A stretch of 64,000 bases of DNA, taken from contig CM022673.1 of NCBI GenBank assembly GCA_012295275.1, forward strand, positions 18,476,001-18,540,000, read 5' to 3'. A model generated the notes under the pieces. That model did not search any database. It saw nothing but the letters and a program-made list of their open reading frames with translations, and was not told where the DNA came from. The first letter of the stretch is position 1. Every line of letters begins with the position of its first letter. Positions 1 to 64,000 of the stretch are shown piece after piece. Both the position numbers and the translations under genes were made by a program. The stretch is from Chrysomallon squamiferum (lineage: Eukaryota; Animalia; Mollusca).

Positions 1-466
1 CGTTTATGTGCGCAGTGTGTGTGTTCGTATGTGTAAGGCTTTAAGTATAGTTAAGAGATAACAAAATAGATATGTAGTGACAAACGAAACATTTAAAGAT
101 GATTATGCATATATGCAAACATACATATATACATACATACATATATACTGACATAGATACATGAATGTATGCATGCACACTTGTATGCATTAATATATTC
201 ACACGTACATACGTATAAAAATATATATACATACATTATAGCGGATGTGTATATATACAATAGTACGTACAAACAGACATATACTAACTCAACACACATA
301 CATACCCAATAACACACATTAAAAGACACATACAAATACTAAGATACTAACATATACTAACACACTCACGATAAATATATACACACACACAAGCACATAT
401 ACACACACTAATACACATATATACACATACAACAGTCATAGAGACAGTCACACTGACATAGCGCAC

Positions 467-592
467 CTGTCTGACACGTATTTCCGGTGTATTCTGGTGG
501 ACACTGACACGTGAATGTCTGTCCGTCCTTGCTGTTGCTGCACGTGCCAGAGTTCAGGCACGGATGACTGTCACACGGTTTGGTTGGAACCG
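467..592 (-). CDS. Canonical EGF exon (AVPTKPCDSHPCLNSGTCSNSKDGQTFTCQCPPEYTGNTCQT)
   Basis: 126 nt, AAG| acceptor, |GTGCGC donor; the gene continues beyond the window. Confidence 0.85.
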
Positions 593-1081
593 CTTAACAA
601 AAAGTCACGAATAAAGATTTCAGTGAATGCAGTGTTTTCTTTGACAATTTATTCTTGTGAAATTTATATTCTAAATTATTTTTATTCAGTTTGCAGAGAT
701 GAGAAATTATTAAATGAATTTATATCATAAATATTTGAAAAATTAGATATCAGATTTATAATTGTTATATATTTATTATATTTTATTCACTTTTTAAACT
801 TTGTTTACTAATTATTTTTTCTGTCTTTGCTTTTCATTTTACATCTACAATTGTCCATACAAAATACACATATAATTCAAACGAATCCTTCGTGAAATAA
901 ATATACGACGACGACGCTGATGATGATGATAATATATACCTGTATCACATGTATTTCCAGTGTAACGTGGTGGACACAGACATTTGTAGCCTGGTGATGT
1001 TCTTGTTCTTGAACATTTGCCTCCGTTTTGACATGGCTTCTTTTCACACGGGTTCCCGTCTGCAAGGATAAAATTAAAAAT

Positions 1082-1161
<80 letters not shown>

Positions 1162-1385
1162 ATGGATGTGCGTATATATCTATATGAATGTATATATATC
1201 TACATATGTTTGTATATGTTTATATCCATCTCTATATCTTTTGTCTCGACATTTTTAATTATCAGTTAATATAACGAAAACATATACACCCACATGAACG
1301 CCAGATTGTACAGACACACATGCATACCTATATATGTGCATTCGTACATGTATACATACATATATGTATATGTATGCGCACACAT

Positions 1386-1472
<87 letters not shown>

Positions 1473-4400
1473 CTTACAAATATAGTTTTATATGTAAGAA
1501 CATACTTACATACGTACATAAATAAATCAATAGTTTAGAGAAAATGAATAATAATATATATATAATTTTTATATGTAAGGTATGTAAGTACGTAAATTTC
1601 ATTTCAGTTTGTTAATTAAATCAGCAATATAAGTGCAGAAAATGTAAATTATAAATTACCTATATCACAGAATTCTCCTGTGAACTTGTCTTTGCAAATA
1701 CATTTTCCTGTTTCTGAATTACAGTTACCATGGGAACCGCAATTAACTGCTGCACACAAATTAACTGTCAGCTTTGGAGCTGAAAGGTCAAAGATCAATA
1801 TAACAGTTAATTATTGTATTGTATTGTATTTTTATTTATTTTATTTCATTTTATTTTATTTTATTTTATTATATTATATTTTTATATTATTTTGTTTTTT
1901 GTTTTATTATATTCGTTTTATTGTTGTTATTGCTCATTTTGTTGCTATTCAACTTCAGTATGTTATTTCAATTTACTTTGTTGTTAAAAAGTCCGTTCAA
2001 TTGTAATGATTAAAGCTAAGAAATTAAAATAGTTTTAAACAAATTCAAATGAAATAAACGAAAAGGGAGCGCTACAAAAACACAATTTGAAATATATTTT
2101 AATATTTTAATACTGCAGACTTAATTTATTTACAAAACTCACCATTTTGACAGAACATGCCAGTGTAGTTGCTATGACAACTGCAGGTGCCAGTGGAATC
2201 GTCACAGGTTCCAAACTTACCACATTTGTCTTTGGGACATTTCTCTATTTCCTTAGGAGCTGTGATAATTCAAGATTTACCACAAATTAAATATCTACAT
2301 TTTATATTTGTGACAGAAAAAAGGGCATATACATACATACATATATATATGTATATATATACACACATATACACATATATTGAATTTATACTTGTTGTTA
2401 TCTTTGTCACTTGTAACGTAATCAAAAATATTTAAACATTTTTAAAAATTATTTTAGTACAATATGTATAATTAAGTCTGAATGTAACTTTCCAAACACC
2501 TTAAGCACATAAACTTTAAAATCAAATTAACTTACATCTAGTTAAATGTTTACCTGTGTCGCATAATTCTCCAGAATATCTATGTTTACAAACACACTTT
2601 CCAGTTTCAGCATTGCAGTCACCATGGGAACCGCAGAAAATCCCATCACAAGGACCTTTTGCCTCTGAAATTAATGAAACTGAATCATTACTTTTGTTAT
2701 TTTATTTTATTGTATTTTGATTAAACATTTATTTTTATTTTCGACCTTTTTTATTATTTATTTTTATTATTTTTTGTTTGTGTATTTATTTATTTATTAT
2801 TTTAGTTATTTTACGATATAATTAAAGTAATAAACTGATTATAGTGAACTAAAAACAGAGTCTAGCTGCTAAAAGTTTATCTTGTTATCGAAATTGAAAG
2901 GTAATGCATCCCTATCATATTTCTTTTATCATAATAATTTACAACAGCAGAAAATAAAAAAAAAGTTAAATAAAACAAAATAAAATAAAATCGAATATTG
3001 TAACTCATTTTTTTTATTACTTTAAATCCTTAAGAAAAATAAAACCGAAATGATTGAAGAGCATTATGATGTTAACACAATACCTGGGACTTCTGTCAGA
3101 TAGTTTGTTACTTACCTTTATCACACAGATCTCCAGTGTATTTGTCTTTACAAACACATTTTCCAGTCTCTGAGTTACAGACACCATGGAAACCACAACT
3201 GACTCCAGTACATCGATCTGGTTTATGGTCTGTAGCTGAATTAAATTAAATATTTGATGGTGTATTATTATTATTTACTAGTAACATTTATTAACAATAA
3301 ACTAATTATAATAGAAAACTATTATTCAGTTTAATTCATAACACAACCTCAACGAAGAGCAGTTAGTCAGACAGATTGAGAGACAAATTCTTTCAAAACA
3401 TAAACATATAATGAGTACACTATGAAACAAACCATGAAAACAAATAATTCATAAAAATAATATATAAGCACTTCATTTTTCAAAATAAAATTAAATCGTT
3501 TTATTACATATATATATTACTTACAAACAGAGGAATTTCTTTTCATTTGATTGGAAAATTTATCCACCATTTCGGTTCGTCCGGAGTAATGATTTTCAAG
3601 TTCCTTCACTGCGTCTTTGTTGGAAATATTCTGCTGTTTCAAACATTGGCTGGCAGACTCCAACTCAGCAGAAAACGTTTTTTTGAAACTTTTAGACAGC
3701 TCGGCAGCTTGCTCCTGTACAGCCTTCATCACATCTTCGTCAGCCATCTTGTCAAAATGATACTCATCACAGTCAGGCTCCTTCTTCATTTCGCCTGATT
3801 GGCCTTCCTCTGGGAAAATCTTATCCACGTCAGGCACACTCAGTTCAAGGGACATGTTTAACCTTTTGGCGGCACATATCACTTTGGTAACGTTCTTGTT
3901 TTGTAACTTGGAGGATAACATTGAATTGAACTTGGAGAAGCAATTTTTCATTTTTGTTCGGTCACTGTTAGAGATGGTTTTGGTGCTTGCTTTTGTCAGA
4001 TCTGTAGGGAGAAATACAATGAGATATTTTGATATGTGTGAAATAACCAACAGCAGTGTGCCTTTCTTTTCATTATTTTTTTCTTTCTCGTTCTTTAGTA
4101 ATTTTTTTTACAACGCTTTTTTAATCTTTTCTTTTTCTTCCTGGAGCTAGAAGTATCGTTTTTATTTATTATTTTAATTTTTCTTTTTTTTTTACTATTT
4201 TATTTTTTTTGTTTTTGACTCATTTTTTTTTTTGTTTTCATTTTCTGTTTATGTGACAGAGAAATACTGAAAATTGATTATCGGTGACATGTTTTCACTA
4301 CTTCGGTGATTCTGTGCTGTAAGTATTATTTAATAGTGTCACTATCACAACAGCTGTCATTTTTTTTTTATTTCCGTTTATCCCTTTCATACGAACATTT

Positions 4401-7400
4401 CACTGAAATCTACCAACCATTTGAGACCAGTCGTTACTGTTTTCACGCTAGGGTTTTTATCATTCTCGCAACATTAATCTTATCATTTTCTTAGGAATGT
4501 TCTTATCAATTTAAGAATACCAGTTTCACACTAATATATTTACCAGTTTCACACTCATATACTTACCTGTTTCACACAAATGTATTTACCAGATTCATTA
4601 GTGTATTTTTAACAGTTTCACACTAAAGTACTTACCAGTTTCACACTAAAGTACTTACCAGTTTCACACGAATCTCCTCCAAAAGAACCAGTACACTGAC
4701 AATGTCCAGATTTTACGTCACACGTCCCATGAGGACCACAACTTCCAGCAGAACATGAAGGTCGATTTTCTCTGTCTTCTGTGAAAACAACAGATGAATA
4801 ATTGTAGTTTCTATTTAACCTCAAGATTAAAATTGTGACATATTCTTAGCAATTTATATATTTGAATGTTTAATGACCTCCTTTGAATTTAAATCTTGAG
4901 TTAATCTACGTTAATTCTTGTTGTGTCATACCAAAAATACATGACTTTCAAAATTAAAAGTTTGATGGTTTTCCATAAACGCGGATTTATTTTTCATGTT
5001 CTATATTTATTTAAAAGTGATATGTTATGTCATGAACCCGCTACTATTCACGACATGAACACGTTACTTTTCCGATATAATATAATGATATCTTTTAAAT
5101 TATTTGTATTACATACTATATGATGAACAAAATCTTCTATCGAGAAAAATCTATAAGACTTACCGTGAGAACTTTTGTTCACGTGATTGGAAAAAGTTTC
5201 CACCATCTGGGTTCGTCCGGAGTAGTGATTTTGAAGTTCCTTCACTGCGTCTTTGTTGGAAATATTCTGCTGTTTCAAACATTGGCTGGCAGACTCCAAC
5301 TCAGCAGAAAACGTTTTTTGAAACTTTTAGACAGCTCGGCAGCTTGCTCCTGTACAGCCTTCATCACATCTTCGTCAGCCATCTTGTCAAAATGATACTC
5401 ATCACAGTCAGGCTCCTTCTTCATTTCGCCTGATTGGCCTTCCTCTGGGAAAATCTTATCCACGTCAGGCACACTCAGTTCAAGGGACATGTTTAACCTT
5501 TTGGCGGCACATATCACTTTGGTAACGTTCTTGTTTTGTAACTTGGAGGATAACATTGAATTGAACTTGGAGAAGCAATTTTTCATTTTGTTCGGTCACT
5601 GTTAGAGATGGTTTTGGTGCTTGCTTTTTTGTCAGATCTGTAGGGAGAAATACAATGAGATATTTTGATATGTGTGAAATATCCAACAGCAGTGTGCTTT
5701 TCTTTTGTTTCTTTTTCTTTTTATTCTTTACTAATTTTCTTTTACAAGACTTTTTAATCTTTTCATTCTGCTCCTGGAAATAGATGTATCGTTTATTGAT
5801 TACTTAATTTTATTTTTATATTTTATCTTTCATTTTTTTTATTATTATTATTTTTTTTTTTTTTTTTTTTTTTTTTTATTTATTTTATATTTATTTATTT
5901 ATTATTACCTTTTCATTTTTTAATTATTATTATTTTTTTTTTTTTCCTCCTGGAGCTCGATTTATTTATTACCTGATTTTAATTTATTTTACTTTATTTT
6001 ATTTTATTTTATTTTAATTTTTACTGATATATATTTTTAAATTCCTTGTTTAGTGATAGAGGAATAATGAACACTGTCGACCGGTGACGTTTTTTTCTTC
6101 TATTTTTGTGTTTATATAATATAACTAGTACTTAAAACGGTGATAACTAAAGATACCAGTTTTCCACAATTCCATGTGTCCGTTTCATACGAATTTCCAT
6201 AAACATTTCACTCAAATCTACGTAACTTACATCTAAAACCAGTCTCTATGATTTTTACACCAGTGTCATATTAATTTGACACTAATGTAACTATCAGTTT
6301 CAAACTAATGTACTTACCAGTTTCACACGAATCTCCTCCAAAAGAACCAGTACACTGACAATGTCCAGATTTTACGTCACACGTCCCATGAGGACCACAA
6401 CTTCCAGCAGAACATGAAGGTCGATTTTCTCTGTCTTCTGTGAAAACAACAGATGAATAATTGTAGTTTCTATTTAACCTCAAGATTAAAATTGTGACAT
6501 ATTCTTAGCAATTTATATATTTGAATGTTTAATGACCTCCTTTGAATTTAAATCTTGAGTTAATCTACGTTAATTCTTGTTGTGTCATACCAAAAATACA
6601 TGACTTTCAAAATTAAAAGTTTGATGGTTTTCCATAAACGCGGATTTATTTTTCATGTTCTATATTTATTTAAAAAGTGATATGTTATGTCATGAACCCG
6701 CTACTATTCACGACATGAACACGTTACTTTTCCGATATAATATAATGATATCTTTTAAATTATTTGTATTACATACTATATGATGAACAAAATCTTCTAT
6801 CGAGAAAATCTATAAGACTTACCGTGAGAACTTTTGTTCACGTGATTGGAAAAAGTTTCCACCATCTGGGTTCGTCCGGAGTAGTGATTTTGAAGTTCCT
6901 TCACTGCGTCTTTGTTGGAAATATTCTGCTGTTTCAAACATTGGCTGGCAGACTCCAACTCAGCAGAAAACGTTTTTTGAAACTTTTAGACAGCTCGGCA
7001 GCTTGCTCCTGTACAGCCTTCATCACATCTTCGTCAGCCATCTTGTCAAAATGATACTCATCACAGTCAGGCTCCTTCTTCATTTCGCCTGATTGGCCTT
7101 CCTCTGGGAAAATCTTATCCACGTCAGGCACACTCAGTTCAAGGGACATGTTTAACCTTTTGGCGGCACATATCACTTTGGTAACGTTCTTGTTTTGTAA
7201 CTTGGAGGATAACATTGAATTGAACTTGGAGAAGCAATTTTTCATTTTTGTTCGGTCACTGTTAGAGATGGTTTTGGTGCTTGCTTTTGTCAGATCTGTA
7301 GGGAGAAATACAATGAGATATTTTGATATGTGTGAAATAACCAACAGCAGTGTGCCTTTCTTTTCATTATTTTTCTTCTCGTTCTTTAGTAATTTTTTCT

Positions 7401-10400
7401 TACAACGCTTCGTAAGCTTTTTTTTTTTCTTCCTGGAGCTAGAAGTATCTTTTATTTATTATTTTAATTTTATTTTTTTACTATTTTATTTTATTTGTTT
7501 TTGACTCATTCAATTTTTGTTTTCATTTTCTGTTTATGTGACAGAGAAATACTGAAAATTGATTATCGGTGACATGTTTTCACTACTTCGGTGATTCTGT
7601 GCTGTAAGTATTATTTAATAGTGTCACTATCACAACAGCTGTCAGTTTTACACACTTCCGTTTATCCCTTTCATACGAACATTTCACTGAAATCTACCAA
7701 CCATTTGAGACCAGTCGTTACTGTTTTCACGCTAGGTTTTTATCATTCTCGCAACATTAATCTTATCATTTTCTTAGGAATGTTCTTATCAATTTAAGAA
7801 TACCAGTTTCACACTAATATATTTACCAGTTTCACACTCATATACTTACCTGTTTCACACAAATGTATTTACCAGATTCATTAGTGTACTTAACAGTTTC
7901 ACACTAAAGTACTTACCAGTTTCACACTAAAGTACTTACCAGTTTCACACGAATCTCCTCCAAAAGAACCAGTACACTGACAATGTCCAGATTTTACGTC
8001 ACACGTCCCATGAGGACCACAACTTCCAGCAGAACATGAAGGTCGATTTTCTCTGTCTTCTGTGAAAACAACAGATGAATAATTGTAGTTTCTATTTAAC
8101 CTCAAGATTAAAATTGTGACATATTCTTAGCAATTTATATATTTGAATGTTTAATGACCTCCTTTGAATTTAAATCTTGAGTTAATCTACGTTAATTCTT
8201 GTTGTGTCATACCAAAAATACATGACTTTCAAAATTAAAAGTTTGATGGTTTTCCATAAACGCGGATTTATTTTTCATGTTCTATATTTATTTAAAAGTG
8301 ATATGTTATGTCATGAACCCGCTACTATTCACGACATGAACACGTTACTTTTCCGATATAATATAATGATATCTTTTAAATTATTTGTATTACATACTAT
8401 ATGATGAACAAAATCTTCTATCGAGAAAATCTATAAGACTTACCGTGAGAACTTTTGTTCACGTGATTGGAAAAAGTTTCCACCATCTGGGTTCGTCCGG
8501 AGTAGTGATTTTGAAGTTCCTTCACTGCGTCTTTGTTGGAAATATTCTGCTGTTTCAAACATTGGCTGGCAGACTCCAACTCAGCAGAAAACGTTTTTTG
8601 AAACTTTTAGACAGCTCGGCAGCTTGCTCCTGTACAGCCTTCATCACATCTTCGTCAGCCATCTTGTCAAAATGATACTCATCACAGTCAGGCTCCTTCT
8701 TCATTTCGCCTGATTGGCCTTCCTCTGGGAAAATCTTATCCACGTCAGGCACACTCAGTTCAAGGGACATGTTTAACCTTTTGGCGGCACATATCACTTT
8801 GGTAACGTTCTTGTTTTGTAACTTGGAGGATAACATTGAATTGAACTTGGAGAAGCAATTTTTCATTTTTGTTCGGTCACTGTTAGAGATGGTTTTGGTG
8901 CTTGCTTTTTGTCAGATCTGTAGGGAGAAATACAATGAGATATTTTGATATGTGTGAAATAACCAACAGCAGTGTGCCTTTCTTTTCATTATTTTTCTTC
9001 TCGTTCTTTAGTAATTTTTTCTTACAACGCTTCGTAAGCTTTCTTTTTTTCTTCCTGGAGCTAGAAGTATCTTTTATTTATTATTTTAATTTTATTTTTT
9101 TACTATTTTATTTTATTTGTTTTTGACTCATTCAATTTTTGTTTTCATTTTCTGTTTATGTGACAGAGAAATACTGAAAATTGATTATCGGTGACATGTT
9201 TTCACTACTTCGGTGATTCTGTGCTGTAAGTATTATTTAATAGTGTCACTATCACAACAGCTGTCAGTTTTACACACTTCCGTTTATCCCTTTCATACGA
9301 ACATTTCACTGAAATCTACCAACCATTTGAGACCAGTCGTTACTGTTTTCACGCTAGGGTTTTTATCATTCTCGCAACATTAATCTTATCATTTTCTTAG
9401 GAATGTTCTTATCAATTTAAGAATACCAGTTTCACACTAATATATTTACCAGTTTCACACTCATATACTTACCTGTTTCACACAAATGTATTTACCAGAT
9501 TCATTAGTGTACTTAACAGTTTCACACTAAAGTACTTACCAGTTTCACACTAAAGTACTTACCAGTTTCACACGAATCTCCTCCAAAAGAACCAGTACAC
9601 TGACAATGTCCAGATTTTACGTCACACGTCCCATGAGGACCACAACTTCCAGCAGAACATGAAGGTCGATTTTCTCTGTCTTCTGTGAAAACAACAGATG
9701 AATAATTGTAGTTTCTATTTAACCTCAAGATTAAAATTGTGACATATTCTTAGCAATTTATATATTTGAATGTTTAATGACCTCCTTTGAATTTAAATCT
9801 TGAGTTAATCTACGTTAATTCTTGTTGTGTCATACCAAAAATACATGACTTTCAAAATTAAAAGTTTGATGGTTTTCCATAAACGCGGATTTATTTTTCA
9901 TGTTCTATATTTATTTAAAAGTGATATGTTATGTCATGAACCCGCTACTATTCACGACATGAACACGTTACTTTTCCGATATAATATAATGATATCTTTT
10001 AAATTATTTGTATTACATACTATATGATGAACAAAATCTTCTATCGAGAAAATCTATAAGACTTACCGTGAGAACTTTTGTTCACGTGATTGGAAAAAGT
10101 TTCCACCATCTGGGTTCGTCCGGAGTAGTGATTTTGAAGTTCCTTCACTGCGTCTTTGTTGGAAATATTCTGCTGTTTCAAACATTGGCTGGCAGACTCC
10201 AACTCAGCAGAAAACGTTTTTTGAAACTTTTAGACAGCTCGGCAGCTTGCTCCTGTACAGCCTTCATCACATCTTCGTCAGCCATCTTGTCAAAATGATA
10301 CTCATCACAGTCAGGCTCCTTCTTCATTTCGCCTGATTGGCCTTCCTCTGGGAAAATCTTATCCACGTCAGGCACACTCAGTTCAAGGGACATGTTTAAC

Positions 10401-13400
10401 CTTTTGGCGGCACATATCACTTTGGTAACGTTCTTGTTTTGTAACTTGGAGGATAACATTGAATTGAACTTGGAGAAGCAATTTTTCATTTTTGTTCGGT
10501 CACTGTTAGAGATGGTTTTGGTGCTTGCTTTTGTCAGATCTGTAGGGAGAAATACAATGTGATATTTTAATATGTGTGAAATATCCAACAGCAGTGTGCT
10601 TTTCTTTTGTTTCTTTTTCTTTTCATTCTTTACTAATTTTCTTTTACAAGACTTTTTAATCTTTTCATTCTGCTCCTGGAAATAGATGTATCGTTTATTG
10701 ATTACTTAATTTTATTTTTATATTTTATCTTTCATTTTTTTTATTATTATTATTATTTTTTTTTTATTTTTTATTTTTTTTTTTTTTTACATATTTATTT
10801 TATATTTATTTATTTATTATTGCCTTTTCATTTTTTTAATTATTATTATCATTTTTTTTTTCCTCCTGGAGCTCGATTTATTTATTACCTGATTTTAATT
10901 TATTTTACTTTATTTTATTTTTTATTTTATTTTAATTTTTACTGATATATATTTTTAAATTCCTTGTTTAGTGATAGAGGAATAATGAACACTGTCGACC
11001 GGTGACGTTTTTTTCTTCTATTTTTGTGTTTATATAATATAACTAGTACTTAAAACGGTGATAACTAAAGATACCAGTTTTCCACAATTCCATGTGTCCG
11101 TTTCATACGAATTTCCATAAACATTTCACTCAAATCTACGTAACTTACATCTAAAACCATTCTCTATGATTTTTACACCAGTGTCATATTAATTTGACAC
11201 TAATGTAACTATCAGTTTCAAACTAATGTACTTACCAGTTTCACACGAATCTCCTCCAAAAGAACCAGTACACTGACAATGTCCAGATTTTACGTCACAC
11301 GTCCCATGAGGACCACAACTTCCAGCAGAACATGAAGGTCGATTTTCTCTGTCTTCTGTGAAAACAACAGATGAATAATTGTAGTTTCTATTTAACCTCA
11401 AGCATAAAATTGTGACATATACTTAGGAATTTATATATCTGAATGTGGAGTGACCTCCTTCGAATTTAAATCTCGAGTTAATCTACATTAATTCTTGTTG
11501 TGTCATACTTAAAAAACATGAGTTTCTAACGTTGAAAGTTTGGTGGTTTTATTAAACACGGATTTATTTTTCATCTTCTATGTGTATTAGAAAAATAGTA
11601 TGTTATGACTCTAGGCACGACGTGAACCTGTCACTTTTCCGATATAATATAATGATAACTTTTAAATTATTTCTGTTTCATAATATATAGTGAACAAAAG
11701 TTTCTATCGAGAAAACCTTTAACAGTTACCGTGAGAACTTTTGTTCACGTGACTGGAAAACTTGTCCACCATTTCGGTTCGTCCGGAGTAGTGATTTTGA
11801 AGTTCCTTCACTGCGTCTTTGTTGGAAATATTCTGCTGTTTCAAACATTGGCTGGCAGACTCCAACTCAGCAGAAAACGTTTTTTTGAAACTTTTAGACA
11901 GCTCGGCAGCTTGCTCCTGTACAGCCTTCATCACATCTTCGTCAGCCATCTTGTCAAAATGATACTCATCACAGTCAGGCTCCTTCTTCATTTCGCCTGA
12001 TTGGCCTTCCTCTGGGAAAATCTTATCCACGTCAGGCACACTCAGTTCAAGGGACATGTTTAACCTTTTGGCGGCACATATCACTTTGGTAACGTTCTTG
12101 TTTTGTAACTTGGAGGATAACATTGAATTGAACTTGGAGAAGCAATTTTTCATTTTTGTTCGGTCACTGTTAGAGATGGTTTTGGTGCTTGCTTTTGTCA
12201 GATCTGTAGGGAGAAATACAATGAGATATTTTGATATGTGTGAAATAACCAACAGCAGTGTGCCTTTCTTTTCATTATTTTTCTTCTCGTTCTTTAGTAA
12301 TTTTTTCTTACAACGCTTCGTAAGCTTTTCTTTTTCTTCCTGGAGCTAGAAGTATCTTTTATTTATTATTTTAATTTTATTTTTTTACTATTTTATTTTA
12401 TTTGTTTTTGACTCATTCAATTTTTGTTTTCATTTTCTGTTTATGTGACAGAGAAATACTGAAAATTGATTATCGGTGACATGTTTTCACTACTTCGGTG
12501 ATTCTGTGCTGTAAGTATTATTTAATAGTGTCACTATCACAACAGCTGTCAGTTTTACACACTTCCGTTTATCCCTTTCATACGAACATTTCACTGAAAT
12601 CTACCAACCATTTGAGACCAGTCGTTACTGTTTTCACGCTAGGGTTTTTATCATTCTCGCAACATTAATCTTATCATTTTCTTAGGAATGTTCTTATCAA
12701 TTTAAGAATACCAGTTTCACACTAATATATTTACCAGTTTCACACTCATATACTTACCTGTTTCACACAAATGTATTTACCAGATTCATTAGTGTACTTA
12801 ACAGTTTCACACTAAAGTACTTACCAGTTTCACACTAAAGTACTTACCAGTTTCACACGAATCTCCTCCAAAAGAACCAGTACACTGACAATGTCCAGAT
12901 TTTACGTCACACGTCCCATGAGGACCACAACTTCCAGCAGAACATGAAGGTCGATTTTCTCTGTCTTCTGTGAAAACAACAGATGAATAATTGTAGTTTC
13001 TATTTAACCTCAAGATTAAAATTGTGACATATTCTTAGCAATTTATATATTTGAATGTTTAATGACCTCCTTTGAATTTAAATCTTGAGTTAATCTACGT
13101 TAATTCTTGTTGTGTCATACCAAAAATACATGACTTTCAAAATTAAAAGTTTGATGGTTTTCCATAAACGCGGATTTATTTTTCATGTTCTATATTTATT
13201 TAAAAGTGATATGTTATGTCATGAACCCGCTACTATTCACGACATGAACACGTTACTTTTCCGATATAATATAATGATATCTTTTAAATTATTTGTATTA
13301 CATACTATATGATGAACAAAATCTTCTATCGAGAAAATCTATAAGACTTACCGTGAGAACTTTTGTTCACGTGATTGGAAAAAGTTTCCACCATCTGGGT

Positions 13401-16400
13401 TCGTCCGGAGTAGTGATTTTGAAGTTCCTTCACTGCGTCTTTGTTGGAAATATTCTGCTGTTTCAAACATTGGCTGGCAGACTCCAACTCAGCAGAAAAC
13501 GTTTTTTGAAACTTTTAGACAGCTCGGCAGCTTGCTCCTGTACAGCCTTCATCACATCTTCGTCAGCCATCTTGTCAAAATGATACTCATCACAGTCAGG
13601 CTCCTTCTTCATTTCGCCTGATTGGCCTTCCTCTGGGAAAATCTTATCCACGTCAGGCACACTCAGTTCAAGGGACATGTTTAACCTTTTGGCGGCACAT
13701 ATCACTTTGGTAACGTTCTTGTTTTGTAACTTGGAGGATAACATTGAATTGAACTTGGAGAAGCAATTTTTCATTTTGTTCGGTCACTGTTAGAGATGGT
13801 TTTGGTGCTTGCTTTTGTCAGATCTGTAGGGAGAAATACAATGAGATATTTTGATATGTGTGAAATAACCAACAGCAGTGTGCCTTTCTTTTCATTATTT
13901 TTCTTTCTCGTTCTTTAGTAATTTTTTTCTTACAACGCTTCGTAAGCTTTTTTTTTCTTCCTGGAGCTAGAAGTATCTTTTTATTTATTATTTTAATTTT
14001 ATTTTTTTACTATTTTATTTTATTTGTTTTTGACTCATTCAATTTTTGTTTTCATTTTCTGTTTATGTGACAGAGAAATACTGAAAATTGATTATCGGTG
14101 ACATGTTTTCACTACTTCGGTGATTTTGTGCTGTAAGTATTATTTAATAGTGTCACTATCACAACAGCTGTCAGTTTTACACACTTCCGTTTATCCCTTT
14201 CATACGAACATTTCACTGAAATCTACCAACCATTTGAGACCAGTCGTTACTGTTTTCACGCTAGGGTTTTTATCATTCTCGCAACATTAACCTTATAATT
14301 TTCTTAGGAATGTTCTTATCAATTTAAGAATACCAGTTTCACACTAATATATTTACCAGTTTCACACTCATATACTTACCTGTTTCACACAAATGTATTT
14401 ACCAGATTCATTAGTGTACTTAACAGTTTCACACTAAAGTACTTACCAGTTTCACACTAAAGTACTTACCAGTTTCACACGAATCTCCTCCAAAAGAACC
14501 AGTACACTGACAATGTCCAGATTTTACGTCACACGTCCCATGAGGACCACAACTTCCAGCAGAACATGAAGGTCGATTTTCTCTGTCTTCTGTGAAAACA
14601 ACAGATGAATAATTGTAGTTTCTATTTAACCTCAAGATTAAAATTGTGACATATTCTTAGCAATTTATATATTTGAATGTTTAATGACCTCCTTTGAATT
14701 TAAATCTTGAGTTAATCTACGTTAATTCTTGTTGTGTCATACTAAAAATACATGACTTTCAAAATTAAAAGTTTGATGGTTTTCCATAAACGCGGATTTA
14801 TTTTTCATGTTCTATATTTATTTAAAAGTGATATGTTATGTCATGAACCCGCTACTATTCACGACATGAACACGTTACTTTTCCGATATAATATAATGAT
14901 ATCTTTTAAATTATTTGTATTACATACTATATGATGAACAAAATCTTCTATCGAGAAAATCTATAAGACTTACCGTGAGAACTTTTGTTCACGTGATTGG
15001 AAAAAGTTTCCACCATCTGGGTTCGTCCGGAGTAGTGATTTTGAAGTTCCTTCACTGCGTCTTTGTTGGAAATATTCTGCTGTTTCAAACATTGGCTGGC
15101 AGACTCAACTCAGCAGAAAACGTTTTTGAAACTTTTAGACAGCTCGGCAGCTTGCTCCTGTACAGCCTTCATCACATCTTCGTCAGCCATCTTGTCAAAA
15201 TGATACTCATCACAGTCAGGCTCCTTCTTCATTTCGCCTGATTGGCCTTCCTCTGGGAAAATCTTATCCACGTCAGGCACACTCAGTTCAAGGGACATGT
15301 TTAACCTTTTGGCGGCACATATCACTTTGGTAACGTTCTTGTTTTTAACTTGGAGGATAACATTGAATTGAACTTGGAGAAGCAATTTTTCATTTTTGTT
15401 CGGTCACTGTTAGAGATGGTTTTGGTGCTTGCTTTTGTCAGATCTGTAGGGAGAAATACAATGAGATATTTTGATATGTGTGAAATAACCAACAGCAGTG
15501 TGCCTTTCTTTTCATTATTTTTTCTTCTCGTTCTTTAGTAATTTTTTCTTACAACGCTTCGTAAGCTTTTCTTTTTCTTCCTGGAGCTAGAAGTATCTTT
15601 TATTTATTATTTTAATTTTATTTTTTTTACTATTTTATTTTATTTGTTTTTGACTCATTCAATTTTTGTTTTCATTTTCTGTTTATGTGACAGAGAAATA
15701 CTGAAAATTGATTATCGGTGACATGTTTTCACTACTTCGGTGATTTTGTGCTGTAAGTATTATTTAATAGTGTCACTATCACAACAGCTGTCAGTTTTAC
15801 ACACTTCCGTTTATCCCTTTCATACGAACATTTCACTGAAATCTACCAACCATTTGAGACCAGTCGTTACTGTTTTCACGCTAGGGTTTTTATCATTCTC
15901 GCAACATTAACCTTATAATTTTCTTAGGAATGTTCTTATCAATTTAAGAATACCAGTTTCACACTAATATATTTACCAGTTTCACACTCATATACTTACC
16001 TGTTTCACACAAATGTATTTACCAGATTCATTAGTGTACTTAACAGTTTCACACTAAAGTACTTACCAGTTTCACACTAAAGTACTTACCAGTTTCACAC
16101 GAATCTCCTCCAAAAGAACCAGTACACTGACAATGTCCAGATTTTACGTCACACGTCCCATGAGGACCACAACTTCCAGCAGAACATGAAGGTCGATTTT
16201 CTCTGTCTTCTGTGAAAACAACAGATGAATAATTGTAGTTTCTATTTAACCTCAAGATTAAAATTGTGACATATTCTTAGCAATTTATATATTTGAATGT
16301 TTAATGACCTCCTTTGAATTTAAATCTTGAGTTAATCTACGTTAATTCTTGTTGTGTCATACTAAAAATACATGACTTTCAAAATTAAAAGTTTGATGGT

Positions 16401-19400
16401 TTTCCATAAACGCGGATTTATTTTTCATGTTCTATATTTATTTAAAAAAGTGATATGTTATGTCATGAACCCGCTACTATTCACGACATGAACACGTTAC
16501 TTTTCCGATATAATATAATGATATCTTTTAAATTATTTGTATTACATACTATATGATGAACAAAATCTTCTATCGAGAAAATCTATAAGACTTACCGTGA
16601 GAACTTTTGTTCACGTGATTGGAAAAAGTTTCCACCATCTGGGTTCGTCCGGAGTAGTGATTTTGAAGTTCCTTCACTGCGTCTTTGTTGGAAATATTCT
16701 GCTGTTTCAAACATTGGCTGGCAGACTCCAACTCAGCAGAAAACGTTTTTTTGAAACTTTTAGACAGCTCGGCAGCTTGCTCCTGTACAGCCTTCATCAC
16801 ATCTTCGTCAGCCATCTTGTCAAAATGATACTCATCACAGTCAGGCTCCTTCTTCATTTCGCCTGATTGGCCTTCCTCTGGGAAAATCTTATCCACGTCA
16901 GGCACACTCAGTTCAAGGGACATGTTTAACCTTTTGGCGGCACATATCACTTTGGTAACGTTCTTGTTTTGTAACTTGGAGGATAACATTGAATTGAACT
17001 TGGAGAAGCAATTTTTCATTTTTGTTCGGTCACTGTTAGAGATGGTTTTGGTGCTTGCTTTTGTCAGATCTGTAGGGAGAAATATACAATGAGATATTTT
17101 GATATGTGTGAAATAACCAACAGCAGTGTGCCTTTCTTTTCATTATTTTTCTTCTCGTTCTTTAGTAATTTTTTTTTCTTACAACGCTTCGTAAGCTTTT
17201 CTTTTTCTTCCTGGAGCTAGAAGTATCTTTTATTTATTATTTTAATTTTATTTTTTTACTATTTTATTTTATTTGTTTTTGACTCATTCAATTTTTGTTT
17301 TCATTTTCTGTTTATGTGACAGAGAAATACTGAAAATTGATTATGGGTGACATGTTTTCACTACTTCGGTGATTTTGTGCTGTAAGTATTATTTAATAGT
17401 GTCACTATCACAACAGCTGTCAGTTTTACACACTTCCGTTTATCCCTTTCATACGAACATTTCACTGAAATCTACCAACCATTTGAGACCAGTCGTTACT
17501 GTTTTCACGCTAGGGTTTTTATCATTCTCGCAACATTAACCTTATAATTTTCTTAGGAATGTTCTTATCAATTTAAGAATACCAGTTTCACACTAATATA
17601 TTTACCAGTTTCACACTCATATACTTACCTGTTTCACACAAATGTATTTACCAGATTCATTAGTGTACTTAACAGTTTCACACTAAAAGTACTTACCAGT
17701 TTCACACTAAAGTACTTACCAGTTTCACACGAATCTCCTCCAAAAGAACCAGTACACTGACAATGTCCAGATTTTACGTCACACGTCCCATGAGGACCAC
17801 AACTTCCAGCAGAACATGAAGGTCGATTTTCTCTGTCTTCTGTGAAAACAACAGATGAATAATTGTAGTTTCTATTTAACCTCAAGATTAAAATTGTGAC
17901 ATATTCTTAGCAATTTATATATTTGAATGTTTAATGACCTCCTTTGAATTTAAATCTTGAGTTAATCTACGTTAATTCTTGTTGTGTCATACTAAAAATA
18001 CATGACTTTCAAAATTAAAAGTTTGATGGTTTTCCATAAACGCGGATTTATTTTTCATGTTCTATATTTATTTAAAAAGTGATATGTTATGTCATGAACC
18101 CGCTACTATTCACGACATGAACACGTTACTTTTCCGATATAATATAATGATATCTTTTAAATTATTTGTATTACATACTATATGATGAACAAAATCTTCT
18201 ATCGAGAAAATCTATAAGACTTACCGTGAGAACTTTTGTTCACGTGATTGGAAAAAGTTTCCACCATCTGGGTTCGTCCGGAGTAGTGATTTTGAAGTTC
18301 CTTCACTGCGTCTTTGTTGGAAATATTCTGCTGTTTCAAACATTGGCTGGCAGACTCCAACTCAGCAGAAAACGTTTTTTTGAAACTTTTAGACAGCTCG
18401 GCAGCTTGCTCCTGTACAGCCTTCATCACATCTTCGTCAGCCATCTTGTCAAAATGATACTCATCACAGTCAGGCTCCTTCTTCATTTCGCCTGATTGGC
18501 CTTCCTCTGGGAAAATCTTATCCACGTCAGGCACACTCAGTTCAAGGGACATGTTTAACCTTTTGGCGGCACATATCACTTTGGTAACGTTCTTGTTTTG
18601 TAACTTGGAGGATAACATTGAATTGAACTTGGAGAAGCAATTTTTCATTTTGTTCGGTCACTGTTAGAGATGGTTTTGGTGCTTGCTTTTGTCAGATCTG
18701 TAGGGAGAAATACAATGAGATATTTTGATATGTGTGAAATAACCAACAGCAGTGTGCCTTTCTTTTCATTATTTTTCTTCTCGTTCTTTAGTAATTTTTT
18801 CTTACAACGCTTCGTAAGCTTTTCTTTTTCTTCCTGGAGCTAGAAGTATCTTTTATTTATTATTTTAATTTTATTTTTTTACTATTTTATTTTATTTGTT
18901 TTTGACTCATTCAATTTTTGTTTTCATTTTCTGTTTATGTGACAGAGAAATACTGAAAATTGATTATGGGTGACATGTTTTCACTACTTCGGTGATTTTG
19001 TGCTGTAAGTATTATTTAATAGTGTCACTATCACAACAGCTGTCAGTTTTACACACTTCCGTTTATCCCTTTCATACGAACATTTCACTGAAATCTACCA
19101 ACCATTTGAGACCAGTCGTTACTGTTTTCACGCTAGGGTTTTTATCATTCTCGCAACATTAACCTTATAATTTTCTTAGGAATGTTCTTATCAATTTAAG
19201 AATACCAGTTTCACACTAATATATTTACCAGTTTCACACTCATATACTTACCTGTTTCACACAAATGTATTTACCAGATTCATTAGTGTACTTAACAGTT
19301 TCACACTAAAGTACTTACCAGTTTCACACTAAAGTACTTACCAGTTTCACACGAATCTCCTCCAAAAGAACCAGTACACTGACAATGTCCAGATTTTACG

Positions 19401-22400
19401 TCACACGTCCCATGAGGACCACAACTTCCAGCAGAACATGAAGGTCGATTTTCTCTGTCTTCTGTGAAAACAACAGATGAATAATTGTAGTTTCTATTTA
19501 ACCTCAAGATTAAAATTGTGACATATTCTTAGCAATTTATATATTTGAATGTTTAATGACCTCCTTTGAATTTAAATCTTGAGTTAATCTACGTTAATTC
19601 TTGTTGTGTCATACTAAAAATACATGACTTTCAAAATTAAAAGTTTGATGGTTTTCCATAAACGCGGATTTATTTTTCATGTTCTATATTTATTTAAAAA
19701 GTGATATGTTATGTCATGAACCCGCTACTATTCACGACATGAACACGTTACTTTTCCGATATAATATAATGATATCTTTTAAATTATTTGTATTACATAC
19801 TATATGATGAACAAAATCTTCTATCGAGAAAATCTATAAGACTTACCGTGAGAACTTTTGTTCACGTGATTGGAAAAAGTTTCCACCATCTGGGTTCGTC
19901 CGGAGTAGTGATTTTGAAGTTCCTTCACTGCGTCTTTGTTGGAAATATTCTGCTGTTTCAAACATTGGCTGGCAGACTCCAACTCAGCAGAAAACGTTTT
20001 TTTGAAACTTTTAGACAGCTCGGCAGCTTGCTCCTGTACAGCCTTCATCACATCTTCGTCAGCCATCTTGTCAAAATGATACTCATCACAGTCAGGCTCC
20101 TTCTTCATTTCGCCTGATTGGCCTTCCTCTGGGAAAATCTTATCCACGTCAGGCACACTCAGTTCAAGGGACATGTTTAACCTTTTGGCGGCACATATCA
20201 CTTTGGTAACGTTCTTGTTTTGTAACTTGGAGGATAACATTGAATTGAACTTGGAGAAGCAATTTTTCATTTTTGTTCGGTCACTGTTAGAGATGGTTTT
20301 GGTGCTTGCTTTTGTCAGATCTGTAGGGAGAAATACAATGAGATATTTTGATATGTGTGAAATAACCAACAGCAGTGTGCCTTTCTTTTCATTATTTTTC
20401 TTCTCGTTCTTTAGTAATTTTTTTTTCTTACAACGCTTCGTAAGCTTTTCTTTTTCTTCCTGGAGCTAGAAGTATCTTTTATTTATTATTTTAATTTTAT
20501 TTTTTTACTATTTTATTTTATTTGTTTTTGACTCATTCAATTTTTGTTTTCATTTTCTGTTTATGTGACAGAGAAATACTGAAAATTGATTATGGGTGAC
20601 ATGTTTTCACTACTTCGGTGATTTTGTGCTGTAAGTATTATTTAATAGTGTCACTATCACAACAGCTGTCAGTTTTACACACTTCCGTTTATCCCTTTCA
20701 TACGAACATTTCACTGAAATCTACCAACCATTTGAGACCAGTCGTTACTGTTTTCACGCTAGGGTTTTTATCATTCTCGCAACATTAATCTTATAATTTT
20801 CTTAGGAATGTTCTTATCAATTTAAGAATACCAGTTTCACACTAATATATTTACCAGTTTCACACTCATATACTTACCTGTTTCACACAAATGTATTTAC
20901 CAGATTCATTAGTGTACTTAACAGTTTCACACTAAAAAGTACTTACCAGTTTCACACTAAAGTACTTACCAGTTTCACACGAATCTCCTCCAAAAGAACC
21001 AGTACACTGACAATGTCCAGATTTTACGTCACACGTCCCATGAGGACCACAACTTCCAGCAGAACATGAAGGTCGATTTTCTCTGTCTTCTGTGAAAACA
21101 ACAGATGAATAATTGTAGTTTCTATTTAACCTCAAGATTAAAATTGTGACATATTCTTAGCAATTTATATATTTGAATGTTTAATGACCTCCTTTGAATT
21201 TAAATCTTGAGTTAATCTACGTTAATTCTTGTTGTGTCATACTAAAAATACATGACTTTCAAAATTAAAAGTTTGATGGTTTTCCATAAACGCGGATTTA
21301 TTTTTCATGTTCTATATTTATTTAAAAAGTGATATGTTATGTCATGAACCCGCTACTATTCACGACATGAACACGTTACTTTTCCGATATAATATAATGA
21401 TATCTTTTAAATTATTTGTATTACATACTATATGATGAACAAAATCTTCTATCGAGAAAATCTATAAGACTTACCGTGAGAACTTTTGTTCACGTGATTG
21501 GAAAAAGTTTCCACCATCTGGGTTCGTCCGGAGTAGTGATTTTGAAGTTCCTTCACTGCGTCTTTGTTGGAAATATTCTGCTGTTTCAAACATTGGCTGG
21601 CAGACTCCAACTCAGCAGAAAACGTTTTTTTGAAACTTTTAGACAGCTCGGCAGCTTGCTCCTGTACAGCCTTCATCACATCTTCGTCAGCCATCTTGTC
21701 AAAATGATACTCATCACAGTCAGGCTCTTTCTTCATTTCGCCTGATTGGCCTTCCTCTGGGAAAATCTTATCCACGTCAGGCACACTCAGTTCAAGGGAC
21801 ATGTTTAACCTTTTGGCGGCACATATCACTTTGGTAACGTTCTTGTTTTGTAACTTGGAAGATAACATTGAATTGAACTTGGAGAAGCAATTTTTCATTT
21901 TTGTTCGGTCACTGTTAGAGATGGTTTTGGTGCTTGCTTTTGACAGATCTGTAGAGAAAAATAATGAGAGATAATGAAATGTATTTTAACACTACCTACA
22001 GCAGTATGAGTTGGTTTTTAGTGTGGGTTTCTTCTGGTTCCTAGGAATGTTGTCTTACATGAGATTGTAAGCTTTTTTTTTTTCATCCTAGAGCTCGATA
22101 TATCATTTTTTATTGCTTGAATTTTATTTTATTTTATTTTATTTTATTTTATTTTTTATTCATCTTTTTGTTGTCAGTTTTTGTTTGTATGATATTCAAA
22201 TATTGAACACTGTTTTTACTACTTTGGTGTTCATATGCTATAATTATTATTTAATAAACCGGTAATAACTAAAGTTACCAGTTTTACACAATTCCATATG
22301 TCTGTTTCGTACGACAGTTTTCTTATCATTTTGACACTAAAGTACTTACCATTTTCACACGATGTACTTACCAGTTTCACACGAATCTCCTCCAAAAGAA

Positions 22401-25400
22401 CCAGTACACTGACAATGTCCAGATTTTACGTCACACGTCCCATGAGGACCACAACTTCCAGAAGAACATGAAAGTCGATTTTCTTTGTCTTCTGTGAAGA
22501 TGACAAATTATTATTTTTTTATTTTATATCTATCTCTATGACGCAAAATTTAAAATATGCTCAAAGTGAAGTAAGACAAAGTGAAAATGTTAGATATTTT
22601 ACTTCGCTTTCGCCACCCGATGTTCATTTGCTGATCGGCGTGAATGGAGTCTCTATATTAGAAATGAATTCAAAATCAATTTTACAGAATTAAAGTAACT
22701 AAGCTGTATGATATTTAGTATATGAATTTGTGTATGTGTTTGGGAAATAATAAAGTATATGTGTGTGAATTTATGCAAACATGTACCTGAATGGAAGCCG
22801 TTGAAATTGGAATCGAAGACTTTTTGTAACTTGGCATTCTGCAGTTGGTACAGATTGCTGGCAATGTTGACTGCAGCTCTGTTGGAGAAACTGGTGTTTG
22901 ACAGACACGACTGAGCTGCAAGAAAATGTTTCTGTAACTCGGAAACGTTCACGAGTTTGAGGAAATCGTGTGTTAGATTGCGTATCACATCAGTAGAAGG
23001 TTTCCCCTCAAAATTAAATTTACTGCAGTTGTGTTTCGCGGTTTCTGGTGCGGAATCGTTTGAAAACAAATTGTCGAAATCTATAAAACTGATATCGTAG
23101 GAATCCTCCAAAAGTTTGACAGCACATATAAGTTTGAGAGCCTGTTCAGACTGGACGAGCTTTTTCATTTGCTCGTTTACAGATTTTACACACTTCGTCA
23201 TTGCTGCCCGATCTTCTTTGGTGATGTTTATCTTGTTAGCCAAACCTGAAAGGTCATGTATTAAATAATGTTTATTCCTGTGTTGATGATGGTAGGATTG
23301 ATCGTGCATGGTAGTTTCTATTCAGAATTTTTAAAATAAATATGCAAAAACAGTAGCACAACATAAGTATAGCAGATAACCTTAATAATATCAGCTAGTT
23401 TAGTCAAACCGCTAAAATAGTGATCTCATATTTTTCTAGATTTTCTTCATTTTGTAAAGCGTTTAAAATCGTTGTTTTTACATTATATAAATAAATAGAT
23501 AAACAAGAAATGAATAAAGATATGAATGGAATAAAGTGGATGTTTCGAGAAAGGAGATCGTTAATTTTATATTATGCATTCGATTTAGAGGGCACGGAAT
23601 AACAAGCTGCTGTAATTAGTGAAGACTATGAACAGTGACTTTGTAAAATTGATAAATTAATATTTAGATTAAATAGTGGAATGTTTACAATACTGTGCAT
23701 TAAAACTATTTGGTTTGCTTTATAAACAGTAAAGTTTAAAACAAGCAAAGGAAAGATTATCATTTAGTTTCAGTAATATTATGTAAAAGAATATAGAATT
23801 TAGACAACTTTTATGAACTGTCGGATCACCAAAACTGAGAGAGTCATACATGGTTTTGTTTTTCTGGGCTTTTTATTACTTTTTTCAAAAGAACGTTGTT
23901 GTTTTTTTATTTTTTTTTTTTTTGTTCAGTTTTTACAAAGCGGATAAAATAACAAAAAAAAATTTGAATAAACCAGACATGCGTATATCCTAAATAAAAC
24001 TGTTTTACATATTTTTATTTATTCAAAATGGGCAGTGAGTGGGAATATAAAGCTGTATACAATATTATACATCATCGAGTTATAAATTTTGTAGTTGTTA
24101 TAAATCTGAAGCAAAGTCGAGCGTCGTTTATTATTTACAGATTTTCAATAACCTGCTATTACATGTAAACGTCATTCTAATAACTGAGTAAATAGTTTCT
24201 TCCTAAGAACTGGACGTTATGATCACATGTAAAATGTCATCTTCAGAAACTCTTGAGCTTGTTATTGTTTATTAATTGAAAACATTTTCAGATTCCAGGG
24301 ATAATCTGGAACTGTCATAAATTTATATTTTTTTATACGAGACTACATAACATACTGATTCAAAGTGTTGAGGGGTCAATGTATGGGTCTGTGTAGTATA
24401 GACAGTTAATATTTGAATTGATTTGTTTAAAGAAATTATTATAATTATTTTGGAAGGGGACGACGTGTAGTTAATATTTAAGCCCTGAGAATTTCTTTCT
24501 ATTTATTAATGAAATTATTAGAAAGATTGTTAAATCACTCAATCAGCCAAAATGTTTTTTCTAAACTCTGTATCACAACTTACTGTTGCAACATTTTAAA
24601 CGCAACATATGAATGACACGCAAAATACTGTTGTTATTAAAATATCCGAAATTTTCTCTATCTTACAGTTCTAGGCGTACTTTGAGTGGTTATAATTAGA
24701 TTATTTTGGCACATAAGGATAGAAAACTTAAAAAATAAAACTGATGAAAAACGCTACTGATACGCTTACCTGTCATAACCTGTTCCCAAAATTTGCTCTG
24801 TTTCTGTAGTTCATTTTGAATTTTCTGAAATACGTTTTTTGAAATCTCCGGATTTGTGTTAAGTTTTCCAGAAACACAGGATAATGATGACTGGATTCTG
24901 CCATCCAAGACAGCCGTGTATCGCTGATGCATTCGGTGAATAGCTTCTGCTAGCTGTTCCTCTGTCATAGCAGATGACTTCTCTCCGGTACAGTTCAGGT
25001 GTTCTGCGTCCATCCAGCTGTCTGTCTTTGTTCCATTACCAACAATTTTAGAAGATCCAGTTGTTGATGCTGGGTTTGTCCCAGATCCAGTCATTCCTGT
25101 AGATCCGGCGTCAGGTCCAGATCCCAGCTCTGTTGCATTCATCATTTTAGACTTGGTGTCGGCTTGGTTTGATGAAAAGTTTACTGCTGAAAGTTTGGGC
25201 AGTTTAATCTGAATTCTCTCCTTGATCGCACAAAGTGTAGCCTTGTTTTCATTAACCATTTGAGCCAAGTCGTTGTTCAAGTCGTGCATGCAGTCGTCTA
25301 TTGCTGTTCTGTCCACATCAGTTAGTGAGTCGCTTCCGCGGCATGAAGCCACGAAACATGCAGAAATTATTGCAAGACGCCACATTCCGTGGACGTTCAT
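467..25400 (-). CDS. Large secreted modular protein gene (3'-partial, >=32 coding exons): signal peptide + 14 copies of an unrecognised 4-Cys helical domain + >=18 EGF-like domains
   Basis: Hand-spliced: every exon is bounded by AG/GT in phase 1, and intact internal exon lengths are multiples of 3 (459, 120, 474/477, 111-126 nt). Summed length is about 8,920 nt. No stop codon is reached before the window edge. Confidence 0.9.
940..1059 (-). CDS. Canonical EGF exon (DGNPCEKKPCQNGGKCSRTRTSPGYKCLCPPRYTGNTCDT)
   Basis: Within ORF 845..1084; PCxNGGxC motif; AG/GT bounded. Confidence 0.9.
1085..1158. repeat. (CT)n microsatellite
   Basis: Direct observation. Confidence 0.95.
1390..1468. repeat. 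(GA)n microsatellite
   Basis: Direct observation. Confidence 0.95.
1660..1779 (-). CDS. EGF exon (APKLTVNLCAAVNCGSHGNCNSETGKCICKDKFTGEFCDI)
   Basis: 120 nt, phase 1-1, 6 Cys. Confidence 0.9.
2143..2259 (-). CDS. EGF exon (APKEIEKCPKDKCGKFGTCDDSTGTCSCHSNYTGMFCQN)
   Basis: 117 nt, donor |GTGAGT, 6 Cys. Confidence 0.9.
2554..2664 (-). CDS. EGF exon (EAKGPCDGIFCGSHGDCNAETGKCVCKHRYSGELCDT)
   Basis: 111 nt, phase 1-1, 6 Cys. Confidence 0.9.
3116..3235 (-). CDS. EGF exon (STDHKPDRCTGVSCGFHGVCNSETGKCVCKDKYTGDLCDK)
   Basis: 120 nt, TTCAG| and |GTAAGT, 6 Cys; not in the ORF track. Confidence 0.9.
3525..4001 (-). CDS. 4-Cys domain exon A12 (intact, 477 nt, divergent 3' end RTEMVDKFSNQMKRNSSV)
   Basis: Within ORF 3517..4050; donor GTT T|GTAAGT. 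Confidence 0.9.
4518..4669. repeat. 23-bp minisatellite made of the exon end plus splice donor (present in most array units)
   Basis: About 6-7 copies of TACCAGTTTCACACTAAAGTACT-like units next to the EGF exon donor. Confidence 0.9.
4659..4778 (-). CDS. EGF exon E11
   Basis: 120-nt copy of E1. Confidence 0.9.
5164..5637 (-). CDS. 4-Cys domain exon A11 (+2/-1/-1 homopolymer indels)
   Basis: Indels only in T-runs. Confidence 0.8.
6318..6437 (-). CDS. EGF exon E10
   Basis: 120-nt copy of E1; followed by the type B intron. Confidence 0.9.
6823..7295 (-). CDS. 4-Cys domain exon A10 (473 nt)
   Basis: T6 instead of T7 near 6975. Confidence 0.8.
7940..8059 (-). CDS. EGF exon E9
   Basis: 120-nt copy of E1. 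Confidence 0.9.
8444..8917 (-). CDS. 4-Cys domain exon A9 (+1/-1 homopolymer indels)
   Basis: Extra T near 8908, missing T near 8597. Confidence 0.8.
9563..9682 (-). CDS. EGF exon E8
   Basis: 120-nt copy of E1. Confidence 0.9.
10067..10539 (-). CDS. 4-Cys domain exon A8 (473 nt)
   Basis: T6 instead of T7 near 10220. Confidence 0.8.
11236..11355 (-). CDS. EGF exon E7
   Basis: 120-nt copy of E1; followed by the variant (type B) intron. Confidence 0.9.
11730..12203 (-). CDS. 4-Cys domain exon A7 (intact, variant 3' end RTEMVDKFSSHV)
   Basis: Within ORF 11719..12252; donor |GTAACT. Confidence 0.9.
12848..12967 (-). CDS. EGF exon E6
   Basis: 120-nt copy of E1. Confidence 0.9.
13352..13823 (-). 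CDS. 4-Cys domain exon A6 (472 nt; two homopolymer deletions)
   Basis: Same sequence as A2 apart from T-run lengths. Confidence 0.8.
14470..14589 (-). CDS. EGF exon E5
   Basis: 120-nt copy of E1. Confidence 0.9.
14974..15443 (-). CDS. 4-Cys domain exon A5 (470 nt; 4 nt missing)
   Basis: Small deletions in or next to mononucleotide runs (about 15106, 15123, 15345). Confidence 0.75.
16090..16209 (-). CDS. EGF exon E4
   Basis: 120-nt copy of E1. Confidence 0.9.
16596..17069 (-). CDS. 4-Cys domain exon A4 (intact, 474 nt)
   Basis: Open frame with canonical splice sites. Confidence 0.9.
17720..17839 (-). CDS. EGF exon E3
   Basis: 120-nt copy of E1. Confidence 0.9.
18225..18697 (-). CDS. 4-Cys domain exon A3 (473 nt; 1-nt homopolymer deletion)
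   Basis: T-run near 18650 is one base short relative to A1/A2. Confidence 0.8.
19342..19461 (-). CDS. EGF exon E2
   Basis: 120-nt copy of E1. Confidence 0.9.
19847..20320 (-). CDS. 4-Cys domain exon A2 (intact, 474 nt)
   Basis: Within ORF 19821..20369; canonical splice sites. Confidence 0.9.
20970..21089 (-). CDS. EGF exon E1
   Basis: 120 nt EDRENRPSCSAGSCGPHGTCDVKSGHCQCTGSFGGDSCET, AG/GT bounded. Confidence 0.9.
21475..21948 (-). CDS. 4-Cys domain exon A1 (intact, 474 nt)
   Basis: TACAG|AT CTG ... CAC G|GTAAGT; open frame. Confidence 0.9.
22372..22491 (-). CDS. EGF exon E0 (EDKENRLSCSSGSCGPHGTCDVKSGHCQCTGSFGGDSCET)
   Basis: 120 nt, six-Cys EGF spacing, CACAG| and |GTAAGT; slightly diverged edge copy. 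Confidence 0.9.
22787..23245 (-). CDS. Exon 2: second divergent 4-Cys helical domain (459 nt)
   Basis: TTCAG| acceptor and |GTACAT donor; open frame GLANKINITKEDRAAMTKC...LICAVK...NC...SCLS. Confidence 0.9.
24770..25400 (-). CDS. Exon 1: signal peptide (MWRLAIISACFVASCRG) + divergent 4-Cys domain with a Gly/Ser/Thr-rich insert
   Basis: ORF 24696..25400; ATGs at 25400 and 25385; hydrophobic N-terminus; donor ACA G|GTAAGC at 24770/24769. Confidence 0.9.
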
Positions 25401-26784
25401 TACTGTCGAATCTCCTCTAGTACTGAGACTTTGTGTCAGTGCAGTTTTACTCTGTGCCTCAAACTAAACGTGTGTCGCTATCCACTGACGATATGTTTGC
25501 TGACGAAACGGCGGTGAATCTTCACCTTATTTCAAGGAATGATCGATAAATTAAAGCAGTCAGTACATCACGAGACTAAGCACGTGACTGTCAGGCGCTT
25601 AAACACATCAATTTACCTGAAATAATAGCAGACTAGTTTTATTATACACAAACTGAGTCATCTCTATAACAACCGAAAACAATCCAAAAATACCACAGAA
25701 TATCACGATTTCGTTGTTCTAACTCTCGAGTGTAGAAATGTTTTCACGTATTTTGTTTTTTTGTTCTTTTTCGGGGGGTGGGGGTATTCGTCATGGTTGA
25801 CCATATATGTTAAATAAAAATCTAGAACCTTCCAGTTGTCTTTTGATGAGTGGTATTATCATATAAAATATACTGAGTCACATATAACAATATCCCCTCT
25901 TACAAGTCTTCTCACTGAAATGTATGATCAGTAATTGAATATGTGCATGTGTGTTAATTTGCATGATTAATTGTGAGTTGCTGGGGCGTTGTGAAGCACT
26001 GAAGATTTTATTGCTGAGATTACAAGGTTATTACGTAATGATCGTCTCACACCTTTTTTCATTCAAATTAATAACTATCGTTATAGTGATTATGCAGCTA
26101 ATAAATGCTTTCAATTTAAAATGTAAAAGATGTTATAGGTCAAAGACAATTCTAATGAAAGTTCCAGGGTAAACTAGGTCGTCGAATCGATCTCGTTCAG
26201 TGACATAGAAGAACTTATCGCTTCAACAGTTTAACTTAATATGGTTGTCCTGGAGATAAAACGAAACAAAATAAATATTCCGCTTAATCATTCTCTAATT
26301 TCACTCACTGTTCATTATGGACTCTTTTTAAGGCTAAATAACACTGGTGTTGATCGGTATTTGTTTACCACTTGTACTCAAATCGTGACTGAGATGAATT
26401 GTCGGTCTGTATGGATGACTTCCTTTGAATGAATAAAGATTTCAAATCGTATAAATATTAAATAAAGCGTTAAAAAAAGTAAACACGATTCCCACTCAGG
26501 CATGTAGAAATAATGTCAGGTGACGTGTCAGTCCTGCTATCTTACACCTTTTTCTTCTTCTTCAGTGTCTTGGATCAAAACCCCATTCTGGACATATAAG
26601 CTGATGAAAAAATAACGTTCATAAATTAATATCTTCATGATAACACTACAATAATGAAAAAATGAAAATGTTCTTCATAACCAAAAACGTTATTTGAGTG
26701 TATGTATCATTGTCCTGTAAAAGAGGTAAAAAATAAGTAAATAAAGCACTGAAATTTGGGATTTATTCATAAATAATCGCGTTA

Positions 26785-26990
26785 GATGTTGGTGCACGGT
26801 GTAGCACGTTAGCATGAGTTGTGGTATATCGCTGGATCTATCAGTTTTCATACTTCCGTTGTGTTTTTACCCATTCCAACTAAAGCTCCGTGACTGGATT
26901 ATCAGAAACCATTATGTGTTTAACCGTATATTTGTCACAGTGCATGTACCAGATATTCTATTGGTAGTCTAAAGTAGCCCTTGCTGTGGC
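26785..26990 (+). mobile_element. Decayed tRNA-derived SINE-like element followed by an (AAC/AGT/AAT)n tail
   Basis: Motif order (GTAGC...GGATC...CCATTCCAAC...ACTGG...GTGCAT...AGTAGCCC...GTGGC) resembles gastropod SINEs as I recall them; needs a Dfam/Repbase search. Confidence 0.4.
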
Positions 26991-27017
26991 AAATATTATA
27001 CAGAAACCATTGCAGTT

Positions 27018-27121
27018 AACAACAACAACAATAATAGCAGTAATAATAACTAACAATAACAGTAACAACAACAACAACAATAACAATAGTAGTAGTAGTA
27101 GTAGTAGAAGTAGTAGTAGTA

Positions 27122-27160
<39 letters not shown>
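27018..27160. repeat. Compound trinucleotide microsatellite (AAC/AGT/AAT)
   Basis: Direct observation. Confidence 0.9.
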
Positions 27161-27162
<2 letters not shown>

Positions 27163-27679
27163 CTACAGTTAATTGCTGCAAAAATAATATAACAAATAAA
27201 TAGATCTTGAGAAATAAAGAATTAATTCACAAAGGTATTTATCGTTTTCAGTGATTTTTTCTGTTCACAATAAAATCGTTTATGTCATACAGTTTTTTTT
27301 AAACAGTGAAATGTCTCAACAACAGTAAACGATCAATATTGTTCTTTCAGCACTTTTACCAGTGTTTGTTTTGTTACCTAGCAAACGACTGAAATATACT
27401 TGTCCTCTAATTTTGTTATTATTATTTTTAATCTATTTTTTTCCTCCGCTTCGTTTTCATTGAAAGAAGAAAGAAAATATAATAATTAAGATGATGAAAC
27501 AATTTTAGAAGAAAATAAGTAATATTTTTTATCAGTCTCATGAGATACCTTAAATATTCTCCCTTCAAAGATACACGATGTACTGTATGATAGACTGATT
27601 GAAAGATCAGTTAAATTATTGCTGCGTTAATAATCAGGAGCTAAAAGCAAAGAATAACATCTTTATTTTATCGCCATAT

Positions 27680-27690
27680 TTTTATTGTTA

Positions 27691-27755
<65 letters not shown>

Positions 27756-27901
27756 ATTATTATTATTATTATGATTATTATTATTATAACTATTATATTG
27801 TTTGTCATCTATTTTAGGTATCTATTTATGTGTAAGAGTTGATAATCTGTGTCTGATATCTTCTTTCAGAATTCACATTTTATTTTAATTATTTCTTTAT
27901 G

Positions 27902-27993
<92 letters not shown>
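27680..27993. repeat. (TAT)/(TGT)n and (CT)n microsatellites
   Basis: Direct observation. Confidence 0.9.
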
Positions 27994-27997
<4 letters not shown>

Positions 27998-28271
27998 ATC
28001 TTTTAAAAATATTTTTCTGTGCATTAACGCATAGCTCAGTATTTTCACTTTTCGGTGTGCGTATTTCTTTATTTTTTTCTCTTTGTCAATAAAACAGCTA
28101 TACAACTTTAAATGTAAAATAGTTTTGGACTATAACAAGAATACGCCTCGCTGTACTCTGAGTTGGTTTTATATTTCAGTATTAAAGGTGTGACGCCAAT
28201 TTCAGTGCCGATTACACTTCACCGGTGAATTTTTTAAATATTTGGGTTAAGTTGTGATAAAATATTTATAT

Positions 28272-28306
<35 letters not shown>

Positions 28307-28481
28307 CAAATTAATGTAAATGTAGAGAAAAATGAAAATGTAATGAAATTAACAATACAATTGTATTGTGTAATTTGTGTAAAATCTGTGTAATTTGTAA
28401 TTTGTATTTTTATCTGCAGGTAAATAAAAAAGCTGTTTAGAAAACTTTTCAGTTATCTTTCCTTCTCTCTCTATCTACAAG

Positions 28482-28753
28482 TATCTTTCCGTCGGTATTT
28501 ATCTGTCCATCTGCCCATCCATCCATCCATCCATCCATCCATCTATCTTTCTAACCTTATGTCTATCCATCTATCTATCTATATATCCATCTATCTGTCC
28601 ATTTATCTATCTAATCTGATCTTATCTATCTATCAGTCTATCTTTTTTTTAAATAATTTAATCTTTTTTCGTATATAGATATAGAGATAGACAGATGGAT
28701 AAATATGTGGATAGACAGACGGATGGATAGGCGGATAGGCGGATGGATGGATG

Positions 28754-28785
<32 letters not shown>

Positions 28786-28839
28786 AACAGACAAACAGAT
28801 GGATAGATAAATAGATAGATATATACCGACAGAAAGATA
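28482..28839. repeat. Imperfect foldback: 23-bp inverted repeat with complementary (ATCC/ATCT) and (GGAT/AGAC/AGAT) arms
   Basis: TATCTTTCCGTCGGTATTTATCT (28482) vs AGATATATACCGACAGAAAGATA (28817), 21/23 complementary. Confidence 0.7.
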
Positions 28840-29429
28840 TATATTTCACTGTCAATTAATATGTGTGTATTTGTGTATGAGTCTATAAAAGGTTTCACAT
28901 TCTAATTTTTCTATATCTCTTTTCATTCTATTACTCTGTTTTCTTTTATGATTTTTTTTTCTGTATATCAGTCTATAAATCTCTCAAATTTGCCCTTTCT
29001 CAGTGGTTTTTCTTTCTCTCTTTCGTACGGTAATACATTATTGATACTGACAATAAATATTCTATAACTTATATCTGTGTATATTCCCAAGATCCTCTCT
29101 TACTGATCGATATTGATTTATGAATAAATATCTTGTGACCAAAAACAAAATTCACGCTCTGATTACCACAATAAAAGTTCATCTGCCTAGGTTCTTATTA
29201 AACTGTAGATTGGCAATTATTTTCATAACGTGAAAATGCATGAATGCATGATTTATATTAATAAATTCTTATGTAAGGCAATGAAAGAAAACTTTTCTTT
29301 CATTATGAATGGTTTCAGAGCTTGTTATTTAATTAGTGGAAATGTGATGAATGGTGTTAATAGTTAAATTTGAATGATGTATCATAACAACACGAGAAAG
29401 TTCGCAGCTCTCTCCTTCCTTTACCCAGG

Positions 29430-29693
29430 CTGTGCAAAACTGGAAACAGGCCATGACTAAATGGAAAATGTATATCTCGTTTCAAAATGCTCACTAAACG
29501 TTTAGAAACTGTTAAATACTTATTTGCATATATACATAAATCGTCTTTAAAATATTAATTCTCGGTCCAAAGGATCAGGTTTGGCTATCTTCACAGCGTC
29601 AAAAACATTTACAAAACCGTCCCACGTTGAATTCGCCTCGCAAAACGCGGAGGCCCACCCAGCTTCATGTGTAGAGTTCCGGCCTTTGCACAG
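29430..29693. mobile_element. Possible MITE
   Basis: Imperfect terminal inverted repeats CTGTGCAAAACTGGAA / TTCCGGCCTTTGCACAG around a GC-richer 260-bp island; no clear TSD. Confidence 0.3.
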
Positions 29694-31312
29694 TAACTGA
29701 CACATCTCTTTTCTCTTTGTCTCACTCTGTCTGCTCTTTTCACTTCTCTGTGTCTCTAGATATCAAACTCGATATCTCACAAATATTCACTGACTTTCAC
29801 TGGCTCTTCTGCCTGTCCGTCTGTTTCTCTTTCTGTACGCATCTCACCAATTAAATTTGACTCTTGGATGTGTTTCTATTGTTGTTGTTTTTGGTTGTGG
29901 TTTTTTCTGAGTTATTTTTTAATTAATTTATTTATTAATTTATTTAATTCTTCCAATATTTAACTGGCAGAATTAATTTTTGTTAATTTTAAAATTTATA
30001 TTGCTTTTTAGGTTATTGATTTGTTCCTGTCGTTATAATAGATTTAGATTGTTAATTTTCACTAACAGTTTTGATTTGCTACGAATCTTTCTTATCAGTT
30101 TGGTATGAATATTTTTATAGGAGGACAGACAGAATGACTAGAACAAAAGAGATAAAGATATTAAATATCTAAATAATCGATTAACAGAATAATACGATAG
30201 AATGAACAAACATGTTATGGATATTTTTAATCGATAGTCGATATTGTAGTAATTTACCATTTATTTACAATTATGTGTAGTCACGGAAAATCAATGTTCC
30301 TTGTTCCTCAGATATTGTTGTGTTTCTAACTGTGATACAGAATCAAATATCTGTGAATACATATCTTTTATAAGAACTTTCACCCAAAACTGAAAAACAT
30401 ATGACATTAGCATAAAGGTTCGTGGAGGACGGTCTGCCGAGTATTGATCACGCGATCTGTTTGTTCTTCGATATGTTAAGTGTGCTTCGATTATCGATTG
30501 ATAATATCCACACATGTTTTTTAATTTTAACCTTGGATTCAGTTCTGTCGATCACTCATCACATCCTAGGACTGATCTCTAAAGTTTTATTCAGATCTCT
30601 ATCGAGACAGGTGGGGTCGAGGAATGGAAACAGAGACAAAAGAAAAAATGTAATGACAAACATTTCGACATTAAAGCGATTTCGTGTACTTTTATGTAAA
30701 AAATATTTCCTTATCACGCCATCCGCTCAAGACAAGACGATGGTTCTAGAAATGTCCACGGTATGAACACTGTGACCGGACAGAATGTATGAGTGACACA
30801 AAGCAGTGAATACTTCACTGAGTTGTTATGAACAAAGTATCCAATAAACAAATTTTACAAACAGAAAAAAATCCCAACAGGATCAGCGAAAAAGCAGATA
30901 AAAAAATCTATTTTATTTATCAGTTATTTATAATCATAGCCTCTTTGTATTTTTATGTGTGTCTGGACAAGTTAATTTCAATAAATACAGTTTCTACACT
31001 TGACTATCAATAACAGTTATTTAATACAATTGTCATTGTATCACGTGACTTGACCTATTTCCCGTCAAACATCCGACAAAACGCATTTCCACATTAGATA
31101 TTTATTAAGTAAAAACCCAGATTACAATATCTTATTACCGTGTTGCAATTATCTAATAATGTAATGCTGTATTTGGTCTTGCTGAAGTATTTTGAGATAT
31201 AATAGGTATAATTATATATTTTTGTATTTCTTTTATTTATCTTTAATGTATGTGTATCTTTTATTTATCTATAATGTATTTATTTCTTTCATCTTTAATT
31301 TACCGTTTTATG

Positions 31313-31379
<67 letters not shown>

Positions 31380-32257
31380 CATGTATTTATATATTTATTA
31401 TTGTTATTGTTTTGTTTCGGCGTATTTAATTCCTGCGAAGAACAGAATCAATGTTTGAATTTCAGTTTACATCAGAGGTCAATATAACTCACGTGACGAC
31501 GAGTACAAACAATTATCATATTAGCCAAGGGCATGCAGCAGAAGTTTTTGTTTGTTGTTGTTGTTGTTTTTTCTTTTGTTGTGGTTGCTGGTTTTTTATT
31601 TTATTTTTTTATTTTTTATAAACTTGAGTTCATAACTAAATAAATAATCAGTTTTAAAAATTAAAAAGTGTTCCTTGTTAAACACTGCAATTGAAATGAG
31701 AAAAATAAAAGCTCCCACAGAATTCGACAAGCTTCAGAAGATAAATATAAAAGACACCCGACGTTGAGTCTGGTGAAAACTTAAACTGTTTTCAATTAGT
31801 GGCTGGAAACACAGTGTCTGACGTAGGTCGATCGCAAACACAAACGGAAGCACAATGGTGGAATGAGAAGTGAGACTGCCATGTACAAATAAGTATTGTT
31901 TGTCGTAGAAGAGTAACAATAGTGAGGCTTAGGACAATGACCAGGCTAACATACGACCTCTACTTGACTTAATTCATACAACACAACAACAACAAAAAAC
32001 AAAAACAAAAAAACATTTTACATCTGATTTGATGTAGAAGCGATCTATCAAACATTTACATCTGATATATATTCGGAATTCTTCACAAACCTTTTTATGA
32101 ACCTTATCCCAAAATGTATATTTATACATCTGGGGGCTTATGTATGTTATAAATAAATGGAAGGGAATGGCTCCCTTTCGACGTGGAGATCGAATTTGGC
32201 CAAACTTCTTAGATGCACTTCTAGTATAATAAATAAATAAATAAATAAATAAAAATA

Positions 32258-32307
<50 letters not shown>

Positions 32308-35300
32308 GCCAGACCAGATCCTCTGTACTCCTGGTAAATGTTTAATGATGTGTTCGATTTTGATATTCTGTCTGAGCATATTGTAGTAGATCGTTAACCT
32401 TTATAAAGCTACTATTACGTTAAAGTTGCTGATTGTAATATGAAAGGTTTACAACACATTTCTAGTGTTGTTATCATGCCCGACGATAAAAAAAGTACAG
32501 TGGCAAACAAAAACAGACACAAACGCGTTTTTAATAGTTATTAGCTGAACATTATTCAATTTCATTTGAATGAGAATTGATTGCTTGTAAAGATATACAG
32601 AACAATACAGTAAAACGTTGTCACATGATGTTATAGATGATAAAGTATAGCAGGAGACATTATTCTAAAGAATGTACTTTTATGAAGAGTTATTTAAGCA
32701 GACACCGCTTGCCATTGTACGCTATTTGATAACCGGTTAGGAAAAAAGTTTTATGTATTTCGTGTATTTTACTCTTGTGATCCGAGTTCATCTAAAATAG
32801 TTTCTCGATATGTATGTTGAAAAGAAAAGGTTAGATCGGGATAAAAGCATATTTTACTGAATTATAAATGTTAGACTGACATATTTAGATACATTGTTTG
32901 TTTAATTAAACGACTGTAACGATAAAATGTGTTATTATTACTGGGGTTGTAGAGTATGATTTATTGATCAAATATTAAATAAACTACATTATTCTGCCAT
33001 TGAACAATCCATATTACTCATTCTACATTCACTGCATGACATTTAGTATTGTGTATTGACTGTTTAACAATGTGATGTGTTTTTGTCATATTCCAATTGT
33101 CGCACAGTATTATTTACATAATTATTTATATCAGAGACAAGAATAATTCATTAGGTTACGTGTTGCAGCCGATCTAAAATTTAAATTATATCAATGTGAA
33201 ATTTTTATTTTATTTTATTCTTTTTTCAAATTTATTTTCTTTTGTCAGATTTTAAAATAAATAAGTACATGTAGTAGAGCTTTTTATTCTCATTATTTTT
33301 GTTTATGTTGTATTCTTGTTGCCAGTAACTGTAATTAGTGAGAAAAAAAATTTAAAACCTGAAATATTATATCCATTTACAACGCATTTCCTTTAAATGA
33401 AAATGATTAAAATGTACACTGATTTTTTCATAAAGACGCAGGCTTTGTTGTTTGTAAATATTATTATAATTATGCATGTGAGAATACACAGAAGAACAAA
33501 CAAAAACATACAAGGTAGAAAACTGAAAATTATTAAACGAATTTTTACTGTTATGACCAGGTGCAGTCTGGATCCCATCCATGGATCTGTATCAGCAAAT
33601 TGTTTTTAGTTATATATCTGTTTATTTATTTTGTTGTTGTTGTTTTGTTTGTTTTTTTTTTTTTTTTTTTCTTCTTTTATTTCTTCTTCTTATTATTATT
33701 ATTTTTTGTTGGTTTTCTTTTTCATTTTTTATTACAATATCTTTGTTCTTAAAACATAAGTCTTAAATTTATCCAAACTTCACTTGCAGCTAAAAATATC
33801 TTCCTTTTAAAGATGATTTTTACATCTTTTCAACAAAAGTCAATATCTCCTAGCAACCAGTCTGAAAACAGTTAAACACAGCAGTATAAAACTCAGCAAA
33901 CTGAAAGACAACAGTCGTTAAAAGAAATAGCTTACTGATTTTAATGTAAACGTGTGTGTGTGTGCTATTTGGTTATTTACTTACTTACAACAAACAGCTT
34001 ACTGATTTTAATGTAAACTTGTATCTATATATTTTTACACTTTATTTATTTATTTACTTCATAAAAAAAAAACAGCTTATTGATTTTAATCTAAATGTGT
34101 ATATACATACATATTTTTTAATGTATTTATTTCTTTAACTAACTTATATTTTTTAATGTATTTATTTCTTTAACAAACTGATTATCATATACTGTTAAAA
34201 TATATGTTTAATAATCCAGAAGATTTTGTTGTTTTTTTCGTTCTTACAGTCACACATTATTAATAATAAATTTTACAAATAAATTAACAAACTTTACATA
34301 TGGCTTGAAATAAAACTTTATCGTGACCTCATTTTATATGTCGATTTGAACAAAATCTCACCTTCCATATATAATCATGAGTTCGTTATTTTTTTTTATT
34401 TTATTGTTACAAAAGACTGGCAATCAGTAGCAAACAACAACAATCAATAGGAAGTATAATACATTAATTTTAGAATTTTTTTTCAACCTCTATAATCAAT
34501 AAGAAAACCACAACACATTTTGTTTCCTAATTTTTATTTATTTATTATTATTTATTTTTTTTAATTTTACTTACCTGTATTTGAAATGATAAAGTTAATA
34601 TTTATACATTATATATAATACATATTCAGAGCTTTGAACATCACCATTGTCAATGGGAGGTCTGCCATTCACAGTCATTTGTCATTAATGATCATTCTGT
34701 CATCAGGCAAAAAAGAACTGACATAATATGAACATACAGACAGGTTTTTTTCTTTTCTCTAAGTCTGGGCTTCTTAAATATAAATAAATATTTTTAAAAG
34801 ACAAACATTAAATGTGTTAGATTAGGCATGCTTTTCAGTAAAGTCTGAAGTTAACAGAGTCGTGTGTAAAACACAAGAGACCTGCTAATTCTCTTCTTGT
34901 GAAATATCTCAGACATAAATCATGAACTGTCTATAAGTGACTCTCCACAGCCCTTCATTTCAGTTCACTCACAGGCTTTACTGATTAGTAAAAAATACAA
35001 ATTTTATTTAAAGACCAAGAGATCTTTGGTTTCACTTTACTGCACATACATAAAAATATACATCATCTGAATTATAATTTTTTTTTTTTAGCTCTAAATG
35101 TTTTTTTTGGCCTTGGTTGAGGGAAACAGAAAATTACAAAAAATATTCAATATATAACATTAAACTTATGTCTGAATTATAAGTTCTCCGTGTTAACATC
35201 CTAACTCCAGGGCAATTTGTTTTATTTCTAAAAATGTTACTCTAAAAAACATAATAGATCCAACTTTTCCTGAGATTAAATTAATATTGGTATGATTGAA

Positions 35301-37499
35301 GATTAGTATGACAGATAAACTGACCTTTGTGTGTCATAAAAGTTCACATCTGGCCTTAGTTGAAACAGAAAATTACAAAGATCCTGCACCATCCATGTAA
35401 TGTTCATATCTGAAACAATGCACAGCTTAAACTGTATGACAGATACTGAACTGTATGGTGTTAAACAAGTAATGTTCATATTAAATGTTAACTTCCTAAT
35501 TTTATTTGTTTCTTCTTAATTTGTATTTAATATGCATACATGTTATGACAGTTCTAACATATGGCATGCAAATTATTCTATAAATCAGGTTATTATTCTT
35601 TAATATATTTTTATATACATACAAAAAACATAGTTCAGGGCAATCTGAACAGATATCTGTTAATTAAACAGTTAATTGTAAATTAAGAAATAAATTGAAT
35701 TTATTATCTACCTTCAAGTAAAACAACTTGATTTTCTCAGGTTGGAATGAACAGCATCCATAATAACAAATATCTTCAGCTCTCGGTAACCTAGCAGAAA
35801 CTTTTCAAAGTAATTTTCAGATCAACACAACTGGTTGTTGAAATTACTATCACTGTTCTGAAGTGGAAGTTTTACTGATTTAATGTCACATGTTTCAGAT
35901 GACACCAATGATTTCTGACCTAATAGATTATCAGAATGCTCAGCTATTATTAACAAATCTCCAAGTTTAGTACAATGGTCGTGGTTGAAAATAGACTCAT
36001 CAGACTGAATACACACTACATTAGTCTCGAACTGTTGACTTGTCAGAACAAATAGTCTTATCAGACTGAGCAGATTTTCTTTGGCCATCATACCGTATAT
36101 TATGATTTTTGTCAGAACAAATTCATCAAACTGAAAAGTAACATATTTTCAGTGTGATTTGAAACAGAACAAAGTTGTGTCTTTAGCTTTGCCATCTTTC
36201 ACTTCTATTTTCGGATTATAAAAATTTCAGATAGCAGTTTTACTTGTACAACAGTCTGTAGATTTATTGTTATTTTCTGTATAACTTGTCTAAGAATAGC
36301 ACTTGTTTGTTTTAATCTGTGTTCATTCTGTAGTCTGCAGCATTTTCAGATATGACAAGTTGTTGAAATCTCCCTTCATCACAATTCTCTGAAATAATTC
36401 CAGCTGACGAGTTGTCATGACAACACTGAGATTTTTTGTTTTTATGCACCAGCCTTTGACGTCTGCCTTTGATGGCAAACTACTTTGTATCTGTGTGTTA
36501 ATTAAAAATCAGATGTTAACAGTAAATATATTTTAAATATCTTTCACTTTAAAAAACATCAGTATTTCATTTTTTTTCTTTTTCTCTAAATATCAGTTAA
36601 TTTTTTTTTTTTTTATACACCTAAACAGTTTAAATCTAAAATTATTTTTATGCTTAACACTTTGTTTTTGCACAGAAAAAAAAATATTACTGTGGAAGGT
36701 GGATTAATTATTACAGTAATTTATATCTTCAGTACATTTGAAAATTGTTCACAACACATCTTTTAAAAAGTAAAATAATTTACAAATTAAATTTATACTG
36801 CAACCATTAAAGATAAGACCTCATACATAGAAAACAAAGAAATTAATAAAACACAAAAAACATGAAATAAGTAAATAAGCAATTTAATAAGTAAATAAAT
36901 AAATTATTTTAAATTTTTTTTTATTAAGAATCAAGATTTGAGTTAGATTAGAGCTGAGAATGAATGGGTTTATCAGGTATTTACATCTGCTTACAGAGTG
37001 AAGGTAAAATATAAACGTGATTTCTTTGCAATGAGGTAATATCTCGGTTGAGTGTTTGAGATTCCAAACTGTAGTGGAGTCAGAACAAATTCTTGAATTT
37101 AAAAAGAAGTAATAAAAAAAATAATAATAATGTAATTATGTTAAAAATATATATTTTTTATCATATGCAGCAAAGACATTTTTATTATATTTTATTTTTG
37201 ATCTGGAAAAGTTCATACAGTTGTTTATTTTTATTTTCTGTCTGAGTGGAAACGTTCTGATATTTTATTATTTACCACATGCAAATACTGCTTTAATTTA
37301 TGTCTTCTGACTGCAATAGGATAATAGTTATTAAGTTTTTAAAGTTCCTAATTGTCTCTCTCTGGACTGAGATTTTCAAAACCTGTTTGAGAAATTCAGA
37401 GGTAGGTGGCATCACTGAAAGCAAGACCTCTCAGCAAAAACAGAGTGGTTGCTGTTTAACGACTACTACGCTGAATCAAAAGCTGGGCATTCCAAGGAA

Positions 37500-38760
37500 A
37501 AGCCTTTTTTTTCCTCTTTTTTTTTAAACTTGAGTACATATTTCACTGAAAATAAATATGAGTTCATACAATTAATCACAGTATAAAAACAAATTTTTCC
37601 AAAAGTAATCCCAGGAATCATTGGTGTTGCCAGAATGTTTCTTCTGTTGGAAATTGAGATAACTTTATGAATTCTGTTTTATTCTTTAGTAATAGATTTG
37701 GCCTTTGTAATCCATTCTTGAGGAAAAGAATTTAATATTAATTTATAATAATATCAAAACTATGAAAAACAGTAAGTCGTGAAATGTCACTTGAACTTTT
37801 TCAGCTAAAATATTTCATAAATAACATTTTATTGTCAGGCCTGATAAAATGATTGTGAAATAAGGGTTTTGTTACCATTTGAGTAAAGCTTTGAGAGAAG
37901 ATTCTTTCTCGACTGGAAAAGATATCCCATGCGGATAATAATTCTGCATAAAAAAGATTAATTTTTTTTATAAAGCAGATTTATCATATAACACTGAAAA
38001 TAATGAATATGATAAATTCATATTTATGTATTTTTTAAGGAATTGTGTCATTGTAAATCTCCACACTGATTTAAATTCTTTATCAAAATAAATTTATAAT
38101 AATTTAAATCCAAAAGCAATCTTTTTAAAGTCGAACATATTAATATTTAAACCTCCTGGTTTTTCGTTTAAATCATAGTCGAATATATAGTTAAAGCTGG
38201 TTTGTTTTCTAACATAAACTTATTGATCGCACTTTTCACATACCACGATTTCATACTAATAAAATATTCAAAGTCTGTAGCTTTTCCATTTAATGTCAAT
38301 TTTGATTATTTCTACAAATTAATTAAATTGTTAATGTTTACTATTTTTCTTTTCCCCTTACGATTTTCACACATATTTTTGCTACTCCCAATATAAATAG
38401 CTAACGTTTCAACACATTAGTTTTTAAAGGTAACTGGAATTCACAATTACTATCATTTTGTTTGGCTTTACCTAACAAAAGGTTCAGCAACTATTTCTTT
38501 TTCTTGATCTATTTTAATTAAGTAACCTTCTTCATTTCTGAATTCTGTTAAATTTATTATATCTCTTATTGACATTAGAGTAGCTGTTGCACGAATCCAA
38601 GAGACACAACATGTTTGATCAGGGAGATAATTCTTGACATCATTTTCTTCGAACGATTCGCTATAACTTTAGCAATAATTTTATAATCAATACTTAGAAG
38701 ACTTATTGTCTATAATTTTGGACGTACTTTTGTTTCCTTTCTTCTTGTAACATCCAACAT
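37500..38760 (-). mobile_element. Decayed Tx1/L1-clade LINE ORF2 (RT and 3' part), copy 1
   Basis: Minus-strand peptide remnants LSIDYKIIAKVIANRSKKMMSRII..DQTC...IRDII...GYLIKIDQEK at about 38500-38700. Confidence 0.75.
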
Positions 38761-39827
38761 GACAATTAACAGAAATATTGTTATTCTTTAGATGACCCAA
38801 TACCTTGCTCCCTAATTATATTCGCCAGAAATAACTCTAAAATAAAATTAGACAAAAGAATTTCAGAGACTACAAGGTTTTCCTTCTTATATTATGATAA
38901 ACAAATAAATGACATTTATTTCTGCATAATTACAATATAATAGCATTTTATTACACACACATGCAAACATACGTACACATATAATCGTTTAAGACATTTT
39001 TTTTTAATTAAAAGTAGCAAATATTAACAATGATTTGGCAAATCCCAACACAAAAAAAAAAAAAAATATATATATGAAAGATTAAATGTTGCAGTTTATT
39101 TTTTCGAAATCATATTTCAGTTCATTTCTTATTAGCCTTACGAGTTAAAATATGAACATATCTAAATTTTTATTTTCAGTCTCTAATCTGTTGTTTCTGC
39201 TATCAGACCTCAGGATGGGAATAACTGGTCCGGTCCTACAAGCCGTCAAATAAATGTGTTGACCAACGATGCCATTCACGACCAACAGACTGTATAGTTA
39301 ACCATTTAATAAATCACAATAGAGAAGGAAATTTTGACCCGATTATTACAATTCCAAACTGTTAGATATATATATATATATATATATATAAACAACATAT
39401 TTGGTGAGGAAATAGAAATAATAGTTTTCATTTCTAGCGAAACCTATAAAAACATTTCTGTGATTTATCTTGCATAAGTTAAATATGATTCACATCGACA
39501 GTGGACAAAAATATTAACATGGGCAGAGTGCTATGCTTTTTACTGTCGTGTAAAATGAGTGTATAGCAAACTCATTATTGTGTTGATTGCTGTTTGCTAA
39601 TGACTTTACTGACTATATGATTCAAATTCTATGCTATTTCGACGAATTTCGGAATAGAGTAATTTTATTTTATTATTAGCTGTCTTTCTTCTTCCTTCAA
39701 AATTGGTCGATTCAAATTAAGAACAGAATGTCACAGGTAATCAATGAAAAAAATTATATTTATTTATTATGTTAGTATTCTTGTTATAGGACTCTGCTGT
39801 AAGTTTTGAATTCGTAATTGTTTTCTT

Positions 39828-39976
39828 CTAGCAAATACGGCCATTGCAGCACTTTTGGAATGTTGCATCATAACTTCGTCTTCCACAACATGCAGGACGT
39901 ATTCAATGTCTGCGGACAACGTTTCCCCCGCAGCACATGTTGTATGTTGGACTGTATCTTCTGTGGCCACATACAG
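39828..39976 (-). pseudogene. Galaxin-like CC-repeat terminal exon, copy 1 (in-frame TGA at 39903-39905)
   Basis: (A)VCGHRRYSPTYNMCCGGNVVRRH*IRPACCGRRSYDATFQKCCNGRIC*; acceptor ATACAG|; decayed upstream exon about 40126-40188. Confidence 0.75.
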
Positions 39977-40759
39977 CTGTATTTCAAAATTAATATAATG
40001 ACTTTTACATTTTATCATTACTATTATCTCCTTGTCTTTCTGTCAATCTGTCTGTCTCTGTCAGTCTCTCTGTTATATATAAATATCATTAATATATTAA
40101 CGTAGATATTGATCTATGCATTTACCTGATTCTTCTACGTACCACGTAAATATATTAAAACAATCACCTGCAAGTCTTCAAAATACATGTAGGCTGTAAT
40201 TTGTATATTCAAAAGCCAAACTTTATAAGAATATAAACTTTTGAAGATATAAACGCCGATGCTTTCCATGGCTGAATGCATGTAACTATTAATACAGCCA
40301 CACAAAATGCAAAAAAAGGAATAGTCTTCATTTTTTATATTTTTTGTTGATGTTTCCTTGTTCTATTTGGCTGCTTCCCTCTGGTTCTACAATTCCAACC
40401 ATTATTTTATTTTCTTTGCTAATGGTCTTTTTATTGATTTAAAAGATGCGATAAACACCTGCAACTAAGAATAAGAACATGAACGTAGTTAACTTATTTA
40501 CATTTATTAGGTACATTTTTTTATTTTATTTGTTTTTATTAAAATCCGATAACCGGGTTAGTATAGTCTGAAAGTAAGTACGTATGGTTTTGTTTTTATT
40601 ATTAATTTAATTGGCTATTCAAATTGATCCGTCAGTCAGCCTATCCATCCATAGATGCACCAGCTGTTCAACCAATGAATCTGTAAGTCAATAAATTCAT
40701 TCGATTGTTCTTTGTTTTAGTATCAAAAAAAAAATAGAAATCCAAACTTTCAACTGCAA

Positions 40760-42230
40760 GAGTCTAAAGTTTGTGTTTTGTGTTCAGAATGTATGTTGTT
40801 ACTGCAGCGAGGACTAACTCTCTGTCTTTCGTGTTTGGTGCCAAGATGTTTGGAGCGTGAACTCGATTTTTAGTTCCTCCAATGTGTAGAGCTTGTCTTT
40901 CTTTGGCGAAATTTTGACAGTGAAACAAGTAGTGTCTCATGGTTTCTGAGAGTCCACAGCTGCAGTTGGGTGATGTGGTGTTGTGATATTTGTATCGGAT
41001 TGCATTTATGTTGGTCGAGTAACCAGTTCTTACTTTGCTGAGATTGTTGTTGTGTAGTTGGCGAGTGTGATTTTGGGGTGTTTTGGTGAGTGGTTTGATG
41101 TTCAAGTGCCATTTGTTTTTGGTGTTGTTCCAATTGTTTGGCCACTGTTTGTCGTAATGATTGGCTGCGATGGAGAGAATTTCGTTTATTCCGTAGTGTA
41201 TGTCTGTGCAGATGTCTTCGTCTTTAATGCTGAGTGACTCTTTGGCGTAATGGTCGGCAAGTTCGTTGCCAATGATGCCGACATATGTTGGGAGCCACTC
41301 GATGATTAGTTGTTTGTTGTTGTGTTGTATGTCTTCGTGTAGATGTTGTATTCTGCTGAGTAGGTCTGGTCTGCTGGAATGTCCGGATTGTTAAGAGATG
41401 ACGTAACTTAGGCTGTCCGAGAATATGACTGTGTGTTTGTTGTTGTTGTGTTTCACCTACAGCATGGCTCTGATGATGGCGACCAATTCGGCCGTATATA
41501 CCGAAAGGTGATTTCTGATATGGCCGAATTGTATGCATGTTTGTTTGTGTGATCTTGGGCTATGAAAGCGAATCCTACTCTCCCGTTGTCTGGTTTTTTA
41601 TCCGTCGGTGTAGATGTGCGTGTGTTGCTTGTAGTGGTCGTATGCGACTGCTAGAAATATGGCTTTTTTGAATGGTGGGAACTCTATTTTGTCTGTTTCT
41701 GTTTTGATCAGGAAAGATGTGTTTATTGCTGGTTTTGTTTCTTTGTGGTATAGAGGCAGCGGCATTTCCCCTATTCCTGTTTCCCTTTCGATTTTGCTGG
41801 CTGTTGCCGGGAAATTCGATAGTAGTAGACTCTGCGATTTAAAGGGTTGCCTTATTCTTTGTCAGTCGGAGACCAGATCCTTGACGGGGTGGTCTGTACT
41901 GAGGGTGTGTATTTTCAGGTGGTATTTCAGTAGCTGCAGCTTTCTTCCGCAGTCGAGCTTGGTGAGAATACATGCTTTGTTATCAAAATTAGCTCGTTTG
42001 CTCCCCAACTGGTTCCCGAAATTAGCTTTAGAAGATTGAATAGTTTTTTGCCGGATACAGTTATGTTGTGTATGCGGCATCCGAAGTTGAGTTGACTGTC
42101 AAATGTTTTGGTTTGTGTAATGAAGTTGTTGTCGATGTTTAGTGTGATTTTGTTGTTGAAAACGAGGCATGTCGATTTCGAAAGAGAAATCGTATTGCTG
42201 CGGTCGATCTGCATGCACTGGTCTGTGCGT
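40760..42230 (-). mobile_element. 5'-truncated LINE with RNase H (I/Nimb-like clade), frameshifted
   Basis: RNase H motifs HIYTDG, SVYTAEL, IFSDSLS, EWLPTYVGIIGNELADHYAK; C-terminal CSCG..ETMRHYLFHC zinc knuckle. Confidence 0.85.
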
Positions 42231-45200
42231 TATTTTATACCACTCGGCTCATATCGTTACGTTTTAAAGTATTTAGGAATTTTATTTATTGTCCAGATTA
42301 TTGCCGTAATCATTTAATTCGGGATAAGACATCTTTTGTTTACAGCAGTGTTAATTGCAGTCGAACTATCACAAATTTTAAATAATTATATGTCTGTTGT
42401 TAGATTGGATGAATCGTTGTTAGATTGGACGACTTTGGTGATTATAACTTACGTTAACTGAGTTAAATATATTTTACATTAATGTGCTTATGGCATGTCC
42501 AAGCGAGGCGTTTATCCCCTCTATGATAGTACCCCCGGAAAAAGCAAAACAAGTTTTAATGTTTAATAACATAATATACATACATACATTCAGATACATT
42601 TTCAATACAAAGTCTGCACTAATAATTCACGAGCATTGCCCTATGCCACGTGCCAACACTTTTTTTTGTATTATGAATTAAAATGGATTCCCTGACGAAT
42701 CTGGTCCCAGAACCTTAAAAACCCTGTGATGAACCAGTAACACATAAACAGTGAATAATTGCTGGAAGAGACAATGTGAGGAATGAAATTCGTAGGCTAA
42801 GTGATTGAGATAACAGATGATCGTAGAGATCGTATAGTTTATGAAATAGTGATTGTGGTCTGGTTAATAGCGTCAGAATTTGCTGCTATTCGTTTCATGA
42901 CATTGCTAAAACGAGTATCTTCTAAAGACATAAAAGAGGATACATATTTAGCATGCCGTGCGAAGGTATTTGTCATTTTCAGTTACGTTCTCGTAAGTGC
43001 ATTTATATTTTTGCCAGAACATTAACATCGTCTGTTGTAGCTGTGCCCAAAAAATGAGATGGAGGAGGCTTGAAAATAATTCCGTAGTTCAGTCGTTGGA
43101 CCGGTTTCACCGCAAGAACTGGAGTCGAGAATATCATTATTAGCCAAACGAGCAGATAGAACCTATGACATAATGAAACCAATAGGATACATCAGTAGGT
43201 GATCCAGAATTGAAATATGTTGGGCCATCAACAATCTCAACACCATACACATATTAATATAATTAATATATTCTGTAACTTGTATGATAGAACACCCATT
43301 AGTTCTCCCATTAAGTTTCATGCCTGTCAAGGCCCTGACAGGGAAAATAAGGTTTTGACCTAACTATGAAAAATATTTACGGCACCTTTTTCGTCTGCAT
43401 CCATATTGTGTCTTGAGGATATGAAAGTTTTTCAAAAGATCTTGCTCAAAGTGTGTATGTGGTTCCCATATAGGTGTAGAATAACCAACCCATTTCGTTA
43501 GATAATGTTGAACCATAAATGTTTTTGTATCCGATGGTGGAGACGGTGACTGGGTGGGCGACTGGACAGTTGGTGCCGATTGTGATGATAAAGGTGGTGG
43601 GTGATATTTTGGGATTCCTATTCATGTTAGTTTCTATAGTTGCTTGCTTATTTGTTGTGCATCTTGAGACTGATGTGTTTGTGCAGTCTGCTGTGGAGCA
43701 GGCACTATTCTGTTGGGAATTTGTCTGACTGTGACATACGTACATCCTGAGATTGTATGTGTCGTCGTACCAGTGATGAATGAGGGGTCTTGGATATCGA
43801 ATGACACAGTTTGTAGGTATGATTGGGTCCTATTTGTGAATGAAATACGGACCTTTCGATTTGTGTGTCAGTGGTCTTTTTCGGATTGAAAAGGAGCACC
43901 TGGTCACCCACGGAAAATATCGGCTTTTCTGCTTTTAGATCTTGGTGATCTTTGATGACTGTTTGGCTTTTAACCATGGTATCTTTTGCAATAGCCTTGA
44001 CTACTTTGAGGTTGTCAATGAGGGCAGTGATATGTGTTTTAGCGTCTTTGCCCAAGGTTGGTTTGGGAAGAAGAGAGGCATCAAATGGAAGATGCATTTC
44101 CTTGCCAAAAAGAAGGTAATGTGGAGAGTAGCCTGTAGACTGACATGGTGAATTACGCATTGTCATCAAAATACAAGGAAGTAGTAATAACCAGTTGGTT
44201 TGTTCTTTGTTGGCATATGATCTGAGTACTTGTTCTATGGTGCTGTTTCTTCATTCACACATGCCATTCGTCTGAGGGTGATAGGAGGATGTGTAATGAT
44301 GTTTCACCTCAAACAATTCGCAAATTGCATTCACCAGAAATGAGATGAACTGACGTCCTCGGTCTGTGATGAGCGTTCGTGGTGCATCAAATCTTGTAAA
44401 TACTTCATTGAAAAGAACTTTGCCAATTTCTGTAGCTTCTTTAGTACGTAGTGGAAATGCTTCTGTACAGCGGGTGAAGGCGTCAACTACTAGAAGTATA
44501 TACTTATATCCTTCTTTGGTTACAGGTAAAGGACCAAGAATTTCAACGTGAAGTCTTGAGAAGGTATCTTCGATAGGCATAGAAACCAATGACGTCTGAC
44601 ATTCTTCGCAGGAATGGATGTAGTTTTCTATGTCCTGGTTCATACCAGACCAGAAATATTTGGTTAGAATAGCTAGACGAGTAACATCTCTCCTAAAGTG
44701 ACAACCTCCTGCTGTTGAATCATGATAGGCAAGAAGAAAATCTTTCATATCTTGAAGAGGGGCAACCCGTTATGTCACCATAGGTGGACGGCTGTTTTTC
44801 TGTTCTCAGTGCTTGGGCAGACAGAAATGGTATAAAATCATATTCTTGGGAGCGGCCCTGGAGTCATTTTACCTGTGACTCTCTATAGGTAGAAGGTATC
44901 TCTTTTTTTTCTTTCAGTATAGTCGATGATGTATGTCTTATATCGGGAGACTTGCGTTTTCTGTTTGTACTCTGCTCGTCAAGGTTTACATCAACTGATA
45001 GAACGAAAGGATGATTTGGAACTGTCTCATGATGATAATAGAAGTCCACAGACAGTTGAATTGATTCATCAGAAAACTAACTCCAATCTGTTGGCACATT
45101 CGTTTGCTGATGAAATGTTTTTCCAAAAATCGTATCGTCGTGATGCCATTGTTCTGATTCAGATGTTTCTACTGAATGAGCATATGCTTGTTGATGGATC

Positions 45201-46800
45201 AGTAGTCTGTCAGTTTCTTAAATCTAAAGAAGGAATATCATCTGTGACTGGCAGCGAAGTTTGTGAAACATATGGGATCCTGGATTAGGCATCAGCATTT
45301 TTGTTGACAGTTCCTGCTCGGTGTATAATAACGAAATCATACTCCTGAAGTATCAGCGACCATTTGGCTAAACGTCCTGAATCTGGTTTGATGTCTTTTA
45401 GCCATGTTAGAGCTTTGTGGTCAGTGTAAACCTTGAACTTCTGTGTTGTAAGGTACAATCTGTAGGATCTAATGTCTTCCAGTACAGCCAGACACTCTAG
45501 TTGTGTAGTTCACCATTTCTTTTCAGAGCGATGTAATGATCGACCTCCATAGCAAATTACATGCTCTCACCCAGCAGCATCTTGCTGACTCAGAATATAT
45601 CCAAGTGCAGACCCAGCTGCATCTATTGTAAGGACAAATGGCTGGTGTGGATCAGGATAGGAGAGGACAGGTGCTGAAATTGAACTGTCCATTTTAATGG
45701 AACATCTTTCTGGAGAAGATTGTTGAGAGGAGAGGCAATGCCTGCAAAGTCGTAGACAAATTTTTCGATAGTAGCTGCAGATACCTAAGAAATGCCTAAC
45801 ATCAAGGTCCGTTTTTGGAGGTGGAATGTTAACCACTGCCTGAACTTTCGTCTTATCTTCCTCAATGCCTTCTTTGCTGAACAAATGTCCAAGATAGGTT
45901 ACTTTTTTCGCAGCAAATCGACATTTGCTAGGTTTCAGTGTCAATCCAGCTTCTTTTAGCTTTTGAAAAATACATGACAAATGTTGAAGATGTTCTGTAA
46001 AGTTCTTTGAAAAAACAATGATGTCGTCAACGTAAATTAAAATGTATTTCCAGTTCATTTGTTTGATGGCTGATGAAATGGTTTGTTGAAATGCCATTGG
46101 AGCATTTTTCAGACCAAAGGTAAAAGATATCCATTCAAAAATATCTTCAGGGGTTAAAAGGGATGCACGATCTTTTGTGGAAGGGTCTAGGGGTATTTGC
46201 CAGAAGCCACTAGCACAGTCTAGAACACTAAATATTTGAGCCTTCGATTCTCCACCTGAATCAATGATATCTTCAAATCTAGGCAAGGGAAAGATTGGCT
46301 TTGTTACCGCATTCAATTTCCTGTAGTCAACAGCAAACCGGTAACTGCCATCATGCTTCTTCACCATGACTACTGGAAAATGTCATTGTGATGTGCTTGG
46401 ATGAATGATACCAGCATCAAGCATCTGTTGGACTTGGGTTGAGCATTCTTTCCTGTGCTTTTTGTCTGTAGAAAGGAAGCTTAATGGGTCTTAATTACCT
46501 GTATCTATTTTATGATGATGCAAGTCAATCTTTCCTAGTTCAACCCAGTCTTTTGCAAACGCTGTAGGATGAGTTGCAAGGAATTCTTGAAGTAGCCCTT
46601 TTTGCGTGAGATCAGAGTCACTTAGATCAAAGGAAATGTCATTTGATTGTGGTTTATGTGGTTAGACAGGTGAAACCTGGGGAGGACTAGAGATAGTATG
46701 GGCTACTTCTGTAACAGTATGAACACCATTATCGGATGCCACCGATGCAGTTGCCACTACTTTTCTGGATCCGTATGTTTGTAGGGTTTAAGACCCCAAA
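42230..46800 (-). mobile_element. Decayed Ty3/Gypsy LTR retrotransposon (RT-RNaseH-IN-chromodomain-like, env-like remnant)
   Basis: RT 45567..46367 (YRFAVDYRKLN, LDCASGFWQI, YVDD); RNase H (VYTDHKAL, DA.SRIP); integrase 44251..44748 and 43705..44169; many stops and frameshifts; outer boundaries approximate. Confidence 0.92.
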
Positions 46801-46907
46801 CTGCTGAAAATATCTGAGGATTGAACAGTCAATATTTAAATTTATTTTAGAAATTTATTACAATTTGTAAGTAATGTTTGGGTATATGTGCGTATGTGCG
46901 TAATGTG

Positions 46908-46919
<12 letters not shown>

Positions 46920-46984
<65 letters not shown>
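46920..46984. repeat. (GT)n microsatellite
   Basis: Direct observation. Confidence 0.95.
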
Positions 46985-46987
<3 letters not shown>

Positions 46988-46989
46988 GT

Positions 46990-49500
46990 TTTTATATATA
47001 TTTTCCTAATAAATTTTCCCATTCTCTTTGGCGAAAAATAATAACATTTGAGGGTTTCAAAGTATTTTCGCATTAAGTATTTAATAAATGTAATTATGTT
47101 CATTTTAAACCTCTCGTGTTGAAAACTATATATACAAAGTAACATGTTTCCGAAACTTTGAGAACAATTTTCAGTCTACATATGACAGCCAAAAAGTAGC
47201 AATATCTTTAAAACAATCCCAGGAAAAGTCTGTTTAAAAAAAAGAAATAATAATAAAAAATATATCATTTTTATTAGATATTTCACTGAAAATAAATATG
47301 AAATCATACAATTCATCACAATATAAAAGCAAGGAAAAGCCTGTTTTTAAAAGACGGCGTAAATACCTCACTGAAAAAATAAATACAATTAATCACAGTA
47401 TACAAACAAGGAAAAACCTGTTTAAAAAAACCACAAAAAAAAAACTTGAGTACATATTTCATTGAAAATAAACATGAAGTCATACAATTCATCACAATAT
47501 AAAACAAGGAAAAGACTGTTTAAAAAAAAAAGCGTTTTATCTCATTGAAAATAAATATGAGGTCATACAATTAATGACAGTGTGAGAAAAGGAACATACA
47601 TTCTACGTCTTGATGAAAAACAGGGCGCAGATTTGTTTTCACAATACTATATTTATATAATTTTACATATTTATATGTGTGTGTGTTGTGTGTGTGTGTG
47701 TGTGTATCGGGGATGTATGTCTGTTTGTGTGTGTGTGTGTGTATGCAAACATATATGTATGTATGTATGTGTATGCAGATGTATAGATAGATAGATAGAT
47801 AGACAAGCAGATAAATAGATAGACAAATAGAAAGATAGATAGATACACATAATTTAATCAGTATCTAACATTTCTGATTTTTATACATGCAATGTAATGT
47901 TTTCTAAAAGGTAATCTAAAGAATATAGAATGACTGGTCTTGCCAGAATGTTTCTCCTTTAGAAGTTTTGGCTTTTGAAAGGTTTTAACTTCTGTTTTAA
48001 ATGTGGTACAATTATTGATGAAGTGAATTTAATATCAATTTATAAAGATTTTAAATCTGTGAAAAAGGTAAGTCAGGAAATGTCTTATGAACTATTTTAG
48101 CTATTGCTGATATTTTAAGGAATCCTGAAATAAATCCATATGTAATATCAGTGACAGTAGTTATTGCACAATCAAGAAAAATTTCATAAGATAACATTTT
48201 ACTGTCAGGCCTGATAAAAGGATTGTGAAATAACGGTTGTGTTACTATTTGAGTAAAGTTTTCAGGGAAAATCCTTTCTCGACTGGAAACTATATCTCAT
48301 GCGGAAAATAATTCTGAATAAAAAGGATTATTTCATTGTAAAGCAGATTGAAAATAATGAATATGATAAATTCGAATTTACGTATTTTTACAGAATTCTG
48401 TCATTGTAAATTTCCACACTGATCTATATTCAGTATGAAAATACTTTTTTAAATAATTTAATTTGGAAAGCAATCTTTTAAAGTCGAACATCTTGAATAT
48501 TTAATCCTACTGATTTTTTCTTTCTAATCATAGTAGAATATTCTGTTAAAACTGGTTTTGGTTTCCACCATAAGTTTTCTGAATCAGGGGAGATAATATT
48601 AGATTCGCTTATACTTTAGCAATAATTTTATAATCAACATTTAGAAGACTTATTAGTCTCTAAGTTTTGAGGTACTTAAGTTTCCTTTCTTCTTGTTGAA
48701 TAGACTAATAATTTTTTTTTCATACCACATTTTTGATACACATAACAATTTCATGAAATATTTGTTTTAGGAGATCCAAGAATTGTAGATAAAATTCAAA
48801 CGTTAAACCGTCTAGACCAGGAGATTTATTTTTATTCATCTTTCTGTAATTCATCTACAGAGATATATACACATAAAATTCTTTGTCATCGTCATCACAG
48901 TTATGTCACAGTCGTTATTTAAGGCTGATTTTGCAATTTCTCTTTTATAAGCATTTTTTTTTTCATTATATTGTTCATTTTCTAATTTTCATTTTTTTTT
49001 TTTTTTTTTCATAGTGTATAATACTTAGTAAAGCCTTTCATTTTGTATTTCAGATTGTCCCACGAAACCAATGGTTCAGATAAAAATAGTGAACATTCTT
49101 TCGCTTCACCAGTAATTTGTTCTAAGCGTTGTGGAAATCTTCGTTATTTAGTAACTGATTATTGAAAATTAAAACACTTTGTCCTCTTTCTACTTCAGAA
49201 AAAAATCTAATTTTAGTGAAATCAAATTATGATCACTCAGAAGAAGATCGCCTACTTTATAATACATACGGTACGTAATGTTTAATTTCAGACTGGAAAG
49301 CATACACGTTGAAATTTATTATTAACTGACTCAAATAAACCATCCTGTTTTCTATTTCTATTCTCTTATGTAACGTACAAACGAATCTTTTTTCTTATTT
49401 GTCAAAACTGACATGAACACTTTTCATTTCTCACTTCTTTTTTCACATTCGACCAGGATAAATCATAATTAATTGATGATACATGTAATATAAATTATGA
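46990..49500 (-). mobile_element. Decayed Tx1-like LINE, copy 2, with a short internal tandem repeat at about 47270-47590
   Basis: Collinear similarity to 37500-38760 and 58930-61000 (e.g. CTCGACTGGAAA, AAAGCAATCTTT, CAGATTGTCCCAC...AACATTCTTTCGCTTCACCAG). Confidence 0.7.
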
Positions 49501-51261
49501 AATGTTTCTATATAAGTATCTGATATATAACTATTTCACTTAAAAAAATATTCCCTTTTTCAAAGTATAAATTTAAAGTGAAAAACGAAAGGATATTTTT
49601 GTTTATTTTTTTACTAATTTATTTATTTATTTTTTTATTTGGAAAGGTAAAATCATTAAAATAAGTAATTTAAGAAGTTTCATATGTATGTTTTAGTTAT
49701 CATTGTCGGTACTTATAATTCAGTTTCTAATTGAATTAAACTGAATCGTCGATGTTTTTATCTGATGTACGTAAACTACTGTGTAGCACATTTTTAAAAA
49801 CAAAAGTTGTTAGCGTCCAGTTAATATTTGAGAAACTCAAGCATTCTCTGAACTAAACATAGTTAATCAAAGAGGTAATTTTTTAAATAGAATACCCTTC
49901 ATCCATGACAGTATGAGGTTTTCACTGTGTATATCTAAAACGTTAATCATTATCACTAACTTATACATTTCATCTTCTCAACAGAGAGCTGTTTTCATAA
50001 CGAGAGTCTGTAGACTTGGTGCCTGAAATGAAAGTGTGGAGTAAAATATACATCTTCCATGAAGGTTACAAAAGGAACTGGAAGTTATAACTACTACATG
50101 CTTCTAAATGGATATTTCTGGAATTTTTTGCTTCTAAATTATTTTTTCTTTCTTTCTCTCTCTTTTTAAAAAAAAAATTTATTTTTAGCTTCTAAGATGA
50201 TTTTAACAAATAAAGAAAGTCAATGACAGTTATTTTCTTTTTTAAAGTTTGTTGTACATTTGTGTTCTCGGTATGAAATAGTTAAAAAGAAAATCATGCA
50301 CATTTTTGGGTGCCAACTATTAATTTTAAAAAGAAAAAATTCGTTTCCCTGATTGTTTTAAGTATCTTATTTTGCTTATATCTAAATAAATGAAAATGTC
50401 ACTTATATTTTTTAGTGAAACTGTATCACACACGGGTTAAAATATGAGCATAACAATTGTTTTTATTTACAGTATCTAATCTGATTATAAATCGAACCTC
50501 AGGATGGGATTGATTGGTCCGGTCCAAAAAGCAATCAAACTCACGGGTTTCCCATGATCCCATTCATGACCCACAATTGTTTGTGATGAAGACAGACTGT
50601 ATAATCAACCTATTAATAAATCAAAACAAAGAAGGATATTAAAAAAAAAAAAAAAAAAAAATTGAAAAAAAACACTTTCCCTTTTAATTTCTGTAAACCT
50701 GGCGTCAGTCATTCTTATTTTCACAAATATTTTCGTAATTCACCTTACCAAAAGTTAAGTATGATTCACATCGACAGTGGACAAAACTATTAACATGAGC
50801 AGGGTGCTAAGCTTCTTACTCTCGTGTAAAATGAGTGTATAGCAAACTCATTATTGTGTTGATTCACATTTTCTGATGACTTTACTGACTATAAGGTCGG
50901 AAGTGTTTATAATAATTTCCAGCATCTCCATTGCATCATCACAGACAAATATATTTTACAATATGTTCTACTGCAATCAGATATTTTTTAGAAAAGTTAA
51001 ATATTACCAGTTTCCTCTTAGTATGTCAAAATTCGGTGGTGCAATTATATGTTTCAAATTCTAGGATTATAGCCTCAAAAATTATATTTTATTTTTACAT
51101 TAGCTGTCTGTTTTCTTCATTCAAAATTCGACGGTTCAAAATTAAGAAAATAAAAACAGAATGCCATAGGTAATCAATGAAAAGATTATATTTATTAATT
51201 ATTTATTAGTATTCTTGTTGTAGAACTGTGTTGCAAATTTTGAATTCGTATTTCGTTTCTT

Positions 51262-51410
51262 CTAGAAAATACGGCCATTGCAGCACATGTCGAATGTTGC
51301 ACCATAACCTCGTTTTCCACAACATGCAGGACGTATTCCACTTTTGTATACAACGTTTCCACCGCAGCGCATGTCGAACGTTGGATTGTAGCTTGTGTAG
51401 CCGCATACAG
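51262..51410 (-). pseudogene. Galaxin-like CC-repeat terminal exon, copy 2 (two Cys lost)
   Basis: (A)VCGYTSYNPTFDMRCGGNVVYKSGIRPACCGKRGYGATFDMCCNGRIF*; upstream exon remnant about 52273-52350 has stops and no ATG. Confidence 0.7.
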
Positions 51411-51519
51411 CTGTATTTCAAAATTAACATAATGACATTTACATATTTTCGTTACTATCATCTGTTGTCTCTCTGTCAGTCAGTCTGTCTTTATGTCCAC
51501 CACTATATATATATATATA

Positions 51520-52162
51520 TAGCGGTACGTTGACTTACGAGTGCCCAACTTACAGTTTTACGATACGCAACGAACAATATAGAATCCGACCAGCGTCCCG
51601 CGTCTGCCTGGTTTACTTCTCGGGGTTACCTCGTCGCGAAAGCCTCTCTGTTGGGTTGTGCTCGCGTTTTGCGCAGTATTTTGCCAAATTTCTGATCATG
51701 GAGCCTCAGAAAGTGAGTACAATGGAGAGTGCTGAGAAGAAGAAGCGGATGATGTTCTTTGAATTAAAGTATGAAATCAATGAAAAACATCCACGAAGTG
51801 TGCACGTAGTCGACTTGGCTAGGCAGTACGAGCATAGTACTTCTACGTTATGTACCATACTAAAACAGAAGGAATCGTTAAATTAATTTGTCTGATCTCC
51901 AAGATAAATACACTGTACAAAACCAATTTGTTTCTTTACATTCTCTTTTATTTAGTTTTTTATACAATATTTGTCATTCATAAATACATTTTTCTTATTT
52001 AAAAACACGTTACAAAAAATTGGGATGGTTGTTTTTGAGGGGCTGGAACGGATTAATGTATTTCAATTAATTTTAGTTGGGAAAATTGATTTGATATACC
52101 AGCAAATTGAGTTACGAGATCGGTCACGAATCGAATTAAACTCGTAAGTCAAAGTACCACTG
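51520..52162 (+). mobile_element. Internally deleted Tigger/pogo (Tc1-mariner superfamily) element
   Basis: TIRs TAGCGGTACGTTGACTTACGAG (51520) / CTCGTAAGTCAAAGTACCACTG (52141); inserted at (TA)n; ORF remnant MEPQKV...KKKRMM..ELKYEI.EK...V.V.DLARQY....ST.CTILKQKE is a CENP-B/psq-type HTH. Confidence 0.9.
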
Positions 52163-52168
52163 TGGTCT

Positions 52169-52211
<43 letters not shown>

Positions 52212-52823
52212 CATACATACATACATACATACATACACACATACACACATTATCTATCGATCTATATTTTTACCCTATTCCTCTGTTTATACGTGTCTAT
52301 ACAAATCACTAATATAAGACAATCACCTGGAAGTGTTCTAAATGTATGTTGACTGTTTATTTGTGTAATCAGAGCTGTACTTTATAAGAAAATACCTTTT
52401 GAAGATATAAACGCCGATGCGCCCGTGGCTGAACGCATATAATTATTAATACAGCGACACAAAAAACCAACACAGAAATATTCATCATTTTTTTCTTTTT
52501 ATGATCTGTAGAAAAAAAAAAATCACAATATTTATAACATTAATAAAGCAATTCAAGATTAAATCTTGATAAATCTTCAAATGTCCTTTATATATTGATC
52601 TGGGTTCCAAAATTTAACACTTTGATAACACATCTGAGTATGATTGCCAATGGAAATTTGTCAGTACTCGAATAAGCGGAAAGATTCTGCATCCCTCCAA
52701 GGGATGAACAACATCAGCTGAAAGGTGACATAAATGTGTAGGCGCATCTACACATTGTTAAATATATCCACCTATTTAGTTTGATTAACTGATACATATC
52801 TATCGAGTGAGAAGTGTAGACAC

Positions 52824-52855
<32 letters not shown>

Positions 52856-52923
52856 TCAGGCTGAATATATTTATTATATAAGGTTTTGGGTCAGTTTAAA
52901 CCTATTAAAAGAGTAATTGTTCA

Positions 52924-55399
52924 TGTATGAAGCTAACTAATGGTCTAGCGTGTGTAATTTGTTTATTCACTTTTGTTACACTGTGCCTGCCACCATGCCG
53001 GTCGGGCCGGTATCCACACTGCGCATGTCTGGCGTGAACCTGTCAGTACTGTAGTTCTTACAATTAATGCACGTCACGTCTCCACCTTTTAGAAAATAAT
53101 ATTTAAAAAGAACCTGCTAGCTACTCTTAATTAGTATTATGTATATCCTTCATGAATTTATTACAAGGATGAACATGAACTTATGATAATGAAGCCTACA
53201 AAAAAAGTAAAACAAAAATAACATTGAAACACTGTCTCTCATCATGAATGCTGATTATCTTGTAATAGCGACGTGGGCTGTATGACCTGGATCGAGAACG
53301 TAGTCGGGATCTCCTGCTATAGTACGGAGATGGGGATCTTCATCGTAACTGTAGTGAGCTGGAGACGGGGATCGGTAAAACGCTTTGACGAAATTGGTTT
53401 TCCTAGGTAGATGCCAGGAGTAAGGATGAACGTTTTTTCAGTGATTGAATAATCAACTCTAATTCTTTTGCAATCTATCTCCAAAGCATTACATCTGTAT
53501 TTGGCCTCTATAACATCATCAACATTCCTGAAGTAAACAAATGCAAATCCACTAGAACGACCACTCTCTCTATTATATACAATATTACACCCATCAATGG
53601 ACCCATATCTGGAAAACACATCTTTTAGTTCTCTGTCTTGAGTATGATTCTCAAACCAATAATTTCAAGCATCGTGTTGGCTCGTAAGGATCCCTGTTCA
53701 CAATATGTCGTCATCTGCTGGACATGGATGATCGACTATAGCTGTGTCTATGACTGCGATAACGTCTTCGCCTGTATGGATTTCGTTTGATTGTTTTGTT
53801 TAAAACTCGAGGATCTTGGCATAAGCGAACTGATCCATTTTGGCTTTGACGTTACCACTGTTTAGTTTACCTATGGAGTGTGTACTCCTTTCGAACTTCT
53901 TGTAGGATTAATGGTTCCTGCAGTTTGTTCAGCTCATCTTTGTAGGCTGACTGCACATGCACGGGTACTTGCCTAGGTGGATGCTGTACAGGTGGAACAG
54001 CTGGGTCTGTCTCTATGCCAAAACGACCAATCCCCGATAATACTCACTGTACTCTTTAAGCAAGTATTCTTTGGTTGATGGAAAACCGTGTTATTTTCCT
54101 CGAATGTCAAACAGCTTTATTAACCCAGTATGTTTGTTACTTTCAGTTTTGGTAACTGAAGTTGTAATCGGCCAGTTTAATTTCACCAAGTTCAGGTTCT
54201 GAAGTGTAATATTGTGAATGACTGCAGGACCATTTGCATTCACGACTTCCATTTGGATTGCTTTGGGACGGTTGTTGTTTGAAGTTTGGATGCATACCTG
54301 GCATGACCCCAAACTGGGAATCTCGATGCCCCCATAAGCGGACAGTTTGGCTGTGGGTTTATTCAACTGATATTGGAAACACTGCTTTTGACATAATGTT
54401 GTTGTTTTTTTGTTGTTGTTTTTCTGCTCCAGAGTCAATCTTACATTGAACCTGTGTCTCTTTACCATGTGGCTGTGCTGACATCTGCACATCAAGTGTT
54501 GCTTTTTCTTTGCATGATATCATGTTAATGGTACCATTCATTGGTGTTGCTTCGACTAAACCTAGAACACGTGGTAATTTTTTGACTGTGCACTTTCATT
54601 TTCTTCAGTTTTGATGCCATGAAGCTGCTTTCTCTTACTAGAGAGATAACCTTTTGCTAAATGTCCTAATTTTTGTCAAATGTAGCATTTTGCATTTCTG
54701 GCTGGGCATTGTTCCATTCGGTGTATGCCTGGAAGGGTTAGACTATGTATATTTCTGACTGGCCCCATGACTGAGATGGAATGTCTTTTTGTACCTGTTT
54801 CTGTTGAACTTGTGTTCTTTTTAACTATGTATATGTCTTCTCTTTGGAACTTGTTTATTTGTTGTAGTTGTTTATTTGCAGATTCTTCTGCTTTTGCAAC
54901 GGTCAAGGCTTTTTCAAATGTTAATATCTTCCCTTCTTTAAAGCAGTCTTTTCTGATTCGATCAGAGTTTATGCCAACTACAAAGAAGTCTCTGGGGAAG
55001 TCTATCGTGTAACTTGGCCACAAATTCTTCTATGCATAAATTTTCTTGAGGCTATTAACTCATTTGACACAGGTTCTGTGAAAATTTCGAAACCTAGTTT
55101 GCTAGTAATTTCTCATCTTCCTTGGACATTCCACTAATATTGAAAAGTTCTAGACCTTCTTCACCTGCCTAGTAAAGGAGGTATTTACATTTAATGGCTT
55201 CGTCCATCACTTACAACATTGGCGATCTCTTACAGACCCATTTCTGTTACCTTGTATGAAGCTAACTAATTGTGTAGCGTGTGTAATTTGTTCATTCACT
55301 TTTGTTATATGTGCCTGCGACCATACCGGGTTGGGCCGGTAGTCTACACTGCTTATGTCTGGCGCGAACCTGTAGTTCTTACAATTAATGCACTTCACA
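52924..55399 (-). mobile_element. Non-autonomous Gypsy-type LTR element (gag, protease, start of RT) carrying a captured host mRNA
   Basis: LTRs 52924-53078 and 55253-55399; PBS-like AGGTAACAGAAATGGG; PPT AAAAGGTGGAGA; TSD GTTCA/GTTAA; gag knuckle CPARNAKC; protease CKIDSGAE. Confidence 0.88.
53262..53790 (-). pseudogene. tra2: Processed (intronless) transformer-2 retrocopy
   Basis: RS stretch HSYSRSSMSSR, RRM with RSSGFAFVYF and RIRVDYSITEK..TPGIYLGKP, C-terminal RSRSRSYSPRRY; frameshifts and stops present. Confidence 0.9.
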
Positions 55400-57168
55400 G
55401 TTAACAGGAGAATGAAAATAATTATGTTAATATACGTTTTAAGCTATGTTATGTATTAAACAATGTGCTGTTAGTGACACAGATTACACTGGAAACTTAC
55501 CGCACCAAAGCAAGTGAGTAAGTATTTTACCAAATTCCGCTGCCAAACTTTTACAGTAAATCCAAAATACACAGATCACCTCCCGTGACCTCCGTGAACA
55601 TGAAAGGGAACCGCATGTTATGCAAGCTCCAACTTGTCTCGTCGTTTGTTTCTCTTCAGACCCTCGCTTTCCTCTGTGGCTCGCGAATAATTATTATATT
55701 CCTGCGGGTGTCAGTGAAAACCGCAGAATCAGAGTCAATCTAGCAAGAGCAACTTCACAACCTAATCTAATTATTCACTTACATCAGCATATAAATGCCG
55801 TTTATTTACTTGCATAATTATTAATTTATGTCGATTATTTTTATAATTTGAAAGGTGTATTTATTTATTTATTTATTTATTTTACTTTTCTATTTATTGG
55901 TTATCTTTTCAGCTTAGAAAGATAAGTGATTAATAATTACTTTTTTCACTTAGAATAAAGAAAAAGAAACAAAGAAAGAACAGTATATATATAAATTCTG
56001 CGGAACAAGCATAATGTGTAAATAATTTTAAAACATTTTTAGAAAATAAATTTACATGTATAACATAATATGTTATGGTTAAAATATGCTGCTCGTTTGT
56101 TCTGTGACATCGCGATACAAATCCAGTAACACGAAATGTATAATAGTATTTACACTATCGTTGATGTTAACTAGTGTGTGCATACTAAAGTGTTATTGCT
56201 ACAGCTGTTGTTTCATCCTCACATGCGATAGACCACGGCCTAAGTGTAAATAAAGTTTAGGTCAGTCAGCTGTTATAACGACTATAACGGTAACTTGTCT
56301 TAGTACATTTTAATATTTCAGATAATTTTAAAACAAAATAGATCAATACACATTAAAATTATTTTTTCAACAGATTTCGAGCTTCTTTTAGTTTTCTGAT
56401 ATATGATGCTAGTCCTGATAAGATTCATCAGTATTTTCAAAAGTTTGAATTGATTTAACTTGTCATGTATCGTTCCTACATTCGCTCAAGTAGTTGATTA
56501 TCCGAAGTTCTAACTTAAGTTTGATTTAACTTCGAGTTTCAAATAATGGCACATCTTGCAGTTTCATATGTACCGTTAGAGCCAAATATTTAGTAGGATT
56601 TTTTCAAGACCAGAACAACAACTAAGTTAAGAGAAATATATTGTATTTATTAAAGGAACGTATTAACTCGTTTTCCTGCCATGTTTCAGTGACTGCTACT
56701 AATTACCTAGACATGATATTTTTTATTATTCAGTGTTGATTTCATTTGCCTTATAACGTCGTGGAATATGTAAGTTGTTTGCCGCTACTTTTTTCTTTCA
56801 CTTTAAATTCTAAAAACAAAATACTTTCACTTTGACCTCTGGCATTAAGCGTTATCATTCATACTAATTATTATATATCGCAAATGAATTATTAAAAAAG
56901 CAACTCTCTTTCATAGTTAAGCGAAATTTTATAAACAGAATACTTTCCACCCGTCATTCAACGCCATGCACACTGTACACGTAAAACTTTAGTCACTAAT
57001 CGGGAGCGTAGCCACGATTAAAGTTAAGGGGAGCGAAAGCAATAAAGAATGCGCCATGACAGGTAATACATTTATTTTAAACTCATTATATAATAAAATT
57101 AAAACTCATTTAAAAAGATAGAAGACGAATAACAACATAACAGAAAACATCGCTGTTTTTATTTTTTA

Positions 57169-57202
<34 letters not shown>

Positions 57203-57699
57203 TTTTTATTTTTTTTTAATCATAAAATGAAAACAAAACAAAGCAATGTGTAAAATGTATGATGCAACAAAAGTGGTCTTTAGTCTAGGCTTCATTCCAG
57301 CATTATTTATTACTTTATTGTAGAGCAAAAATAAGCCAGTCTGCACTTGTTTTTAATAATAAATTAAAATATATAAGAAATAAGATTCCAGTTTTAGCGC
57401 TCGATTTCATGGTGTGAAACGTGTGAAATATTAACAGTTGAGAATAATGCACAGAGCTAAATTTATTTTGAAATCACAATGTCGAATAATGTAGGGAATT
57501 ACGTTTCCTTTACTTACCCTGTTGGACAACGGATTCAGTTTGATTTGTAGTGATTGTACAGTGGTTCCAATGACAATGCAGAAAAAGTAAAAATTTATTT
57601 AAAAGATATTTCTGTAATAAAACACAGTGCACACACACACACCATGATCAGTCACGTGGCCAGTGTAAATTCCTCAGTCATAATATTTTTTAAATGTAT

Positions 57700-58890
57700 T
57701 AATAAATAACATAACGTGTGTATGAGTTTGCTAGTTTCCAGACCGACATTTTCATCCTCTCAAATGATTTAGTGTTTAGCGCGTCGATTGGCGACTTGAA
57801 AAAGTCTTTATATCAGCCGGCGACATAATTGATTATATAAGTGGTCATGTAGATGATATAATTAAAGCTTGTTCACTGAAAGGATCAGACAGATATGACG
57901 TAATTCTGGATGATACTGTTAATGCCAGAAAGGTTACCGAAAAATGAAGAATTCGAATTGAAAGGAATAAAGATGAAAGCTAGAGTTTTACATTCTGTAA
58001 CTACAGTTGTATCATTCTTACGTTTGCCAGCCTACATAGACGGTAAAATCATAAAAGAAAAACTAAAATTTAAATTTTAACACCCAGTTATAGACGACTT
58101 CATAAAGGAACCCAAAATTCTGATGGAAGAAGATATAAATTTCCATCAGAAGTAAAAGGTTTTCCATACTCCATGAAGTTTAGGACAGTAGAAGCGGCAT
58201 AATATGTTTTAGACGATAATCAACTGAAAGTATGTTATAATTGTATGGCTGATAGTGACACATTCAAGGATTGCCCAAACACTGTGATGAAAAATGCCCT
58301 TAAACTTTTCTGTGGGATAAAAGAAGATGAATGTGAATGTTTTTCAGAGTACGACAGCGTGCCCAGACAAACAGCGACAGGGATAGTGACATTACGGATT
58401 GTGATACGGTAAACGAAAAGACAAAGACGAAAAAAGAAAGTGAAGCAAAAAGCATCCACCAGATAAATGAAAAAATAATTAAGGAAAAACAAAAATCGCA
58501 AACTGAAGTGAAAACAGAAGAAAAGAAAACGATGAAAACACAACAGTGAACCTTCGAAACAGGAAACAGTCAGCTGACAAAAGCAGCACGTCGATCTAGA
58601 TTAATCAAGCGAGGTCCATAAGAAGAGAAAATTTGGAGCTTTGCAGAAAACAGAAAACAAAAGAAGAGACGTGCAGCAAAGTGTGAGAGAAAGTATTAAT
58701 GAAGAATGAAGCTATGAATGAGTATGATGAGAAGATTATCAGTATGCTGTAGAATGGATAATAATTTTATAACTTTTCTGATTATAATTATGATTTTCAC
58801 AGTAAATGTAAATGGACTAAGAGATAAATTTAATGCAAAATATCCTTATTGAATTTCGATTACCTTGTCTATTACTATCGTTCTTCAAGA
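57700..58890 (+). mobile_element. 5' fragment of a Tx1-like LINE (ORF1 zinc knuckle + start of APE endonuclease)
   Basis: Remnants KGFPYSMKF, NQLKVCYNC....TFKDCP, Lys/Glu-rich tail, then MIFTVNVNGLRDK at about 58790. Confidence 0.7.
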
Positions 58891-58929
58891 GAATATTTGT
58901 ATTTTAAATGATTATTTCTTAAACTGATA

Positions 58930-59412
58930 AAAATATTGTTTTCTATATATTTGTTAATACATTTTCCCAATTCTGTGAACAATAATAATATTTAAGAGTT
59001 TCAAAGTATTTTTGCCTGAAATATTTAAAAAAATTAATTATGTTGATTTTTTAATCCTTTCAATTCTGCTATTACTGTCTTCTTGAAAACCGTTACTCTG
59101 TATATAGAAACTAATATGTTTTAGAAATTTTGAGAACAATTTTCAGTCTGGACGTGACAGCCCGAAAGTAGCAATCTCATTAGAAAGAAATCAAGGAAAA
59201 GCCATTTTAGAAAATAATAATAATAACAAATAAAAACTTTTAAACTATATTATTTTTATTATATATTTCACTGAAAATAAAGAAAAGGTAATACAATTTA
59301 TCACAGTATGAAAACAAATGCAACATATCTTCTACATCTTGATGACAAACAGGACGCAAATTTGTACTGACATATTTATACAGTTTTTCATATATGTGTA
59401 ACTGTGTCCGTT

Positions 59413-59480
<68 letters not shown>

Positions 59481-61670
59481 TGTGTGTGTGTGTGTGTATG
59501 ATTTGATTAACTATTTTAAAATCAATATATGTCACTGGAGTTTAAGATAACTTGGAAATTAAAATTTGTCACATTAATGAATTCTGTTTTGTTCTTTAGT
59601 AATAGATTCGGCTTTTGTAATACTTTAACTTCTGTTTTAATTGCCCTTATCTATTCTTCAGGAAGATAATTTAATATTAGTTGATAAATATATGAAATCT
59701 GTGAAAAAGGTAAGTCAGGAAATCTCTCTTGAACTATTTCAGCTATTGCTGATATTTTAAGAAATCCTGTAATAAATCCATATGTAATATCAGTGAAAGT
59801 AGTTATTCCACAAATAACGAAAAATTTCATAAATAACATTTTATTGTCATGCTTGATAAAAGGGTTGTTTGTTACTATTTGAATAAAGCTTTCAGGGACG
59901 ATCGTTTCTCGACTGGAAACACTATCCTATGCGAATAGTAATTTTGAATAAAAATATTAATGTTTTGAGAAATTCAGTAATTGGACATTTCTACACTGAT
60001 TTAAGTTCATTATCGAAATACTTTTGTAATAATTTTATTTGGAAAGCAATCTTTCTTAAGTTGAACATCTTGAATATTTAAACCTCCTGATTTTTTTTTC
60101 TAGTCATAGTAGAATATTTAATTAAAGCATATTTGTTTTCCCATATACATTTTTTCTAAATTTCTTTTTATGAATTTCACTTACTCTAATTGTAGTATCG
60201 TGAGTATGCTGATATATTAACAAAGTACAGTTTTCCGATATTTGTTACCATTAATATTATCTTTCCTTTTAATAAAAATATTTAAAGATTCAGGAACTAT
60301 TGCATACAGCATCACAGAAACTGGACAAGCTTGGCTTCAACCTCTAGAGTAGAAAAGAACAGAGATGAATGTCCATTAATATTAACATACTACTGATATG
60401 TTTATAAAGAATATTTATTCAAGAAATAAAGTTTTCTCCAAAATTACTTTATTTTAATATAAAGCTTTGTGATACACTATCACAGATTTTTTCTTGATCT
60501 ATTTTGATTAAGTAACCTTCTTCTTTTCTTCATTCTGTTAAAGCTATTATATCTTATTGACATTACATTAGTTATTATAAATTTTTCATCACGGCAGATA
60601 ATTTTTGACATCATTTTCTTGAAACGGTTCGCTAATACTTTAGAAATCATTTTGCTTTTGATCTTAAAATTGCTGCTTTGCATAACCTTTTTTAATTATC
60701 AGCTAATTCTTTTTCTAAAATCTGAAATCTAGTTTATATCATAGTCGTTATTTAAGGCTGGTTTTGACATTTCTCTTTTATATATATTATAATATTGTTT
60801 ATTTTCTAATTTTCGTTTTTTCAATGAATAATACAAAGTAAAACTTTAGTTTTGTATTTCAGATTGTCCCACCAAACCAATGGTTCAGATAAAAATAGTG
60901 AACATTCTTTCGCTTCACCAGTAATTCCTTCTAAGCGTTACAGAAATCTTTGCCATTTAATAACTGGTATTGAAAATCCAAACACCTTGTCTTCTTTCTA
61001 TTTTAGAAAAATCTAAGTTTAATGGAATAAAATTATGATTAATCAGAGTTGTCTAACCAATGTCCATAACTGTCTTAGTAACTTTTCTGTTAACTGTGTT
61101 CTACTAAATTATCTTTTATCTGGATTTCTGTCACGCCAATTATCTAAGAGATTTAGTTCATTCTTTAGAATATGATTTAACGTCATATTAAAATTCGTAT
61201 TCTTAATTCCTAATTGTAAATAAAAATCATCCGCAATTATTTTCTTTTCACCATTGAAAATTGTTGCATTTTTCTGGAAGATTAAACATCATCATCCTAT
61301 TTAAAAAAAAAAAAAAAAATGTTTTATCTTTTTCTGTCTTCATTGCAGCTATCAATACTAAACTCATGTGGACAGTTATTCGATACTAAAATTACAATAA
61401 CTTTTCTGTTTTTAGACTAATAATTATTGTAAATAAATGTTTATATCCTTCTATAAAATCATTATCCAAAAAGGTTTCTTCAAGAAAACTATATAGGAAT
61501 ATCTACTTTTAATAGCTGCAAATAATGAATTCATTTTGTCAATATCTCTCAAACCTTTAAATTTTAAAGAGATTAACAACACTGTGAATATTATAATGTG
61601 AAGAAAATAATCCAGTGCTAATATCTTTATCTTTAATATGTAGGTTTTTGACAATAAAATTTTGAACACT
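58930..61670 (-). mobile_element. Decayed Tx1-like LINE ORF2 (EN+RT), copy 3
   Basis: ISLKFKGLRD (EN start, ORF 61451..61669), DNWRDRNPDK, KMISKVLANRFKKMMSKII (ORF 60480..60683). Confidence 0.8.
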
Positions 61671-61902
61671 GATTGATTTCGTTATTTAAACATATATCTA
61701 AGATATTAACATTTTTATTTTAAAAAAAGGTTTTGGTACTGAAGAATGAAGAATGTCGAGATTATTTAGTTACAATAGTTGTGAATCATAAAATCCTCGT
61801 TTATTTGTTTTATGCTGTAAGAATGACCGTTTATAGGCGTAGACATATTTGGCAGGTATGTTATTAAAATCTGTTTTATAATGGCATGTTATATGTTCTT
61901 TA

Positions 61903-62075
61903 TACAGATGTCTTCATAAAATAAAGAACATTTATTATTTAAGGATTATATAACAGTTTCTAAAACTAAAGACAGAGTTATTAGTTCGTACAGATGTCTT
62001 CATAAAATAAAGAACATTTATTATTTAAGGATTATATAACAGTTTCTAAAACTAAAGACAGAGTTATTAGTTCGT
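61903..62075. repeat. Perfect tandem duplication, 86-bp unit x2
   Basis: TACAGATGTCTTCATAAAA...GTTATTAGTTCG starts at 61903 and 61989. Confidence 0.9.
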
Positions 62076-62173
62076 AGTTATATCTCATATTTACTGTAAC
62101 ATCGCCACAGATAAATTATGCAATCATTACAGATCCAATGGTTGGTATTATATAAGTATATATGTGCGTGTAT

Positions 62174-62235
<62 letters not shown>

Positions 62236-62280
62236 GTGTCTACACTTGAGATAGATATGTAACAGTTGATCAAACTTGAT

Positions 62281-62352
62281 AGGTGGGTATATTTAACAAC
62301 ATGCAGATGCGCCTACACCTTTATGTCACCTTTCAACTGATGTTGTTCATCA
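62281..62352 (-). repeat. Dispersed repeat fragment, inverted relative to 52702-52775
   Basis: Reverse complement matches GATGAACAACATCAGCTGAAAGGTGACATAAATGTGTAGGCGCATCT... Confidence 0.75.
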
Positions 62353-62969
62353 CTTAGACGGATGTGCATACGGATGTGCGCCTTGGTTGATGATGAAGTA
62401 ATAACTGTCATTTCTAATGAAACCTATACAATTATTTCCATGATTTAACTTATGATTCATATCAACAATGGACAAAAATATTAACATGGGCAGGATGCTA
62501 AGCTTCTTACTTTTTTGTAAAATGAGTGTATATGAAACTCATTACTGTGTTGATTGACATTCCCTAATGAATTTACTGACTATAAGGTCGTTGAGCAAAA
62601 CTGTAAGCCGTACTGCAAATGCTTATTTTCATGTTACTTTCTTAAGTGTTAATAATCCTTCAGTTTCTCCATTACGTCATCACAGGCAAATATATTTTAC
62701 AATATTTTCTACTGCAATCAGATATATTTCAGAAAAGATAAATATAATCAGTTTTCTTTTAGTATGTAAAAATTGGGTGGTGCTGACTTTTGATACATGT
62801 TTCAAATTCTAGGATTATTATCAGCTGTCTTTTTTCTTCATTAAAAATTCAAATTAAAAATAAAAACAGAATGTCAGAGGTAATCAATGAAAAAATTATA
62901 TTTATTAATTATGTTAGTATTCTTGTTACAGAACTATGCTGCAACTTTTGCATTCGTATTTGTTTTCTT

Positions 62970-63202
62970 CTAGCAAATACGGCCATTGCAGCACTTGTTG
63001 AATGCTGCATCATAACTTCGTCGTCCACAACATGCAGGACGTATTCCACTTCTGGGGACAACGTTTCCCCCACAGCACATGTTGAATGTTGCATCATAAC
63101 CTCGTGTTCCACAACATGCAGGACGTAGTCCACTTTTGGAGACAATGTTTCCCCTGCAGCACATGCTGTATGTTGGACTGTAGCTTCTGTGGCCGCATAC
63201 AG
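62970..63202 (-). CDS. Galaxin-like CC-repeat terminal exon, copy 3 (intact, 12 Cys, cationic)
   Basis: (A)VCGHRSYSPTYSMCCRGNIVSKSGLRPACCGTRGYDATFNMCCGGNVVPRSGIRPACCGRRSYDAAFNKCCNGRIC*; acceptor ATACAG|; first exon and ATG unresolved, so it may be a pseudogene. Confidence 0.7.
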
Positions 63203-63636
63203 CTGTATTTCAAAAATTAATATAATGACTTTTATATATTTTCATTACTATTATCTGCCTGACTCTCTATCAGTCTTATCTCTATATCAATATATATTAA
63301 ATATAGATCTATGCATTTACCTGATGCCTGTGTACGCGCACCTGTATATAAATCGCTAATATTAAAACAATTACCTGGAAGTGTTCAAAAGGCTGTGTGT
63401 TTGTGTAATCAAAGCTTTGTAAGAAAATTACCTTTTGAAAAAACCCAGGCTGATGCTCCCCTTGGCTGAATGCATGTGATTATTAATACAGCGACACAAA
63501 AAGCCAAAAGAGAAATATTCTGCATTTTCTTTTTTCTTTACTTTTTTTAAATGTCTGGAGAGAGAGAGAGAAAAAAAAAATGGCATTATTTCTGATATTA
63601 ATAAAACAATATACAATGTATATATAAATTAATATC

Positions 63637-63716
63637 TAAAATTATATAAATGCAGAAGCCCATAAAATTAAATAAATGCAGAAGCCCATCAAATTATATA
63701 AATGCAAAAGCCCATA
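63637..63716. repeat. About 26-bp minisatellite x3
   Basis: AAATTATATAAATGCAGAAGCCCAT-like units. Confidence 0.8.
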
Positions 63717-64000
63717 CATTATTTGCGATTGTAATATTATAATACTGTAATATTAATTTTAATAATAAAATATAACGAAAGATTAAATCAGAAACATCGA
63801 AGTCGGAAATAATAAAAACTGAAGAAACACCATTGTTGGCTATACACTTAAGTTTTAATTTATAATACTTTCCAAAGCCTATAATCTCTCTCTAATGGAT
63901 AATCCTACGTACTACTACTGCTACTAATAATAATACTAATACCACTACTACTACTAATAATAATGTAAAACACATTCATGCCATGTGACAGTTTGAGTTA

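What the first reader, a model, noticed from the sequence alone, without database searches (positions are those of the whole stretch)
467..25400. Giant secreted beads-on-a-string protein alternating EGF with an unrecognised 4-Cys helical domain
Seen: splicing by hand gives SP-[X]-[X]-(EGF-X)x12-EGFx>=6, about 2,970 aa and still open at the window edge. X (~155 aa) is rich in K/E/Q/A/L/M with a fixed four-Cys frame. Knowledge: I cannot match X to a family (saposins have 6 Cys; ZP-N, vWA, SEA and CUB are beta-containing), and I do not know this architecture. Inference: an extracellular multivalent matrix, mucus/adhesive, egg-coat or recognition protein built on a possibly undescribed domain.
Basis: partly seen in the sequence, partly recalled or inferred. 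Interest (0 to 1): 0.85.

Follow-up and report, generated by a model that had tools for sequence, protein, structure and literature searches.

The report
Giant secreted protein, undescribed helical domain
This animal gene has 32 exons that would splice into a likely secreted protein of about 3,000 amino acids, in which a common EGF module alternates twelve times with a four-cysteine module that is predicted to be all-helical and matched no described family in our searches; it likely forms a long, flexible rod in a mucus, coat or matrix.

Summary
The minus strand carries 32 exons, all with canonical splice sites: signal peptide-X1, X2, (EGF-X)x12 and six more EGF exons. That is about 2,978 codons, still open at the window edge.

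14 of 15 indel bases lie at homopolymer runs, and short-read contigs show an intact exon, so these are probably assembly errors.

X is a real family. Four unnamed relatives were found (E 4.5e-8 to 5.5e-4), one in another near-identical multi-copy set. It is predicted to be a helical bundle (pLDDT 83). Pfam, PDB, the ESM Atlas and ten literature searches gave no match; AlphaFold DB and HHpred were unavailable.

Best reading (0.45): a secreted structural glycoprotein in which X is a disulfide-pinned spacer, its array homogenised and probably variable in length. VERL-like recognition and a membrane-anchored stalk remain open. Splicing, tissue and C-terminus are untested. The scan noted a similar array, with another module, in a clam; X itself was not noted before.

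The parts
24770..25400 (-). Exon 1: ATG, signal-peptide-like segment, divergent X1 with a Gly/Ser/Thr-rich insert between Cys2 and Cys3
   Evidence: kinship of X1 to X is weak by score
22787..23245 (-). Exon 2: X2, 24-27% identical to X3, six N-glycosylation sequons
22372..22491 (-). EGF exon 1 (3 nt differ from the other 11 array EGF exons)
21475..21948 (-). X3 exon, open
20970..21089 (-). EGF exon 2
19847..20320 (-). X4 exon, open; short-read contigs lie on it without indels
19342..19461 (-). EGF exon 3
18225..18697 (-). X5 exon, frameshifted as assembled
17720..17839 (-). EGF exon 4
16596..17069 (-). X6 exon, open
16090..16209 (-). EGF exon 5
14974..15443 (-). X7 exon, frameshifted as assembled
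14470..14589 (-). EGF exon 6
13352..13823 (-). X8 exon, frameshifted as assembled
12848..12967 (-). EGF exon 7
11730..12203 (-). X9 exon, open, variant last helix (4 non-synonymous, 0 synonymous codons vs X4)
11236..11355 (-). EGF exon 8
10067..10539 (-). X10 exon, frameshifted as assembled
9563..9682 (-). EGF exon 9
8444..8917 (-). X11 exon, frameshifted internally as assembled (+1, -1)
7940..8059 (-). EGF exon 10
6823..7295 (-). X12 exon, frameshifted as assembled
6318..6437 (-). EGF exon 11
5164..5637 (-). X13 exon, frameshifted internally as assembled (+2, -1, -1)
4659..4778 (-). EGF exon 12
3525..4001 (-). X14 exon, open, variant C-terminal end (93-95% identical to X3, X4, X9)
3116..3235 (-). 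single EGF exon 13
2554..2664 (-). single EGF exon 14
2143..2259 (-). single EGF exon 15 (Pfam EGF_2, 27.8 bits, above cut-off)
1660..1779 (-). single EGF exon 16
940..1059 (-). single EGF exon 17 (Pfam EGF, 33.3 bits, above cut-off)
467..592 (-). single EGF exon 18 (Pfam EGF, 36.2 bits); a donor follows and the gene runs off the window

Best explanation
The gene holds a tandem array of twelve two-exon units and likely encodes a secreted structural glycoprotein of about 3,000 or more residues, in which EGF modules alternate with a predicted disulfide-pinned helical bundle (X) to form what would be a long, flexible rod in a mucus, coat or matrix. Shown: the exon layout, the four-Cys frame, the homogenised array and unnamed relatives of X. 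Predicted: X folds into four helices. Inferred: helices 1, 3 and 4 run up-down-up, so the chain enters and leaves at opposite ends; the disulfides are Cys1-Cys4 and Cys2-Cys3; the identical, highly charged X3-X14 units act as a spacer that can stretch by helix unravelling, limited by those disulfides. Also inferred: the divergent tip (X1, X2) and the unseen C-terminus make the specific contacts, and unequal crossing-over between the ~1.6-kb units sets the rod's length.
For: A signal-peptide-like start and 18 EGF-type exons with six Cys each. Sequons occur in X1, X2, X3 and X14, one position shared with two foreign clusters (column 56); 14 of 18 EGFs carry the O-fucose consensus (consensus recalled). 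AF2 gives four helices for X3 (pLDDT 83.3) and a like pattern for X2 (72.6). The best fold alignments span the model end to end against spectrin (Z 6.8, rmsd 3.6, 95 aligned) and ferritin-like bundles (Z 7.0, rmsd 3.8, 114 aligned); both would place the termini at opposite ends (topologies recalled). X3 is hydrophilic (GRAVY -0.83, 46 of 157 residues charged). Array exons are near-identical while two introns differ by 28% and one by 13%, which points to constraint on the exons. Tandem EGFs are common in marine adhesive and mucus proteins (PMC9382459, PMC7333891, passages). Native spectrin repeats unfold at about 56 pN (PMC13046381, passages).
Against: No expression, tissue or C-terminal data. 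Fold matches are at background level for helical bundles (best Z 7.5 and 7.1), and model coordinates could not be read, so topology and disulfides are inferred. Mature X and EGF modules have even Cys counts, and no vWD, C8 or cystine-knot module lies in the window, so nothing seen would cross-link a gel. 0 of 18 EGFs carry the calcium-binding consensus, unlike the sea-star Sfp3/4 EGFs. The layout of two divergent units and then a homogenised array fits a recognition protein equally well. Exons identical even at silent sites may reflect gene conversion rather than selection.
Confidence: 0.45

Rival explanations
1. A gamete-recognition or egg-coat protein that works like abalone VERL: the two divergent N-terminal X units give species specificity, and the homogenised array gives avidity or bulk.
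For: The layout is the same as in VERL, whose repeats 1 and 2 diverged from each other and from repeats 3-22, which are homogenised above 95%, with ~453-bp units and array-length polymorphism (PMC2704960, passages). Here X1 and X2 are 13% and 27% identical to X3, and X3, X4, X9 and X14 are 93-99% identical. X9 and X14 differ from X4 mostly at non-synonymous codons (4:0 and 6:1).
Against: VERL repeats are beta-sandwich ZP-N domains (recalled) without intervening introns; X is predicted helical and one exon per module. End units escape homogenisation in any array, so the layout is not specific. The counts of substitutions are too small to show positive selection, and 3 of 4 variants seen in exons 1-2 among four runs are synonymous.
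Confidence: 0.2
2. A membrane-anchored surface protein: the EGF run leads to a transmembrane or GPI anchor beyond the window, and the EGF-X array is a stalk that holds X1/X2 away from the cell to bind microbes, symbionts or other cells.
For: The gene is still open after six tandem EGF exons; the last two have the spacing of canonical EGF and pass Pfam's cut-off. Multi-EGF membrane receptors are implicated in snail-parasite interaction (PMC13712769, passages).
Against: No anchor is visible in the window. The receptors in that paper carry Tie2-like and lectin signatures, not X. The arrays of X elsewhere were seen only as single-exon products, without context.
Confidence: 0.2
3. A polyprotein that is cut into repeated helical units, each binding a lipid or small ligand, as nematode polyprotein allergens do (recalled).
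For: Near-identical amphipathic helical repeats (hydrophobic moments at 100 degrees 0.20-0.67 for X3); an R-x-x-R motif opens 11 of 12 array EGF exons.
Against: That motif is followed by Pro, which disfavours furin cleavage (recalled), and the first unit has Lys in place of the first Arg. An EGF between all units is not expected in such polyproteins. No lipid-binding fold stood out, where an absence is inconclusive.
Confidence: 0.1
4. A decaying gene or a satellite-like amplification: the array is real but most X exons are broken, so no long protein is made.
For: 7 of 12 array X exons are frameshifted as assembled, one deletion recurring in 6 of the 11 exons compared.
Against: 14 of 15 indel bases lie in or next to runs of 4 or more bases, which make up 13% of the exon. 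Contigs of 4 of 4 runs laid on the open X4 exon list no indel inside it; in run X6 one gap-free contig covers all indel sites at 12.7 times single-copy depth. No EGF exon is broken (12 of 12). Contigs can drop rare variants, 110 records were not shown, and the runs need not be the assembled individual.
Confidence: 0.05

Closest known systems
Abalone VERL (vitelline envelope receptor for lysin)
   Same: About 150-aa repeats; first two repeats divergent, the rest homogenised by unequal crossing-over or conversion; array length varies (PMC2704960, passages).
   Different: VERL repeats are ZP-N beta-sandwiches (recalled) with no introns between them and no EGF spacers; X is predicted helical, and each module is its own exon.
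Human LPA kringle IV type 2 VNTR
   Same: A coding tandem array whose unit has two exons plus two introns and varies in copy number (5.6 kb, 1-40 units; PMC11462820, passages).
   Different: Here the two exons encode two different domains (EGF and X) in a 1.6-kb unit; no sequence kinship; copy-number variation is only hinted at by contig depth.
EGF-rich marine adhesive and mucus proteins (sea star Sfp3/Sfp4, limpet P-vulgata_1/2/13, flatworm Mlig-ap1)
   Same: Large secreted proteins with tandem EGFs (PMC9382459, PMC7333891, passages).
   Different: Those carry vWD, C8, lectin, Kazal or calcium-binding EGF modules; none is seen in the window, and the passages read name no alternating helical four-Cys module. 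Their sequences were not compared with X.
Aciniform spidroin AcSp1
   Same: A huge secreted structural protein of repeats over 99% identical within the gene (PMC3563967, passages).
   Different: One giant exon, no EGF; its repeats were not compared with X by sequence, and no spidroin is among the 50 rows shown.
Drosophila Dumpy (recalled)
   Same: A giant matrix protein in which EGFs alternate with a four-Cys module.
   Different: The DPY module has about 21 residues (recalled); X has 152-157 and is predicted helical.
Spectrin repeat and ferritin-like helical bundles
   Same: The best structural alignments of the X models (Z 6-7.5).
   Different: Intracellular, no disulfides, identity of 2-13% in the rows shown, Z at background level: a common arrangement, not shown kinship.

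Membership tests
EGF-like domain | Six Cys with EGF spacing | tested here: met
   18 of 18 exons have six Cys, spacing 4-5-6-1-8 (16) or 4-5-10-1-8 (2)
EGF-like domain | Pfam EGF/EGF_2 at the curated cut-off | tested here: inconclusive
   3 of 4 EGF exons scanned pass; array EGF exon 1 scores 16.2 bits against 22.1 (E 0.014); 14 of 18 were not scanned
Calcium-binding EGF | D/N-x-D/N-E/Q before Cys1 (consensus recalled) | tested here: not met
   0 of 18
Saposin-like domain | Six Cys in about 80 residues (recalled) | tested here: not met
   X has four Cys in 152-157 residues
Saposin-like domain | Saposin fold | tested here: inconclusive
   Not among the 50 rows shown; an absence does not exclude it
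ZP-N / VERL | Beta-sandwich repeat (recalled) | tested here: not met
   Both models show helices and no strands; this is a prediction
ZP-N / VERL | Two divergent repeats followed by a homogenised array | tested here: met
   VERL pattern from PMC2704960
ZP-N / VERL | Repeats not separated by introns | tested here: not met
   Each module is its own exon
ZP-N / VERL | C-terminal ZP module and ovary expression | not testable with these tools
   The gene leaves the window and no genome is held
SEA/EGF membrane mucins | SEA domain (alpha/beta) and long Pro/Thr/Ser tracts | tested here: not met
   No SEA hit at E up to 1; models all-helical; only the X1 insert is Ser/Thr/Gly-rich
Dumpy | Short DPY module between EGFs (recalled, about 21 aa) | tested here: not met
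   X exons encode about 157 residues
vWD/C8 cohesive proteins (Sfp1 type) | vWD, C8, TIL modules | not testable with these tools
   None among the 32 exons; the C-terminus lies outside the window
Spectrin repeat / ferritin-like | Fold match well above background | tested here: inconclusive
   Z 6.8 (rmsd 3.6, 95 aligned) and Z 7.0 (rmsd 3.8, 114 aligned); no chain of 48,161 reached Z 8

The most novel reading that the evidence does not exclude
X founds an undescribed family of exon-shuffled extracellular modules: a disulfide-pinned, spectrin-like helical bundle. Several animals have amplified it into homogenised, length-polymorphic arrays, and it gives secreted matrices an extensible helical spring, a job known so far mainly from intracellular spectrins.
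Probability: 0.3. Interest if true: 0.72.

Novelty: new variant of a known kind. Interest (0 to 1): 0.52.

Why it matters
Mobile extracellular modules encoded by one phase 1-1 exon are mostly beta-rich or small Cys knots (established knowledge, recalled). A 155-residue helical one with relatives in other animals would be a new building block to catalogue. It is small enough to express, solve and pull by force spectroscopy. If array length differs among individuals, as contig depth hints, the gene is a natural experiment on how chain length affects a secretion or a recognition surface. It also shows that assembly errors can hide such genes: 7 of 12 X exons look broken in this assembly.

Tried and rejected
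Whole genome: none is held, so the C-terminus and paralogues could not be read.

Sequencing runs: 9 of 11 listed runs hold the stretch; no RNA holder is listed, which says nothing about expression. No read data were obtained for the broken copies or the 3' exons themselves (one search gave no result); the frameshift argument rests alone.

Pfam: X1, X2, X3, X14 and the 8 members of alignment A2 gave only scattered sub-threshold hits, best E 0.024. PDB by sequence: best E 0.83 and 0.13. Foldseek PDB and BFVD: 0 matches at E up to 0.001; the globin rows have TM about 0.2 and were rejected. VIA: 0 chains at Z 8 or more. ESM Atlas: no usable hit for X3, best 0.87 for P0018; it covers only large clusters.

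Word-index protein searches: 0 hits among 7,990 candidates of 329-2,000 residues, twice. The 'near' search returned only P0001 and P0002 and missed P0003 and P0004, so its sensitivity is low, and proteins over 2,000 residues were out of reach. Metagenome contigs: 150 and 351 pattern matches, 0 confirmed, so it is untested whether foreign X exons lie beside EGF exons.

X-X self-association: no verdict, the prediction queue was full.

Literature: ten searches found no paper on this protein or on such a domain; the peptide search found 0 papers. Most subscription papers are not in the library, and no supplements were read, where proteome tables could list it.

The tree of X sequences is dominated by long branches and was not used for ancestry. 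The motif test for X1 (1 of 200,000 shuffles) used a motif chosen after seeing X1, so it is biased. Rfam and tRNA scans were empty apart from one sub-threshold microsatellite match. I did not determine the organism: an animal by gene structure; a mollusc or other marine invertebrate is a guess.
Full report
Observation. The window is AT-rich animal DNA (GC about 0.25-0.44). A six-frame scan found 18 EGF-like frames on the minus strand between 456 and 22468. Exon mapping gave an ATG at 25400, exon 1 (24770-25400), exon 2 (22787-23245), twelve 120-nt EGF exons alternating with twelve X exons, and six single EGF exons down to 467. All 32 exons have canonical GT/AG ends in a phase 1-1 model. The nominal sum is 8,935 nt, or 2,978 codons, with a donor after the last exon. 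At the local stop frequency of 0.067, the open frames of exon 1, exon 2 and an X exon have chances of 4e-7, 2.5e-5 and 1.8e-5. Several acceptors have in-frame alternatives, and no transcript was seen, so the junctions are a model.

Only 5 of 12 array X exons are open as assembled. Against the open X4 exon, the 11 exons compared (X14 left out) show 15 indel bases in 7 exons; 14 of the 15 lie in or next to runs of four or more bases, which cover 13% of the exon. One deletion in a run of seven A recurs in 6 exons. Contigs from four public runs laid on 19900-25600 list no indel within X4. In run X6 a single gap-free contig (19917-20349) spans every indel site at depth 917, against 68-76 for the single-copy part. 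If half the copies really lacked that base, a second form would be expected. Assembly error is thus the likely cause. Contigs can drop variants, 110 records were not shown, and these runs may not be the assembled individual.

The array. The same data show that the array is real and hint that its length varies. Depth of X-exon contigs over single-copy contigs is about 12.7 (X6), 8.1 (X7), 6.3 (X1) and 2.0 (X4). The tool warns that such depth is not a copy number, so this is a lead only. Seven of 11 full DNA units differ from each other by at most 0.4%. Two units carry another intron type, 28% different, and one intron differs by 13%. Yet 11 of 12 EGF exons are identical and the X exons beside the 28%-different introns carry no substitution. 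This points to constraint on the exons, or to conversion focused on them. X9 and X14 differ from X4 in the last helix, by 4:0 and 6:1 non-synonymous to synonymous codons; the numbers are too small for a test.

The X domain. A phmmer search with X2 over 1.84 billion representatives returned four unnamed proteins (E 4.5e-8 to 5.5e-4, 27-30% identity). A profile built from the foreign sequences alone scores X3 at 144.5 bits, against at most 9.0 for the 299 of 300 shuffles that scored; X3 was not the query that found them. Cys2, Cys3 and Cys4 are invariant in 10 of 10 rows, and Cys1 in the 8 of 10 rows that reach it. One cluster has 14 members, 93-100% identical over 128 residues, which list only three contig lengths. 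I infer another homogenised array, five copies within 10.5 kb. Their ends read like microsatellite intron sequence, so X seems to be one exon there too. Their neighbours could not be read. X1 is the weak member: 7.2 bits against a shuffle maximum of 5.9 (279 of 300 scored), hhalign probability 1.6%, and E 0.0039 within the window. Its four Cys do align, around a Gly/Ser/Thr insert of about 50 residues.

Structure. AF2 models X3 as helices 11-32, 35-46, 87-122 and 128-156 with a long loop (pLDDT 83.3, pTM 0.73), and X2 alike (72.6, 0.62). Foldseek found nothing at E up to 0.001. VIA-align found no chain at Z 8 among 48,161; the best rows are spectrin, BAG, ferritin/Dps and other generic bundles at Z 6-7.5. 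That is background for helical bundles and shows neither kinship nor a new fold. The spectrin and ferritin alignments both cover the model end to end. From their known topologies (recalled), helices 1, 3 and 4 would run up-down-up, with termini at opposite ends and Cys1 near Cys4. I could not read coordinates, so this is inference. Pfam, PDB sequences and the ESM Atlas gave no family.

Mechanism. The best reading (0.45) is a secreted structural glycoprotein. The protein has a signal-peptide-like start, four sequons in X3 and six in X2, and the O-fucose consensus in 14 of 18 EGFs (consensus recalled). X3 is hydrophilic and repeated almost unchanged, as a spacer would be. Helical bundles unfold at low force (native spectrin 56 pN; PMC13046381, passages), and a helix 1-helix 3 disulfide would limit that extension. 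Tandem EGFs are common in marine adhesive and mucus proteins (PMC9382459 and PMC7333891, passages). Against this: no free Cys, no vWD or knot module and no calcium-binding EGF consensus are seen, and nothing is known of tissue. The rivals are a VERL-like recognition protein (0.2), a membrane-anchored stalk (0.2), a cleaved polyprotein (0.1) and a decaying gene (0.05). VERL has the same pattern of two divergent repeats and a homogenised array (PMC2704960, passages), but end units escape homogenisation in any array.

Comparison and novelty. As a kind, this is known: giant secreted proteins with homogenised repeats (VERL; AcSp1, PMC3563967, passages), two-exon coding VNTRs (LPA KIV-2, PMC11462820, passages), and EGF alternating with a partner module (Dumpy, recalled). 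X fails the tests for saposin (Cys count), ZP-N and SEA (predicted strands) and DPY (size). Ten literature searches found no description; for all papers cited I saw the search listing and keyword passages only, no supplements. The scan's own notes hold nothing like X and one analogous alternating array with another module in a clam (unchecked). AlphaFold DB, InterPro, HHpred and proteins over 2,000 residues could not be searched, so 'undescribed' means undescribed in the libraries at hand.

Verdict. A real gene and a real, apparently uncatalogued helical extracellular module with relatives in other animals, set in a familiar type of protein. New variant of a known kind; interest 0.52.

Noticed in passing
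window 43446-46382, minus strand: Fragmented LTR-retrotransposon pol: RVT_1 (E 3.5e-33) and RT_RNaseH_2 at 45567-46382, integrase domains at 44251-44769; RT-RNase H-integrase order as in Gypsy elements (recalled).
   Followed up: partly
window 53317-53664, minus strand: Intronless ORF with one RRM (E 2.6e-14); it resembles transformer-2 to me (recalled, untested), perhaps a processed pseudogene.
   Followed up: partly
window 40764-42229, minus strand: ORF fragments that look like the RNase H end of a LINE-type element (recalled); the one ORF scanned has no Pfam hit.
   Followed up: partly
window about 39.1-40.3 kb, 50.4-52.6 kb and 62.4-63.6 kb: A dispersed repeat in three or more copies, 69-89% identical in pieces of 170-680 nt, with an internal 84-nt tandem at 62989-63175; not identified.
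   Followed up: partly
window 20829-20984 and the same place in most units: A 23-nt minisatellite of about 6.8 copies starts at the EGF exon's donor and repeats donor-like sites into the intron; using them would shift the frame, so they could matter for splicing.
   Followed up: no
window 35700-36520, minus strand: A stretch with less biased composition and an open frame of 108 codons (35822-36148); no Pfam hit; possibly an exon of another gene or a decayed one.
   Followed up: partly
window 19900-25600 (runs X1, X4, X6, X7): Repeat-to-unique contig depth ranges from about 2 to 13 among four runs, a hint of strong array-length polymorphism; depth of contigs is not a copy number.
   Followed up: partly
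proteins P0003, P0005-P0017: Fourteen near-identical X relatives from what seem to be three contigs of another animal: a second homogenised X array whose context could not be fetched.
   Followed up: partly
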